Source: a virus. From it: DNA of 64,000 nt. Where the stretch lies: IMG/VR virus record IMGVR_UViG_3300042465_006773; one strand, 5' to 3'. Made by a program: the position numbers and the translations under genes. The number at the start of each line of letters is the position of its first letter. Positions within the stretch are counted from its first letter, which is position 1. Of the stretch, positions 1-64,000 are shown in pieces. Below the pieces are notes generated by a model. It was not told where the DNA came from. It worked only from the letters and a program-made list of their open reading frames with translations, and searched no databases.

Positions 1-1404
1 TAAAGAATAGGTATTTGGGTCTATTTTTTGAACATAATCGTCTTGATTATATTCGTAACTATCTAAGCTCGAAAAATCAATTGTTTTATCAGTAAAATTT
101 GTGTCCGTTGATAAAAGATATATTTTATCTGCGGTCATATTTCCAAATGTCTGTTCTTTTACTTTTGTATCAATTTTTAAAACCTGTGTTTTTTTCTGTA
201 TTGTTTTTTGTGGTGGATTAATTGAATCTTGACTAAAAACGATACTTGAACCAGCTGATGTTTTTGACGTTAATTGAATTTTGGATAAGACATATTTTCT
301 ATTTGCAAATTCAGTAGAAGTTGTTACTCGGTTCTTAAATTCTGATGTTGGTCTAAAGAAAAATGGATGTATCTCTAAAAATTGAACAGACTGAGTACCG
401 TCGTTTGTTGTTATTAAGTTAGATAATAATTTATAGGGGACAATACCATCAAAACCATTTTGGTGGATTTCATTTAATTTATTTCTAACGGAATATATGA
501 CTTCATTTAGTTTATTGTTTAACGTTAGACCACTATAACCATTAATATTGTTTAAATTAATTTGAAACGTGTATGTTACACCAGATTCAGATAACAATAC
601 GGTTTCATTTTGTAGTATTTCAGTAAATTCTGTAAAATTATTTGAATTATATTTTGGGATATAAAAATTTGGTTTAACTTGGTAAATGTAAAAATTACAT
701 ATAGTTGGATTGGTTAAGTCATCCAAATCGTATTCGATTATGTATTTTATTATTTTATTTTCTGTTGTTGTTTCTTCTTTTATTTCTTCTGAAAGAAATT
801 TTTTATCTGAAAATTTTTTAAGGTGTAATCTTGCTGATTTTCTCGATACAATTGGGAAACCTCGTGAAATTAATAATTCTTCATTTTTGGTTGCTTTTAT
901 TTTTGAAATTAGTTTACCTGCCCTTAAAACTAAACCTCCGGTTGTAAAGACAATGTCATCACCGTATTTACCTGAAACAGAGTAGTCTTTGTATTTTGAT
1001 AATGCATTTTTTGAATTTTCAGGTAACTCACCTAATTCATTTTTTATAATATCTGACTTCGCTTCAACAGATACACCATATGAAGTATCGGCAATTTGTT
1101 CATTAAAAGTTTGAGAGTTGAAATCAAATCTTGTTGTGAATGGTCCAGCAATGTATTCTTGGTTTACTGTTGTCTTTTCGGTGTCATATCTTATTATTTT
1201 TACTGTTTGTTTAATTTCTGGTATAAAATTAATATTATTCGGTAAAAATGGTATGGCTAAAAATGGGTCATCTTTACTCCATTCTGTATATTCTTTAATA
1301 TTTGATTTTGCACCAACATAATCATCATAGTCTATAACACGTATTCGACCTAAACCTTTTGGGTCATTATTATCAATACAAACACCTAAATCAACTATTT
1401 TCAT
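1..1404 (-). CDS. Baseplate spike/hub protein with gp5/VgrG-like OB-fold N-terminus (partial, runs off window start)
   Basis: Not in the ORF track because it is open-ended. ATG at 1404 overlaps the TGA of the upstream ORF. Begins MKIVDLGVCIDNNDPKGLGRIRV, matching the DP..LGR.RV gp5/Vgr N-terminal motif. Confidence 0.65.
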   Translation of the reverse strand, partial: MKIVDLGVCIDNNDPKGLGRIRVIDYDDYVGAKSNIKEYTEWSKDDPFLAIPFLPNNINFIPEIKQTVKIIRYDTEKTTVNQEYIAGPFTTRFDFNSQTFNEQIADTSYGVSVEAKSDIIKNELGELPENSKNALSKYKDYSVSGKYGDDIVFTTGGLVLRAGKLISKIKATKNEELLISRGFPIVSRKSARLHLKKFSDKKFLSEEIKEETTTENKIIKYIIEYDLDDLTNPTICNFYIYQVKPNFYIPKYNSNNFTEFTEILQNETVLLSESGVTYTFQINLNNINGYSGLTLNNKLNEVIYSVRNKLNEIHQNGFDGIVPYKLLSNLITTNDGTQSVQFLEIHPFFFRPTSEFKNRVTTSTEFANRKYVLSKIQLTSKTSAGSSIVFSQDSINPPQKTIQKKTQVLKIDTKVKEQTFGNMTADKIYLLSTDTNFTDKTIDFSSLDSYEYNQDDYVQKIDPNTYSL

Positions 1405-1619
1405 TTAATTTTTCTATTTTCAATTTCTTCTAAAACTTTAGAATGTAAATTTTCTATTGTTTCTAATTTATGTGTTAAATTAACAATGTAGTTTTTCAAA
1501 TCTTCGTGTTGTTTAAATAAAAATTCTTCCGTTTCAAATAAATCTTTATTTGATTTGTCTTTAACATTTTCAATTACATTAACGAATTTGTCTTTTTCCA
1601 TTTTAGAATTTTTTTCCAA
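1401..1619 (-). CDS. Small coiled-coil hypothetical protein
   Basis: 72 aa ORF packed between co-directional genes; heptad-like C-terminus. True start may be the second Met. Confidence 0.6.
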   Translation of the reverse strand: MEKNSKMEKDKFVNVIENVKDKSNKDLFETEEFLFKQHEDLKNYIVNLTHKLETIENLHSKVLEEIENRKIK

Positions 1620-3576
1620 CTCCCGATATTAATCCCGGTGGTATAATTGCACCACCAGCAACAGGTGGACCGGGTAATGTACCACCTTGTAAAACAATTT
1701 TAACAAACGAATTTGAATCTTCTTCTTCTGTGTGACCATCAATAATTGATTTAACTAAATTACCAATGTCATTAGACTCACCAAACAATGGTCCTGTAGG
1801 TATTCCTGAAGACTCCAATCGATTCATCACATTCATAAACGCCCTATCTTGACTATAACCCGGTAATTTATCTGAAAAAAGTAATAACAAAGACGGAACT
1901 GAAATACTAAGTCTTTGTGAGAGTGCCCCTTCTATTGTTGTCAATATTGTTTGAAAAATTGCATAACAGTTATCAATTCCGTTTTCTAAAATCTTTTTTA
2001 GGAGAGCAATTAATGATGTTATTATTAAAAGATATCTCTTATATTTGTTTTTTAAAATTCTTTGTACTACTTCATTCACAAAAGCCAATAAATCAATTTT
2101 AACGAGTCTCCAAAATTCTCTAATGAACAACCAAAACAAATCAGATACAATCTTGGTAATTGCCTTTTTAAATTTTTTAATTAATTCTTTGGCGTTTAAA
2201 TAAACATTTACCGCCATTGTTTTAAAGATTTTATATAGAATAATTAATGGTAAAAATATCTTTGCGGATATTACTGACATTACCAATACTTTAGGTATGT
2301 AAAGTATAAAATTATTTAGTAATGCATCCAAAAGAATATTGATTGATAACGAACCACCAGATTGTTCAGACGCGTCCCTTGCAACGTTTTCTAAAGATTG
2401 ATTTACTGAGTCTTGTATATTTTTTTCTCTTGATAAAAAAATAAAGTCTTCAACATGCATATCACTTACTGGTATTTCATAGTCATCACAACTTTTAAAT
2501 TTTAAAACTCCTCTATTTCTAGCATCTTCACTATCTAAGTCTATACCTTCAACATTGTCAAAATCAAAATAGAATTCCAAATCTTCGTCATTTTCATTGA
2601 ACATATCGACGGGTGTTTGATTTTTTAAAAGGTCACGATTTGTCCCTCCACAAATTTTTAATAATCTATCAATTAATCTTGAGGAAAAGTTGATTGACTC
2701 TGTAAATTTTTTTGATTCACTACAACTAGCACCGCCATTAATGGTAAATAACATACATTGTTTTACGATATCATTAATATCGGAATATTCCAAAGAGTTA
2801 TAATAGTCTGTAATAAAATCTTGTACATTTACAACACCCGCGGTTCCTCTTGTAAACCCACTAAAAGTAAATTTTTGAGTACCAGCATTCCAAGATGCGG
2901 TAAATAGGTCATTTCCATTATTGGAGGTGTACGTATGGGTTCCACCATTAGCCATTAAATCATAAAGATTTCTATTAAGTTTTTCTTTGTTTTTATCCGG
3001 TGACTTTGATTCATAAACTAATTGACCACATGTTGAATCAGGGTCCAATGTGAAAATATTTAAAAAATCAAATTCATCGGGACTAAGTTGAATTGAATCA
3101 ACGTTAAATACTGATTTTGAACCACATATTCCGTCACCCATAAAAAGTGCCTCCGAAAGTCTATTAATAACAATTTCTTTGGCTTGACCTAATGTTACAT
3201 TTGCAGACGAAATTGCGTGTCTTTTAATTTTAGATTTGGAGGGATTTCTATCAATATTGACGTTTATTCCCCTTCTGTTTGGGTTACTAAAAGATATGTT
3301 ATTTAATTTATCGTTAACCGTTTTTTTGTTTGTTGTGATAAATTGTTCAACAACTTCTATCAGTTCACCAAAAATATCTTTTTTATTGTCTATTTTTCGT
3401 TTTTTCTTATCAAGAAGCGCACTTAATTGTTCTCCTAAAAATTGGTTAGGGTCAGGTATGTTTTTTTGAAAAGCATCCCCAACATTCTCAATTTTTTTTG
3501 TGGAATCGTCAATTATTTTTTTTACAGACTCAATCTTTGCCTGTAATTTTTTTTTTGTTTCTTTAGTTTTACTCAT
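1603..3576 (-). CDS. Hypothetical virion protein with hydrophobic helical region
   Basis: 657 aa; long hydrophobic stretches around aa 410-525; lies in a putative late operon upstream of the gp5-like gene. Confidence 0.55.
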   Translation of the reverse strand: MSKTKETKKKLQAKIESVKKIIDDSTKKIENVGDAFQKNIPDPNQFLGEQLSALLDKKKRKIDNKKDIFGELIEVVEQFITTNKKTVNDKLNNISFSNPNRRGINVNIDRNPSKSKIKRHAISSANVTLGQAKEIVINRLSEALFMGDGICGSKSVFNVDSIQLSPDEFDFLNIFTLDPDSTCGQLVYESKSPDKNKEKLNRNLYDLMANGGTHTYTSNNGNDLFTASWNAGTQKFTFSGFTRGTAGVVNVQDFITDYYNSLEYSDINDIVKQCMLFTINGGASCSESKKFTESINFSSRLIDRLLKICGGTNRDLLKNQTPVDMFNENDEDLEFYFDFDNVEGIDLDSEDARNRGVLKFKSCDDYEIPVSDMHVEDFIFLSREKNIQDSVNQSLENVARDASEQSGGSLSINILLDALLNNFILYIPKVLVMSVISAKIFLPLIILYKIFKTMAVNVYLNAKELIKKFKKAITKIVSDLFWLFIREFWRLVKIDLLAFVNEVVQRILKNKYKRYLLIITSLIALLKKILENGIDNCYAIFQTILTTIEGALSQRLSISVPSLLLLFSDKLPGYSQDRAFMNVMNRLESSGIPTGPLFGESNDIGNLVKSIIDGHTEEEDSNSFVKIVLQGGTLPGPPVAGGAIIPPGLISGVGKKF

Positions 3577-3953
3577 TAGACTTTATAGGTGGAATCCTTA
3601 GTCTCTGAATCATCGTCATTTATTAATTTTTCTAAGATTACTCTATCTTCTTCTGTTAATTGAAGTTTACCACCAGAATTAATGGCATTAGGTCCATAAC
3701 TTTGTTTTAACAGTGCGCTTTGTAATTTTACCAACGATATTTTTTTTTCGGTACAGTCATTTAGAATCTTTTGTTGTTCTTTAATTACCGGACCAATAAC
3801 ACTCATGTCCTCCGAATCTTTCATAAAAGTTAACATCTTTTTTGTAATCATGGATGCGGTGGTTTTTTGTTCCATAATATCGTTATAAATTTCTTGCATT
3901 AATACAAGTGCGGAATCAGTATCTAAGGATATTAGATTTTTATTACGTCTCAT
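3576..3953 (-). CDS. Helical hypothetical protein, possibly terminase small subunit-like
   Basis: 125 aa, two long amphipathic helices; TATTTATA motif 4 nt upstream. The function call is weak. Confidence 0.35.
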   Translation of the reverse strand: MRRNKNLISLDTDSALVLMQEIYNDIMEQKTTASMITKKMLTFMKDSEDMSVIGPVIKEQQKILNDCTEKKISLVKLQSALLKQSYGPNAINSGGKLQLTEEDRVILEKLINDDDSETKDSTYKV

Positions 3954-3974
3954 AATATATAAATAGTAAAAAAA

Positions 3975-4673
3975 TTAATTTATAAAAGTAAACACGATAT
4001 CAACATACATTTTTTTGTATTTTTTCAAAGATGTTCTTATTTCTTTTGTTGATAATGAGGTCATTTCTCTTAATGATAACAGAATCAAATTTTTATTAAA
4101 TTTATTACCATTTCCAATTTGAAAAATTTTATCAAAATTACTAAAAATTTCAATCAATGCATATCCTAATTTTTGTTCATTTTCGGTCATTTCTTCATTT
4201 TCAATAAAGGTTTCTAAATCATTTACGAATTTGATAATGACATCTCTATAATCAATTTCTATTTCATCCATAACATATGAATGTTCAGGACTTTCTTCTA
4301 ATTCCGCTGACACATCTTCATATGAGATTGTTCTATTTGTTTCTTTTGTGTCTTTTTGTATACTACCCATTAAGTAGTTTTTACAAATAGTACCAAAGTA
4401 AGAATATGCCTTGTGATTTTTGGTGTGGTCGAATTTATTTATTTTTGTAATAAGAAAAGACATGGTATCTGAATGTATATCTTCAAATTCCAAATCTTTT
4501 CTATATAACTTATAACGTCGAATAATTGATTCGACCATTATTGTGAGAGGCTCTTTTAAATATTCATTGAATATCTTATTCTTTTCATTGTCGGAATCAG
4601 ATTGTAAATATCTTACTACCGCTTGTTCTTGTTCCTCCCCAAAATATATTTTTTGGGTTCTTTTACGGGGCAT
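3975..4673 (-). CDS. Late-transcription sigma factor, T4 gp55-like
   Basis: KFDHTKNHKAYSYFGTICKNYL resembles the gp55/sigma region-2 pattern FD..K..NPFAYFT.I; 232 aa. Confidence 0.7.
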   Translation of the reverse strand: MPRKRTQKIYFGEEQEQAVVRYLQSDSDNEKNKIFNEYLKEPLTIMVESIIRRYKLYRKDLEFEDIHSDTMSFLITKINKFDHTKNHKAYSYFGTICKNYLMGSIQKDTKETNRTISYEDVSAELEESPEHSYVMDEIEIDYRDVIIKFVNDLETFIENEEMTENEQKLGYALIEIFSNFDKIFQIGNGNKFNKNLILLSLREMTSLSTKEIRTSLKKYKKMYVDIVFTFIN

Positions 4674-4674
4674 T

Positions 4675-5454
4675 TTAATTTTCTACATAATTTATATCTC
4701 TTACGTTTTTAAAGAAAAATTCTTTTTTTGCGGTATCCAACCAAAATTTAACTTCGTTTGAATCTAATTTATCTTTATCTGAGTTTTTATAACTCCAAAA
4801 TAAAGAATCTTCTCTAAAATTAACGTGTTGATAACCCACCCTTGGTATTGTCATAATTTTTAAATTATTAAATGTTAATCTTAATAAAAATTCATAACCA
4901 AAAGTCAGTTTAATGTTTTCTTTCAATTTACCATATTCTTCTATTTTTGATGTTCTATATATACCACCTGATATTTGAAAATTTTGATATTCTAAAAGTG
5001 CCGCATTATCTAATAAACCTTGTTTATCGGTAAAACCGTAAGCCCAAGTCGATTCATTAGTGTAACTTAAAAAGTTACCTTCAACATTTATATCTTTTAC
5101 CAAAGATAGAAAAACATCTACATCTGGATTCTCATTTGAATATTCATTAAATAGGTTTACCCAATTTTTATTATACTCATCGTCAATCTCTAAAATAGAA
5201 AACCATTCGGTTTCACAATTATCAATTCCTAAGTTTATTTGACTACAGAAATCAGTTTTTCCTTTATTTTCTATAATTACACATTCCAAATTTGTTTGTT
5301 CTATTTTTATGTTTGATAATACGTTTTTTGGTGCAACTATTAATAATTTAACATCGTTATAAAATCTTTCAACGGACTTAAATGCATTGTCAAACATTAT
5401 TTTATAATCATCGTTCCATTTGTGAACTGGTAATATTACGGATATTTTTTTCAT
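4675..5454 (-). CDS. Glycosyltransferase family 2 (GT-A fold)
   Basis: N-terminal KISVILPV, N.GIDNC.TEWFSILEIDD acidic motif, GGIYR. Confidence 0.8.
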   Translation of the reverse strand: MKKISVILPVHKWNDDYKIMFDNAFKSVERFYNDVKLLIVAPKNVLSNIKIEQTNLECVIIENKGKTDFCSQINLGIDNCETEWFSILEIDDEYNKNWVNLFNEYSNENPDVDVFLSLVKDINVEGNFLSYTNESTWAYGFTDKQGLLDNAALLEYQNFQISGGIYRTSKIEEYGKLKENIKLTFGYEFLLRLTFNNLKIMTIPRVGYQHVNFREDSLFWSYKNSDKDKLDSNEVKFWLDTAKKEFFFKNVRDINYVEN

Positions 5455-5468
5455 TATACTTATTTTGT

Positions 5469-6554
5469 TTATTTATCCGAATCTAATATTGAATCAAATT
5501 CTTCTTTTAATTTATCAATTGCGTTATTAATATTATCAATTCTTTTATTAATAAAAGAATTAAAAATATTTACAATGTTATTTTCTGTAATATCGGTTGA
5601 ATATGGTAATAAAGTATCTTTCATTTTTTGTTTTACATCATCATTAATCTCAATACCTTCTAGCCATGCTGTTACATATGTACCTAAAATTTCAACAATT
5701 TTAGATTCATCGTATGTCCACATGCCATTTTCTGATAACCAATCAGGTTCATTTTTTGGAATTTTTCCAACAATTGGTACTTCACATTTCATAGATTCTA
5801 AAGGAAATGTTCCAAAGGTTGAATCATCATCAACCCATACAGACACCATACATTCTTTTAATCCGTTCGCAAAATCAACATACGACATATTAACCATGTC
5901 TCTAAATGTAATCCATCTTAAATGTGGGTATTTTATGTAAAATTCAGATATGATTTTTTTATTAATTGACCTATCTTTACACAAAATAGCTATTACGGGT
6001 TTTAATGTAGTTTCATTTTTAGAAAATTCATCTCCAATAATTGGTGGAATAATATGTACTAAACATTCATTAAATAAATTATTTATATATTTTTTTGAAA
6101 ACTCGGTTGTGGTTATTACTCTATCAAATCCATAATCTGACCACCTACTGCCAATTGGTAATGTTTCAAAAATATATTCTTTTTGTTGAATCAACATGAT
6201 TTTAACACAACGTATGTTAGATAAAGATTCTAAAACATTTGAATAATACTCAGGAACAACAATTATATCTTCAATTTTTATTTCTACTCTATCGTCTTTA
6301 ATTGTTACAATTTCCAAATCTGAGTACTTATCTCCCAACCACTGAGAGATACCGGTGTAAGTTTTATCTTCTACTAAAATTTTAGCATTAAAATTTTCAT
6401 TTTTTAGTGTTAATGCTAAATCGTATATGTATTTAACAGATGCTCTTGGGTTATTTTTAGTATCATAAACTAAAAAATATATAACATTTGTTTTGTTGTG
6501 TAAATTTTCTAACGAATTAGATAGTTTTTCAATATTTTCATTATTTTTATTCAT
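5469..6554 (-). CDS. Glycosyltransferase, GT-B fold (GT4-like)
   Basis: DIIVVPE; C-terminal STFGTFPLESMKCEVPIVG is a variant of the EGFGLP.LEAM..G.PV motif. Confidence 0.7.
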   Translation of the reverse strand: MNKNNENIEKLSNSLENLHNKTNVIYFLVYDTKNNPRASVKYIYDLALTLKNENFNAKILVEDKTYTGISQWLGDKYSDLEIVTIKDDRVEIKIEDIIVVPEYYSNVLESLSNIRCVKIMLIQQKEYIFETLPIGSRWSDYGFDRVITTTEFSKKYINNLFNECLVHIIPPIIGDEFSKNETTLKPVIAILCKDRSINKKIISEFYIKYPHLRWITFRDMVNMSYVDFANGLKECMVSVWVDDDSTFGTFPLESMKCEVPIVGKIPKNEPDWLSENGMWTYDESKIVEILGTYVTAWLEGIEINDDVKQKMKDTLLPYSTDITENNIVNIFNSFINKRIDNINNAIDKLKEEFDSILDSDK

Positions 6555-6828
6555 CTTCAGGGATTAATATATCATATTTTATTAGGGTATTAAAAGCAAT
6601 TTTAAATGAAATGGTTAAACCATTTTCTGCAAACGGACCTAATTCGTTGTCAACTTCTGCAAATTCACTTAAAATTCTTTCAACACAAGATTTTATTATT
6701 TCATATTTAAATAAGTTTATTTCAAAAGTTGTTGTGCCGTCTTCATTTTTGACTTCATTGCCTGTTTGACACGTTTGAGTAATCCCATCAACATTGATAA
6801 AATAGTTTTTTCCGAGAATTTCAACCAT
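6547..6828 (-). CDS. Hypothetical protein
   Basis: 93 aa ORF coupled to the downstream glycosyltransferase; overlaps the 3' end of the upstream ORF. Confidence 0.6.
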   Translation of the reverse strand: MVEILGKNYFINVDGITQTCQTGNEVKNEDGTTTFEINLFKYEIIKSCVERILSEFAEVDNELGPFAENGLTISFKIAFNTLIKYDILIPEDE

Positions 6829-7403
6829 AATTTGTTTATTTCTGATAATTTACTAATTTCTAAATCAATTTTGTAGTGATTATTGTAATATGTATTAAAT
6901 TTAATAACTTTTTTGTTTTTTGGACACTTTTCAATAACTTCAAAATCTTCAGTTATCCATACATCGCATTTTTTCCATAAATTATCTATTTCTGAATTAT
7001 TTGAAAAAATGACTTGGTCCATCATTATTCCATTCTTTGAAATAAAAAAAAGAGAAGCAGATTTTGCTTTCCCTTTTTCATTTAACCCAATTAAAGTAAA
7101 ACGAGAATTGGGATGTTCAATAATTAATTTGTTTAAATCTGTTGCCGTTTGACTATAACTTAAACCGGCGTGTCCAAAAATTTCAATAGGAAAATCAAAA
7201 TAAAGAAACTTGATAAATTCATCTACTGACTGAAAAGAATATGAATCCATTATTTTTTGAAAAGATAATGGTTTTGTTTTTACCTTATATTCAAAGGTTT
7301 CTTTTTCCTCCGATTCGGTATTTAAAAAATAATCCTTATAGTGATAGTCGAATTTTTGAACAGTATTTCTTAGAACACCATCAATACTTACAAATATTTC
7401 CAT
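6717..7403 (-). CDS. HAD-fold 5'(3')-nucleotidase-like protein, degenerate active site
   Basis: IFVSIDGVLRN (typical D.DGVL, first Asp replaced), CDVWITED (typical D..IDD), IKFNTYYN. Confidence 0.55.
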   Translation of the reverse strand: MEIFVSIDGVLRNTVQKFDYHYKDYFLNTESEEKETFEYKVKTKPLSFQKIMDSYSFQSVDEFIKFLYFDFPIEIFGHAGLSYSQTATDLNKLIIEHPNSRFTLIGLNEKGKAKSASLFFISKNGIMMDQVIFSNNSEIDNLWKKCDVWITEDFEVIEKCPKNKKVIKFNTYYNNHYKIDLEISKLSEINKLWLKFSEKTILSMLMGLLKRVKQAMKSKMKTAQQLLK

Positions 7404-7440
7404 ACAAAGAATATAACAATAAAATCATTGCATGTAAAGT

Positions 7441-8157
7441 TTAATCGTATCTTCTTAGTATTTCTGTTATTATAGGATTTCTGACGATATCTCTATCATC
7501 AAATTCAAATATACCAACATTTGGTAAATCACCTAATCTTACCTTAGCATCGTATAATCCTGTTTTTGTTTTATCTTTGAATTTATCAGATTGTTCTAAA
7601 TCACCAGAAATAAAAAATTTAGAATTAAAGCCGATTCTTGTTAATAACAGTTTCATTTGAGATGGTGTTGTGTTTTGTGCCTCTTCAAATACTAAAATGG
7701 TATTATCCACATTCCATCCTCTCATGTATGCCAATGCCGCAATTTCAATAAAACCCTCATCTTTAAGTTTTTCTCTCGCGTCTTTACCTATTATTTTATT
7801 TAACAAGTAATAAGATGGGTAGATGTATGGGTCTAATTTTTCTTCTAAACCACCAGGTAATGAACCTAATTTTTCTTCCGCTTCAACAGCGGGTCTAACA
7901 ATGATTATTTTCTCATATTTATTTTTATCGTCCCATAATAAATCAATTGCTCTTTTCATAGCAATATAAGATTTACCAACACCCGCTGGTCCAAAACACA
8001 AAGTTATTTCATTATCAGTTAAAGTTTTCCAATATTCTTCTTGATTCTTTGTTAAGAATTTTTCTTTTGGTTGTTTAATAATATCTCTAATTCTTTGTTT
8101 TTTAGGTGTTTGTCTTTCTTCTGTATTTACTGATAATTTTAATATTGACTTTCTCAA
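7441..8157 (-). CDS. phoH: PhoH-family ATPase
   Basis: GPAGVGKS Walker A, RPAVEAEEKLGSLPG, YMRG, EEAQN, GDLEQSD, IVRNPI. Confidence 0.95.
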   Translation of the reverse strand: MRKSILKLSVNTEERQTPKKQRIRDIIKQPKEKFLTKNQEEYWKTLTDNEITLCFGPAGVGKSYIAMKRAIDLLWDDKNKYEKIIIVRPAVEAEEKLGSLPGGLEEKLDPYIYPSYYLLNKIIGKDAREKLKDEGFIEIAALAYMRGWNVDNTILVFEEAQNTTPSQMKLLLTRIGFNSKFFISGDLEQSDKFKDKTKTGLYDAKVRLGDLPNVGIFEFDDRDIVRNPIITEILRRYD

Positions 8158-8184
8158 TTTATTAATATTTTATATTTTAATTAT

Positions 8185-8790
8185 TTATTTTCCTGTACTA
8201 CCAAACCCACCTTCACCTCGTTCTGAATCCGATAATTCATCAGACTCAATAAATGTGACAGAAGGATACGGCATGATTATTATTTGTGCTATTCTATCTC
8301 CTACTTTGTAATCTATTTCATCCAATCTAATATCATTTTTACCAAAAATTTTTTTAAAAGTTGCTTGAATTTCACCTCTATATCCGCTATCAATTACTCC
8401 CACGCAATTGGTTAATGACAAATCAGTTTTTCTTATTGATGACCTTGGAAACACTAATCCTACATAACCTTTTGGTATTTCCATAGCAATACCTGTTCCG
8501 TATGTAATATCAAATGTGGTATTTGATATTATCTTAGTTGCAACTAAATCCATACCAGCATCGCCGTCTTTTGCGTATTTGGGAATCACTGCATCTGGGT
8601 GTAGTTTTTTTACTTTTACTTCAAATTTATTTACGTCTTGTTCTATTTGTGATTTTATCTCTTGACCAAGATTAGATAAAAGACCGTTTAAGTCATCCAT
8701 AAAACTTGAATCAGTACTTTCTTCTTGCAAAATTTGATTTTCTAACTCTTGCAATTTTTTAATATAATCTTCAATTTGATTTTTTTGCAT
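8185..8790 (-). CDS. dut: dUTPase (trimeric) with N-terminal extension
   Basis: AGMDL, PRSS, GVIDSGYRGEI, DRIAQ, RGEGGFGSTG motifs. Confidence 0.95.
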   Translation of the reverse strand: MQKNQIEDYIKKLQELENQILQEESTDSSFMDDLNGLLSNLGQEIKSQIEQDVNKFEVKVKKLHPDAVIPKYAKDGDAGMDLVATKIISNTTFDITYGTGIAMEIPKGYVGLVFPRSSIRKTDLSLTNCVGVIDSGYRGEIQATFKKIFGKNDIRLDEIDYKVGDRIAQIIIMPYPSVTFIESDELSDSERGEGGFGSTGK

Positions 8791-9343
8791 TTTTTTCTTC
8801 TAAAATTGCTAATTCAAAACCGATTCTAACCACATTAGATAAGTTAGATGCTCGATATTTTACTAATTTATCTTCAGTATCTCTATCTGAATTTAAAATC
8901 GTTTGAAATTCTTCTTCAGATAATTGGATACCAAATCTTAATACATAGTGAATCGACCTTTCATTTGATTTCATTGAAACTTCACTATCGGTAAATTCAT
9001 ACATTTTACCTAAATTCTTTCTATGCCATTCACTTGGGTTTGGTTTGAATAAGAAACTTTTTCCTATTTGAGACAGAAAAACACACTTCAATATTGAAGA
9101 TGGAGTTTGTTTCATATTATCGGGTAAAATATCGTTTGTTTTGACCGCATATTTTGCTGCTTTAAAACACACATTTAATAATCCCCCAGGATAACAACCA
9201 AACATGTCCAAAGACATTGACGATGGTGCTAAAAAAAATTCCTCACCTAAAAAATCTAATAATTCTTGATTAAAAAGATTGTACTTGGCGTTTGTTTCTA
9301 AGAATTTAGCCTTATTTAATTCGATTTGTTCTTTGTTCAGCAT
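8771..9343 (-). CDS. HD-domain-like protein (YhaM-like) with metal-binding residues substituted
   Basis: LAPSS...GCYPGGLLNV...LSQIGK compared with canonical APAS..YH.A..GGL..H...HDLGK. Start reassigned to MLNKEQ at 9343. Confidence 0.55.
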   Translation of the reverse strand: MLNKEQIELNKAKFLETNAKYNLFNQELLDFLGEEFFLAPSSMSLDMFGCYPGGLLNVCFKAAKYAVKTNDILPDNMKQTPSSILKCVFLSQIGKSFLFKPNPSEWHRKNLGKMYEFTDSEVSMKSNERSIHYVLRFGIQLSEEEFQTILNSDRDTEDKLVKYRASNLSNVVRIGFELAILEEKNAKKSN

Positions 9344-9347
9344 TTTT

Positions 9348-9581
9348 TTATTTTTTGTAATATTCAGGTGTGTTTTTTTGGTCGATAATACATTCAATTG
9401 GCATTTTTACAATTGCTAAACTTTCTGAAGCTCTCATGTCTCCAGACCTGTATTTAGAAACAACAAGGGTCGCTTCTTCAACAGAATCTGCTTCAACGAT
9501 GTACTTTAGTTTTTGTAATCTTGGATTACCATTTCTGTCTAAATTTTCGGTTTCATAACCGACGGTTACTAAGTAGTGCAT
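9348..9581 (-). CDS. DUF4494-like small protein
   Basis: MHYLVTVGYE...NG..RLQKLKYIVEADSVEEA resembles Bacteroidota DUF4494. Start reassigned to 9581. Confidence 0.5.
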   Translation of the reverse strand: MHYLVTVGYETENLDRNGNPRLQKLKYIVEADSVEEATLVVSKYRSGDMRASESLAIVKMPIECIIDQKNTPEYYKK

Positions 9582-9597
9582 TTTTTTGTTTTTAAGT

Positions 9598-10818
9598 TTA
9601 AATGATTGTTTTGAAAAATTCTGTTCTGTCCTTACAAACTTTTTGTAAGGAATATTTGTCTTTAACCGTTTCGTATAATTTATTACCCAAATCTTCAATC
9701 ATGTTAGGGTTTTCGATTAAAAGTTTCATATACTTGGCCCAAAGTTTATGACCCTTTTTTTGTGGAACAGTTAGTGCGTTTCCATCGTTAATAAAACTTC
9801 CGTCTTGATATGCATTTTTTAAGTCAAAAGTATATGGTTCAGTTTCACTAGCGATAATTGGTTTTTTATGAAAACCAGACTCAATTATTTTTAACTGAGA
9901 TTTATTGGCATTAAAATCCGATTCAACCACCGGTGCCAAAGAGACATCAAATAAGTTATAATTGTTACCGTAAATGTTGATTGGTTGGGTCCAAACTCTT
10001 TTATATTTTTTATTAGATGTATCTATTTCTGGTGTTTGAGTAAAATTCATCAGATATGATTTATATTCGCTGTCTACACTTCTGTAATTATTTGTGAATA
10101 TTTTTTCATATTTAAACCACACAGTTTCTTCGGGTTTAATTGGTCTTGTTCTTTTTTCTCCCGTTTTTGGGTTAAATTCTGTGACATTTCCTCTTAAATC
10201 AAATCCACATAAAACAAATTGCACATTTTCATAATTGGTTGAAATCACAGATATCCCATCATTTAAAAGTTCAATATCATGTAAGTGACTTGACCCACCT
10301 AACCAACCAAATCGGATTTTTTCTGATTTTGTTGGTTTTGGTTGAAATTGAGATTCGTTAGAATCAATTGCATTTGGAAAAACATATACATTTTTGTTAC
10401 CTGTTCTATTTTTTATGTTATTTGCAAAGAATTCTGTTGTACATGTGATATAATCAGAAATCTTCATTAACTCCATTTTCTTTTTCGGTAATTGACTTTC
10501 TCTGATGGCCAAATACATCGGATGTCTATGGTCAGGAGACCAATAGTCATCAATGTCCATTACTACTTTTATTCCTTGTGATTTTAAAAAGTTAATTCGT
10601 TGTATATTTTCTTCATGTGTATTTTGATGAATAAAACTATGAAAAACAACAATATCATAATTTTTAAAGAAATTATCACCTTCGGTGACATTAAAAGATA
10701 TGTCTATATGAAAATCATTAGAATAGTTATCTCCAATGTATTTAAATGGGTCCAGTACCCTATATTTACCAACACCATGTGTGTCGGGTGCAATTGCTAA
10801 TATTTTTATTTTTTTCAT
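9598..10818 (-). CDS. Glycosyltransferase, GT-B fold
   Basis: GVGKYRVLDP, VMDIDDYW, RFGWLGGSSHLHD, DVSLAP...FNANKSQLKIIESG...PIIAS. Start reassigned to MKKIKIL, downstream of a promoter. Confidence 0.8.
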   Translation of the reverse strand: MKKIKILAIAPDTHGVGKYRVLDPFKYIGDNYSNDFHIDISFNVTEGDNFFKNYDIVVFHSFIHQNTHEENIQRINFLKSQGIKVVMDIDDYWSPDHRHPMYLAIRESQLPKKKMELMKISDYITCTTEFFANNIKNRTGNKNVYVFPNAIDSNESQFQPKPTKSEKIRFGWLGGSSHLHDIELLNDGISVISTNYENVQFVLCGFDLRGNVTEFNPKTGEKRTRPIKPEETVWFKYEKIFTNNYRSVDSEYKSYLMNFTQTPEIDTSNKKYKRVWTQPINIYGNNYNLFDVSLAPVVESDFNANKSQLKIIESGFHKKPIIASETEPYTFDLKNAYQDGSFINDGNALTVPQKKGHKLWAKYMKLLIENPNMIEDLGNKLYETVKDKYSLQKVCKDRTEFFKTII

Positions 10819-10836
10819 TAATATTTCTCTATATGA

Positions 10837-10867
10837 GAAATATAAGAAAAAAAAATGAAAAAACAAA
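10837..10867 (-). promoter_or_regulatory. Host-sigma-type (Bacteroidota -33/-7) promoter
   Basis: TTTG-N19-TATATTTC on the minus strand upstream of the glycosyltransferase. Confidence 0.55.
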
Positions 10868-11449
10868 TTACTTTGACTTATTTACTCCTGTAATTTTTCC
10901 TTTAAAAATTGAATCACCAACTTTTAGTACTAAACTTTCATTAATTGATAAAGTTTGTTGTGCTGTAAGTATTTGGTTTAATTTTGAATCTAAAATTTCC
11001 GTTACAGTTTTTCTAACAACATTTTCAATAAGTGGACTTAATTGTTTAATTAACTCAGTATTATTTATCTGACTTGACTGTGTTTTTGTTGGTTTTGAAG
11101 AAACACCTTGTGATTCCATTAATTTTTTTGTTTTTTCAACAAAATTTAAATCTAAAGAATCGGATAAACTAATTTGTGGGATTGGGTTTTCAATCATCGC
11201 TTTTTTAATTGCATCTGGTAATTTTGATTCTTGTATTTTTTGGAGATTAGGGACAGATGGATTTTGTGACCAAGGTTGTTGTATTGTTTGAGACTTTAAT
11301 ACTTCTTCGGGGTCACTTCTTAAAATTTCTTCATTAACTGAACCTTTTTCAAATTGTCCTGTTTCTACTTTTTGCATTACTTTTTTGGCTTGTACCAACC
11401 TTTGCATTAAATCGTTTGTACTTATTACACCATTTCCTTTTTGTTCCAT
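10868..11449 (-). CDS. Hypothetical protein
   Basis: 193 aa ORF in a co-directional gene run; no recognised motif. Confidence 0.7.
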   Translation of the reverse strand: MEQKGNGVISTNDLMQRLVQAKKVMQKVETGQFEKGSVNEEILRSDPEEVLKSQTIQQPWSQNPSVPNLQKIQESKLPDAIKKAMIENPIPQISLSDSLDLNFVEKTKKLMESQGVSSKPTKTQSSQINNTELIKQLSPLIENVVRKTVTEILDSKLNQILTAQQTLSINESLVLKVGDSIFKGKITGVNKSK

Positions 11450-11467
11450 AACTATAATATAATTATT

Positions 11468-12307
11468 TTAAAAAAAGATTAAAGCTTTAATTCTTAAAAT
11501 TTCTTCCTGTAATGGAATGGTTTCATCTTTTTTTATTTGTATGTTGTTTCTTTTTAAGATTTGAGTTAAATCATATTCTGAGTCTTTTTCAAACTTTCTT
11601 CTAGTTCCTTCTCCTGGTGTAGTATTTAACCCTAAATCTATTTGTGCTCTTTTCCAATCTTCAATTCTTTTTTTGTATAAATCATCAATACCGATTTTGA
11701 AATCATCAGGACTTAATGTTTTTTCATTATTGATTGTTTTTACTTTTTTTTCTAAATTTTTAAAAACTTCGTCTTCTCTTTTTAAATCTTGAGTTGGTAG
11801 TGGTGAAGGTTTTACTTTTGGTTTTGGTTGAGGTAACTCGTCTTTTTGTGGTTGAGTTTGTTTAGGTTTAGGTTCGGTTATGGGTTTTTCTTTTTTAGGT
11901 TGCATCGTAACACCCCAATCAGTTGTTACATATGTTACAGAAAAACTACCATCATCACCTTCTTTATAGTTTGGTCTTTTTGTTGAAAATTGTTCATCTT
12001 CATAAACAATTAAAGAGCCGGTAGAAATTCTATCAATTAAAAAAGTTCTCCAACCGTGTTTTTGAAAACCTTTTTTAGATGTTGATGGTGGTTGTGTCCA
12101 ACCTCTAACCGCTAAATTTCCTTTTTTTGTTAATCCAGATGCGACCAATTCAACTTTAACTCGTCTACCAGCTAAGACATCTTTTGGTGGTCCTTTATAA
12201 TAAAAGGAAACGGGGAATCTATTTTTTATCGCATATTCTAATCTTGCCCTAATGCTTGTTTTAGGATTGGCTTCTAAAATAGATGTGAAAAATAATTTAT
12301 TAGACAT
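11468..12307 (-). CDS. WYL-domain protein with Pro/Lys-rich linker
   Basis: LEYAIKNRFPVSFYY...RRVKV...LAVRGW...GWRTFLIDRI is the WYL signature; C-terminal LQEEILRIKALI tag. Confidence 0.75.
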   Translation of the reverse strand: MSNKLFFTSILEANPKTSIRARLEYAIKNRFPVSFYYKGPPKDVLAGRRVKVELVASGLTKKGNLAVRGWTQPPSTSKKGFQKHGWRTFLIDRISTGSLIVYEDEQFSTKRPNYKEGDDGSFSVTYVTTDWGVTMQPKKEKPITEPKPKQTQPQKDELPQPKPKVKPSPLPTQDLKREDEVFKNLEKKVKTINNEKTLSPDDFKIGIDDLYKKRIEDWKRAQIDLGLNTTPGEGTRRKFEKDSEYDLTQILKRNNIQIKKDETIPLQEEILRIKALIFF

Positions 12308-12684
12308 TAAAAATCAGGATATGGTTTATTGTTCCCGTATTTATTTCTTGATTGTAGTCCAATTCGTTCTCCGATATCGGTTTTGGTCCCAACACTACCA
12401 TTGTTTTCTCCTCTGCCTTTGTCATCACCATCAGAAATGGCATTTCTATTTACAGAAGAGTATTCGTTTTTTGGACCATACAAATTTCGAGCTTGTAATG
12501 TTTTTCTTTCTGAAATGTCTGTTTTTGTACCTATACTACCATTATTTTCACCTCTACCTCTATCATCACCATCCGATAGTGCGCCTGTATTGGATGAATC
12601 GTACAAATCACCATAGTTATATTCATTTCTGGCCAATAAAATGTTTCTTTCTCTATCGCCAATTGTTTCTAATTGTGTTGCCAT
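12307..12684 (-). CDS. Internally repeated small protein
   Basis: Two copies of A[LI]SDGDD[RK]GRGENNGS[IV]GTKTDI and three of ER..L.[AS]RN.Y. Confidence 0.75.
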   Translation of the reverse strand: MATQLETIGDRERNILLARNEYNYGDLYDSSNTGALSDGDDRGRGENNGSIGTKTDISERKTLQARNLYGPKNEYSSVNRNAISDGDDKGRGENNGSVGTKTDIGERIGLQSRNKYGNNKPYPDF

Positions 12685-12685
12685 A

Positions 12686-13183
12686 TTAGTAAGTTATTAA
12701 TTTTTTTATTTTATCAACTTCCTCATATAATTTTAAAGAGGATATTGGGGATACGCTTGTTTTATTAGAATTACTTTTTATTAAGTTTGTTGGTATTTTA
12801 AAATTAAATCTTTTTTTGTGTTTTTTTAAATGTGAATTTTTTCTTTCGTTATTCATTCCGGTCATGTCATCGGATTTCATTTTTGATTTTTTTCTATTAG
12901 AAATTAAATCTCTTTCTCCTTTTAAAAACTGATTAGCCCATTTTTCCATTAACTCACCACCACACAAGTCATATTTTAATTTATCTTTTATTTTGTCAAT
13001 GTTTTGAAGGTCGTGTATTATTCTTTTTAGTTGTCCGTATTTTACTTTTTTATCCGATATAAGTTTTTTTGCGCGTTGAATTCCCCTTACATTTTTTCCA
13101 TTTAATCCAATAATCGTATGATTTATTGTTTTTAAAATGTCTTGAGGTATGTCAAATACTCTATCTTTTAGTTCCTTATTCAT
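12686..13183 (-). CDS. Basic hypothetical protein, candidate head-internal protein
   Basis: 165 aa, Lys-rich; C-terminal LYEEVDKIKKLI tag. Confidence 0.65.
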   Translation of the reverse strand: MNKELKDRVFDIPQDILKTINHTIIGLNGKNVRGIQRAKKLISDKKVKYGQLKRIIHDLQNIDKIKDKLKYDLCGGELMEKWANQFLKGERDLISNRKKSKMKSDDMTGMNNERKNSHLKKHKKRFNFKIPTNLIKSNSNKTSVSPISSLKLYEEVDKIKKLITY

Positions 13184-13925
13184 TGTCTTTATTTAGTAAT
13201 TTGATAACATCTTTTACTGAAAGATTATTTTTAACTAAAGTATTTTTAAGTGCTAAAATTTGTTTTTTTATTATAGGATTTAATTCTTTATCAATATCTT
13301 CTGTTTGGTCTTTTTTTACTAAATCACTATTTTGTGTTTTTTTTGATAAAACACTTTCAACATAATCTTCCACATATTTTTTAGGGTTTTCAATTAATCT
13401 GACTTTATCACCTTTTAAATCTTCATCATATCCGTATGATGACAATCTTTCTTCGGCTTCTTTATCATCTAACCCTAAATCCTTTTTAAAATAATCTTCA
13501 GCGTCTTCCCTATCTTCATCATTACCCAAAGTTTTTTCGTATCCCAACGCTTTACTTAAATCCGCTTCTGCCCAATATCTTAACGAAGTGTGTGTACCAT
13601 GAACACCATGTGTTCCCATAGAACCTGCACTTGTTTTTACAATTTCATCGGTAGTTTTTTTTGAACCACCTTTACTATCTTTTGTTGTTGGTATTTTATT
13701 TACCGCAACATTTCCTTTTGTATCTACAATTTCATCAACATCTTTTTCTACCTCATCTGGTAATTTTTTAAAATCGGTGTCACTAGAAAATTCTTTAGCC
13801 CATTTTGACCATTTTTTTCTCTCCTTTTTTGGAATTGATTCATCAGAAGCCTTCGCATAAAAATATCTTTGTTGTTTTTTTGATGCAAATTTTTCTTCAA
13901 TTATTGATTTTATATAGTTATCCAT
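13176..13925 (-). CDS. Hypothetical late protein with DUF3008-like N-terminal motif
   Basis: FASKKQQRYF...AKEFSSDTDFKKLPDEV resembles the KSKAQQ...FASTK..LPE pattern; late motif upstream. Confidence 0.5.
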   Translation of the reverse strand: MDNYIKSIIEEKFASKKQQRYFYAKASDESIPKKERKKWSKWAKEFSSDTDFKKLPDEVEKDVDEIVDTKGNVAVNKIPTTKDSKGGSKKTTDEIVKTSAGSMGTHGVHGTHTSLRYWAEADLSKALGYEKTLGNDEDREDAEDYFKKDLGLDDKEAEERLSSYGYDEDLKGDKVRLIENPKKYVEDYVESVLSKKTQNSDLVKKDQTEDIDKELNPIIKKQILALKNTLVKNNLSVKDVIKLLNKDNE

Positions 13926-13942
13926 GTAATTACTACTTTAGT

Positions 13943-13975
13943 AATAAATATCAAAAGAAAGGAAAGATATTTATA
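13943..13975. promoter_or_regulatory. Back-to-back putative late promoters
   Basis: TATTTATT on minus (13943-13950) and TATTTATA on plus (13968-13975) at the strand switch. Confidence 0.6.
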
Positions 13976-13980
13976 GTATA

Positions 13981-15378
13981 ATGAATACACAAAACATTCT
14001 CAAATATTGGGGTACCAAATTAGATTTGCAACTCGATTCATCAGAATATTATGATTATGAAATAGCAAAGACCGAGGTTGATTACGATGAATTGGTTTTG
14101 GATTTAGAAAATTCAATACCTTACACATCTTTAACTATTAATACTACAGGTTTAACAAATTCAGATTGTACAAGAGATACCATAAGTTTAGTTGAATATA
14201 ATAATACTGTAAATGATACTGGATATACTTATTCAGCGATTACTTGGACTTTATCGTATTCAGCGTTTACTAGTACATTTTCTAATTCTGATATTATATT
14301 AAATAATGATGTGTATGAATTAAATTTTAGTGGTAACACACACTATTTGAAAATAGATGAATTTAATAACGCACTTTCAAATCCGTTTTCATTAAATCTT
14401 AGTGATTTTAAAACAGGTGTTACGGGATATTCTTATGCTTGTGTTCAAAAATTAACAGATAACGATAATTGTTGCCCACAAGACCCCCAACTAAACGCGA
14501 AACCATGGGCATATCAAATTAATCATGGGGGTGGTAATGACAATTGTTCATATAAAGTTAAGAGAAGAACAGAAAAGGGTTGGACCATTGATTTGGTACT
14601 TAATAGAGATGATAATCCATGGTCAAGTGGTAAAACAATTTACTATTTAGGTGTTAGGGGTGAAACGGAAAATACAAAGTACTCAGATAATAATCTTTCT
14701 TTTTCTTTTACAAACGACGGTAGGATTCAATGGAGAGCATCGAGATATTCGGGAATATGTTTAACTGATAGTGGGTACACTGAATCATATTATACGTCAT
14801 CAGGACAAACACCGGTACTATGTACGAGTGGGACATCCGAAGATTTTAATATTACCATAACCTTTGAAAGAAATAAATATTTTACTGATTGTGGTATAGA
14901 AAACAATGGTGGTTGGAATGATTTAATTACAGGGAGAACATTAAACACTTCAATATCGGATTGGTTAACTGGTGCAACACCATCGTATGATGATGTAGAA
15001 ATTTTAAACAAAAAATGGGCGGAAGAAAAAAATAGAAGGTTAGGGACATTAAAAATTTATCTAAATGGTAAAAAAATTTATAAATTAAATGATTGGGAAG
15101 AGGTGATACCTTCAACAAGGGGATATCAACCTATGATTCAATCTTGGGCTGGTGGAACTCAATATTCAGGAAGCCTACATAATTTGGGTATTTCTTGTTT
15201 TATTTTTAAAAGAATCCAATATTATGAGGAACCATTAAACTATGTTAGAGTTAATCATCATTATTTGGTTGACACTAAACCAAACTATAACATTGTAGAG
15301 TGTGATGAAGATTGCGTTGATTCTACAACGATTATTATAACGGCACCAGAAAATGATTTACAATATGAATATATATAA
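13981..15378 (+). CDS. Virion structural protein, ConA/LamG-like fold probable
   Basis: Beta-rich and Cys-containing; TLKIYLNG; nine [ST]GxT motifs. Confidence 0.55.
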   Translation: MNTQNILKYWGTKLDLQLDSSEYYDYEIAKTEVDYDELVLDLENSIPYTSLTINTTGLTNSDCTRDTISLVEYNNTVNDTGYTYSAITWTLSYSAFTSTFSNSDIILNNDVYELNFSGNTHYLKIDEFNNALSNPFSLNLSDFKTGVTGYSYACVQKLTDNDNCCPQDPQLNAKPWAYQINHGGGNDNCSYKVKRRTEKGWTIDLVLNRDDNPWSSGKTIYYLGVRGETENTKYSDNNLSFSFTNDGRIQWRASRYSGICLTDSGYTESYYTSSGQTPVLCTSGTSEDFNITITFERNKYFTDCGIENNGGWNDLITGRTLNTSISDWLTGATPSYDDVEILNKKWAEEKNRRLGTLKIYLNGKKIYKLNDWEEVIPSTRGYQPMIQSWAGGTQYSGSLHNLGISCFIFKRIQYYEEPLNYVRVNHHYLVDTKPNYNIVECDEDCVDSTTIIITAPENDLQYEYI

Positions 15379-15393
15379 TAAAATAATAATATA

Positions 15394-17625
15394 ATGCCAT
15401 CAGGAATAAGAATATCGAGTATTAATTTAAGTGGTAAAACCGCCACTGTAACTTTCTTGCCATATACAGGTGGTACATTTAATTTAGGTGAAAAAACTTT
15501 ACCATTTGAATATAATTCAAGTTATCCATATGGTGTATATGAACTATATTTTGAATTGTATAATAAAACATATGAGGTAAATGCTTTGTTTCCGTCTCCT
15601 TCTATTACGCCAACAATTACAAGAACACCTTCTATTACGCCAACAATTACAAGAACACCTTCCATAACACCGTCCCCAACACCTAGTGTAATTATAGAAG
15701 ATTTAGATTTTGATGGGTTTATTAACTCCGGTTCTATTGTCATAACGTACATAGTATCAATACCAAGTGCGGTTGATTTCGATGTTACTATTGATTTTGT
15801 TCAAGAACTCCCCATAATAGGTGGTGGAAGACCTTTTTACATAAAGGGTAATATAATAATACCAAAAGGTTCTACTCAAGTTGGTACAAAATATTCGTCA
15901 TCAGAAGAGTGGGCTGATTATAGTAAATTATCAGGTGTTAGTGTTTTAACGACAACAGTAACAACACCAGGAGGTTCTAATCGATACACGGTAAAAGAAC
16001 TTATAAAATTTGGGGAGGAACCTCCTGACATTGGACCTATTCCTGATAATCAAATACCCGACCCAAATTCAATATCAATCACACCAACACCAAGTAGAAC
16101 AATTACACCAACACCGACAAGGACGATAACACCAAGTATTACACCAACACCGAGTCAATTACCTTGTGTTTGTAACGGTCCTGTGGGTATTCCTTTTGCG
16201 AACACACCTGGAAACCCAATACCAATAACAATACGAGAAAGTATTGATGGTAACTCAACGGGTTTATACCGTTATTTTCAAGGATGGTTGTCTAATTTAG
16301 TGGATGTTTGTGGTTATCCAAATGGAAACATAAGAGAAGTTTTCAATTACAGACCGAACACGTTTTCTTCAGGTCAAGGTAGTATGTATAGAACGGTAAC
16401 GGATAGTTTTTATACTAAATCTTATTCGTACATGTTGGCAATTAAAACAATACCAAGTGCAGCGCATCTTACAATTCCAAATTTTAAAATAACTGTAGGT
16501 ACGGGTGTTAAAGGTGATTGTTCTTTTGGAACATATATCATTAATAACCCATCTTTTAATACGTGGTATGTTATTAGAGTAGATGTAAGAGACATTACTT
16601 TATATGGTAACGAAATTTGGGCACACGTGGTTCAAGAAGGTAATTCAAGTTATTATTTATGTACAAATCCAGGTAATGACTCATGTTGTTATGTAACCAC
16701 ATCAGGTGTTGATGTTGGTCAAAACGATTTACCATATAATCATCCCTGTCCGTGTTCTGTAACAAGTTGTCTTGATTTAGGTGTTGTTCCTCCATATCCT
16801 ATAAATTTTTGGTGTCCAAATCCTTGGGACACACCGATTTGTACTTTAACACCAACACCATCAAGAACAATTACACCAACCGTAACACCATCAAGAACAC
16901 CAACACTAACACCATCCATCACACCAAGTAGAACTCCATCAGTAACACCATCAAGAACAATTACACCAACACCAACACCATCCATTACACCGAGTATTAC
17001 TCTATCGGTAACACCAACATCCACCAATAGTTCAACACCATCTGTTACACCAAGTGTCACACCATCAGTAACACCAACATCTTCTATTACACCAACACCA
17101 TCCATCACATCGAGTATTACTCCATCGGTAACACCAACATCTTCTATTACACCAACACCATCCATCACATCGAGTATTACTCCATCGGTAACACCAACAC
17201 CATCTATTACACCAAGTATTACACCATCAATAACACCAACATCTTCTATTACACCAACACCAAGTATTACACCAAGTATTACTTCATCAGTAACACCAAC
17301 ATCTTCTATCACCCCAAGTGTAACTCCAACAAGAACAATCACACCAACACCAACTCCTTCACCACAATACGTTCCATATTTATTTTGTAATTGTCTTGAC
17401 CCTTATAACAATTCGGGAATTGTTCCACCGTTAGAAGTTGGTGTAAGTGTTAATTTTACAATACAATCTGGTGTACAATATGGATTTATTCATACGGATG
17501 GTTATTGTTATTTTAACTGTGACCAATGGTCTGGATATACAATGACAAAAGATACATTAACAGTCAATCAATGTAGTACTCCATATTGTGTATCATTACC
17601 ATATCCTCAACCACCAAATCCTTAA
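15394..17625 (+). CDS. Fibre/decoration protein with mucin-like (T/S/P) linkers and Cys-rich domains
   Basis: Extensive TPSITPT repeats; N-terminal ~60 aa homologous to the next gene. Confidence 0.7.
15601..15660 (+). repeat. 30-bp exact tandem duplication encoding [10 protein letters not shown]
   Basis: tctattacgccaacaattacaagaacacct x2. Confidence 0.9.
16845..17364 (+). repeat. Coding low-complexity tandem repeats (TPS[IV]TP[TS])
   Basis: acacca-based repeats, including a ~60-bp exact duplication around 17070-17190. Confidence 0.9.
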
Positions 17626-17634
17626 ATAAATTAA

Positions 17635-19386
17635 ATGGATACTTTAAGAATCGTCTCAACAAACTACAATGGTCAATCGGCCGTAATTACGTTTTATCCC
17701 GACACGGGTGGGACAATTAATCTTGGTACTCAAGTTTTACCCTATGATTATGTTGCTCCATATTTTTATGGGACATATTCTTTATTCTTTCCTGCTTTTG
17801 GTAGTACATGTACTTTGTATGTTGAAGACACTTCGGGTAATTTCTTATTACAAGAAAATGGTGATTATATTTTTCAAGAAAATTATTATAAAATTATAAT
17901 AGAGTCTTTACCAAGCCCAACACCAACACCTTCTATTACACCAAGTATAACACCAACTCGTTCAGTAACACCAACACCATCTATTACTACGTCTATAACA
18001 CCAAGTAGAACTCCATCAGTAACACCAACACCATCAAGAACACCATCTATAACACCGAGTAGAACTCCATCAGTAACACCAACACCTTCTATTACACCAA
18101 GTATAACACCAACTCGTTCAGTAACACCAACACCAACTTTAACACCGACATCAACATCTTATGGTCAATCTTTTATATATTATAGGTGGCAAATAACTGA
18201 ATCTAAAACAACACCACCAAATGCAAACTGTGTTCAATCTTCTGAATTTGTTTTTCAAAAAAATGGTGTAGACCAAAGTATGTCCGGTGTTGTGGTAACA
18301 AACCCTAGTGGAAATAACCCTGTGGGTGAAGAACCATCCAAATTAATTGACGGTAGTTTAACAACAAAAGCATTAGATTTAAATTTTGTTACTAATGGTA
18401 ATGTAACGAATTTTATATTTCAATTCCCAACCGGTCAGTCGTTTGATGGGTATAGATGGGGAACCGCAAATGATGAAGAAAGTAGAGACCCAAAATCTTG
18501 GACCATATCAGGAAGTAACGATGGTGTAAATTGGAGTTTGTTACATACGGTAAGCGGATTTAATTCCACAACAACTAGAAATACGTACCAAACTCCTCAA
18601 ACTTATTTACCACCAGCAGTAAGTCCTACACCTACAGTTACAAATACACCAACACCAACAAGAACACCGTCAGTAACACCAACACCATCAACAAGTTCTA
18701 TTGTTAATTTTGTTACAGATAGTTTATTTATGAAATTAGATGCCACAAACTATACGAGTGGTACATGGTCGGATGAAACGGGTAATGGTAATAACGCAAC
18801 AATAAATGGCGCGACTTGGTTATCAACCGATGGTGGTATTTTTGATTTAGATGGAACGAATGATACCATTAGTGTTCCTCACGTATCTCAATTAAGTTTA
18901 ACCACAACGGGTCAAAAGACCGTGCAAGTTTGGGTTAAATTTGACGCACTACCATCGTCAGGTCAACAAATACCCGTATTTGGGAAGTTGTCAAGTGCAT
19001 CAGGATTTGACGGTTATTGGGGTGGTTTGTTTTCAAATACGGGTACTGTTAGATGTGTAACAAATGGTACCGGTGTCCAACAAATCAGTACTTCAACTTT
19101 AACAATCACAACAAATACTTGGTATTTGTTTACATTTATTTCACAAATAACCTCAACCGCCAATACCACAAAAGTCTATATAAATAATACTGAGTATATA
19201 ACTACAGCACATGGTGCTGATTCATATGGTGAAACAAATCCATTTTATTTAGGATGGATTGGTTCAGGTGTGTCGTCACTATATTTGAATGGTAAAATAG
19301 GTGCATGTTATTTCTATACCAAAGGTTTAAACACCACAGAGATATCAAATAATTATAATTCAACCAAATCAAAATACGGTTTGTAA
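17635..19386 (+). CDS. Fibre/adhesin with PT linkers, discoidin (F5/8C)-like domain and C-terminal LamG domain
   Basis: [17 protein letters not shown] (discoidin-like); LDA...[10 protein letters not shown]...[26 protein letters not shown] (LamG). Confidence 0.8.
17911..18159 (+). repeat. Coding PT/PS tandem repeats
   Basis: Repeated acaccaacaccttctattacaccaagtataacaccaactcgttcagta units. Confidence 0.85.
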
Positions 19387-19409
19387 AGTTTTAATATTTA
19401 TAAAATAAG

Positions 19410-20033
19410 ATGGCTAATTTACCAATATCACAACTACCGGAAATTACAACAGGACTAACTCCAAATGCGGAGTTCGCGGTTGCACAAGGTGGCACCACAT
19501 ACAAAGTAAAAAAAACTTATTTAAAAGAAGGATTTTTTGCTCAAACAAGTGACGGTACAACTGTGAGTGGTACGACATCTGAAACAACAATTATAGGTAG
19601 TGGTGTTGGGTCCTTATCAGTACCGGCGAGTGGATTTTCTGTTGGTGATTCTTTTAGATGTATCGTAAGTGGTGACTTGGGTGCAAATAATAATGACACT
19701 TTAACTTTAAAAGTAAAATCGGGTTCTGTGGTGTTAGGGACTACCGGTGCAATTAATCTACCTGGCGTAACCAATAAACACTTTAATTTTGATATTCATT
19801 TTACAATAAGAGAAATTGGGGGTACTGGTGTTGCATCAATAATATCCGTTGGTTTTTTTACATTCAACAAAGACGCGTCCGCTGGTTTTGAAGGTGGTAG
19901 TTTTAGTACATTAAACAATAGTACATTTGATACAACCATTTCAAATACATTAGATATAACCGCACAGTTTAGTTCAACTAATGCTGCTAATTTCATAAGA
20001 ACCGAACTTTTAGTTTTAAGTAGAGAATATTAA
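19410..20033 (+). CDS. Virion fibre/decoration protein
   Basis: MANLPISQLP N-terminus of the type seen on phage fibre proteins; beta-rich G/S/T composition; late motif upstream. Confidence 0.55.
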   Translation: MANLPISQLPEITTGLTPNAEFAVAQGGTTYKVKKTYLKEGFFAQTSDGTTVSGTTSETTIIGSGVGSLSVPASGFSVGDSFRCIVSGDLGANNNDTLTLKVKSGSVVLGTTGAINLPGVTNKHFNFDIHFTIREIGGTGVASIISVGFFTFNKDASAGFEGGSFSTLNNSTFDTTISNTLDITAQFSSTNAANFIRTELLVLSREY

Positions 20034-20045
20034 ATAAAATAAAAC

Positions 20046-20414
20046 ATGGAATTTTTTATAAGACAAGGAGCTTCGGAACCAATATTAAAAATGAGACTTA
20101 TCGATGACGGAAAAAACGATAAGTCGGGTTTTAACGATATGTTAGAAAGTTGCGATATTACTTTTGATATGTATGATGTTGAAACAGGTGAACCTGAAAT
20201 ATTAAATTCGAATTGTCAAATTACCACAAGAGATAAAAAATATAATCAAACAACTGATGAGTATTATATTGTTCATCAATTTACGGAGTCTCAAACCGAA
20301 AAATTGGGAAAATACGAAGGTAAAATAACCATTCAATTTTTAGATACAAATTTAAATCCAACAACCAAACTAATATTACCGGTAAAGGAAAAACTTTACA
20401 TTACAATATTTTGA
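20046..20414 (+). CDS. BppU-N-like baseplate/fibre adaptor
   Basis: FFIRQG...ILKMRL...GKYEGKITIQF...LILP pattern. Confidence 0.55.
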   Translation: MEFFIRQGASEPILKMRLIDDGKNDKSGFNDMLESCDITFDMYDVETGEPEILNSNCQITTRDKKYNQTTDEYYIVHQFTESQTEKLGKYEGKITIQFLDTNLNPTTKLILPVKEKLYITIF

Positions 20415-20440
20415 TTTTTAAATTTTGTTTCTTATATTTT
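20410..20440 (+). promoter_or_regulatory. Host-sigma-type promoter of polB
   Basis: TTTG(20410)-N19-TATATTTT(20433). Confidence 0.6.
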
Positions 20441-20500
20441 AAATAAGACAAACTACAATGTTACATTGTAAGCTAATGTGTCAAACTAAAATTATAAGAA

Positions 20501-23398
20501 ATGTCAAAAATAATTTCACAAGAGATAATCGAGAACTTTTTAAATGGTTCAGATTCGGAGCAGTACATTGTTGGAGTCGAATATGATTACCAAACAAACA
20601 AAATTTTTAAAATAATACAGGACCCCGAAAGAGGTAAAATTGTAAAATCAGACACATTAATACCATTTTTATGGGTTGGTGATTTGAGTGAACATAATTT
20701 TTATAGTGGAAATAAGTCACTTCAAAAAAGGAAGATGGCTGAGTTTGGTATCGTAATTGAAAAATTACAGACACATGGTAACGAAAGATTAGAAAACGGT
20801 CAGTGTTTTTTAGTAAAAAGTTTAAAAAATTACACGTCTTTAGTTTCATTTTTTAGATACGGAGGCATTGACCCTTGGAATGAAAAATTCAAACATTTAT
20901 TTACAATATTGTCACCGGTTGAACAGTTTTTAGTTCAAAAGAAAAAAAGACTCTTTAAGGGTATTGACGATTATTCAGGTGTCTATCGTTTTGTTTTTGA
21001 CATCGAGACAACAGGTCTTGAACCTGAAAAAAATAGAATAATCCTTATTGGTGTTAAAGATAATCGTGGTTTTAAAAAAACCATATCGGCATTTGGTGAT
21101 GATGGTGAAAAAAAATGTATAGAAGAATTTTTTGAAATAATAAAAGAATTAAAACCAACAATAATTGGTGGATATAACTCGGCTTCCTTTGATTTTCCAT
21201 TTATTTTAAAAAGGGCAGAAATATTGGGTATAGATATTAAAGAGTGTACTTCAATTTTCACAAACGAAGGTATAAAACAAAAAGAAGGTCTATTAAAGTT
21301 AGCAAATGAAGTGGAACCCTATACCCAACATGTAATATGGGGTCACAATATTGTAGATATATCACACTCGGTTAGAAGAGCACAAGCGATTAATTCGGAA
21401 ATTAAATCTTGGGGGTTGAAATACATTACCCAATACTTAGAAAAAGAAAAACCAAATCGTGTTTATGTTGAGGGTTCTATTATTTCTAAGATATATTTAG
21501 AAAACGATAGTTATTATATTAATCCGAAAACGGGTAAATACAAAAAAATTGGTGAACCGGGTACTGAGAACTTATTAGACAAGTATCCTGGTAAATATGA
21601 AATATGGCCGGGTCAAAGAATAGTTGAACAATATCTTGACGATGACTTGTACGAAACAATGATTGTCGATGATTCGTTTTCACAATCAACATTTTTGTTA
21701 TCTAAACTGGTACCAACCACTTATGAAAGAATTGCAACTATGGGTACCGCCACTCTTTGGAAAATTATCATGTTGGCTTGGTCTTACGAAAATGGATTAG
21801 CAATCCCCTCTAAAGATGAAAAGAGAGCCATTACAGGGGGTCTATCAAGATTACTAAATGTGGGATACTCCAAAAATATTGTAAAATTTGACTATGCGTC
21901 CCTTTACCCATCAATTCAATTGGTTTACGATGTTTTTCCTGAATGTGATGTGATGGGTGTTCAGAAATCTATGTTAAAGTATTTTCGAAATATTCGTATT
22001 AAATATAAAAGATTGGCCGGTGAACTCGCTAAAACAAATCCTGTTGAAGCAGAAATGTACGACCGTAAACAATTACCGATTAAAATTTTTATTAACGCAT
22101 ATTTTGGTTCATTATCTGCCCCTCAAGTGTTTCCGTGGGGTGATATGAACATGGGTGAAACAATCACCTGTACGGGTCGACAATGTCTTCGTATGATGAT
22201 TATGTTTTTTGAGAAAAAGGGTTATGTTCCGTTGGTTATGGATACTGATGGTGTTAATTTTTCAACTCCTGAAGACATTGATACTCATGTTTACATCGGT
22301 AAAGGTTTAAATGAATTGGTAGAAAAAGATAAAGAATATAAAGGAATTGAGGCGGACACCGCAGAATTTAATGATATCTTTATGAGAAACGAAATGGGTC
22401 TTGATATTGATTATACCGCACCTGCTTGTATTAATGTATCAAGAAAAAACTATATTATTAAACTCCTTAAAAAAGGAAAAGAAAAAATTAAATTAACGGG
22501 GAACACCATCAAATCTAAAAAACTACAACAATACATTGTAGAATTTTTAGATGAAGGTTTGAAACATTTACTAAATGGTGATGGGTTATCGTTTATTGAA
22601 TTATATTACAAATATGCTGAAAACATTTATAATCAAAAGATACCTCTATCAAAAATTGCAAATAAATCAAGAGTAAAACAATCGGTTGAAGATTATAAAA
22701 AACATATTAAAAAAATAACAAAATCAGGTTCTTTGATGTCTCGTCAGGCTCACATGGAATTAGTTATTCAAAATAATTATCCCGCCGGTTTAGGTGAAAC
22801 GATATACTACATTAATAATGGTAAAAAGAAATCTGATGGTGATGTTCAAAAAATAACAAAACCAACTAAAAAACAACAAGAAGAATATTTTCAAAAACAT
22901 GGAGAACAAATACCATCTGATTATTTGGAGATAAATTGTTACATGATTTCAGAGAGGGAATTGAGTAATAATCCCGAAATGACAGGTGATTATAATGTTG
23001 CCAGATATTTGAATAATTTTAATAAAAGAATTGAACCACTACTGGTTGTTTTTAACCCTGAAATTCGTCATGATATTTTAATCGAAAATCCCGAGAAAAG
23101 ACAATATTTTACTAGGGCACAATGTCAATTGGTTAGTGGTTATCCATTGAAAGAAGATGGTCAAGATAAGTATGAAGAAGTGATGACATTATCAGACAGT
23201 GAAGTATTGTTTTGGAATAGAGTTAATAGAGACCCGTTCTTTATGTATGTAGAAGATAGTTTAGAACTTGTAAATCCACATTGGGTTGAATTAAATAGAA
23301 GAGTCGTAAATTTAGAATCTGAAAGTATTAAGAACAATGAGGACGAATACATCGAAAATAACGGAAACGATTTCGCATTCCACGCGGTGGAATCTTAA
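20501..23398 (+). CDS. polB: Family B DNA polymerase
   Basis: ExoI FDIETTG, ExoII YNSASFDFPFI; polymerase motifs DYASLYPS, K.FINAYFG, MDTDG. Confidence 0.95.
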   Translation: MSKIISQEIIENFLNGSDSEQYIVGVEYDYQTNKIFKIIQDPERGKIVKSDTLIPFLWVGDLSEHNFYSGNKSLQKRKMAEFGIVIEKLQTHGNERLENGQCFLVKSLKNYTSLVSFFRYGGIDPWNEKFKHLFTILSPVEQFLVQKKKRLFKGIDDYSGVYRFVFDIETTGLEPEKNRIILIGVKDNRGFKKTISAFGDDGEKKCIEEFFEIIKELKPTIIGGYNSASFDFPFILKRAEILGIDIKECTSIFTNEGIKQKEGLLKLANEVEPYTQHVIWGHNIVDISHSVRRAQAINSEIKSWGLKYITQYLEKEKPNRVYVEGSIISKIYLENDSYYINPKTGKYKKIGEPGTENLLDKYPGKYEIWPGQRIVEQYLDDDLYETMIVDDSFSQSTFLLSKLVPTTYERIATMGTATLWKIIMLAWSYENGLAIPSKDEKRAITGGLSRLLNVGYSKNIVKFDYASLYPSIQLVYDVFPECDVMGVQKSMLKYFRNIRIKYKRLAGELAKTNPVEAEMYDRKQLPIKIFINAYFGSLSAPQVFPWGDMNMGETITCTGRQCLRMMIMFFEKKGYVPLVMDTDGVNFSTPEDIDTHVYIGKGLNELVEKDKEYKGIEADTAEFNDIFMRNEMGLDIDYTAPACINVSRKNYIIKLLKKGKEKIKLTGNTIKSKKLQQYIVEFLDEGLKHLLNGDGLSFIELYYKYAENIYNQKIPLSKIANKSRVKQSVEDYKKHIKKITKSGSLMSRQAHMELVIQNNYPAGLGETIYYINNGKKKSDGDVQKITKPTKKQQEEYFQKHGEQIPSDYLEINCYMISERELSNNPEMTGDYNVARYLNNFNKRIEPLLVVFNPEIRHDILIENPEKRQYFTRAQCQLVSGYPLKEDGQDKYEEVMTLSDSEVLFWNRVNRDPFFMYVEDSLELVNPHWVELNRRVVNLESESIKNNEDEYIENNGNDFAFHAVES

Positions 23399-24513
23399 AT
23401 TACGTTATATGGTGATTGGAAAGGTCTATATTTAAGAGCCTTGTTTAAATTTTCAGCTTCTGCTCCCTTTCGCTCCAATAATTTATCTGGTCTAAGTCTT
23501 TCTAAACGATTCATTAATTCTTCAATTAGTTTTAATTTTTCGTCTTTACCTTCGGTCAACAATGTACTATAGTCTAATTTTATTGTACTATCAGGTACTT
23601 GTAAATCACCTGAAAATTTACCCCATATTCTACCTAATCCTTCTTTTGAATAGGCAATAAGATACTTTCTAACCCAATTTTGTGCGGGTTTATTTAACAT
23701 ATCCCATGTTAATTCTTCAACCTCCACATCTGATGGTAATTTAACGATACCACTGTTTTTATCTAAACAAGTGTCACTTGATGTGGTGTCATAGTACCAA
23801 TACCAAACTCTACTTCTATTATTTTGTATCGAACCAAAATCGAATCTACCACCAGGTACGTTTGATAAATGAACTATTTTAGTACCATTTGGACCTGCTG
23901 TTATTCGATATGTGAGTTCACCACCTATAAGTCTATTTTTTAAATTTCTGTCCTGCATTCTCAATAAAAGGTCGTATGCTGGTAACAAGAAATATGACCC
24001 CGATGCACCTTGTTGAGCAAAACCACCGACACCCCCAAAAGCAACACCACCTAATCCACCAAACCCACCCAAAAATGGGTCAACAATAGAATCAGTTAAT
24101 TCTGCTCTGGTAAACCATAATAATTCGTTTATTTCTCTACCAGCAGGAATTACATAGGTTTGGGTGTTGGCTGACAACGTTATATAGTCTTTTTTCAGTT
24201 CACTATCACCACCGGCTTGTAATCCAACAATCTTAGAGTACGAGTGACTATATTGTGTTTCATAATCCAAACTTCTTGTTGTGAATGCTCTTGTTAAGGA
24301 TTGTGTATCCACATCTAAACCAACTAATGCCGACCATTGAGATTCGATTAACCAATCATTAACATACTGTTCATACTCTGATACCGATAACTCTAAAAAG
24401 GTGTCCATTTGTTCTTCGGTTAATTCGACACCTCTAACAGGTAAACCTAATAAATGAAAAACTTGTGTATATAGTTTTTGTTTTTCGGTATTTGAAATTA
24501 TTGTTATACTCAT
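23395..24513 (-). CDS. Neck / head-tail adaptor protein (gp13-like)
   Basis: LG.PVRGVELTEEQM, WVRKYLIAYSKEGLGRIWGKFSG, EGKDEK.KLIEEL. Confidence 0.75.
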   Translation of the reverse strand: MSITIISNTEKQKLYTQVFHLLGLPVRGVELTEEQMDTFLELSVSEYEQYVNDWLIESQWSALVGLDVDTQSLTRAFTTRSLDYETQYSHSYSKIVGLQAGGDSELKKDYITLSANTQTYVIPAGREINELLWFTRAELTDSIVDPFLGGFGGLGGVAFGGVGGFAQQGASGSYFLLPAYDLLLRMQDRNLKNRLIGGELTYRITAGPNGTKIVHLSNVPGGRFDFGSIQNNRSRVWYWYYDTTSSDTCLDKNSGIVKLPSDVEVEELTWDMLNKPAQNWVRKYLIAYSKEGLGRIWGKFSGDLQVPDSTIKLDYSTLLTEGKDEKLKLIEELMNRLERLRPDKLLERKGAEAENLNKALKYRPFQSPYNVI

Positions 24514-24554
24514 GAATTTACTTTATTTATAAATACTCGTATATTCAGTACACT

Positions 24555-24833
24555 ATGTCTAACAATAATATATTTAATTCTAAAATATTTTATGAGTTTT
24601 TTCTTTTTTGTACAAAAAAAAACATTGATTTTGTTTTAGAAATTAGTGAAAAAAGTAAAATAAAATATAATTCTAATGAAAATAAACTCACTGCGAGTTT
24701 ATCAAAAAAAGATGATGAATTCAAACCGCAAATGATTTACAGTGTTTGGAATAAAATTATTGATAATAATATTGTGGATATGGATGAAAAAGAAAAAATA
24801 AAAAAAGAATTAAATAATTTGTTTGAGAAGTGA
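24555..24833 (+). CDS. Hypothetical protein
   Basis: 92 aa; preceded by TTTA-N19-TATATTCA (24517-24547). Confidence 0.55.
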   Translation: MSNNNIFNSKIFYEFFLFCTKKNIDFVLEISEKSKIKYNSNENKLTASLSKKDDEFKPQMIYSVWNKIIDNNIVDMDEKEKIKKELNNLFEK

Positions 24834-26564
24834 TTGTGCGAAGTTTTCACCAAAATCACCGTCACCCATAACTTGGTCTATTATATTTTTCTTTTTTTGC
24901 AAAATATTATAAACTATTTTTTCTATTGTGTTTTCAAAAATTGGATAGTAGACAACTACGTTTTTTTTCTGACCATATCTAAATGCCCTATCTTCCGCCT
25001 GACTGTGATGTGCGGGAACGAAAGATAAATCGTTCATGATAACAACTTCGGCTTCTGTTAGGGTAATACCAACACCACCAGCAACAATATTTGATATGAA
25101 AATTTTTATTTTATCTTCGGTTTGAAATCTATCAACGGATTTTTGTCTTTTTTCTTTAGACATTCTACCATCTAAGACAACCGAATTTTTTTTATATTTT
25201 TCATGTAACATATCCAATGCCATTGTAAAATTAGTAAAAACAATAATTTTTTTTCCTTGCTCCAAACACCTATCAATTATCTCACAAGTATAATCTACTT
25301 TTTGTTCTGAAATTATTTTTCTAATTTTCATTAACCTGTTAATTGTCACAGATAACGACTCTTTATTTTTGTTTTCTTGAGCGATTTGAATAAACTCTTC
25401 CAATCCACTATCATATTCAGTACTTGATAAGGTTAAAAATACAGGACTAATTATTTTATCTGGTAAATCTAAAATATCTGTTTTTAATCTTCGTAATATA
25501 GTGTTTTTTGTTTTTAATCTTAATTCATCTAAATTTGTTGCTCCACCTGTATTCCAAATTTTTCTACCGTTTACTGTAAACTGATACCCACCACAATATC
25601 TTCTAACATATGAAGACCAATCCAAAGTCACATTTGAATTTACAATTCTTAATAGGTTAAAATAATTTATCGGTCTCGATGTCATAGGTGTACCTGTAAG
25701 TAACCAAACTTTAGGTATCTTTGATAAGATATCATTTATTAACTTTGTTCTTTGTGCTGTTGTATTTGAAATATAATGGGCCTCATCAACTATTGCTAGG
25801 TCAAAATTAGTATCTGAAATCTGTGTGTTTTTTTGTTCACCAATTTCGGGTTCACCAATTGTGTGATAATTTTTTATAATGTCATAATTTATTATGTAAT
25901 AATCAAATGTTGAACCCCATTTACCTCCTTCCACAATTAGAGTTTTTTTGTTTGAATAAATTTCAATTTCTCTTTGCCAATTTATTTTTAAAGAGGCTGG
26001 ACATATTATAAGAATTTTTTTTGATTGACTTTCTAATGAAGCAATTATTGTTGATGTCGTTTTACCCAAACCCATATCATCTGCTAATATAAATCTATCG
26101 TTCGATAGTAATTTTTCAATAGCTATTTTTTGATGAGGTAATGGTGGTCTATTATCATATGGGGAATAATCTATTTCTCTATTTAATTTTTTTTCTTCTT
26201 GTATAATTGCTGATTTTGGAATCCACATCGCATGATTTTTTTGGTTTTCATAAATCTTACCCCATATATGGTACGCCTTATCTGTTTCACACAATAATTT
26301 TTCACACCATATTTTTTCGGGAACAAAATCTAATTCCTTTGTTTCTTTTAGTTTTTCTCCAAAGTTCTCAACTATAACAATATTTTTTCTTGCTACTTTA
26401 GGTACAACTTCATGATATTTGATAACATATTCAGATTGAGGTCTTGTTAATTTAAAACTTTTATTTGTTTCAAATTTTTTTTTCCAATCGAGCATTTGGT
26501 TATTGTAACCCTCGTAGGTCTCTAAAATATTTTTTGCAACAATTTCCGGTACTTTATCAAGCAT
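24810..26564 (-). CDS. SNF2/SMARCAL1-like helicase
   Basis: LADDMGLGKT, DEAH, LTGTP, GGVGITLT, QAEDRAFRYGQ. Confidence 0.92.
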   Translation of the reverse strand: MLDKVPEIVAKNILETYEGYNNQMLDWKKKFETNKSFKLTRPQSEYVIKYHEVVPKVARKNIVIVENFGEKLKETKELDFVPEKIWCEKLLCETDKAYHIWGKIYENQKNHAMWIPKSAIIQEEKKLNREIDYSPYDNRPPLPHQKIAIEKLLSNDRFILADDMGLGKTTSTIIASLESQSKKILIICPASLKINWQREIEIYSNKKTLIVEGGKWGSTFDYYIINYDIIKNYHTIGEPEIGEQKNTQISDTNFDLAIVDEAHYISNTTAQRTKLINDILSKIPKVWLLTGTPMTSRPINYFNLLRIVNSNVTLDWSSYVRRYCGGYQFTVNGRKIWNTGGATNLDELRLKTKNTILRRLKTDILDLPDKIISPVFLTLSSTEYDSGLEEFIQIAQENKNKESLSVTINRLMKIRKIISEQKVDYTCEIIDRCLEQGKKIIVFTNFTMALDMLHEKYKKNSVVLDGRMSKEKRQKSVDRFQTEDKIKIFISNIVAGGVGITLTEAEVVIMNDLSFVPAHHSQAEDRAFRYGQKKNVVVYYPIFENTIEKIVYNILQKKKNIIDQVMGDGDFGENFAQSLLKQII

Positions 26565-26615
26565 CTTTAATAAATAATAATAAATAAGATTGATAATATA
26601 AACTATTTATTATAT

Positions 26616-27128
26616 ATGAAAAACAAATTACCCATTACAAGAATTTCAAAATTTTTTTCCCAAACAGATATGGATTTAAATGTTCAATTGGGTGAAGAGT
26701 ATCTACACGGTGATTTAGGTATGAGATTGGTTCTTTTTAGAGTTGATAGACAAAAAACGGATACCGATAACGTATATGGTGAAGTGGGTAAAGATGGGAT
26801 AAAATTTTACCCACCTGTTGAATTTTATGGTTTGGTAAAAATAGAAGAACCAAAAAACAATAGTTATACAAAAGGAGTAAACAGATATTTGGAACCGGGA
26901 AATATGTCGGTATCTGTCTATTTAAAACATTTAGAAGAAATGCAGATAGATATCAAATATGGTGACTTTATTGGGTATCCTGAATCTGAAGAAAAAATTA
27001 GATACTATACTGTTACAAATGATGGTAAAGTTGTATCAGACAATAAACATAATATGTTTGGTTTTAAACCATATTATAGAACTATTCTTTGCGTACCAGC
27101 ACAAGAATTTGAATTTAGAGGAATTTAA
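26616..27128 (+). CDS. Head closure / neck protein (gp14-like)
   Basis: DNVYGE...F.PPVE, DIKYGDFI; position before the tail terminator and sheath. Confidence 0.65.
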   Translation: MKNKLPITRISKFFSQTDMDLNVQLGEEYLHGDLGMRLVLFRVDRQKTDTDNVYGEVGKDGIKFYPPVEFYGLVKIEEPKNNSYTKGVNRYLEPGNMSVSVYLKHLEEMQIDIKYGDFIGYPESEEKIRYYTVTNDGKVVSDNKHNMFGFKPYYRTILCVPAQEFEFRGI

Positions 27129-27130
27129 TT

Positions 27131-28225
27131 ATGGGATTACCTAAAAGAAAAACAGATATAAAAGTTTTTGGTGTTAGTCAAAATACAGACAATGCCGTTA
27201 TTGGTAGAAGAAAAGAATTGTTAGAAGAAATAACAAAATCAGATACTTTTTTACCTGATTCAATTATGCATGATGACATGGATTTGGGTATGCTTGAATT
27301 TGTAAAAGAAAATTTTAAAATAATGTCTGATGGTGAAGAGTTACCTATAATACCAAAAATACTAACGATTCAAAGATGGTCAGAATTTAAAAATAATTGG
27401 AACTTTTCAGATGAAGATGGTAATATAAAATTACCATTTATTGCGGTTGTCAGAAAACCTGATGTTCAATTGGGTACTAATCCATCAATTCAAAGAACCA
27501 TACCCGATAGAAGAGATTTTTTCTATGCCTCGGTACCAACTTGGGATGGGAATCAAATGGGTGCCGATGTGTATAAGATACCTCAACCTGTACCTGTTGA
27601 CATTGGATTTGATGTAACAATTGTTTGTACAAAATTTAGAGATATTAACACTTTCAATAAAAAAGTTTTACAAAAATTTTCATCAAGACAAGCCTATACT
27701 AAAATTAAAGGACATTATATACCAATAATTTTAGATAGAATAGAAAACGATAACACCGCAATGGATACAATGGATGGTAGAAGATTCTATGTTCAAAATT
27801 ATTCTTTTACGATGTTAGGGTTTTTGATTGATGAAGAAGAGTTTGAAGTTTCACCAGCGATTTCAAGAGCAATATTGATGAGTGAAGTTGATAGTAGAAA
27901 ATTAAAAAGTAGTAATAAAAGTAATTTAATAACTTTAAATTCTTCATATAGTAGTGGTTCAGTTATTGCCACTTATACCGCAACCTCACAATATAAAGTA
28001 GATAAAACAATAGAGATTGTTTTTAATGATGTAATTAACACTATAACAGGTGATTCAATAAATCAAACCGTAAGATTGTTTATTGACACAAATCAAACAT
28101 CGGGAACAACACAATACACAATTAATGAAAATTATTCAAATATTACAGGTAATAATACATTTTCAGGGGTTACCATTAATTCAATTGGTAAATCAAAGTA
28201 TTCATATTCATATGAACTAACTTAA
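27131..28225 (+). CDS. Tail terminator / sheath stabiliser (gp15-like) with S/T-rich C-terminal extension
   Basis: LPFIAV.R, PQPVPVDIGFDV, FTMLGFLI; synteny. Confidence 0.65.
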   Translation: MGLPKRKTDIKVFGVSQNTDNAVIGRRKELLEEITKSDTFLPDSIMHDDMDLGMLEFVKENFKIMSDGEELPIIPKILTIQRWSEFKNNWNFSDEDGNIKLPFIAVVRKPDVQLGTNPSIQRTIPDRRDFFYASVPTWDGNQMGADVYKIPQPVPVDIGFDVTIVCTKFRDINTFNKKVLQKFSSRQAYTKIKGHYIPIILDRIENDNTAMDTMDGRRFYVQNYSFTMLGFLIDEEEFEVSPAISRAILMSEVDSRKLKSSNKSNLITLNSSYSSGSVIATYTATSQYKVDKTIEIVFNDVINTITGDSINQTVRLFIDTNQTSGTTQYTINENYSNITGNNTFSGVTINSIGKSKYSYSYELT

Positions 28226-28401
28226 TCCCCATAAATGTCTCTTTTTTGTTGTTGTATTTGTTTTGTGTTATTTTTACAAATTTCTTCAATACTTTTTTGA
28301 ATTACTTTGTGAATTTTTAATCCGTTAATTTCACAATATTCTTTCAGTATTTTGTGATGATATTCACTTATTTTTATATTTTTAGAAGTGTTATCTTTCA
28401 T
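28222..28401 (-). CDS. Ribbon-helix-helix-like DNA-binding protein (59 aa, not in ORF track)
   Basis: MKDNTSKNIKISEYHHKILKEYCEINGLKIHKVIQKSIEE: beta-strand KNIKI followed by two helices. Confidence 0.7.
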   Translation of the reverse strand: MKDNTSKNIKISEYHHKILKEYCEINGLKIHKVIQKSIEEICKNNTKQIQQQKRDIYGD

Positions 28402-28430
28402 AAAGATAAATATAGATAAAAAAAGATAAA
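28391..28430. promoter_or_regulatory. Putative operator: palindrome plus 10-bp-spaced AGATAAA repeats
   Basis: TTATCTTT-cat-AAAGATAA centred on the RHH start codon; AGATAAA at 28404, 28414 and 28424. Confidence 0.5.
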
Positions 28431-28536
28431 TTTATATATATAACTATTTTTTTTTATAAAATAAAGGGAATCTTTGGTAAATGTGATAATATTTATTATA
28501 AAAAGAAATAAAATAATATAACCAAACAATATAAAA

Positions 28537-31392
28537 ATGGCAAATTCAAATAGAGTTTTTGTATCTCCTGGTGTATACACATCAGAAAAAGATTTAACTT
28601 TTGTAGCTCAAAGTGTGGGTGTAAGTACACTTGGTTTAGTAGGTGAGACCTTAAAAGGTCCTGCGTTTGAGCCGATTTTAATAACTGATTTCGACGAGTT
28701 TAAGTCCTATTTTGGAACAACGTCTCCACTTAAAGATGGGAATGGTAACCCAAAATTTGAATTGCCATATTTTGCTAAATCATACTTAGAAGAATCAAAC
28801 CAATTATTTGTTACAAGGATATTAGGTTTAACAGGATATATGCCAAGTAAAAGTTTTGGAATACAAACTATTGGTGGTGTTACTTTGGGAACTTTAAGTG
28901 GAACAACATCTGGTTTAACCATGTCCGCAACTACCAGTACAATTACAGGTAGTACAATATATTCGGAATTGTCCGATAAAATTTCAGTAGATGGAAATTA
29001 CATTACCGATTATATTGTATCTAATTTTAGTGGTAATACTTCTTCAAACCATGGTCAATGGTTTGTTATGGGAAATGTACCATCTTCAGGTACAACATCA
29101 TTAACCACCTCTTTGGAGGAAGTTTCTCCTTTGACAGGTTTAGATAACGCAAACAATAACAATAATAAAGAGTGGTATAACGTTTTAGTTAACACAGGTA
29201 ATACCGAAGTTTATTCATACTTATTTGTTTACAATAGTGGTACTTCAAGGTTTGATGTAACAAGATATACCTATAACGCAACTTTGAATAGTGACTACGA
29301 TGGAAAGATAATTTTATCTTTTAGACCGAGAGGTTCGTATGTTGGACAAACATTGAATCTTGAAGTAACTACCGATTCCAATTTTAATATCAGTGGTACT
29401 GGTTTAACATCAAATCCTTTATCTGAGTTTACTGTAAATGTAACAGGTGCAACAAGTGGAGCAAAATCTTTTACATGTAGTATGGACAGTACTTCATCAA
29501 AATACGTAACCAAAGTATTTGGTACAGACGTTTATGATAGATTAAAAGGTGATGTTCCAATTTATGTTTTCGAGTCATACCCTAACTATCTTTTAGAGGC
29601 CTACAAACAAGGTTATATCAGAGGTTTAAGTTTAACAGAAATCTATGAAAGTGAAACAAATTCTTTTAGAACAAAATGGGACACACCTGTTTCTCCAACA
29701 ATTGTTTCAGAAGTTCGTGGTGGTGAAGTTGTTGATTTATTTGACATAATCACTATTTCAGATGGAGACAGTGCTAATTTTGAAGTAAAAATATCGATAA
29801 TAAACATTAACATTGAAACAGGTGAATTTGATTTGATTGTTAGGGATTTTAATGATACCGATGATAACATTGTTGTACTTGAAAAATTCTCAAGATGTTC
29901 AATGAATCCAGATTTACCTGGATACGTTGCAAGAAAGATTGGAACCTCCGATGGAGAATATGAATTACGTTCAAGATATATTATGTTATCGATGAGTAGT
30001 AGTGCACCATCAGACGCATATCCCGCAGGATTTAAAGGGTTCGTATCAAATAGTACGTTCGGTTCAAAAACTTTGGGTTCTGTTATGTACAAAACGGAGT
30101 TCTACGATGCTGGTGATATTATGGGTTATGAATCAGATGGTACTCCTATTTTATCTTCAGGTGATAAACTAAGAAGAACATATTTCGGTTTAGGTAATCA
30201 AGTTAGTCAAGTTACATTTGATAGAGATTTATTTAAATTTAAAGGAATAAATGCAACTTCATCAACTGAAGGATTTCACTTATCAACAAACGCTTCAACT
30301 TTGACAGGTACGACGTATTTAACAACACCATATGATTTAGAAGGTCAAACAGATGCAACAAACAATAAATTAACAAATATTAACTATAGAAAGTTTACAT
30401 TAGCGGTATGTGGTGGATTTGATGGGTGGGACATTTATAGAAACGTAAGAACATATGGTGACAATTATATCTTTGGTAAACCAACATATGTAAGTGGTAA
30501 CACTTCAAATGGGGGTGTATTTAGTACTCTTTCAGGAAATTCTGATTATTACTCATACATACAAGGTATTGACACTTTTTCAAATCCAGAAGCGGTTGAT
30601 ATCAATATATTTGCGACACCAGGTATAAACTTTTTTGACCACAGTTCATTGACAGCTTACGCAATTGAAATGGTTGAAGAAGATAGAGCAGACTCTTTAT
30701 ACGTAATATCAAGTCCAAATCAAACAACAACTGATGAAATTATTGATTCATTGGATTTAGTATCAATTGATAGTAACTATTCGTCAACATATTGGCCGTG
30801 GATTCAAGTGAGAGATGTGGATAATGCAACACAATTGTTTTTACCACCAACAGGTGAAGTATTAAGGAACATTGCGTTAACCGATAATGTTTCTTTTCCA
30901 TGGTTTGCTGTGGCCGGGTATTCAAGAGGTTTAGTTAATTCAATTAAAGCATATAAGAAATTAACATTGGATGAAAGAGATGATTTGTATAAGAATAGAA
31001 TTAATCCAATCGCAACTTTTGCTGATACAGGTACTATAATTTGGGGTAACAAAACTTTACAAGTTAGAGAATCCGCTTTGGATAGAATAAACGTAAGAAG
31101 ACTTTTGTTGAGAACGAGAAAATTAATATCAGCAGTTGCGGTTAGACTTTTATTTGAACAAAATGATGAACAAGTTCGTAATGAGTTCTTAAGATTAGTT
31201 AATCCAATATTAGAATCGATAAAAAGAGAAAGAGGTGTTTACGAATTCAGAGTAACAGTATCAAACGACCCAGAGGATATTGATGCAAACACTTTGAGAG
31301 GTAAAATATATATTAAACCAACCCGCTCATTGGAATTCATTGATTTGGAATTTATAATTACACCTACAGGTGCATCTTTCGAAAATGTTTAA
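28537..31392 (+). CDS. Tail sheath protein (gp18-like)
   Basis: SPGVYTSEKDL, GETLKGP, YWPW, PWFAVAG..RG, RINPI, WGNKTLQ, LDRINVRRLL, FEQND, IKPTRSLEFI. Confidence 0.95.
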   Translation: MANSNRVFVSPGVYTSEKDLTFVAQSVGVSTLGLVGETLKGPAFEPILITDFDEFKSYFGTTSPLKDGNGNPKFELPYFAKSYLEESNQLFVTRILGLTGYMPSKSFGIQTIGGVTLGTLSGTTSGLTMSATTSTITGSTIYSELSDKISVDGNYITDYIVSNFSGNTSSNHGQWFVMGNVPSSGTTSLTTSLEEVSPLTGLDNANNNNNKEWYNVLVNTGNTEVYSYLFVYNSGTSRFDVTRYTYNATLNSDYDGKIILSFRPRGSYVGQTLNLEVTTDSNFNISGTGLTSNPLSEFTVNVTGATSGAKSFTCSMDSTSSKYVTKVFGTDVYDRLKGDVPIYVFESYPNYLLEAYKQGYIRGLSLTEIYESETNSFRTKWDTPVSPTIVSEVRGGEVVDLFDIITISDGDSANFEVKISIININIETGEFDLIVRDFNDTDDNIVVLEKFSRCSMNPDLPGYVARKIGTSDGEYELRSRYIMLSMSSSAPSDAYPAGFKGFVSNSTFGSKTLGSVMYKTEFYDAGDIMGYESDGTPILSSGDKLRRTYFGLGNQVSQVTFDRDLFKFKGINATSSTEGFHLSTNASTLTGTTYLTTPYDLEGQTDATNNKLTNINYRKFTLAVCGGFDGWDIYRNVRTYGDNYIFGKPTYVSGNTSNGGVFSTLSGNSDYYSYIQGIDTFSNPEAVDINIFATPGINFFDHSSLTAYAIEMVEEDRADSLYVISSPNQTTTDEIIDSLDLVSIDSNYSSTYWPWIQVRDVDNATQLFLPPTGEVLRNIALTDNVSFPWFAVAGYSRGLVNSIKAYKKLTLDERDDLYKNRINPIATFADTGTIIWGNKTLQVRESALDRINVRRLLLRTRKLISAVAVRLLFEQNDEQVRNEFLRLVNPILESIKRERGVYEFRVTVSNDPEDIDANTLRGKIYIKPTRSLEFIDLEFIITPTGASFENV

Positions 31393-31397
31393 AAATT

Positions 31398-31543
31398 GCC
31401 CAGTATATTACACCAGTATATAAAACTAGTAGATAATAAATGTTAAATAGACTAGAAATAATAAATACTAGATAATAAAAACTAGAAATAATAAATACTA
31501 GATAATAAAAACTAGAAATAATAAATACTAGTATATACTGGGC
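31398..31543. repeat. Non-coding iteron-like tandem repeat flanked by 11-bp inverted repeats
   Basis: 30-bp unit actagaaataataaatactagataataaaa x2.7 (31451-31530) between gcccagtatat (31398) and atatactgggc (31533). Confidence 0.9.
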
Positions 31544-31701
31544 TAATAAAAGATAAATAAAAAAAAAGAAAAAACCAAGTAATTATATAATTTTTTTGCC
31601 TTTATAACAAATTTTTCTTTTTTTATTAAACTTTTCCATTATATAGATATTTATAAACATACAAATAGAAGTATAAAAATAAATGCATAAAAAAAAATAA
31701 A

Positions 31702-32190
31702 ATGGCAGATTTATTAATGAAAATGCCGGTTCCATACGAACCGAAACGTCAGAATAGATTCATTTTGAGGTTCCCATCTTCATTGGGAATCAATGAATGG
31801 TATGTATCATCCGCGGCTAGACCTTCGGCAAAAATAAACTCGGTAGCAATACCATTTTTAAATACTTCAACGTATGTTGCTGGTAGATTTGAATGGGCTG
31901 AAATGAGAGTAACTTTCAGAGACCCAATTGGTCCATCGGCAGCACAGGCTTTAATGGAATGGTTTAGATTACACGCAGAATCTGTTACAGGTAGAATGGG
32001 TTATGCTGCCGGTTATAAAAAAGACATTGAACTAGAAATGTTAGACCCAACGGGTGTGGTTGTTGAGAAATGGATTATGCAAGGTACATTTATCACCGAT
32101 TTAAACTTCAATGAATTGGATTATTCAAGGGATGAAATCGCAACAATTACTTGTTCTTTACGTCCAGATAGATGTATTTTGGTGTACTAA
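31702..32190 (+). CDS. Tail tube protein (gp19-like)
   Basis: YEPKRQNRF, ARPS, YVAGRFEW, YKKDI.L.MLDPTG.VVEKW; follows the sheath gene. Confidence 0.9.
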   Translation: MADLLMKMPVPYEPKRQNRFILRFPSSLGINEWYVSSAARPSAKINSVAIPFLNTSTYVAGRFEWAEMRVTFRDPIGPSAAQALMEWFRLHAESVTGRMGYAAGYKKDIELEMLDPTGVVVEKWIMQGTFITDLNFNELDYSRDEIATITCSLRPDRCILVY

Positions 32191-32218
32191 TTTAAAAAAA
32201 ATAATTATCTCAATAAAA

Positions 32219-32252
32219 AAAGGTCTTCTCAAAAGGAAGACCTTTACTTTTT
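32219..32252 (+). terminator. Intrinsic terminator
   Basis: aaaggtcttc-tcaaaag-gaagaccttt stem followed by a T-rich run. Confidence 0.75.
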
Positions 32253-32298
32253 TATATAGTTTTGTATTTTATAATAGTTATAGTTAAAAGATAAATTT

Positions 32299-32688
32299 AT
32301 GAAAGACATATTTAAATTTGAACCAATTGAACCATTAATTGAAAATAGATATCTAATCAATATAATTGGTGCATATGTTCCTCAATTCCTTTTTAAGAAA
32401 TATAAAATCTATAACGAAGGTGATGATTTAATTTTTACCACTGAATTTTATGAGACAATAAACTTCATATTTAACCCAAAAGATTTTTTTGAAATTACTG
32501 GTGTTAAAATAGATTATCTTTCACCTATTGGTGAAATAATAGGTTCGTTAGAATTTAAAATAAAAGGTTCAAATTTTGAAAAAGAACAATCTTATTCAAA
32601 TAGTGAATTACAAACAAATAAATTTAAATTTATAATAGATAAAGAATCGATGATGTTAACATTTAAATCGGACGAAGAAAATAAATAA
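32299..32688 (+). CDS. Diverged tail-tube-like paralogue
   Basis: EPLIENRYLI and IDYLSPIGEII align with tube EPKRQNRFIL and LEMLDPTGVVV. Confidence 0.5.
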   Translation: MKDIFKFEPIEPLIENRYLINIIGAYVPQFLFKKYKIYNEGDDLIFTTEFYETINFIFNPKDFFEITGVKIDYLSPIGEIIGSLEFKIKGSNFEKEQSYSNSELQTNKFKFIIDKESMMLTFKSDEENK

Positions 32689-32689
32689 A

Positions 32690-33439
32690 ATGGAAGAATT
32701 TAAAATTGACCCCAACATTGCTTATGATGTTGTTGAATTACCTTCAAGAGGTATTTTTTATAAAAATAAAAAAAAATCAGTAAGAGTTGCATATTTAACT
32801 GCTGCAGATGAAAACATATTATCTTCATCAAACTTAATCCAAAACAATACTGTTATTGATGAGTTGTTAAAAAGAAAAATAATCGATAAAGATATTGAAT
32901 TAGATGAATTAGTGGATGAGGATAGAATGGCGGTTTTAATATTTTTAAGAAACACTGCTTTTGGTTCTGAATACAGTTATAAAATAACTGACGGAAAAAC
33001 AGGTAAAGAATTTGATGTCACTTTTGATTTAAGTGAGTTGTCCTTTAAAAATTTTAATCTCGAACCAAATGAAAACGGTGAATTTAAATATACCACCAAC
33101 GTTTCAAAAATCGATATTACTTTTAAATTTTTAACAAAAAAACAAGAAAAAGAAATTGAACAAATTGAAAAAAGTTGGAATGGAGTTGGTGTACCACCAA
33201 TTGTAACAAAACAACTTGAATTTATGATTAAATCGGTAGCTGGTAATAAAGACCCAATGAACATTAGAAATTTCATTGAAAATCTACCAATTAAAGATTC
33301 TCAAGACTTTAGAAAATATATTAGAGAGAATAGACCCGCAATTGACCTAAAAAAAGAAGTAACGACCCCATCAGGAGAGAATATCCAAATTGTTATTGGA
33401 TTCGGGGTCGAATTTTTTCGCCCTTTCTACGGACTATAG
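32690..33439 (+). CDS. Baseplate hub assembly / tail assembly chaperone (gp26-like)
   Basis: VELPSRG.FY, YLTAADENIL, DRMAVLIFLR..AFG, ends FG.EFFRP; directly upstream of the tape measure gene. Confidence 0.75.
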   Translation: MEEFKIDPNIAYDVVELPSRGIFYKNKKKSVRVAYLTAADENILSSSNLIQNNTVIDELLKRKIIDKDIELDELVDEDRMAVLIFLRNTAFGSEYSYKITDGKTGKEFDVTFDLSELSFKNFNLEPNENGEFKYTTNVSKIDITFKFLTKKQEKEIEQIEKSWNGVGVPPIVTKQLEFMIKSVAGNKDPMNIRNFIENLPIKDSQDFRKYIRENRPAIDLKKEVTTPSGENIQIVIGFGVEFFRPFYGL

Positions 33440-33566
33440 AAAGTCTCAATTAGACGAAATATTATATCTAATAAGAAGAGGATTCTCCTACGGGGATATT
33501 CTTTCAATGCCAATATCGATTAGACGATATTATGTTAACTATATTCAGGAATTGGAAAATAAATAA
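33390..33566 (+). CDS. gp51-like / chaperone C-terminal ORF in the +1 frame (TTG start or frameshift product)
   Basis: YRKSQLDEILYLIRRGFSYGDILSMPISIRRYYVNYI; no upstream ATG in frame; overlaps the end of the gp26-like gene. Confidence 0.65.
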   Translation: MLLDSGSNFFALSTDYRKSQLDEILYLIRRGFSYGDILSMPISIRRYYVNYIQELENK

Positions 33567-33593
33567 AATTGATATTTATATGTAAACAATTTT

Positions 33594-35522
33594 ATGAGGA
33601 ATCTTGGAGATTTTAGAAGATTAGCCAATCAAAGCGGAGGTAATCTTCAAATATATATAAGTGCGTGTGGGGCAATTGACCCGTCCGAGTCAACCGCATT
33701 TCTACAAGCTTGGAATGAATATACATCATCACAAAATAAAATAAACACACCGTCTCAATCATCATCGGGTTCTGTTGATATTGAACCTTTAAAAAAAATA
33801 CAAAATTTAAGCCAAAGTGTTCAATCGTATAAAGTACAAAGTTCAGAAATGATTCAGGCATCTGAAATTATTGACGGTGTACAATCATTAATAAGTGGAA
33901 CATTTGGTGACGGTGGTCTTTTTGGAAAAGGTAATTTTGGTGAAAATTTAAAAAATGCAGGTTCGAATTTTTTAAAATCCATGTTAGATACGGTGGTATC
34001 GGCGGGTGCGGAAATACTACAACAAGAAGTGAATTTACACAATCAGATAAACTCAAAAATTGGTATTTCAGGAGAACTATCTAGAGGGTTAAGAAACGAA
34101 ATTATTGAAACTTTACCTCAAATGATATCTATGGGTTATGGATTTGAGGATGTTAAGGATACAATTACGGGAATGATAGAAGAACAGGGTAAATTTACTT
34201 TATATAATAGAGAAGTAATTGGAGACATGGCTGTAACATCAAGAGCATTTGTTGGTGATTTAGATACTCTTGGGAAGATGATTGGAACATACGAAAAAAC
34301 AGGTTTTGGCGCTGCAGATGCTTTAGACAAAATAAATCAAGCTGGTAAAAGTTCAATTAGTTTAGGTTTAAATGCGAGAAAAGTTGTTTCAGAAATCGAA
34401 ACAAACATGAAAAATTTAAACCAATACGGTTTTAAAAATGGATTTGATGGATTAAATAGAATGGTTCAAAAATCTATTGAATTTAAAATGAGTATGCAAA
34501 GTGTTTTTACTTTAGCCGAAAAACTATTTGACCCTGACCAAGCAATTGGATTATCCGCGAATTTACAGGCAATAGGTGGGGCTATCGGAGACTTTAACGA
34601 CCCTTTAAAACTGATGTATATGGCAACAAACGATGCTGGTGGATTACAAGAAGCAATGATTGGTGTTGCGGGTTCTTTAGCGACATATAATTCAGAATTG
34701 GGTAAATTTGAAATCACTGGTGTTAATTTAAGAAAAGCAAGGGCGTTAGCTGGTGAATTAGGTGTGAGTATGGACGAATTATCAACCACCGCGATAAAAG
34801 CCGCTGAAAGAACATCAGCGTCTGCAGATTTATTGGCAGGAGGATTTAATCTTGACGAAAAACAACAAGAGTTTATTACGAACTTAGCGAGAATGGAGGG
34901 AGGTAAAATGGTTATCGACGTTCCACAGGGATTATTTACAGAATTTGGTAATCAAACAAGAGTTGCTTTGGATGAATTAAATAGTGAACAAGTACAAGTT
35001 TTATTGAATAATCAAGAAGTATTCGAAAAAATGAGTGCCAAAGATATTGCGTTAGAACAATATACTGAAATGCAAAAAATAGGTCTTAATGTTTCAGAAA
35101 TAGTTACAATGATGAAAGTTGATTTCGCTAGTGGTGTTCGAGGTGGTCTTTCAAAAGTGGATGAATATTTAAAAAATGCTAATGAAATTTTAAATGAAAC
35201 AAAAAGTGGTCAAAATGAGATAGGTCAACTTTTAACGGGTAAAAAGGGAGAGATTAAGGGTATGGGATATGATTTTGTTACAAAAAAAGTGGAAGATGCC
35301 ATTATTAGACCAAATCAAAAAGATATTATTATTCCAAGTATAAACGACACTATTTACGCAATAGATGAAACCAAAAACAGAGGTGGTAACGTTGTTGGTG
35401 AAAATAAAAAATTAGAAATTTCAATTAATAGTAATGTCAATGCAGATGCAATAAGAAACGAAATTATGAATCAAATAGCGATGACATCAGATTATAGAGA
35501 ATATATTGGAACATTTAGTTAA
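33594..35522 (+). CDS. Tape measure-like protein
   Basis: Helical A/G/L/M-rich, 642 aa; position after tube and chaperone genes. Confidence 0.65.
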   Translation: MRNLGDFRRLANQSGGNLQIYISACGAIDPSESTAFLQAWNEYTSSQNKINTPSQSSSGSVDIEPLKKIQNLSQSVQSYKVQSSEMIQASEIIDGVQSLISGTFGDGGLFGKGNFGENLKNAGSNFLKSMLDTVVSAGAEILQQEVNLHNQINSKIGISGELSRGLRNEIIETLPQMISMGYGFEDVKDTITGMIEEQGKFTLYNREVIGDMAVTSRAFVGDLDTLGKMIGTYEKTGFGAADALDKINQAGKSSISLGLNARKVVSEIETNMKNLNQYGFKNGFDGLNRMVQKSIEFKMSMQSVFTLAEKLFDPDQAIGLSANLQAIGGAIGDFNDPLKLMYMATNDAGGLQEAMIGVAGSLATYNSELGKFEITGVNLRKARALAGELGVSMDELSTTAIKAAERTSASADLLAGGFNLDEKQQEFITNLARMEGGKMVIDVPQGLFTEFGNQTRVALDELNSEQVQVLLNNQEVFEKMSAKDIALEQYTEMQKIGLNVSEIVTMMKVDFASGVRGGLSKVDEYLKNANEILNETKSGQNEIGQLLTGKKGEIKGMGYDFVTKKVEDAIIRPNQKDIIIPSINDTIYAIDETKNRGGNVVGENKKLEISINSNVNADAIRNEIMNQIAMTSDYREYIGTFS

Positions 35523-35553
35523 AAAAATCAAAAAATATCTATTTATATAATAG

Positions 35554-38500
35554 ATGCCAACATACTTAGATTTTAATAACACCAAGGTTTTTAGAGATTA
35601 TTTAATTTCAAAAACTTTAAATAGACCGAACGGACCACAAACGTTTACGGACACCAATTATGTTGTTCAAAATTTAAATAATTTTGCAAATGTTGACCCC
35701 GGTGATGTAAAAACAAATTGGTCTGTGTTTTTTGCAAATACTTTTGGTCAAAATTTATACAGTGTACCTGATAATACGATAGAAGAATATACCAATACAA
35801 CATTACCAATGTTAGCTTGGATTAATAATGGTATTATTTCTGATGGTTATCTTGATTCATTTACAATGACACAGTCCCCCAATTTGATTGGGATAATGGG
35901 TGGTCAAAACTTTGAAAACGATTCAAGATTAATGAAATTCGCGACTCAAAATATTCGAGAAAATAAATTAGGTCCCGTTTTTGCGAGAATTGAACAAAAT
36001 TTAACATCAGCAACTTTAGGTAGAGTTAGATTAATTGATGCGTTGGAGGGTAATACCGCGACTGCAATAAATCTCATTACAGGTAGAGAACCTTTAGTTC
36101 AAAAAAACTATAAAATCACTGTTGATAGAACTTTAATAGGTAAGGGTGTTGATTTCCTTCAAACAGTTGCGGGACTTGAATTCCCATTTAGTGAAATACC
36201 TGGTGATTATTTAACAAATCCAAGAAACCCAATAGAAAATAGACCAACACCAAGAACAGAGGCGGGTGCCATTTTACAAGATGTTACAGGTGTTTTGGGG
36301 AGTTTAATTGGAATAGAAAGAAGACCGAAATTGGGGAGAAAACCTTCCGATTTATTTGTTGAATACATGGGGGAAGGACAAAGACAAACACTATATGACC
36401 AACTGTCATATTCAAAATATGCCCCAAATTATACAACCACCGCCCGTTCACAACAATCATCAAAATTATTTAATTTTACTGATAGAGTTGGTGCCGGTGT
36501 AAGAAATTTATTAGGTTTAGAAGCACCAAAAGGGGTTGCTTATATTGGTGATGATAGAGGTGAGGACGTTAAATATACAATGTCAGATTTTAATGACAGA
36601 GTTGTAAAAAGTAGTTACTATTTAAGTTTAATGTTTGACCCTGTTCAATCAAATTTATTTGAAAAACAAAGAAATATAACTCAGGGTGGTCAAATTAGCG
36701 GTAAATTAACGTGGATAAGTAAAAACTCTCAAAATAAAATCGGGTTATATAATAATGAATTTCAATCACAAGAGGCTAATGGATATAACGATTCAAAGTC
36801 AACGAACTACGATTTTAGAGAAGATTCTATTCTTGGTTTAACACAAGAAATTTTGAATTCAATGCCTAAAGACGGTATTGCATCGAGAACGCACGTCGGT
36901 AACGTTATTGACCAAACAAGTAGAATTTTCAAAGAAGGGGACTCAATGTTATCTAGAGGTTCGGCAATAAAATTTGTCGATAAATTTAATCAAGAAACAG
37001 GAGCAGAATATTGTAGAGTATGGACAAAAGATAGGTCATACATGAATTACACCGACACAATGAAAAAAACGGCAAACCTTAGAAAATTTGACGATAGTGT
37101 TATGGGTGGTGACAGTAGACCATGGAACATTAATATTGCACCAATGTCTAGTGGTAATTATGACTCAACGGGAAATAATTCATTTGGGGCAAAAAATTCA
37201 ACAAATATATTTCAAGGACCACCTGGTGATGGGTTTTATGCTAAAAAATATATGTTTTCAATTGAAAACTTGGCATGGAAAACTTCAAACACAATGGGGT
37301 TCACATATAACGATTTACCATATTGTGAAAGAGGTAACAATGGAGGTAGGGTTATGTGGTTTCCTCCTTATGATTTGAAAGTAAATGAGAATAATGCGGC
37401 TAGATGGCAAGACAATACCTTTTTAGGTAGACCTGAACCAATTTACACATATCAAGACACAAGTAGAACGGGGACAATAAGTTTTAAAGTCATTGTTGAC
37501 CACCCAAGTATTTTAAATTTGTTGGTCAGAGAACACTTTAAAGGGATGAGCGATGATGAAGCGGAAAACTACATTAATGCGTTTTTTGCTGGTTGTGAAG
37601 AATTAGATTTTTATGATTTAGTTAGAAGATACACACAATTAGATTCTAACGATATAAAACTATTACAAAATTTTTTAGACAAAGGAAAAGACCCCGAATT
37701 TATTCAACAATATAAAGTAACAACAGAACCGCCGGTTGTAGAAACACCGGTAACACCTACTGTTAAAGATGAATGTGGTCCACCAACTCAAAAAACTTTC
37801 AATTTAAAATTTGATAATGATAGGCCCGACCCAAATAGCAAATCATTAGAAACATCACGAAATTATTCAGAATTATATAATTCTTATATACCAACAAGAA
37901 AAACAACATATATTAATCAGTTAGATACTCTTATCAAACAATTAACAGGATTTTCACAAAACGATGTTCAAGTTAAAAAAGAAAAAAGTTATATTTTTGG
38001 TAATGAAAATGTAACAATTACTCAATCGTTAATCGATGAGCAAAAAACAAAAATCGGAGACTATTTCGATAAAGCGACTTCGGGATATTCCGATTACCAA
38101 TCTTCTCTTAATGAATTAAAATCAAAACTATCTGGTAAAACAGCGGAGGATATTCGTATTAAAATTTCATCTTCAGCATCTTCCTCGGCTTCATCTGACT
38201 ATAACGAAAGATTAGCGATTAGAAGAAGTCATAGTGTTTTACAAGATATATTTGATACCATATCGAATGGAGGAAAGAAACCAAATATGATATGGATAAG
38301 TGATTTAACACCAACAAATAAAAATCTTGGGGATAATGATAAATTAATTATCGAAAGAGGAAAACCAATTGAGATAATAAAAGAATATAAAATCAGTGAC
38401 TTTGGATATGAATATGATGGTAAAATTATTGTTGAATCAGTTAATTACGGTGAAAATTTTACTGGTGGGCAACCCGAAACAAACTGTATAGGTAAAGATT

Positions 38501-40401
38501 TCATAAAAGTTAGGGAACTTGGAACATATTCACCAATATCGTTTTATTGTAGACAAACGACATTCGAATTAAAATATGAAAATCGTTCAAGAACCGAACA
38601 ACCTGCATCTTTACCAAAAAATAATCCAACTAATCCAGTTACGACAGTAGAACCAAATGGTAAAATACCAATTTCACAACCATCCAAAAAACCACCAATT
38701 GACCCAATAAAAAGAGTCATTGCAAAAACTCTTTCAGAATGTTTTTATTTTAAAAAATTAGAAGAAACCGACCCCATATCTTTTAAGTCCCTTAAAGACA
38801 AATTAAAATATTTCCATCCCGCTTTTCACTCGATGACACCTGAAGGTTTAAATAGTAGGTTAACATTTTTATTACAGTGTGTTAGACCTGGTGACACAAT
38901 ACCGATAAAAGGTATATCTGAAGATTCAGATTTAAACGCAAGAAACACATCTTTTGGTCCACCACCAATTTGTGTAATTAGAATTGGTGATTTTTATCAT
39001 TCAAAGGTGGTAATAAGAGATGTTCAAATTAGTTACGATGATGGTGGTCAAATACTTTGGGATTTAAATCCCGAAGGTATTGGTATTCAACCGATGGTTG
39101 CAAGTGTTACTTTACAAGTTTCATTCATTGGTGGTCATGGATTATCTAAACCCGTTGAAAGACTTCAAAACGCATTGTCGTCTAATTTCTTTGCGAATAC
39201 CGAAATGTACGATGAAAGGTCAATTTCAACAAATGAAACAATTGGTGGAATGACACCTGAAGAATTTACAAAAGACTTTTTAGATAAACTAAATCAATCA
39301 TACTATAATATTATACCAAATGCAGATTTAATAAAAAACAATAAAAATATTACCCAAAATAATTATATGGGTATACCCGTTGGGGACACAACGAACGTCG
39401 AAGAGATAAGTTATACAGAACTAGTAACAAACCTTTTTGATTTAACAAAAAACTATTTTGAAAAATATGTTTCAATATACAATCAAATATATACAAAATA
39501 CGGGAAAGACATAACAACAATGTTATTAAAAAATGATTATAGACCAATATCCCAATATGATGTTTATACTTCAACGTCGCCAACACCTGGTAAAGTATTA
39601 GAATTGTTTGGTTTACATGAAAAAAGAAAGGAATTATCTGTTTATTCTGAAGGTTTGGAATTGGCACTAAATAATTTTATCGATAATTCATCAACAACAT
39701 ATTTATCGAATTTGTTTACTTTTGATAAAGTAATCACAGGTTCTTTGTTAATAGATACAAATGAAAAAATAATAAAACCATTTATTAAAAAAGTAATTCA
39801 GGAAAAAGTGGATGGGATTTCTGATGGTAATATATTAAAAGAATTAGAAGAATCGAGAAACAATTTAATAAAAACGTTAGATAAATTAAACTTTGTTATA
39901 AAAAATGCGAAAGATTCTACCGTCAACGATGATACAGTAAAAAGTCTTCAGTTTTCGGGATTTACTTCAGATTTATTATATAACGAATATGAGTCATGTA
40001 TAACGTATATTGAAGAAAATCATTCAAAATTAACTGTTGATTTATCGACAAACATTACTTTTTTAAATCCAACAATACAATCTTCTGATTTTGATTTTAT
40101 TATTAGTCAATTATTATTTGATAAAATAGACTCATTCATGAATCTTTTTATTGATACATCTTTATATCCTGAAAAAGTAAAGAACAAGTTAAGAACAAGA
40201 TTACAAAGTTTTATTAATGTACCGAATAAAAAGGATTTTAAATTTACAAAATTTAAAGACAGAAAAAATGGTAAAGAAATAAACTTTGATGTTATAACCA
40301 TATCGGATGAAACAAATGGAACAATTATAAATGAATCAACTCAAATATTTTCAGAATCAAATGAAGTAACAAATAAATTAAATTTTTATAGAAAAAAATA
40401 A
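35554..40401 (+). CDS. Large baseplate/tube-initiator protein with an inserted OmpA-C-like domain
   Basis: FLGRPEPIYTY and PPICVIRIGDFY..K (tube-initiator-like) flank FDND...SAS...YNERLAIRRS.SV...YGE (OmpA-like). Confidence 0.6.
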   Translation: MPTYLDFNNTKVFRDYLISKTLNRPNGPQTFTDTNYVVQNLNNFANVDPGDVKTNWSVFFANTFGQNLYSVPDNTIEEYTNTTLPMLAWINNGIISDGYLDSFTMTQSPNLIGIMGGQNFENDSRLMKFATQNIRENKLGPVFARIEQNLTSATLGRVRLIDALEGNTATAINLITGREPLVQKNYKITVDRTLIGKGVDFLQTVAGLEFPFSEIPGDYLTNPRNPIENRPTPRTEAGAILQDVTGVLGSLIGIERRPKLGRKPSDLFVEYMGEGQRQTLYDQLSYSKYAPNYTTTARSQQSSKLFNFTDRVGAGVRNLLGLEAPKGVAYIGDDRGEDVKYTMSDFNDRVVKSSYYLSLMFDPVQSNLFEKQRNITQGGQISGKLTWISKNSQNKIGLYNNEFQSQEANGYNDSKSTNYDFREDSILGLTQEILNSMPKDGIASRTHVGNVIDQTSRIFKEGDSMLSRGSAIKFVDKFNQETGAEYCRVWTKDRSYMNYTDTMKKTANLRKFDDSVMGGDSRPWNINIAPMSSGNYDSTGNNSFGAKNSTNIFQGPPGDGFYAKKYMFSIENLAWKTSNTMGFTYNDLPYCERGNNGGRVMWFPPYDLKVNENNAARWQDNTFLGRPEPIYTYQDTSRTGTISFKVIVDHPSILNLLVREHFKGMSDDEAENYINAFFAGCEELDFYDLVRRYTQLDSNDIKLLQNFLDKGKDPEFIQQYKVTTEPPVVETPVTPTVKDECGPPTQKTFNLKFDNDRPDPNSKSLETSRNYSELYNSYIPTRKTTYINQLDTLIKQLTGFSQNDVQVKKEKSYIFGNENVTITQSLIDEQKTKIGDYFDKATSGYSDYQSSLNELKSKLSGKTAEDIRIKISSSASSSASSDYNERLAIRRSHSVLQDIFDTISNGGKKPNMIWISDLTPTNKNLGDNDKLIIERGKPIEIIKEYKISDFGYEYDGKIIVESVNYGENFTGGQPETNCIGKDFIKVRELGTYSPISFYCRQTTFELKYENRSRTEQPASLPKNNPTNPVTTVEPNGKIPISQPSKKPPIDPIKRVIAKTLSECFYFKKLEETDPISFKSLKDKLKYFHPAFHSMTPEGLNSRLTFLLQCVRPGDTIPIKGISEDSDLNARNTSFGPPPICVIRIGDFYHSKVVIRDVQISYDDGGQILWDLNPEGIGIQPMVASVTLQVSFIGGHGLSKPVERLQNALSSNFFANTEMYDERSISTNETIGGMTPEEFTKDFLDKLNQSYYNIIPNADLIKNNKNITQNNYMGIPVGDTTNVEEISYTELVTNLFDLTKNYFEKYVSIYNQIYTKYGKDITTMLLKNDYRPISQYDVYTSTSPTPGKVLELFGLHEKRKELSVYSEGLELALNNFIDNSSTTYLSNLFTFDKVITGSLLIDTNEKIIKPFIKKVIQEKVDGISDGNILKELEESRNNLIKTLDKLNFVIKNAKDSTVNDDTVKSLQFSGFTSDLLYNEYESCITYIEENHSKLTVDLSTNITFLNPTIQSSDFDFIISQLLFDKIDSFMNLFIDTSLYPEKVKNKLRTRLQSFINVPNKKDFKFTKFKDRKNGKEINFDVITISDETNGTIINESTQIFSESNEVTNKLNFYRKK

Positions 40402-40727
40402 TGAGTAGGCAGTATTTTGATAGATATCAGTTTTTTATAGAAGATGGTTCTTTTAGAGTTGTTCCCGGTATTGAAATACCAATAAAAACAACAGACAAGT
40501 ATATGTTCTTTAAAAAAGGTAGAGACAGATTAGATAGATTATCTTTGGAACATTATGGTTCACCCGTCTTTGGTTGGTTAATTCTCCAAGCTAATCCAAC
40601 TGTTGGTGGATTGGAGTTTGAGATACCTGATAATTTTGTTTTACGTATTCCTTTTCCATTAGTTATTTCTTTACAAGACTACAAAAGAAATGTAGAATTA
40701 TATAACTTGTATTATGGCGAACAATAG
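40401..40727 (+). CDS. Baseplate wedge LysM-like protein (gp53/gpX-like)
   Basis: DRLDRLSLEHYGSP.FGWLILQANP...LRIP. Confidence 0.75.
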   Translation: MSRQYFDRYQFFIEDGSFRVVPGIEIPIKTTDKYMFFKKGRDRLDRLSLEHYGSPVFGWLILQANPTVGGLEFEIPDNFVLRIPFPLVISLQDYKRNVELYNLYYGEQ

Positions 40728-43700
40728 AGATTACACGAATAGTGAAAATATTTTAGTAAAAGTTGACCAAAATAATCTTGTTTATGTTGACCCAAATAGT
40801 GTTGTAGATTCTAATGGAGAAATACAACCAAGAGGACATAAACAAGAGAACTTGGTTATGTATGTAAACTTGGAAGCCGATTTAGTACCTAGAACAGTAT
40901 TAATATCTGATAACGATAAGGGAAACACATTGACACAAATTGCTGGTGGTAATTTAAATTTTTTAAAAAATGCAACCGGAGACGGTAATTTTGATGCGAC
41001 TTGGACAGACTCATTTGTTCCAAAACCAATACAAGGTCAAGAATCGAACTATAAAGACGGTTACGATGTGACGTTTGGTGAAAATCAATTTAAAGATACT
41101 AGTGGTCAAAGTTTTGGTATTGATTCAATTAGTATTTCAATTAAAGGAGCGAATTTTGTTCCAACTGTTAATATAAGTTTTATAGATGTTAGAGGTAAAA
41201 CATTATTCGAATCGAGTGACAATTCACCGTATAGGGCATTTTTTCATTTACCGTGGCCAATATTTTATCTAACTGTAAAAGGATATTATGGGAAAGCAAT
41301 AAGGTATAGGTTACACATGACAAAATTTTCATCAAGATTCAATGAATCAAATGGAAATTTTGAAATATCAACCATTTTCGTGGGTTCAACATATGCTTGG
41401 ATGAACGACATTACATTATCTCAAATAATAACATGTCCTTACATGTTTTTAGTTGAAGAAAACAAAAACACAAGTTTTAATGAAAAAACAGGATTATATG
41501 AAAAAACAGTATCTCACTCTTCAAGAGGATATCAAATATTAAAATCTGTTTACAGACAGTACGAACAAAAGGGATTAATACCAAAAGGATTTCCTGTAAG
41601 AACATTAACAGAAATGGGTTACATAGCAGAAAGTTTGGATAAAATTTTAGAACAACAAATTTTTAGTAGTGTTGATATGGGTGTTTTTCAAGGAGTTAAA
41701 GAATTGGATGAAACAATAAATAATTACGAAAATTCCTTTAAAGCTTGGGCAAAAAAGAATTTATCCAATGAATCTGAAAAGATAAGTGAGGATGAATTTT
41801 GGTATTATACTTCATTAAAAGATAAAACAAAATTGGACACCGTAGTTGGTGATAAAAATGGAACGTTAGAATTGTTAATAAAAAATTTTAATGAAACCAT
41901 CGAAAAAAATAGATTGTTTACTCAAACACTTTCTAACAATACTACTGGTGATTTTAAAAAAATATCAATAAAAAAATTGAAAAGTGCGTCAACATATTAT
42001 AAAATACTAACTGACAAAAAAGTGGTAATTAATATTGATGGTATTTTTAACGATATCTTTCAGATAAGAAAATCATTCGAAGAACAAAGAAAAAAATTGG
42101 AAGATGATGTTGAGTTTAGAATGAATGAAATAATCAAAGGAAAAGAAGGATTTGGGTTTGAACCAACAATTAGAAATATGTTCGCTGTTTTATTAGCAAA
42201 TGCCGAAGTTTATATCAGATTAATGAAAGATGTACACAACAAAGCATTTACTGCTTCTTTAAGTAGAAAAAATTCAGTCAAAAATCTTTCAAAAGAATCC
42301 AAAGGCGAGAGTATTTATCCGTGGCCTGAAATTTCAAAACCACAACAGGGTGGTAAAATAAATGTCATGGCGTATCCTGGTGATGAACAACTTATTCATA
42401 AATTAGAATCATATGATAGTACTAAATGGCCTGAAGTTGATTTTGTGGAAGAGTACATTAAAATTAACACAAATAGAGTTGAAACAAATGTAAATAACGA
42501 ACCAACGAGAAATGATGTTAATTATGTATTTGATTCTAATGTAGACTTAAACACTATTTCACCAATATCGACGACCGATTTTATTATAAGTAGAGTGCCT
42601 TATATTGATAAAGATTATGCGTCATTTTTATATGAAATATATGAAAGAGCTAGATTTTTAACAATGTTTGATTCATTTACTAATGAAATGTTAACTGAGT
42701 TGGCAAATGAAGAGTTTAATAATATTAAAAATTCAATAGAAGAAGATGGTGATTTGATAGAAATCGCTAAAAGAATAAAATCGATAGATGATTTTATTAG
42801 GGTCGAATATCAACAAACAAAAAAAGACGAAAACGGTAAAATCGAATTAGACGAAAATAATAACCCTAAAACACAAACCGAATACAGTGGTTATTTGTTT
42901 ATCTCATCACCTTATGATAAATTTTCAAAATACAAAGACACTTTACCTACAACCAATTATTTGGTTGAAATATTAGAGGAACCTTTCAAGTTTGAAAGTT
43001 ATAATTTAAACGTTACAATAAAAGACGGTGGATTAGACAGTGATAAAATAAATAACTATTTGTTAAATTATCAACCAGAATCGTATAGAAAAAACATATA
43101 CCCATTTAATTCAAATACATATTTGGGATACATAAACAAAACAACCTTTAGTGATGATAATTTTAAATTTAACGGAATATTAAAATATGAATCATCTAAT
43201 GGTTTTATATCGTCACCAATTAATCCAAACTCATGGGTAAAATCGGGAGGAAATAATTTAACTAATTTCTTTTCAAATACGGTTAACGTGACAGGAAATA
43301 CTGTTTCAATTTTAAACACACCATATTTTCACAATCAACTTTACTATGATTTTAATAAATCCACAGTAAATGGTAAATATGCCGGTTCGGCATATCTTTT
43401 ACTTAATTCTTTACCTTTTATTGACTTAGATGACCAGATTACATTTGAAAATACTTCAATATTAACATCATCATTATTTAGAGAAATTGGTTCTACACAT
43501 TTCATTCCATATCATTTATTGTTAAAATGGGGGTCTATTTATCACAGATACAAAACACATCTTATTGACGGATATGACATTTTAGAAGGTGCAATAAATT
43601 CAAGTTATGTCACTAAACCATTGTCAGGTCAAACATTCTTTGATAATAATTCAGGATATACTTTTACAATAACCCCCAAAGTATCAACAACAACCGGTTC

Positions 43701-46506
43701 AACTCTTAATGTATCGTACACTGGTTACACAAGTGTAGGGTTGAGTCCCTTTTATCAATCAATATATAGTCAAATTGTTAATGGTTATGCTCATTACAAT
43801 AATTCATTGGGTAATTCATCATATTCTGCAAATACTTTGAATAATGGTATAATACATAGAGTTAGGACAAAAACACAAATGAACTATTGGGACGTGATAG
43901 TTGACAATACAAAGTATAAAACGGACGAAAAAACATACACTCTTTTACCATCTATTGGTGATTATTCTAGCTCAAAAATATTTGTTTATAGTAATGGTTC
44001 ATTTGATTTTGTACAACAAATTGGTTTTAGAACCTTATGGTTTTTAGATGATACTATAACTAATTCATTTACTGGTCAAACTTTTCCAACACCTTATGAA
44101 TATTTTAGAACAACAGGAAACACTTATTCTATATCCACAAATTATAAAAAAGCAATTGATTTAATTGGTACATTTAGTCCAACAATCCTCGAATATTTTG
44201 AAAGTTATTTTTTAGATTTTGCAAGTCAAAAAATGAACGACGAATTACCATATAAACCATTTAATAATTTGAATTTTCAAAAATTCCAAGATATATTAAC
44301 AAGATTAAGCGTTATCGATAAAACCAATTTACCACAAGACCCCGCATCATTGTCCAACATTGATTTACTAATTGATAATTTGAAACGAAAACAAAAAGAA
44401 GCTGCAGAAAGTATAACCAATAGTATTTTAGGTAGTAACAATCTAATACAGTTTAGTTTATCAAATCCAAAAGAAATTGACCCTTTTATATTGTATGGAA
44501 TGACAAAATCAAATCCTGATACAACATATTTAACACAATCATTTAGTTCTTCTGATATTAACTCAACAAATCAGAATTTTATAAAATTATATATTGGAGA
44601 AGATATTGACGGATATTATTTAGAGTTTTTTAGTGTTAATAATATCAAATTAACTGAAGACAATATAAAAACACATAGACCACTTGCTCAAATTTATGGT
44701 GGATATAGAAAAAATGGGGGTACAACAAGTAGGTCTTCTTTTTTAAACTACCTTAAAAACGAAATCATTATTAAAAATACCGGTGGAGATATAACCTCTA
44801 AAGGTTCTGACATTAGATTCAAACATTTTTTAACTCAACTTTTAATTAATTTTCCAAAATTAGATAGTAAAAAATCAAAAAATCCCGCGTCAAGAATTGA
44901 TATGTTTAGAGGGTATAATAGTGATAACACAAAATTAGAATTATATAACACATTCAAATCATTTAATGATAAGTGGACTTCAGGGAATTCGATTGGACAA
45001 AGATTATTGTTAGAAGAATTTTTATTTTTAGATAAAGCAAATCGGGATATTGGTGATAAATTATATCTTAACATTGATAGGTTTACGAACCTTTTGCATC
45101 CAAAAAATGTAAAACAATCGTTGTATGGGGCAATATCCATGTTAATCCAAGGTACGGGATTAGATATGAGGGCATTACCAGCATACATAAATTTTTATGG
45201 AAACAATGTTAATGTAAAAAATAAAATAAGACCCTCAAAAAAAGTTGCGTCAGATTTGTTCGGAACGTTTTTAGAAGTTGATTACCAAGAATCGACACCA
45301 AAAATCATTATTCAATTAGTTGGAAATAATTCAAAAAGATTGGATATGTCAAACAGTAAACCATATAAGTTTACAGATGATGGTTTTTATATTGGGAGTC
45401 AAAACAATAATCCTTTGTTGATAACCTCCTTAGAGAACTTTTCAAGAAATGACCTATCAAAGTCTAATCGGGTCGTTGCTTTTGAAGTTAGTTTTGGAGA
45501 CCAAAATCAAGGAATATTTAAAGGACTGACACTTGACCAATCAAGTTTAAAAAACACATCCGAATCGTTTCTTGTTTTGGAGAATTTAGCTAGGTCCGCT
45601 TCAGGTGCAGGTGTATACAATGTTGACGTTTCGTTATTTGATTACTATAAACAAGCTTCTTACAAATGCGACATAACTTCTATGGGTAATGTTATGATAC
45701 AACCAACAATGTTTTTTTATTTAAAAAATGTACCTATGTTTAGAGGTTCATATTGGATAACTGAAGTAACACATACAATAAAATCAAATAATATATCTAC
45801 AACGTTTTCTGGTACGAGAATACCGTATACATCTCTACCCGACCCAACAGATTCCTTTGTGGCCAGTTATAGAATATTATTTGATAAGATACAATCCAAA
45901 GCATCTAGAATAATAAAACAAAGAGAATCCAATAAAACTGATACACAAGAAACGGTTGTGTACCAGAAAATAAATTATATTACAGATAGGGGAGGTAAAA
46001 TTATTCAGGGTGAGCAAATAATTGACAAATTAGAAGATGTTGGTATCAATAAGTTTGGCGTACCATTTAACGGATTTAATGAACAAAGAACCATTCAAAA
46101 GGTAAGAAATAATAACCAAGTTTGGTTAAGAGGATTGGTCGTACAAATGGGTGGAACAGGGTATACAATTAATGATACAACAAGTATGAATATTGCAAAT
46201 GGTATTAAATTTTCAGACATTCAAAATACCGATTATAAGTATTTTATGGTTAATTTTCAATTATCAAGACAAATCACTGCAGAATTAATTAGAACAGCAA
46301 AAACAACTTTTAAAAATCCAAATAATAATAAAACGGTCGTTGTTAACCCAAATTATCAATTGGATTCATCTTCAGGAACGATTGTTGCTGAAGGTCCTGT
46401 TGCGATAGGTCCTATAAGTAGCACTTACGGAATTGCATTATCAAAGAAATTAATGAGTGAACTTAAACTATTTGATGGTGACGTTGTTTATTTTAATATG
46501 GAATAA
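40714..46506 (+). CDS. Very large baseplate hub protein (gp27/gpD-like termini)
   Basis: FGIDSISI, FYLTVKGYYG near the N-terminus; MGNVMIQP.MFFYL.NVPMF.GSYWITEVTH near the C-terminus; 1930 aa. Confidence 0.55.
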   Translation: MANNRDYTNSENILVKVDQNNLVYVDPNSVVDSNGEIQPRGHKQENLVMYVNLEADLVPRTVLISDNDKGNTLTQIAGGNLNFLKNATGDGNFDATWTDSFVPKPIQGQESNYKDGYDVTFGENQFKDTSGQSFGIDSISISIKGANFVPTVNISFIDVRGKTLFESSDNSPYRAFFHLPWPIFYLTVKGYYGKAIRYRLHMTKFSSRFNESNGNFEISTIFVGSTYAWMNDITLSQIITCPYMFLVEENKNTSFNEKTGLYEKTVSHSSRGYQILKSVYRQYEQKGLIPKGFPVRTLTEMGYIAESLDKILEQQIFSSVDMGVFQGVKELDETINNYENSFKAWAKKNLSNESEKISEDEFWYYTSLKDKTKLDTVVGDKNGTLELLIKNFNETIEKNRLFTQTLSNNTTGDFKKISIKKLKSASTYYKILTDKKVVINIDGIFNDIFQIRKSFEEQRKKLEDDVEFRMNEIIKGKEGFGFEPTIRNMFAVLLANAEVYIRLMKDVHNKAFTASLSRKNSVKNLSKESKGESIYPWPEISKPQQGGKINVMAYPGDEQLIHKLESYDSTKWPEVDFVEEYIKINTNRVETNVNNEPTRNDVNYVFDSNVDLNTISPISTTDFIISRVPYIDKDYASFLYEIYERARFLTMFDSFTNEMLTELANEEFNNIKNSIEEDGDLIEIAKRIKSIDDFIRVEYQQTKKDENGKIELDENNNPKTQTEYSGYLFISSPYDKFSKYKDTLPTTNYLVEILEEPFKFESYNLNVTIKDGGLDSDKINNYLLNYQPESYRKNIYPFNSNTYLGYINKTTFSDDNFKFNGILKYESSNGFISSPINPNSWVKSGGNNLTNFFSNTVNVTGNTVSILNTPYFHNQLYYDFNKSTVNGKYAGSAYLLLNSLPFIDLDDQITFENTSILTSSLFREIGSTHFIPYHLLLKWGSIYHRYKTHLIDGYDILEGAINSSYVTKPLSGQTFFDNNSGYTFTITPKVSTTTGSTLNVSYTGYTSVGLSPFYQSIYSQIVNGYAHYNNSLGNSSYSANTLNNGIIHRVRTKTQMNYWDVIVDNTKYKTDEKTYTLLPSIGDYSSSKIFVYSNGSFDFVQQIGFRTLWFLDDTITNSFTGQTFPTPYEYFRTTGNTYSISTNYKKAIDLIGTFSPTILEYFESYFLDFASQKMNDELPYKPFNNLNFQKFQDILTRLSVIDKTNLPQDPASLSNIDLLIDNLKRKQKEAAESITNSILGSNNLIQFSLSNPKEIDPFILYGMTKSNPDTTYLTQSFSSSDINSTNQNFIKLYIGEDIDGYYLEFFSVNNIKLTEDNIKTHRPLAQIYGGYRKNGGTTSRSSFLNYLKNEIIIKNTGGDITSKGSDIRFKHFLTQLLINFPKLDSKKSKNPASRIDMFRGYNSDNTKLELYNTFKSFNDKWTSGNSIGQRLLLEEFLFLDKANRDIGDKLYLNIDRFTNLLHPKNVKQSLYGAISMLIQGTGLDMRALPAYINFYGNNVNVKNKIRPSKKVASDLFGTFLEVDYQESTPKIIIQLVGNNSKRLDMSNSKPYKFTDDGFYIGSQNNNPLLITSLENFSRNDLSKSNRVVAFEVSFGDQNQGIFKGLTLDQSSLKNTSESFLVLENLARSASGAGVYNVDVSLFDYYKQASYKCDITSMGNVMIQPTMFFYLKNVPMFRGSYWITEVTHTIKSNNISTTFSGTRIPYTSLPDPTDSFVASYRILFDKIQSKASRIIKQRESNKTDTQETVVYQKINYITDRGGKIIQGEQIIDKLEDVGINKFGVPFNGFNEQRTIQKVRNNNQVWLRGLVVQMGGTGYTINDTTSMNIANGIKFSDIQNTDYKYFMVNFQLSRQITAELIRTAKTTFKNPNNNKTVVVNPNYQLDSSSGTIVAEGPVAIGPISSTYGIALSKKLMSELKLFDGDVVYFNME

Positions 46507-46551
46507 TTAGATATTTTATTTTTTTTGGATATTTATATAAAAAAAAGAAAA

Positions 46552-46752
46552 ATGAATAGTGAAAAATTTAATAAGTCTTTAGATAGTTTTATGAATAAAA
46601 CAAAGACAACTAAAAAATTAAACAACACCGAGACAGAGGAATGTGATTTACAAACAGGTGAGTGTTATGTGATAAGGTCTAAAGATGGTATTGTTGAAAG
46701 AATAAATAAAAAATTCATAACTGAAGACGGTAGACAACTTTTACAAGATTAA
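46552..46752 (+). CDS. Small late hypothetical protein
   Basis: Start reassigned to MNSEKF after TATTTATA; CDLQTGEC and ITEDGRQLLQD. Confidence 0.6.
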   Translation: MNSEKFNKSLDSFMNKTKTTKKLNNTETEECDLQTGECYVIRSKDGIVERINKKFITEDGRQLLQD

Positions 46753-46753
46753 T

Positions 46754-47395
46754 ATGAAAAATTTAGAAAAAAAATTAATGGAAGAAATTGCTCGACACAG
46801 AGCGATTAACAATTACACTAAACGTTTAATGGAACAAGCGGAATTACCACCACCCGACGCACCCATTGACCCTGCGGTTGCTCCACCAGCCGACACCACA
46901 ATGGACCCCGCATCTGAACCACTAGCCGACACCACCACACCACCAGCATCTGATGCACCTGTTGAACCTGAGACAGAAGAAATAGATATAACTGATTTGG
47001 TTAATATGACCAAATCGATTAAGAAAGATTTAGATGATAAAAATACAGAAAACATGGAAGTGGTAAATAAAATGGATAGTGTTTTCACCAAGTTAAATGA
47101 TTTGGAACAAAAATTATCTCAAATGGACTCTGTTATTAGTAAGATAGATGAATTGGGTAATAAAGTCGAAACTATGAAAGAAAAAACTCCACAAGAAAAA
47201 TTGGAGTTAAGGTCATTAGATTCGTATCCATTTAATTTAAATCCTCAAGAATTTTTTACTCAAAAACAAACAGAAATGCAAAAATCTGGTAAAAACGAAT
47301 ATGTTTTAACTAAACAAGATATTGATGACTATTCCTTAGATACCATAAGAAATAGTTTTAACCCAGAACAAGAAGAAGATGAATTTAAGTTCTAA
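46754..47395 (+). CDS. Acidic/Pro-rich coiled-coil protein, candidate prohead core/scaffold
   Basis: N-terminal LMEEIARHRAI tag, P/A/D linker, coiled coil. Confidence 0.5.
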   Translation: MKNLEKKLMEEIARHRAINNYTKRLMEQAELPPPDAPIDPAVAPPADTTMDPASEPLADTTTPPASDAPVEPETEEIDITDLVNMTKSIKKDLDDKNTENMEVVNKMDSVFTKLNDLEQKLSQMDSVISKIDELGNKVETMKEKTPQEKLELRSLDSYPFNLNPQEFFTQKQTEMQKSGKNEYVLTKQDIDDYSLDTIRNSFNPEQEEDEFKF

Positions 47396-47753
47396 AGTAA
47401 ACCTTTTAATAGGATTACAATTACAATTAAAAATAAATCATTGGCAAACCAAAGGTGTTGCTAGACATGAAGCATTTGGTAAAACATATGACGCATTATC
47501 GGATTTAATTGATGATTTTGTTGAAATAGCGATGGGTAAATATGGTAGATTTATTTTAGATGAAGAAACAAAAACAATTAAGTTAATTAATTTATCAGAA
47601 ATGAACCCGTCTGATATGATAAAAACATGTACAGAAGGTTTAATACAATTCTCCGAAGACTTAGATAGAACCGCGGATACAGATTTATTAAATATAAGAG
47701 ACGAAATACTTGGAAATTTAAATAAATTATTGTATCTTTTAACTTTAGAATAA
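47379..47753 (+). CDS. Ferritin/Dps-like protein (DUF5856-like)
   Basis: HWQTKG.ARHEAFG..YD.L..LIDDFVE...G; NIRDEILG.LNKLLYLL. Confidence 0.75.
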   Translation: MNLSSKVNLLIGLQLQLKINHWQTKGVARHEAFGKTYDALSDLIDDFVEIAMGKYGRFILDEETKTIKLINLSEMNPSDMIKTCTEGLIQFSEDLDRTADTDLLNIRDEILGNLNKLLYLLTLE

Positions 47754-47757
47754 GTTA

Positions 47758-47831
47758 GGTTCGTTAGTAGAGTTGGTTACAATATCGCACTGTCACTGCG
47801 AAGGTCATGGGTTCGATTCCCATACGAACCG
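47758..47831 (+). tRNA. trnD: tRNA-Asp(GTC)
   Basis: Acceptor GGTTCGT/ACGAACC, anticodon arm TCGCA-CTGTCAC-TGCGA, T-loop TTCGATT; CCA not encoded. Confidence 0.93.
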
Positions 47832-47839
47832 CGTTTTAT

Positions 47840-47916
47840 AGGGGAATATATCAATTGGTTAGATTACGTGCTTTGGGAGCACGAGGTTGTGGGTTCGAGT
47901 CCCGCTTCTCCTACCA
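47840..47916 (+). tRNA. trnP: tRNA-Pro(TGG)
   Basis: Acceptor AGGGGAA/TTCTCCT, anticodon arm CGTGC-TTTGGGA-GCACG, T-loop TTCGAGT, ACCA end. Confidence 0.93.
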
Positions 47917-47939
47917 ATACAAAAAAAAATTGATAACGT

Positions 47940-47970
47940 TTTGAAATTTGATTTTTATTACGTATATTTT
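47940..47970 (+). promoter_or_regulatory. Host-sigma-type promoter of the replication operon
   Basis: TTTG(47940)-N19-TATATTTT(47963). Confidence 0.6.
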
Positions 47971-47994
47971 AGATACAATTAAAAACAAAAAATT

Positions 47995-48852
47995 ATGTCA
48001 ACATTAGAAGCAGTACTAGCACAGTACGAAAAAAACAAACAAGCCACAAGTGGCACCGTTGGAATGTCTCAAGAAGACAGGATGAAAAAATACTTCACTA
48101 CCGTTTTACCTAAAGGTATTCGTAGTCAAGAAAAAAGAATTAGGATTCTTCCCGCGAAAGATGGTTCACCTTTTGTAGAGGTCTTTTTTCATGAAATCCA
48201 AGTAAATGGAGACTGGGTTAAACTTTATGACCCAAAACAAGAAGGAAAACGTTCTCCATTGGATGAAGTTCGTGAAGGTTTAATGGCATCAGGAGTTGAA
48301 TCCGATAAAGTACTTGCTCGTCAATATCGTTCTCGCAAATTCTTTATCGTTAAATTGATTGATAGAGATAATGAACAGGATGGTGTAAAATTTTGGCGTT
48401 TTAAGTATAACACAAAAAGTGAAGGTGTTTATGATAAATTGATTCCTTTATTTAGGAACAAAGGTGATATTACCGACCCATTAAAAGGACGAGATTTGAT
48501 TTTGAATCTGAACCTTTCAAAAGCAGGTAATGGTAGGGATTATACCACAATTACTCAGATTATCCCCGAGGACCCAAGTCCATTGCATGAAGATAAATCA
48601 GTTGCGGATTCTTGGATTAACGACCCTTTGATTTGGTCTGATGTTTACTCCAAAAAACCAGAAGAATATTTGGAAATGGTCGCAACTGACCAAAACCCGA
48701 AATGGGACAGCGTTACAGGTAAGTGGGTGTCCACATCTTCAGGTGAAGAAAAAATCGGGGGTTCTAATAAAACAGAACAACCACAAACACAAGAGTCTGA
48801 TTATGTTGACCCACAAGAAGGTTTTACTGAAGACGACGAACTACCATTTTAA
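47995..48852 (+). CDS. Single-stranded DNA-binding protein (gp32-like)
   Basis: IRILP, GVKFWRF, GDITDP..GRDL, acidic tail EDDELPF. Confidence 0.85.
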   Translation: MSTLEAVLAQYEKNKQATSGTVGMSQEDRMKKYFTTVLPKGIRSQEKRIRILPAKDGSPFVEVFFHEIQVNGDWVKLYDPKQEGKRSPLDEVREGLMASGVESDKVLARQYRSRKFFIVKLIDRDNEQDGVKFWRFKYNTKSEGVYDKLIPLFRNKGDITDPLKGRDLILNLNLSKAGNGRDYTTITQIIPEDPSPLHEDKSVADSWINDPLIWSDVYSKKPEEYLEMVATDQNPKWDSVTGKWVSTSSGEEKIGGSNKTEQPQTQESDYVDPQEGFTEDDELPF

Positions 48853-48868
48853 TTAAAATCACTAATAT

Positions 48869-48903
48869 GATGCCCACACAATTGTCGTGTGGGCATCTTT
48901 TTT
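48869..48903 (+). terminator. Intrinsic terminator
   Basis: gatgcccacac-N7-gtgtgggcatc followed by tttttt. Confidence 0.85.
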
Positions 48904-48914
48904 AAAAAAAAATT

Positions 48915-49916
48915 ATGCCAATTAAGAAAAAAGAATTCGATTATATTTCAAAATTTTCTTCTAAAACAAAATACAAAGAAGAGAAATTTTATTATTGTGG
49001 TGAAACCTTCAATGACGCGTGTGGTTTACCGGGTCCTGTTATGGGTAATATAAACATGTTTTTAGGTCACACTAATTCATCAAAGACAACCGCAATGATA
49101 TTGTCCGCGGTTGATGCTCAAAGAAGAGGTGATTTGGTTGTTTTTGTCATCACTGAAAGAAAATGGAAATGGGAACACGCTGTTGAATTGGGACTTCAAG
49201 CGGAAAAAGATAAAAACGGTGAATGGTCGGGAGATTTCATTTTTAATGATTCTTTTGAGTATATTGAACAAGCAACTGATTTTGTTAATGAGATTATAGA
49301 TGCTCATGAAAATGGTGATATCCCAAGAAATATATTATTTTGTTGGGATTCGATAGGTTCGATTCCATGTAAAATGACCTTTGAAGGTAAAGGAGGAAAA
49401 CAACATAACGCCAGTGTATTGTCAGATAAAATTGGAATGGGAATACATGCGAGAATTACTAAGTCAAAAAAAGAAGACTATCCTTCCTCAGAAAATTCAT
49501 ATTATATAACAATGGTTGTGGTTAACCAACCATGGGTTGAATTACCTGATAATCCTTTTGGTCAACCAGAAATTAAAGCAAAAGGTGGAGAGGCTCTTTG
49601 GTTGGCATCTGCGTTGGTTTTCTTGTTTGGTAATCAGAAAAAATCGGGAATCAATCATATTGATGCGGTAAAAGACGGTAGAAAAATTACATATGCCATT
49701 AGAACAAAGATATCAATAATTAAGAATCACGTTAATGGTTTGGGATTTAAAGATGGAAAAGTAATTGTTGTCCATAATGGATATATCCCTGATACTAAAG
49801 AATCGTTAGAAAAATATAAAAAAGAATATTCTAACTTTTGGAAAGAAAAAATTGGTGGGGTCGATTTTGAGTTAAAAGACTCAGTTACTTTTGAAGAAGA
49901 TTCAGATGAATCTTGA
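48915..49916 (+). CDS. uvsX: RecA/UvsX-like recombinase
   Basis: Variant Walker A GHTNSSKTT, WDSIGS, VVNQ, KGGEAL, IKNH. Confidence 0.8.
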   Translation: MPIKKKEFDYISKFSSKTKYKEEKFYYCGETFNDACGLPGPVMGNINMFLGHTNSSKTTAMILSAVDAQRRGDLVVFVITERKWKWEHAVELGLQAEKDKNGEWSGDFIFNDSFEYIEQATDFVNEIIDAHENGDIPRNILFCWDSIGSIPCKMTFEGKGGKQHNASVLSDKIGMGIHARITKSKKEDYPSSENSYYITMVVVNQPWVELPDNPFGQPEIKAKGGEALWLASALVFLFGNQKKSGINHIDAVKDGRKITYAIRTKISIIKNHVNGLGFKDGKVIVVHNGYIPDTKESLEKYKKEYSNFWKEKIGGVDFELKDSVTFEEDSDES

Positions 49917-49942
49917 TTGTTTAACAATTAGAATAATGATAA

Positions 49943-50965
49943 ATGTCTAATGTATTATTAGTAGATGGTGATAATTTACTAACAATCGGGTTTTTTGCAC
50001 TAAAAAATCATTTTCATAAAGGGGAACATATTGGTGGAATATATCATTTCATCAATACTATCCGTATCTTTATTGATAAACATCATTTAGATAAAGTAGT
50101 TGTTTTTTGGGATGGAGAAAACGGCTCACAAACTAGAAGAGGTTTTTATCACCAATATAAACAAAATAGAAGGATTAGAATTAGGACAGAAGAAGAATTA
50201 AATTCATACACAAGAGAAAGGAATAGGATAAAACAATATTTAGAAGACCTATATGTTAGACAAGGTGAATATGAATATTGTGAAAGTGATGATTCGATTG
50301 CGTATTATGTTCAAAATTCACCAAATGAAAATAAGATTATTTTTTCAGGGGATGGTGACCTTACTCAATTAGTTTCTGAAAAAACAAGGATATATAATCC
50401 ATCGTATAGTAAATTTTATCAACAAAATGATATGTTTACATACGAACAAGAAGAAATTTTGATTGAAAATGTTAAATTTGTTAAAATGATATGTGGTGAT
50501 AAATCCGATAATATCGCGGGAATAAAAAGTTTAGGAATCACAAAATTGGTAAATGCTGTTCCTGAATTAAAAGAAAGACAATTAACATTAGAATACATAA
50601 GAAATAAATTTAATGATTTGTTTGAAAATGATAAACATAACAAGTCAATAACTAATTTTATAACTGGTGTCACTAAATACGGTGTTTTGGGAGAGGAGTT
50701 TTTTCAAGTTAATGAAAAAATAGTTAGTCTTGATTCCCCATTTTTAACCGAAGACGCTAAAGAATCAATATCTTTATTAGTGGATGATTATATGGATTCA
50801 GAGGGTCGTTCATATAAAAACACAATGAAGATGATGATTGAGGATGGATTATTTTTACTACTACCAAAATCGGATGATGCATGGATAAAATTTTTAAACC
50901 CATTTTTAAGATTAACAAGAAAAGAAAAAAATAAAAAAACAATTAAAATCAAAACAAATGAATAA
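49943..50965 (+). CDS. 5'-3' exonuclease / RNase H (T4 rnh, PolI N-terminal-like)
   Basis: LLVDGDNL, VFWDG, YKQNR, ESDD, SGDGDLTQL, GDKSDNIAGI. Confidence 0.9.
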   Translation: MSNVLLVDGDNLLTIGFFALKNHFHKGEHIGGIYHFINTIRIFIDKHHLDKVVVFWDGENGSQTRRGFYHQYKQNRRIRIRTEEELNSYTRERNRIKQYLEDLYVRQGEYEYCESDDSIAYYVQNSPNENKIIFSGDGDLTQLVSEKTRIYNPSYSKFYQQNDMFTYEQEEILIENVKFVKMICGDKSDNIAGIKSLGITKLVNAVPELKERQLTLEYIRNKFNDLFENDKHNKSITNFITGVTKYGVLGEEFFQVNEKIVSLDSPFLTEDAKESISLLVDDYMDSEGRSYKNTMKMMIEDGLFLLLPKSDDAWIKFLNPFLRLTRKEKNKKTIKIKTNE

Positions 50966-51401
50966 TCAAGAACTATTAAAATTCGAATTTCTACTTACAC
51001 TTGAAAACAATATCGTATGTCAAAGGTTTTTCAACGTAAGAGAATACAATCCACAGATTCGCCATTCTATGGATTTATACTACATTGTAAAAAATATTTG
51101 CGATGAAATTGGTGAAGATTTAAAAATAAAAACTATGGATTATCTATACGATAACATGGATTTTTTTTACGATTCGGATGACTCCGAAACTAAATTAGAC
51201 AGTACTCAAGAGTACTTTGTTTTGGAAATTAAGTTAGGTGATGAAGTATTTATCAGAAGTATGTTTCCGGCTAACTATTATCACCCGAAGGTAAGGTATA
51301 CTGTGGATATTCGTCCATATCTTAAAAGATATTTATCAGAACTAACAAACGTATTATCTTCTAAAGATTTGGAAACAACGTATTTAAATTATGAATTATA
51401 A
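50958..51401 (+). CDS. Hypothetical protein in the replication operon
   Basis: 147 aa, coupled between the exonuclease and helicase genes. Confidence 0.7.
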   Translation: MNNQELLKFEFLLTLENNIVCQRFFNVREYNPQIRHSMDLYYIVKNICDEIGEDLKIKTMDYLYDNMDFFYDSDDSETKLDSTQEYFVLEIKLGDEVFIRSMFPANYYHPKVRYTVDIRPYLKRYLSELTNVLSSKDLETTYLNYEL

Positions 51402-51414
51402 AAAATAAAAAAAC

Positions 51415-52791
51415 ATGTCAGAAAAAAATTTTGGATTTCTAGGAGCATCATTTCAACAAACACTTTTAAAAGCAATTATCGAAAACAAAAAATATGGAGA
51501 ACAAATTATTGATGTAATTGAAAGCAAATACTTTGACAATCAATCATTTAAATACATTACCCAACACATTAAAGAGTATTATCAAAAATATAATAAAATT
51601 CCTGATTATCAGAGTTTATCACAGACAATTGTGATGGAGTATGGTTCTCAAGAATCTGCTAGAGTCCATCTTGATACGATACAAGATTTAATGGATAACA
51701 CCAAAGAGGACCCTATGGTCCAAGAAGAGGCGTTAAATTTTTGTAAACAACAAAATCTCAAAAAAGAGATTAAACATGTCAATACTATTATTGAAAACGG
51801 GGCATTTCAAGAATATCATAAAATTGAGGGGATAATACAGAAAGCACTTAGAGTTGGTCTACCGCCCGATGAGACCGTCGATGTTTTTCAAAACATTGAC
51901 CAAGCGTTAGAAAAGGATAATAGGTGCCCCATACCAACTGGTATCAGTGGTTTAGACAGTGTACTTAAAGGTGGTTTAGGTATAGGTGAATTAGGTGTAG
52001 TATTAGCACCAACAGGTACAGGGAAATCGACATTATTAACTTTATTTGCTAACACTGCATATAACTACGGTTTCAATGTACTTCAAGTATTTTTTGAGGA
52101 TAGTACAGATGTCATTAAACGTAAACATTATACCATATGGTCGGGTGTTTCACCAGATGAACAACCGGATAATAAAGAATTGGTAAAAAATGCTGTTTTA
52201 GAAAAAAGTACAAACAGTAAGGGGAGTCTTGATTTGTTAAAATTACCAAGTGATTCTGTTACCATTTCTGAAATAAAAACAAGAATTAGAAAAAGATTAT
52301 CTGAAGGAAAAAAAATAGACTTATTGATAATTGATTACGTTGATTGTATATCACCAGAAAAATCACAATATGGGGATGAATGGAAAGGTGAGGGTTCCGT
52401 AATGAGAAGTTTAGAATCTATGACAAATGAATTTAATTTAGTAATATGGACCGCTACTCAAGGTAATAGGGAATCTATTTCATCAGAAGTGGTTAATAGT
52501 GACCAAATGGGTGGTTCAATTAAAAAAGCTCAAATTGCTCACGTGATTCTATCGATAGGTAAAACTATTGAACAAAAAGACCACAAAATGGCAACTATGA
52601 CCCTTCTTAAATCAAGAATAGGTAAGGACGGTATTATATGGCAAAACTGTAAATTTGATAATGAATATTTGATTATTGATACCGAATCTCAAACAACTCT
52701 TCTCGGACACAAAGAGGAGAAACAAAAAGACAACGCTACGAGAGCAAAAGAAGCTTTTATCCGTAGAAATCAAATGTTGAACACAAATTAA
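51415..52791 (+). CDS. Replicative helicase (gp41/DnaB-like)
   Basis: IPTG...LD..L.GG, APTGTGKS, IIDYVD, WTATQGNR, KSR.G. Confidence 0.92.
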   Translation: MSEKNFGFLGASFQQTLLKAIIENKKYGEQIIDVIESKYFDNQSFKYITQHIKEYYQKYNKIPDYQSLSQTIVMEYGSQESARVHLDTIQDLMDNTKEDPMVQEEALNFCKQQNLKKEIKHVNTIIENGAFQEYHKIEGIIQKALRVGLPPDETVDVFQNIDQALEKDNRCPIPTGISGLDSVLKGGLGIGELGVVLAPTGTGKSTLLTLFANTAYNYGFNVLQVFFEDSTDVIKRKHYTIWSGVSPDEQPDNKELVKNAVLEKSTNSKGSLDLLKLPSDSVTISEIKTRIRKRLSEGKKIDLLIIDYVDCISPEKSQYGDEWKGEGSVMRSLESMTNEFNLVIWTATQGNRESISSEVVNSDQMGGSIKKAQIAHVILSIGKTIEQKDHKMATMTLLKSRIGKDGIIWQNCKFDNEYLIIDTESQTTLLGHKEEKQKDNATRAKEAFIRRNQMLNTN

Positions 52792-52806
52792 AAAAAAATT
52801 ATAATT

Positions 52807-53784
52807 ATGAAAGAAAAGATTTTACAAGAAAATCCGGGCCGCTTTGTCCTTTTTCCAATTGAATATCATGACATTTGGAGGCTTTATAAACAACAACAGG
52901 CTTGTTTTTGGACCGCGGAAGAAATAGATTTAAAGGATGATATCTATGATTGGGAAAATAAATTAAACGAAGATGAACAACATTTCGTAAAACATGTTTT
53001 GGCGTTTTTTGCTGCATCTGATGGTATTGTTAATGAAAATTTAGCGATGAATTTTGTTAATGAAGTTCAATACACTGAAGCGAAAATGTTTTATGGTTTT
53101 CAAATTATGATGGAAAATATTCATAGTGAAACCTATTCGTTGTTAATTGACACTTATATTAAAGACAAACAGGAACAAAATAAATTATTCAATGCGATTG
53201 AAACTATTCCGGCAATTAAAAAGAAAGCGGAATGGGCAATAAAGTGGATTAACTCCGATTCGTTTGTTGAAAGATTAATTGCTTTTGCCGCTGTTGAAGG
53301 TATATTCTTTTCGGGTTCATTTTGTTCAATTTTTTGGTTGAAAAAACGTGGATTAATGCCCGGTCTAACTTTCTCAAATGAATTAATCTCAAGAGACGAA
53401 GGTATGCACTGTGACTTTGCTTGTCATCTATACAATCAACATATTCAAAATAAATTGTCTGAAAAGAAAATAAAAGAAATCATATGTGGTGCTTTAGAAG
53501 TAGAAAAAGAATTTATTCTTGAGGCATTACCTGTTAGATTAATTGGGATGAATTCTGACCTAATGTCTCAATATTTGGAATTTGTTACAGATAGACTATT
53601 AGTTTCTTTAAATTGTTCTAAAGTATATAATGTTGAGAACCCTTTTGATTTTATGCAAAATATCGCACTTCAAGGTAAAACTAATTTCTTTGAAAAAAGA
53701 GTTGCTGAATATCAAAAAGCGGGTGTGAATACTGTTACATCCATTGAGGATATGAGTGGTTCATTTGATGATGTTGATTTTTAA
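52807..53784 (+). CDS. nrdB: Ribonucleotide reductase class Ia beta subunit
   Basis: [43 protein letters not shown]. Confidence 0.97.
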
Positions 53785-53795
53785 AATTTAAAGAT

Positions 53796-56700
53796 ATGAA
53801 AGTTAAAAAAAGAGATGGCTCATTGGAAGAAATGAGATATGACAAAATTACAAGAAGAATTCAAAATTTTTGCGATGATTTAAATCTTGAATATGTTGAC
53901 CCAACATTGATAACCCTTAAAGTGACACAAGGTATTTATGACGGTATATCAACAACAGAGTTAGATATTTTAGCAGCAGAAACCGCTGCATCTCTTGTCA
54001 CCTCTCACTCAGATTACGCAAAATTAGCCGGTAGATTGGCAGTATCTAATTTACATAAAACTACACCAAAAAAATTCTCACATTCAATCAAGGAATTACA
54101 TTCATTTGTTGAACCGAAAACAAATAAGGAATCTTCATTAATTTCAAATGAAACCTATAATTTTGTTCAACAATATAAGGATGTTTTAGATGGTGCGATT
54201 ATTCAAGAAAGAGATTTTGATTTTGATTATTTTGGGTTTAAAACATTAGAACGTTCATATCTACTAAAGATTGGTAATCGTATTGTTGAAAGACCACAAT
54301 ACATGTACATGAGAGTTGCTGTTGGTATTTGTAATAATGACATAGAGACCGCTTTAAGAATTTATGATGATTTATCACAACATTATTACACACACGCAAC
54401 ACCTACTTTATTTAACGCAGGAACACACAGACCACAAATGTCGTCCTGTTTCTTGATTGGTAATAAAGGTGATGACATTGATGGTTTATTTGACACAATA
54501 AAAGATGTTGCGAAGATATCTAAATGGGCTGGTGGTATTGGTTTACATGTTCATGATGTAAGAGGTAAAGGTGCGTATATCAAAGGTACTGGTGGAGAAT
54601 CAGATGGTTTGTTACCAATGATGAAAACATATAATGAAGTTGCTCGTTGGATTAACCAAGGGGGTCGCCGCCGCGGTTCATTCGCTGTTTATCTTGAACC
54701 ATGGCACTCAGATGTATTTGAGTTTATTGAATTAAGAAAAAACCATGGAAAAGAAGAATTAAGGGCCAGAGATTTGTTTTTAGCGATGTGGGTCCCTGAC
54801 TTATTTATGAAAAGAGTAGAACAAGATTTAGAATGGTCATTATTTTCACCAGATGAGGCGCCTGGATTATCTGACGTATATGATGACCCATACAAATTTA
54901 CACAAGATTTTACTGAACTTTATGAAAGATATGAGAAGGAAGGTAAGGCAAGAAAAGTCGTAAAAGCTAGAAAATTAATGGATGCCATTTTGACCGCACA
55001 AATTGAAACGGGGGTACCTTATATGTTATATAAAGATGCTGCTAATTACAAGTCAAACCAAAAGAACTTAGGTACAATTAAATCATCTAATTTGTGTATA
55101 ACAGGTGACCAAAGAGTGGTGACAACAAAGGGTTACTTAACAGCCAAAGAATTGTGTGAAATGGATGTGGAATTAGAACTTTTTAATGGTTCTGAAATTG
55201 TCAAATCATCCAAAATGATTAAACGAGGTGAAAATGAAGATGTTTATAAAATAACATTAGAAAATGGTATGGAACATAAAGTAACACCATATCATGGAAT
55301 ACCTGTAATTGACTCAAGAAATAATATAACACGTATTGAATGTAAGGATTTAAAAATAGGTGATAAAATAGCAGTACAAACTAATAAAGGATTGTTTGGT
55401 TCAAAAGAAATGGTAGATGAGGCCTTTTTATTGGGTTTATATCAATCAGATGGTACACAAAACAAATCATCAATTTTATTTGATTTATGGGAAAATGATT
55501 TTGATTTAGTTGAAGAGATTGAAAACAAAATTCAAAAATTATATTCAAAATACGAGTATAAACCTAGATATTCAACTAAAGGTTGTAAATTTATAGATTG
55601 TGTTGTTTCATTTTCTAAAGTAAAGAAAAAAAGATTATCTAGTGAATTTTTTAAAAAAGAATTACTCTTTGAAAAGGGATATGTACCCGAATGGATTTGG
55701 TCTTCAAATGAAGAAACGCAATGGTCTTATTTGCGGGGTTTATTATTTGCTGATGGAACAGCTAATAAAAATAAATCAAAAGGGGAGCCAACACAAATAA
55801 GTTATGCCGACATAAATATTGATTTTTTAAAAGAGCTTCAATTAATTTTTCAAAATTTAGGTCTTCAAACATCTATTAGATTGTTAAGAAATGGAGGTCA
55901 ACGGTCATTACCAAATGGTAAAGGTGGATATTCACTATACAAAACAAAAGATTGTTATAGATTAATTGTTGGTAATAAAAATGACTCACAAAAAATAAAT
56001 GAAAAAATAGGGTTTCTTGATAGAAAAAACATAATCATTGACAATCGTGAATTTCGGGATAATACGAAAAAGGGATATAAAGTAAAATCCATAGAATATG
56101 TGGGTAAAGAAGATGTTTATTGTCCAACAATTTATAATGATGAACATATTTTTATTTCACAAGGATTAAAAACATTTAATTGCACTGAAATTCTAGAATT
56201 TTCTTCTCCAGAAGAACAAGCGGTTTGTAATTTAGCATCAATTGCTTTACCAAAATACGTAGTCAACAAAGAATTTAATCACGATTTACTATATGAATAT
56301 GTGTATCAAGTTGTAAAAAACCTAAACAACGTTATTGATTTAAATTTTTATCCTACTGAGGAAACAAAACTTTCAAACATGAAACACAGACCAGTTGGTT
56401 TAGGTGTTCAAGGATTGGCAGATGTATTTTGTATGTTAAAATTACCTTTTGAAAGTGAGGATGCAGACAAATTACAAGTAGAAATATTTGAAACAATTTA
56501 TTTCGCTGCTCTCACATCGTCTAAAGACTTGGCTATTGAAAATGGTGCATACTCTTCATTTGATGGTTCCCCATTATCTAAGGGTCAATTCCAATACGAG
56601 TTATGGGGTAAAACAGACAAGGACACAAGTGGAAGATGGGATTGGAAATCGCTAAGAAAAGATGTTGTCAAATATGGTGTAAGAAACTCTTTATTAGTTG

Positions 56701-57305
56701 CACCTATGCCAACAGCATCTACCGCTCAAATTTTAGGTAACAACGAAGCCTTTGAACCTTTTACTTCTAATCTCTATTCAAGAAGAACATTGGGTGGTGA
56801 ATTTATTGTAATCAATAAACATTTGGTTAATGAATTGTTGGAAAGAGGTTTGTGGTCTGATGAAATAAAGAAAAAATTAATAATGGAAAACGGTTCGGTT
56901 CAAAACATACCCGAGATACCTGTTGATGTAAAAGAAATTTATAAGACAGTTTGGGAAATGTCACAAAAAAGAATTCTAACAATGGCGGCAAATAGGTCAA
57001 TTTATATCGACCAATCTCAGTCATTAAATTTATTTATTGATAACGCAAATAAAACAAAAGTTATGGCGGCTCATTTATACGGGTGGAAACTTGGTTTAAA
57101 AACCGGAATGTACTATCTTAGAACTAAGGCTGCTGTTGACCCAATTAAAGGGTTGGGTATTGATATAACAACTTCTAAACCAAATGTTGAAAATCAAATA
57201 AGTAATGTTAAAGAATCAAACTTAACAAGTAATTATGTTGAAGAAATGGTTTTATCAATTAAACCAAATGATTCACCATTTGAATGTGAAGGATGTGGTT
57301 CATAA
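53796..57305 (+). CDS. nrdA: Ribonucleotide reductase class Ia alpha subunit, ATP cone, intein-containing
   Basis: VKKRDG ATP cone, TPTLFNAG, SSCFL, SNL|CTEI split by the intein, PTAST, KTGMYYLR, terminal CEGC. Confidence 0.97.
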   Translation: MKVKKRDGSLEEMRYDKITRRIQNFCDDLNLEYVDPTLITLKVTQGIYDGISTTELDILAAETAASLVTSHSDYAKLAGRLAVSNLHKTTPKKFSHSIKELHSFVEPKTNKESSLISNETYNFVQQYKDVLDGAIIQERDFDFDYFGFKTLERSYLLKIGNRIVERPQYMYMRVAVGICNNDIETALRIYDDLSQHYYTHATPTLFNAGTHRPQMSSCFLIGNKGDDIDGLFDTIKDVAKISKWAGGIGLHVHDVRGKGAYIKGTGGESDGLLPMMKTYNEVARWINQGGRRRGSFAVYLEPWHSDVFEFIELRKNHGKEELRARDLFLAMWVPDLFMKRVEQDLEWSLFSPDEAPGLSDVYDDPYKFTQDFTELYERYEKEGKARKVVKARKLMDAILTAQIETGVPYMLYKDAANYKSNQKNLGTIKSSNLCITGDQRVVTTKGYLTAKELCEMDVELELFNGSEIVKSSKMIKRGENEDVYKITLENGMEHKVTPYHGIPVIDSRNNITRIECKDLKIGDKIAVQTNKGLFGSKEMVDEAFLLGLYQSDGTQNKSSILFDLWENDFDLVEEIENKIQKLYSKYEYKPRYSTKGCKFIDCVVSFSKVKKKRLSSEFFKKELLFEKGYVPEWIWSSNEETQWSYLRGLLFADGTANKNKSKGEPTQISYADINIDFLKELQLIFQNLGLQTSIRLLRNGGQRSLPNGKGGYSLYKTKDCYRLIVGNKNDSQKINEKIGFLDRKNIIIDNREFRDNTKKGYKVKSIEYVGKEDVYCPTIYNDEHIFISQGLKTFNCTEILEFSSPEEQAVCNLASIALPKYVVNKEFNHDLLYEYVYQVVKNLNNVIDLNFYPTEETKLSNMKHRPVGLGVQGLADVFCMLKLPFESEDADKLQVEIFETIYFAALTSSKDLAIENGAYSSFDGSPLSKGQFQYELWGKTDKDTSGRWDWKSLRKDVVKYGVRNSLLVAPMPTASTAQILGNNEAFEPFTSNLYSRRTLGGEFIVINKHLVNELLERGLWSDEIKKKLIMENGSVQNIPEIPVDVKEIYKTVWEMSQKRILTMAANRSIYIDQSQSLNLFIDNANKTKVMAAHLYGWKLGLKTGMYYLRTKAAVDPIKGLGIDITTSKPNVENQISNVKESNLTSNYVEEMVLSIKPNDSPFECEGCGS
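55095..56180 (+). mobile_element. Intein (362 aa) with LAGLIDADG homing endonuclease
   Basis: Starts CITGDQ, block B VTPYH, LLGLYQSDG and LRGLLFADG, ends KTFN before the catalytic Cys of NLCTE. Confidence 0.93.
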
Positions 57306-57313
57306 CAACAATT

Positions 57314-57392
57314 TTGGGTGACTCCCTTAATAGTCAAGGTTAACCTTGAACATCTAATCGTTTGGTCATACAGGGGGTGAAAACTAAACGAT
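57314..57392 (+). ncRNA. Candidate structured RNA (two stem-loop domains with complementary loops)
   Basis: Stems ttgggtg/catctaa, tcaagg/ccttga and atcgtttggt/actaaacgat; actccct can pair with agggggt. Confidence 0.4.
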
Positions 57393-57396
57393 ATAC

Positions 57397-57427
57397 AATC
57401 CCATCGAATACTCGATGGGATTTTTTT
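57397..57427 (+). terminator. Intrinsic terminator after nrdA
   Basis: aatcccatcga-atac-tcgatgggatt plus T run. Confidence 0.85.
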
Positions 57428-57440
57428 ATATTTATAATAT

Positions 57441-57809
57441 ATGAAAAAGATTATTTTTAACCACGAACACGTTGACCATTATGATGGACAAGATAACTAC
57501 GAACTGGGTATTTACGAAGATGATGACGAAAACCCAATTGGATTTGAATCTGAAACTATTATAGGTTATGTTGCATACACGGTTTACAATAATGAAATAA
57601 CAGTTAGTGATATTATAGTTAGACCGAATAGAAGAAGGGAAGGTTTTGGTTCAATGTTGATAAAAAAGATGAAAAGTTTACATCCCGATGCTGTTTATAA
57701 ACCTTCATTAAAAACAGATTTAGGTTCAAAATTTATTCACAAAAATGTTGATATAATGGAAGAAAGGAATAAAATAAAAACACTAATGAACATATTAATG
57801 AAAATGTAA
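57441..57809 (+). CDS. GNAT-family acetyltransferase
   Basis: I.VRPNRRREGFGSMLI acetyl-CoA motif A, T..G.KF; late motif 4 nt upstream; C-terminal IMEERNKIKTLM tag. Confidence 0.8.
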   Translation: MKKIIFNHEHVDHYDGQDNYELGIYEDDDENPIGFESETIIGYVAYTVYNNEITVSDIIVRPNRRREGFGSMLIKKMKSLHPDAVYKPSLKTDLGSKFIHKNVDIMEERNKIKTLMNILMKM

Positions 57810-57842
57810 ACTTAGATTTATTGTTTTACTATATTTATAAAC

Positions 57843-58295
57843 ATGGCGGGAACATATGGTATAGATTTTCCATTTAGACAAAGTCTTAAAGGTGATTTTT
57901 TAATAATGACAGAAACACCTGAAAGAGAAATTCGTGCAAATTTGATACACCTTTTGTTAACAAGAAAAGGTAGTAGATATTATTTACCTGATTTTGGTAC
58001 TAGGTTATTTGAATTTATTTTTGAACCAAACGATGCGGTTACGTGGGGACAAATAGAAGATGAAATAAGAACATCGGTAAGAACATTCATTCCTAATTTA
58101 GAAATAAAATCCATAAGAGTAACTGCCGCAGACCAAGACGAAGAAGAACCCGCTAGTCCACAAGAAGATGAAGACTCGAGATTATTTAGAGTTTCAGACT
58201 ATTCAACTAAACCATACACGGCTAAAGTTAGGGTAGATTATGATATTAATAATGAACCATTTGTTTCTTCTGATTTTATAATTATAAACATTTAA
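57843..58295 (+). CDS. Baseplate wedge protein gp25/GPW-like
   Basis: GIDFPF, NLIHLLLTRKGSRY..PDFGT.L..FIFEP. Confidence 0.9.
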   Translation: MAGTYGIDFPFRQSLKGDFLIMTETPEREIRANLIHLLLTRKGSRYYLPDFGTRLFEFIFEPNDAVTWGQIEDEIRTSVRTFIPNLEIKSIRVTAADQDEEEPASPQEDEDSRLFRVSDYSTKPYTAKVRVDYDINNEPFVSSDFIIINI

Positions 58296-58296
58296 T

Positions 58297-60129
58297 ATGA
58301 GTAAAAAAATATCATACGCTGTTAGAGATTTTGCCGGTCTAAGACAAGAATTAGTTAATTTAACTAGAGAATATTATCCCGATTTAATTAAAAATACAAA
58401 CGACGCATCTATTTTTTCAGTACTGTTGGATTTAAATGCTGCGGTTGCTGACAATTTACATTTTCACATTGATAGGGTTTGGCAAGAAACAATTTTAGAT
58501 TTTGCACAACAAAGACAATCTTTGTATCATATTGCTAAAACTTATGGATTAAAAATACCGGGAAATAGACCATCTGTTGCTTTGTGTGATTTTACAATAC
58601 AAGTACCGGTAAGAGGAGACAAAGAAGATACGAGATATTTGGGTACAATCAAAACAGGTGCGCAAGTTTCAGGTGGTGGTCAAGTTTTTGAAACGGTAGA
58701 TGATATTGATTTTTCAAATCCATTTAATAGTAGAGGGGAACCAAATAGGTTAAAAATACCAAATTTTGATGGAAACAATAGACTAATATCGTATTCTATT
58801 GTAAAAAGAGAAGCCGTTATCAATGGTGTTACAAGAATATATAGACGAGTAATAACTGAATTAGACCAAAAACCATTTTTAAAAATATTTTTACCTGAAC
58901 AAAACATTTTGGGTGTTTCTTCAATTATACACAAAGAAGGCACATCTTTTGCTAGTAACCCCACTGATTCAGAATTTTTATCTTCGACAAATAAATGGTA
59001 CGAAGTAAAAACTTTAATGCAAGATAAAGTTTTTATACCTGACCCAACATCATCATCAGATTCGGATAACTTTATTTCTGGTGCATATCTATCGGTTTCA
59101 AATAAATTTATAACAGAATACACCCCCGAGAATTATTTCTCAATAACGTTTGGTTCGGGTAATGTAAATCCAATGGATAATTTGGATGATTATAATACGG
59201 GTAATTTAAAAGTTAATTTGGGGGTATATCTAAATAACACGTCTTTAGGCGCTTTACCTAAGTCGAATACGACTTTATTTGTAAAATATAGAATTGGGGG
59301 TGGTAGAGATAGTAATTTAGGAATTAATATTATTACAAGTACCGATGATATCGATTTTGTTATTAACGGACCAAATTCAAATATAAACACTCAAGTTCAA
59401 AATTCATTGACGGTAACAAACGTAACACCAGCGATTGGTGGTGCGGACCAACCGACAATTGAAGAAATTAGAAACATGATATCTTATAATTTTGCAGCAC
59501 AAAACAGAGCGGTTACATTAAATGATTATAAATCAATGATTGAAACAATGCCAGCATTATATGGTGCACCTGCAAAAGTTAATGTAATGGAAGAAGATAA
59601 TAAAATAAAAATCAAATTACTATCGTATGATGAAAATGGTAATTTGATTGATACTGTTTCAACGACCTTAAAGAATAATATTATAAATTATTTGTCAGAA
59701 TATAGAATGGTAAATGATTTTTTAGAAATCGAAAGTGGGGAAGTTGTTGATTTTTCATTAGAGTTAGATGTTGTAATAGACAAAAACGGTAATCAAACAG
59801 AAATAGTTAGAACGGTGATTCAAGATGTTGTTGAATATTTTTCAATAGATAAAAGAAAAATGGGTGACCCTCTTTTAGTTGGTGATTTATATAGAATGAT
59901 TGGTGATGTTACGGGTGTAGTAAATGCTGTTGATGTTAGAGTTTTTAATAACATTGGTGGAGAATATTCATCATCAGAAGTTGCCCAATCTTATGTTAAT
60001 GAATCCACAAAAGAAATTGCACAATCAGACATGACAATTTACATGAAATCAAATCAAATATATCAAATTAGATTTCCTGAAAAAGATATTAAAGTCAGAG
60101 TTAAAACATTAGGAACAACCACATTTTAA
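58297..60129 (+). CDS. Baseplate wedge protein (gp6/baseplate J-like)
   Basis: RDF..LR..L, YRIGGG...N, AIGGAD....EEIR, AQNRAVT.NDY. Confidence 0.88.
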   Translation: MSKKISYAVRDFAGLRQELVNLTREYYPDLIKNTNDASIFSVLLDLNAAVADNLHFHIDRVWQETILDFAQQRQSLYHIAKTYGLKIPGNRPSVALCDFTIQVPVRGDKEDTRYLGTIKTGAQVSGGGQVFETVDDIDFSNPFNSRGEPNRLKIPNFDGNNRLISYSIVKREAVINGVTRIYRRVITELDQKPFLKIFLPEQNILGVSSIIHKEGTSFASNPTDSEFLSSTNKWYEVKTLMQDKVFIPDPTSSSDSDNFISGAYLSVSNKFITEYTPENYFSITFGSGNVNPMDNLDDYNTGNLKVNLGVYLNNTSLGALPKSNTTLFVKYRIGGGRDSNLGINIITSTDDIDFVINGPNSNINTQVQNSLTVTNVTPAIGGADQPTIEEIRNMISYNFAAQNRAVTLNDYKSMIETMPALYGAPAKVNVMEEDNKIKIKLLSYDENGNLIDTVSTTLKNNIINYLSEYRMVNDFLEIESGEVVDFSLELDVVIDKNGNQTEIVRTVIQDVVEYFSIDKRKMGDPLLVGDLYRMIGDVTGVVNAVDVRVFNNIGGEYSSSEVAQSYVNESTKEIAQSDMTIYMKSNQIYQIRFPEKDIKVRVKTLGTTTF

Positions 60130-60178
60130 ATTGGATTTATTTTAATTAGAAAATTGTTTATTTTCTATTTATATAGAA

Positions 60179-63100
60179 ATGCAAAAACATAGAATTTCTA
60201 CAAACATTGGGAGAGACCAAAAGGTTGTCGTTGAATTAAAAAATGATTTCGACCTTTTAGAGATATTGTCTTTAAAATTTACACAGACAGAAGCATATAC
60301 TTCCATGTGTTCTGATTATGGGGTTGTATGTGGTAGAATATTCGTAAACAATGGTTTTGGTGTACCAAATGCTAGAGTTTCTATTTTTATACCCATTTTA
60401 GATGATGATGTGAACGACCCGGTAATATCCTCATTGTACCCATATACATCTGTAACCGATAGAAATGAAAACGGTTATCGATACAACTTACTTCCAAGTA
60501 GAAAACAACACGGTGGACACGAACCAACAGGAACTTTTCCTGACCAATTAGATATTTTAACAAGAGAAGAGATTTTAGAAGTTTATGAAAAATATTATAA
60601 GTATACCGTAAAAACAAATGATGCTGGTGATTTTATGATATGGGGTGTACCTGTTGGTACACAAATCATACATGTTGATGTTGATTTATCTGATATTGGT
60701 TGTTTTTCATTGAGACCCGATGATTTTATAAGACAAGGTAGAGGTGTTGATAGTTTTAAAAATACATATTCATATAAATCATCTGATGATTTAGATTCAT
60801 TACCTCAAATAGTATCTTTTAATCAAACAATTGAAGTTTTTCCTTTTTGGGGAAATGAAGATTTATGTGAAATTGGAATAACAAGAACAGATTTTGATTT
60901 ATCAAGTCAAGGGGTAAAAGTGGAACCCAAAGCATATTTATTGGGTTCAATATATTCTGACCAAGGTAAAAACACGTTAAACAAAAATTGTCGACCAAGA
61001 AGTGCTATGGGTAGAAAGTGTGATTTAACAACTTTTGCTGCGGAGATTGAAATGATAAGATTTACTTCTTTAAAAGATTCATTGGGTAGACCAATATTAG
61101 AGACGTATCAAATAGAAGAAGATATAGACGAAGACGGTTCGTTTGTGATTCCGTTACCCATGAACATGGAATATCAGTACACAAACGAATTTGGTGAAAC
61201 AGAAATTACAAATGACCCAAATAAAGGTATACCAACATCAGCGTGTTATAGATTTAGAATTTCAGGTAAAAACAATACACTAGGTAGAGTTAGATTTACT
61301 GGTAGTTATTTGTTACCAAATATACGAGAATATGATTCTGACGTTGATGGTTCTTACGCTTTTTCTTTAGATTGGAACGATTATCCAACTGGTTCTACAA
61401 CAAACTCTGTGATTTTTAATCAAACATACGGTAGTTATTATCCTGAAGATTATTTTTTTAGGTTTACATATAATAAAGTATATACGGTAAGTTCGTATAT
61501 GGGGAGTCATTTTAAAGGTGGTAAAGACAATTATGTTGGTATAAAAGACATATCACCAAAAGAGGAAGAAGACTGTGAATCAAGTATAGTGACACCACCA
61601 ATTAATTATGGATGGAGACGATTTAGTTTTCCAATATTGTTAGCAACTGTAATTAGTATATTTGAAAGAATAATATACGGAGCATTTATTGGCGCAATAC
61701 AAGTATTAATAATTCCGTTTCAATTTCTTTATAGTATTAGAATATATATTAGGGCGTTTGGTTCAACCATTATTGACTGGAGACCTTTTGAAGTTTTTGA
61801 TTCATTAGTTATTGAACCATTACAACGATTTGGTACTGTTAATTTATCAATTGTTGTTTATCCTGAGTGTGAAACTTGTGAAGATTTTTCAAGTGAACAG
61901 ATACTTATTCCAACTCAAAGACCTGATGAACTATATTGTAAAGTCGGGGAAGGGGTTGCGGTTAGAGATACTTTAAATATTAATGGTTCTCCATATTCAC
62001 CAATATGTGACCCCGATAATACAATTGACGAGTTCATTATGTCTTCAAGTGGCTCAACGTTACCCACTTATAATTTTACGGGAATAACTTGTAACGGTAA
62101 TTCGACTGGTGAATCATTGGACCTAATATATAGTGCGAGTAATTTACCAATTAGTGGTAAAACGTATTATATTGTTTTAAAAAGTTATTTACCACATGGA
62201 AGTGCAAATGCATATGAACTTAATAGATTAAATAGTTTAGAGGTAAACACATATTCACAGTTAACAATTGACCAATTTTCTTGTGGTTCACCCACTACTC
62301 AATCCGGTTATAGGGGATATGATAATAATAATTTTGGTTGGTTAGTGTATCGATTAGGTAATAATGGAATACCCCCACAATATGATTATCCATCCCCGTG
62401 TCCAACAAATAGTTGTTTTGAAGGTCGATGGTCCATTAGTGACTTATATGTAACACCTTTTTCTCAACCGGCTTGTGCGTCTGGACAAACCCCAAACGGA
62501 ACGTGTGATTGTACCGACCCAACTTCTTCACAAAATACTTCATCAAGTATTACGTTTACTGATGGTATTTGTACAACAGTATATGATTACGTTTTATATT
62601 ATCACTCTAGTATAAGAACATGTGGCGGAAATATTGAAACAATATTAGACGACCCTAGTACTATGACATTATCAATTGATTGGTCAAATGCAGTAACAAA
62701 AAGTGCGGGAACGATAACTAGAGGATTATCCTATATGGTTGCCTTTTATTATTCAATACCCTCCGGTAACACTGCATTATCTAATGTAAGAATATCTATT
62801 GGTGATGCGACATTAGGTGAATGTTCCTATGGTGTTTATGATATACCAACACCGGTAAACAATAAGTGGTATGTATTGCGTGTTGATATATCTGATATTG
62901 AGTCTTATGGTAATTTAACATCTTATATTTCAACATCAAGTTGTATGAATTATTCTATAGGTTGTTCTGGACCATCGTCAGTAACCAATTCTTGTTGTTA
63001 TAGTTCAATAAGTGGTGATAGTGTTGGTAATTCTTCTTTAAGTGATTTTCAATGGACAGGGTTCACTTATGAAATATATGATTCTTCTCTTAAACTAACT

Positions 63101-64000
63101 CAACAATCTTTAACAGGTTCTACCGGTGATTTGTCTTTAGGTTGCGATACACAGAACACAATATATGACGAAACGATTGTTAAACAAACGTATTGTGCCT
63201 CAAATATTAATGATGATTATAACAATACAGCTTTAGTCACGGTTCAAAACGGAACATCGTGTACAAGTCTGTTACCTGTTGGACAAATATCATATAATAC
63301 GAATAGCAATCCTTGTTCGACGTGTAGTACTAGAAGTGGTTTTTCTGAATTTAGAAAAGGGACTTATACAATAATACCGGCTGCGTCTATAAATAATTGG
63401 GAATACAATTTTAAATTAATTAGAGAATATGCTAGAAGAAAACTAATCAATAAAGTTTTTTGTGAAGGTGTTGTAAATTATTCATTTATTGAAAATTGGT
63501 TAGGTGGTTCTCTTTATCTGTTTGCCTTTAAAGCAAGGGTTAGATGGGATAATGAGGAAACATTAGATTTGAACGTTAGAGGAACAAATTATTGTGAGGA
63601 TTTATTGTATTATAAGGTAAGTGAAAAAACATCTGGCGAACCCGTTAAAAGGTTTTATTATAGGTCCACTAAGTGGGATGGTTCGTCTTTTCAATCTACA
63701 GTAAGTAACGGAACAACATTCAGTACACTAAGACACCCAACAACAATTATGGATTTGGGACCAAGAGATGAATTTATAAAAGAAATATGTGTCGACCCAT
63801 CTTTAGACCCTAATTGTTCGGTTGTTCGAAGTATTGGACCAACATCTTTTCAAAACTTTAAGGAAATTTTCGGGCTTTACATTAACTATAGATTAGATAC
63901 TAATAACACATTTGAATATAGAGATTTTTTTCAAAATAATGGATTTAATTCGTATCTCCCATTTAATACAACAAAAGAAATATTAAATGGAGACGTTTTA
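60179..64000 (+). CDS. Large Cys-rich baseplate/fibre-associated protein (partial, at least 1274 aa)
   Basis: ATG at 60179 after TATTTATA; begins MQKHRISTNIG...DYGVVCGRIFVNNGFGVPNARVSIFIP; absent from the track, consistent with being open to the window end; spot-translated segments are in frame. Confidence 0.75.
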   Translation, partial: MQKHRISTNIGRDQKVVVELKNDFDLLEILSLKFTQTEAYTSMCSDYGVVCGRIFVNNGFGVPNARVSIFIPILDDDVNDPVISSLYPYTSVTDRNENGYRYNLLPSRKQHGGHEPTGTFPDQLDILTREEILEVYEKYYKYTVKTNDAGDFMIWGVPVGTQIIHVDVDLSDIGCFSLRPDDFIRQGRGVDSFKNTYSYKSSDDLDSLPQIVSFNQTIEVFPFWGNEDLCEIGITRTDFDLSSQGVKVEPKAYLLGSIYSDQGKNTLNKNCRPRSAMGRKCDLTTFAAEIEMIRFTSLKDSLGRPILETYQIEEDIDEDGSFVIPLPMNMEYQYTNEFGETEITNDPNKGIPTSACYRFRISGKNNTLGRVRFTGSYLLPNIREYDSDVDGSYAFSLDWNDYPTGSTTNSVIFNQTYGSYYPEDYFFRFTYNKVYTVSSYMGSHFKGGKDNYVGIKDISPKEEEDCESSIVTPPINYGWRRFSFPILLATVISIFERIIYGAFIGAIQVLIIPFQFLYSIRIYIRAFGSTIIDWRPFEVFDSLVIEPLQRFGTVNLSIVVYPECETCEDFSSEQILIPTQRPDELYCKVGEGVAVRDTLNINGSPYSPICDPDNTIDEFIMSSSGSTLPTYNFTGITCNGNSTGESLDLIYSASNLPISGKTYYIVLKSYLPHGSANAYELNRLNSLEVNTYSQLTIDQFSCGSPTTQSGYRGYDNNNFGWLVYRLGNNGIPPQYDYPSPCPTNSCFEGRWSISDLYVTPFSQPACASGQTPNGTCDCTDPTSSQNTSSSITFTDGICTTVYDYVLYYHSSIRTCGGNIETILDDPSTMTLSIDWSNAVTKSAGTITRGLSYMVAFYYSIPSGNTALSNVRISIGDATLGECSYGVYDIPTPVNNKWYVLRVDISDIESYGNLTSYISTSSCMNYSIGCSGPSSVTNSCCYSSISGDSVGNSSLSDFQWTGFTYEIYDSSLKLTQQSLTGSTGDLSLGCDTQNTIYDETIVKQTYCASNINDDYNNTALVTVQNGTSCTSLLPVGQISYNTNSNPCSTCSTRSGFSEFRKGTYTIIPAASINNWEYNFKLIREYARRKLINKVFCEGVVNYSFIENWLGGSLYLFAFKARVRWDNEETLDLNVRGTNYCEDLLYYKVSEKTSGEPVKRFYYRSTKWDGSSFQSTVSNGTTFSTLRHPTTIMDLGPRDEFIKEICVDPSLDPNCSVVRSIGPTSFQNFKEIFGLYINYRLDTNNTFEYRDFFQNNGFNSYLPFNTTKEILNGDVL

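Follow-up and report, generated by a model that had tools for sequence, protein, structure and literature searches.

The locus analysed here raises the question why the four-residue motif [Ser/Thr]-Gly-x-Thr ([ST]GxT) recurs in several unrelated tail proteins of one phage, and whether it marks these proteins for glycosylation by enzymes of the phage. Ser-Gly is an O-glycan acceptor context in proteoglycans, and the original prediction read the motif as the acceptor sequon of a virion O-glycosylation system. The window, i.e. the whole stretch of 64,000 nucleotides that was analysed, is part of a 92-kb contig of an uncultured lake jumbo phage, for which CheckV estimates a completeness of 30%. 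The genomes of its clade used here are 30-75% complete, the clade contigs are of freshwater metagenome origin, and the host is probably a Gram-negative member of the Bacteroidota. Moraphages are described as a lineage of large phages from aquatic habitats that are predicted to infect Bacteroidota (PMC12619734); they share with this phage the freshwater origin, the large genome and a gene set of glutamine synthetase, sigma factor, dUTPase, gp13-, gp25- and gp6-like proteins, sheath and tube, an agreement at the level of the described gene content. Four core putative glycosyltransferase orthogroups are described for moraphages, the targets being left open, and the searched text of that paper contains no mention of an [ST]GxT tag (PMC12619734).

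In the 92-kb contig the pattern [ST]G.T was observed 108 times, compared to about 23 expected from shuffles within 40-residue windows, and the excess was concentrated in about ten proteins. An unbiased scan of di- and tripeptides and gapped patterns, performed with tandem repeats masked, placed TG.T (58 versus 11.6 expected) and SG.T (50 versus 11.4 expected) at the top of the gapped patterns; both likewise ranked first in two relatives in the repeat-masked scan, and a further (fourth) related genome contained 151 copies versus 35.6 expected. Near-equivalent patterns were not enriched, namely [ST]G.S (29 versus 23), [ST]G.[VI] (24 versus 36) and [DN]G.T (15 versus 18). In head, tail and baseplate proteins that probably face outward the tag lies 5-10 times above chance, and in the motif-rich virion proteins of the clade 14.5% of all Gly residues (about one in seven) belong to a motif. 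The corresponding share is 1.6% both for T4 virion proteins and for Flavobacteriales T9SS cargo, and 0.3% for Mel-JY01. The pattern is that of a short linear motif over-represented in target versus non-target proteins, with a target set of 'peripheral' virion proteins that was picked partly by motif count.

An excess of this kind could be an artefact of composition, low complexity, shared repeats or a DNA-level signal, since the motif-enriched proteins are rich in Ser, Thr and Gly, long TPSx repeats occur in the contig and a collagen-like fibre inflates the counts in LR756501, the second motif-positive phage considered below. However, the composition-corrected comparison bore out the original prediction: the excess persisted after local shuffles within 20- and 40-residue windows (p ≤0.0005 for the proteins starting at 13981, 28537, 40714 and 60179) and after repeat masking. 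The view that a linear motif sits in unrelated proteins also held, as all-against-all BLAST linked the carriers by a single, unrelated shared domain only, which rules out one shared homologous domain as the source. Codon use within the motif is near background, so that no fixed DNA word lies behind it and a DNA-level signal is ruled out as well; the exception, Ser AGT (53% versus 25%), may be a trace of Ser/Thr interchange via single base changes. Moreover, T9SS proteins, which are also Ser/Thr/Gly-rich, reach an observed/expected ratio of 1.2 only. The artefact reading is already largely refuted and can hardly be correct.

The motif-rich proteins encoded in the window are the following.

13981..15378, plus strand: 465-aa protein beside tail genes; 9 motifs versus 0.6-0.7 expected, at aa 56, 80, 117, 145, 216, 264, 274, 317 and 330
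28537..31392, plus strand: tail sheath, 951 aa (Pfam Phage_sheath_1 and _1C at aa 670-941, phrog_23); 10 motifs with overlapping matches counted versus 2.2 expected
40714..46506, plus strand: 1930-aa protein in the hub or central-spike position; 8 motifs versus 1.75 expected
60179..64000, plus strand: N-terminal 1274 of 1534 aa of a baseplate-region protein, encoded after the genes for the gp25-like and gp6-like proteins; 8 motifs within the window

The original counts of 9 for the 465-aa protein, 8 for the 1930-aa protein and at least 8 for the open reading frame at 60179 were reproduced, whereas the 9 given for the sheath become 10 when overlapping matches are included. The 465-aa protein is probably a virion component and is predicted to adopt a lectin-like jelly-roll fold (AF2 model with pLDDT 81; Foldseek matches to CBM40 and clostridial-neurotoxin Hc-like folds, E ~3e-7). 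The sheath motifs span aa 121-653, and none lies within the conserved C-terminal Pfam sheath domains (aa 670-951), as had been predicted. Seven of the eight motifs of the 1930-aa protein fall within aa 860-1134; this protein had no match in Pfam or PHROG, and is preceded by a small ORF whose orthologue in the relative G1 matches T4 gp53. The complete baseplate-region protein ends at window coordinate 64783 and carries 11 motifs versus 2.2 expected. Outside the window, the same contig encodes further carriers at 64783-66543 (9 motifs), 66543-67367 (3), 67367-68539 (12) and 69485-74869 (19), and additionally a 457-aa protein (6) and the major capsid protein (4), in which the motifs sit in an internal insertion domain. 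With these additional proteins the overall signal on the contig exceeds the one originally reported. The placement of the motifs in variable parts of virion proteins, outside conserved cores, is supported by these positions, and the position of the domains suggests that the motif-bearing regions probably face outward.

Other virion proteins and the enzymes behave differently. No motif was found in the portal, protease, scaffold, tube, gp25-like, gp6-like and gp13-like proteins or in the terminase, and for the portal, tube, gp25-like and gp6-like proteins, as for the enzymes, the counts agree with chance. The low non-virion counts of the original prediction were confirmed (PolB 1, NrdA 0, SNF2 helicase 0). 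The coordinates of two of the motif-free proteins are as follows.

31702-32190: tube protein
58297-60129: gp6-like protein (phrog_219)

In order to judge how general the excess is, phage and bacterial controls were counted, including 3-4 records of Bacteroidota-associated phages. The observed/expected ratio was 0.7-1.6 throughout (T4, Mel-JY01, ukendt, immuto, crAss001, PTm1, LR756508, P-TIM68, bacterial loci and T9SS cargo). A general property of myovirus virions is ruled out by T4 (24 versus 20 expected) and Mel-JY01 (41 versus 56), and a general property of Bacteroidota phages or of host surface proteins by immuto (86 versus 53), crAss001 (23 versus 16), PTm1 (41 versus 35), T9SS cargo (89 versus 74.5) and Bacteroidota loci (57 versus 40.6). 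These values support a lineage-specific excess which is not general to beta-rich virion proteins.

The same excess was found in one distantly related phage, LR756501, which has a record of 735 kb. Its capsid protein is about 21% identical to that of the present clade in a partial BLAST alignment, and most of its motif-rich proteins are unrelated by BLAST to those of the clade, while its motifs have the same flanking context. Both lineages have homologues of the glycosyltransferase encoded at 9598, of a GT2 protein and of FkbM, and these glycan genes are the largest group among the annotated genes common to the two; one shared GT2 gene is absent from all other of 50,697 phage records. The co-occurrence of motif and transferases covers two independent lineages only.

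The full context of the motif can be written as Phi-[Ser/Thr]-Gly-x-Thr-Phi; the flanking positions -1 and +4 are hydrophobic, charged residues are scarce, and x is a position in which Asn, Thr and Ser are common and Pro, Asp and Glu are rare. This context resembles a tight beta-hairpin, and the motif may instead reflect a structural habit of the lineage: Phi-T-G-x-T-Phi would form a type II'/I'-like turn with a cross-strand Thr/Ser pair, reused in new beta-rich surface domains and carrying no modification. The hydrophobic flanks, the depletion of charges and the Gly at position 2 speak for such a turn, and the preference for type II'/I' two-residue hairpins is similar in having Gly first in the turn, a polar residue next, beta-branched Thr on the flanks and a hydrophobic pair outside. 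For site 117 of the 465-aa protein and site 141 of the 67367 protein, the prediction is a strand, a two-residue turn and a strand. Two AF2 models together cover 21 sites, of which 2-3 have hairpin-turn geometry; the model of the 67367 protein is too poor (pLDDT 60) for firm site mapping. The predicted contexts vary between loops, strand starts, the interior of strands and helix ends, which speaks against the structural habit. The type II'/I' preference is universal and degenerate, and leaves unexplained both the tenfold lineage-specific excess and why alternatives with D/N, S or V/I are excluded, which a generic beta-turn should tolerate. A structural habit should also be found widely, but the excess is lacking in T4, in Mel-JY01, in the Bacteroidota-associated phages and in Flavobacteriales surface proteins, and the motif arose again in a distantly related lineage that shares glycosyltransferase genes.

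Comparison of orthologues bears on the same point. The 77 sheath orthologues from related contigs each retain 6-14 motifs, and 52 homologues of the 465-aa protein contain a mean of 6.2 motifs versus 0.54 expected. Nevertheless, the motif residues are conserved no better than other Ser, Thr or Gly residues, and in two of three families the motif Gly is less conserved than other Gly residues, which points to selection on motif density rather than on fixed sites. In the homologous sheath and capsid of Mel-JY01 other residues stand at the aligned motif positions, so that these folds do not require the motif. In favour of the structural habit, many motifs of the 67367 family are nearly invariant, and at lost sites the replacements (position 1 to N/D/P, Gly to N/D/A/S, Thr to I/V/S) are those of ordinary turns and strands. 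Since single sites turn over while the counts stay high, a modification tag fits the data better than a folding requirement, and the purely structural explanation is considered a serious but doubtful one.

Three glycosyltransferases had been predicted in the window.

9598..10866, minus strand: GT-B type glycosyltransferase (phrog_7162 'glycosyltransferase', E 2.9e-41)
5469..6554, minus strand: possible GT-B glycosyltransferase, weakly assigned through language-model neighbours with PF00534 (GT1-like) only
4675..5454, minus strand: possible GT2 (GT-A) glycosyltransferase, weakly assigned (PF00535 at 22.2 bits, cut-off 23.3)

The protein at 9598 has a clear family match and is RfaG/GT1-like by protein-atlas features, so that at least this phage-encoded glycosyltransferase stood. 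The one at 4675 scored below the Pfam cut-off and matched the glycosyltransferase PDB 6p61 with E 0.008, and the one at 5469 is assigned by language-model features and had no sequence match in Pfam, PHROG, NCBIfam or PDB. Relatives carry further glycan genes; in the relative G2, an operon of 14 glycan genes includes a WecB epimerase, at least four GT2 genes and two genes for FkbM methyltransferases. Judged by such family assignments, a clade rich in glycosyltransferases is supported.

The 9598 protein is a candidate for writing the tag or for building the glycan. Its homologues are 32-35% identical in LR756501 and 26% identical in Phapecoctavirus. A co-occurrence of motif and transferases was borne out for LR756501, which shares both, and failed for the Phapecoctavirus ukendt, which has four 9598 homologues and the motif at 26 versus 24 expected; GT 9598 is thereby ruled out as a sufficient marker. 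The relative G2 lacks GT 9598 and is unusable as a natural knock-out, as its contig probably ends before the expected position. Neither family searches nor cross-genome comparison tied any particular transferase to the motif, and the literature search found no described [ST]GxT tag and no function for the Phapecoctavirus glycosyltransferases.

The glycosyltransferase genes of the window neighbour a dUTPase, PhoH and a sigma-factor gene, and the 9598 homologue of LR756501 lies about 1.5 kb from ThyA, a neighbourhood that would also fit nucleotide or DNA chemistry. In DNA hypermodification of the T4 type or of the type of Pyle et al. 2024 sugars are placed via a hydroxymethyl-pyrimidine acceptor pathway (dNMP hydroxymethylase or TET/5mYOX), which was not found here in the 30-75% complete clade genomes and in the whole 735-kb record of LR756501. 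The only ThyA-family gene scores as a thymidylate synthase (TIGR03284, 305 bits), and a search for Tet_JBP found none, although the search controls also remained without match so that this result shows little; together they leave no visible hydroxymethyl acceptor pathway for DNA glycosylation. Furthermore, Bac_transf, Wzx and Wzy_C were not found, which suggests that the phage has no lipid-carrier export route of its own.

The reading preferred here, with a probability of about 0.45, is that [ST]GxT is a modification tag read by a phage glycosyltransferase for O-glycosylation of the virion. Phi-[Ser/Thr]-Gly-x-Thr-Phi would be a recognition tag that point substitutions have introduced into loops and the ends of strands, in virion regions that probably face outward: the insertion domain of the capsid protein, the non-core part of the sheath, the lectin-like protein, and baseplate or fibre proteins. 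A cytoplasmic enzyme encoded by the phage, most likely one of the many glycosyltransferases of the clade, would recognise the tag and modify one hydroxyl, and further transferases and sugar methyltransferases would then lengthen the sugar to a glycan coat over the particle. The observed basis consists of the enrichment, the residue specificity, the restriction to certain virion proteins, the lineage specificity, the site turnover and the presence of transferase genes; from these we infer a modification, its nature as a sugar and the kind of enzyme that would write it. Of the original sequon reading, the specific, lineage-specific linear tag in a glycosyltransferase-rich clade stood, and the link to a transferase did not. 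A more far-reaching form is put forward tentatively: a mobile system of writer plus address in two distantly related huge-phage lineages with reported or predicted Bacteroidota hosts, in which cytoplasmic glycosyltransferases would recognise Phi-[ST]-G-x-T-Phi as a so far undescribed sequon for O-glycosylation. Point mutation would have sown it independently over exposed capsid, sheath, baseplate and fibres, and the sites of the resulting virion-wide glycan coat would evolve in the manner of animal-virus glycan shields.

The specificity, virion restriction, turnover and lineage specificity would serve equally well for a tag read by something other than a glycosyltransferase, as none of them identifies the chemistry. 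The reader could act through phosphorylation, acylation or cross-linking, or decoration, cement or chaperone proteins could dock to the tag non-covalently where the virion surface is exposed. The missing tie between transferase and motif, and the 9598 homologues of ukendt without motif excess, are in line with this. Against it, no kinase, acyltransferase or decoration protein turned up in the partly annotated gene set shared by the motif-positive lineages, in which glycan genes are the largest group among the annotated ones. Such a reader is therefore regarded as improbable.

Known glycosylation systems offer partial parallels to the glycan-coat reading. Known sequons are N-x-S/T and, in the general O-glycosylation of Bacteroidota, D-[ST]-[AILVMT]; the latter modifies proteins that have been exported to the periplasm, whereas the assembly of virions is cytoplasmic. 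[ST]GxT fits neither of these two sequons, and we know of no other to which it corresponds. Neither an oligosaccharyltransferase nor a PglL-type (Wzy_C) gene was detected. Common features with sequon-directed glycosylation are the short motif, the turnover of sites at maintained density and the disfavour of Pro at x. Glycosylation in chloroviruses is N-linked and occurs at non-canonical sequons. Chloroviruses and mimivirus, as far as described in PMC4691112 and PMC7019647, likewise have large genomes with their own multi-glycosyltransferase clusters and sugar-modifying enzymes, which work on capsid or fibre proteins without host secretory machinery; unlike the present phage they are eukaryotic viruses, and the enzymes are unrelated. 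A further parallel is the O-glycosylation of mycobacteriophage virions by phage glycosyltransferases (Freeman et al. 2023, Cell Host Microbe, as cited in PMC12619734), with which the phage encoding of the transferases and the idea of cytoplasmic virion-protein glycosylation as a coat are shared (Che8 type). In the summary of PMC12619734, the mycobacteriophage glycans are located at the C-termini of capsid and tail-tube subunits, whereas here the tube has no motif, the sites are internal (in the capsid within the insertion domain) and spread across about ten proteins, a defined four-residue tag is implied and the host is probably Gram-negative.

If [ST]GxT is indeed a sugar-attachment site, it would, to our knowledge, define a sequon for protein glycosylation by phage enzymes for the first time, and phages of Gram-negative hosts would have their first example of a glycan coat over the whole virion. 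It would offer a sequence-only route to finding glycosylated phages in metagenomes, account for the large glycosyltransferase sets of many huge phages and provide a compact tag-and-enzyme pair for glyco-engineering. Even an unmodified tag would represent an unusual convergent evolution of a four-residue motif, recurring in a distantly related clade.

Further copies of the motif had been reported for the proteins at 15394, 17635, 19410 and 35554; these are at chance level (3 versus 1-2, 1 versus 2.4, 2 versus 0.85 and 2 versus 1.1 expected, respectively). The first two belong to a different type of sequence.

15394..19386, plus strand: two structural-block proteins with long (Thr-Pro-Ser-x)n mucin-like stalks

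Across the contig the pattern S.TP was observed 176 times versus 22 expected, and it is plausible that these TPSx-stalk proteins are a second glycan acceptor.

The original prediction held that the four-residue motif [ST]GxT marks virion proteins of this phage for O-glycosylation by the products of three glycosyltransferase genes of the window (starting at 4675, 5469 and 9598). The motif excess was confirmed and exceeds what had been reported, the earlier counts being correct within one. For the 465-aa lectin-like protein (13981), the sheath (28537), the 1930-aa hub-region protein (40714) and the 1534-aa baseplate-region protein (60179), p was ≤0.0005 when residues were shuffled only within stretches of 40 or 20. 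An unbiased scan, which ranked dipeptides, tripeptides and gapped patterns from every ORF, was headed after tandem-repeat masking by TG.T (58 observed vs 11.6 expected) and SG.T (50 vs 11.4). The same two patterns rank first in two relatives (245 and 232 kb), a third relative has 151 motifs vs 35.6 expected, and an artefact is considered very improbable. More proteins with an excess, the major capsid protein among them, lie outside the window on the same contig, and the additional copies proposed for the ORFs at 15394, 17635, 19410 and 35554 occur at chance level.

The window has a GC content of ~30% and maps to the minus strand of a viral record of 91,965 bp, the completeness of which is estimated at ~30% (CheckV). 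It encodes a T4-like structural set of sheath (Pfam, PHROG), tube, gp25-like, gp6-like, gp13-like and baseplate hub proteins, and a replication set of PolB, SNF2 helicase, DnaB-type helicase, UvsX, SSB, NrdA/B, PhoH, dUTPase and a sigma-factor-like protein. The nearest cultured phage is Microcystis phage Mel-JY01, with a sheath identity of only 33%. Sheath relatives in IMG/VR number at least 589; 80 loci with sheaths 69-99% identical, on contigs of up to 333 kb, were retained.

The signal is residue-specific. Position 4 is Thr and neither Ser nor Val/Ile ([ST]G.S, 29 vs 23; [ST]G.[VI], 24 vs 36), position 1 is Ser/Thr and not Asp/Asn ([DN]G.T, 15 vs 18), and the pair excesses of SG, TG and G.T are small relative to that of the full motif. 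Pro, Asp and Glu are nearly absent at position x, residues -1 and +4 are hydrophobic, and charged residues are scarce in the flanks. Due to the fact that codon use within the motif is close to background, the signal was placed at the protein level; only Ser AGT is elevated, which may reflect Ser/Thr exchange through single base changes. Of all Gly in enriched proteins, 14.5% lies inside the motif; for virion proteins of T4 and of Mel-JY01 the share is 1.6% and 0.3%, respectively, and for T9SS surface proteins of Flavobacteriales it is 1.6%.

All four capsid motifs are located within the variable insertion domain. Those of the sheath are all N-terminal to the conserved C-terminal domains, the majority in a ~150-residue insert absent from Mel-JY01, and aligned positions carry other residues in that phage (e.g. 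SGNT vs NAAN). No motif was found in portal, protease, scaffold, tube, gp25-like, gp6-like, gp13-like protein or terminase, and pooled enzymes have 6 vs 4.4 expected. The set of peripheral proteins was picked partly by motif count, with independent support from the unbiased scan and the known capsid and sheath architecture. Tentatively (probability roughly 0.45), the motif is read as a tag for modification of those virion parts that lie away from the conserved cores, with O-glycosylation by phage enzymes as the most plausible form. BLAST among the enriched proteins found no common domain except in one unrelated pair. This lone similarity (32-35% identity) is a ~160-residue domain joining a stalk protein (ORF 15394-17625, aa 285-446) and the large baseplate protein (60179 ORF, aa 795-954).

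Observed and expected [ST]GxT counts in control sequences
T4: 24 observed, 20 expected
Mel-JY01, whole genome: 41, 56
Phapecoctavirus ukendt: 26, 24
Flavobacterium phage immuto: 86, 53
crAss001: 23, 16
Tenacibaculum phage PTm1: 41, 35
LR756508 (partial): 51, 36
P-TIM68: 111, 70
Bacterial loci, 1.1 Mb: 231, 164
Bacteroidota T9SS cargo and neighbouring ORFs, 58,000 aa: 89, 74.5

The control baseline is ~0.7-1.6x vs 5-10x in clade proteins; by these controls the excess is not a general structural habit. A hairpin habit specific to the lineage is possible, if doubtful, and is compatible with a tag, because the tip of a hairpin could itself be the site that a transferase recognises. Two AF2 models, one good (pLDDT 81, lectin-like jelly-roll fold) and one poor, place 21 motif sites in mixed contexts: two or three are in tight hairpins, several are where strands begin or end, and several are in loops. 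The fold of the 465-aa protein (13981-15378; pLDDT 81) resembles both the sialic-acid-binding modules of family CBM40 and, in the receptor-binding domains of clostridial neurotoxins, the jelly-roll half; the protein is probably a virion component that binds carbohydrate.

Orthologous sheaths encoded on 77 related contigs have 6-14 motifs each, and homologues of the 13981 protein (n=52) a mean of 6.2 vs 0.54 expected. Single sites are gained and lost among relatives while counts persist. In two of three families the motif residues are conserved no better than other Ser/Thr, Gly or Thr, and in two of three the motif Gly is conserved less than other Gly. Selection thus looks to act on site number rather than on fixed structural positions; the exception is the family of ORF 67367, past the window end, in which many sites are almost invariant.

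A second, distant motif-positive phage is LR756501 (uncultured, 735 kb), whose capsid and terminase share only 21-27% identity with the clade in partial BLAST alignments. Many of its large proteins have an excess (e.g. 17 vs 1.2, 12 vs 0.9 and 15 vs 1.9) with flanks matching those of the clade; its counts are inflated by a single collagen-like fibre and by certain FN3-like repeats, which were excluded. Among annotated genes present in both lineages and missing from eight control phages, glycan genes form the largest group, including a 9598 homologue (32-35%), GT2 enzymes and FkbM methyltransferases. One clade GT2 gene has homologues only in LR756501/LR756503 among 50,697 phage records. In the relative G2 (IMGVR_UViG_3300008116_000055) a 14-gene operon (99318-111427, minus strand; loci L102/L103) encodes a WecB-type UDP-GlcNAc 2-epimerase, at least four GT2 enzymes and two FkbM methyltransferases, with weaker GT-D-like and GT1 matches. 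No initiating phosphoglycosyl transferase, Wzx flippase or Wzy_C/PglL-type enzyme was found in five records, in searches that matched control genomes, which suggests a glycan built on a soluble acceptor; the whole G2 record is without lipid-carrier or flippase genes.

The proposed link between the motif and the three window genes remains circumstantial; in the genomes compared, only two independent lineages carry the motif excess. That the reader of the tag is not a glycosyltransferase at all is unlikely. Action of these enzymes on DNA rather than proteins would suit their clustering with dUTPase, PhoH and the sigma-like gene, the 9598 homologue of LR756501 ~1.5 kb from a ThyA gene, and four tandem annotated glycosyltransferases adjoining primase/helicase in Escherichia phage ukendt (NC_052661.1, 145545-148689; locus L112), contexts that would fit DNA glycosylation (10.1101/2023.12.21.572611). 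However, the sole protein of the ThyA family has the score of a genuine thymidylate synthase, and a Tet/JBP search found no enzyme, a weak result as its controls were also unmatched. At least two of the ukendt tandem genes are distant homologues of 9598, in a genome without [ST]GxT excess.

Very long tandem repeats (Thr-Pro-Ser-[Val/Ile/Arg/Leu])n, reaching ~370 residues, occur in four of the proteins encoded by the structural gene block (S.TP, 176 observed vs 22 expected):
15595-15693, 16096-16158 and 16845-17358, repeats in ORF 15394
17914-18159 and 18637-18714, repeats in ORF 17635
69485-74869 and 74939-76247, repeats past the window end
They look like mucin-type stalks and are a plausible second candidate glycan acceptor; the relative G1 is without them, and they are therefore a variable accessory.

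In gene content the clade agrees with the moraphages (PMC12619734), a group of large phages from aquatic habitats whose predicted hosts are Bacteroidota and whose core includes four orthogroups of glycosyltransferases; glutamine synthetase, sigma factor, dUTPase and several glycosyltransferases are common to both. The glutamine-synthetase-like gene (G1 204172-205302, G2 113860-114984, LR756501 149783-150778) shows 54-56% identity across two lineages of huge phages that are distant in other respects. Its best bacterial-MAG match (61%) is on a Lake Baikal contig of 24.8 kb labelled 'Flavobacteriaceae' (L231); this contig may itself be of phage origin and have been binned into the MAG. A thymidylate synthase of 430-441 aa with an internal insertion (G1 205666-206958, G2 116922-118247) was matched in two or three pieces.
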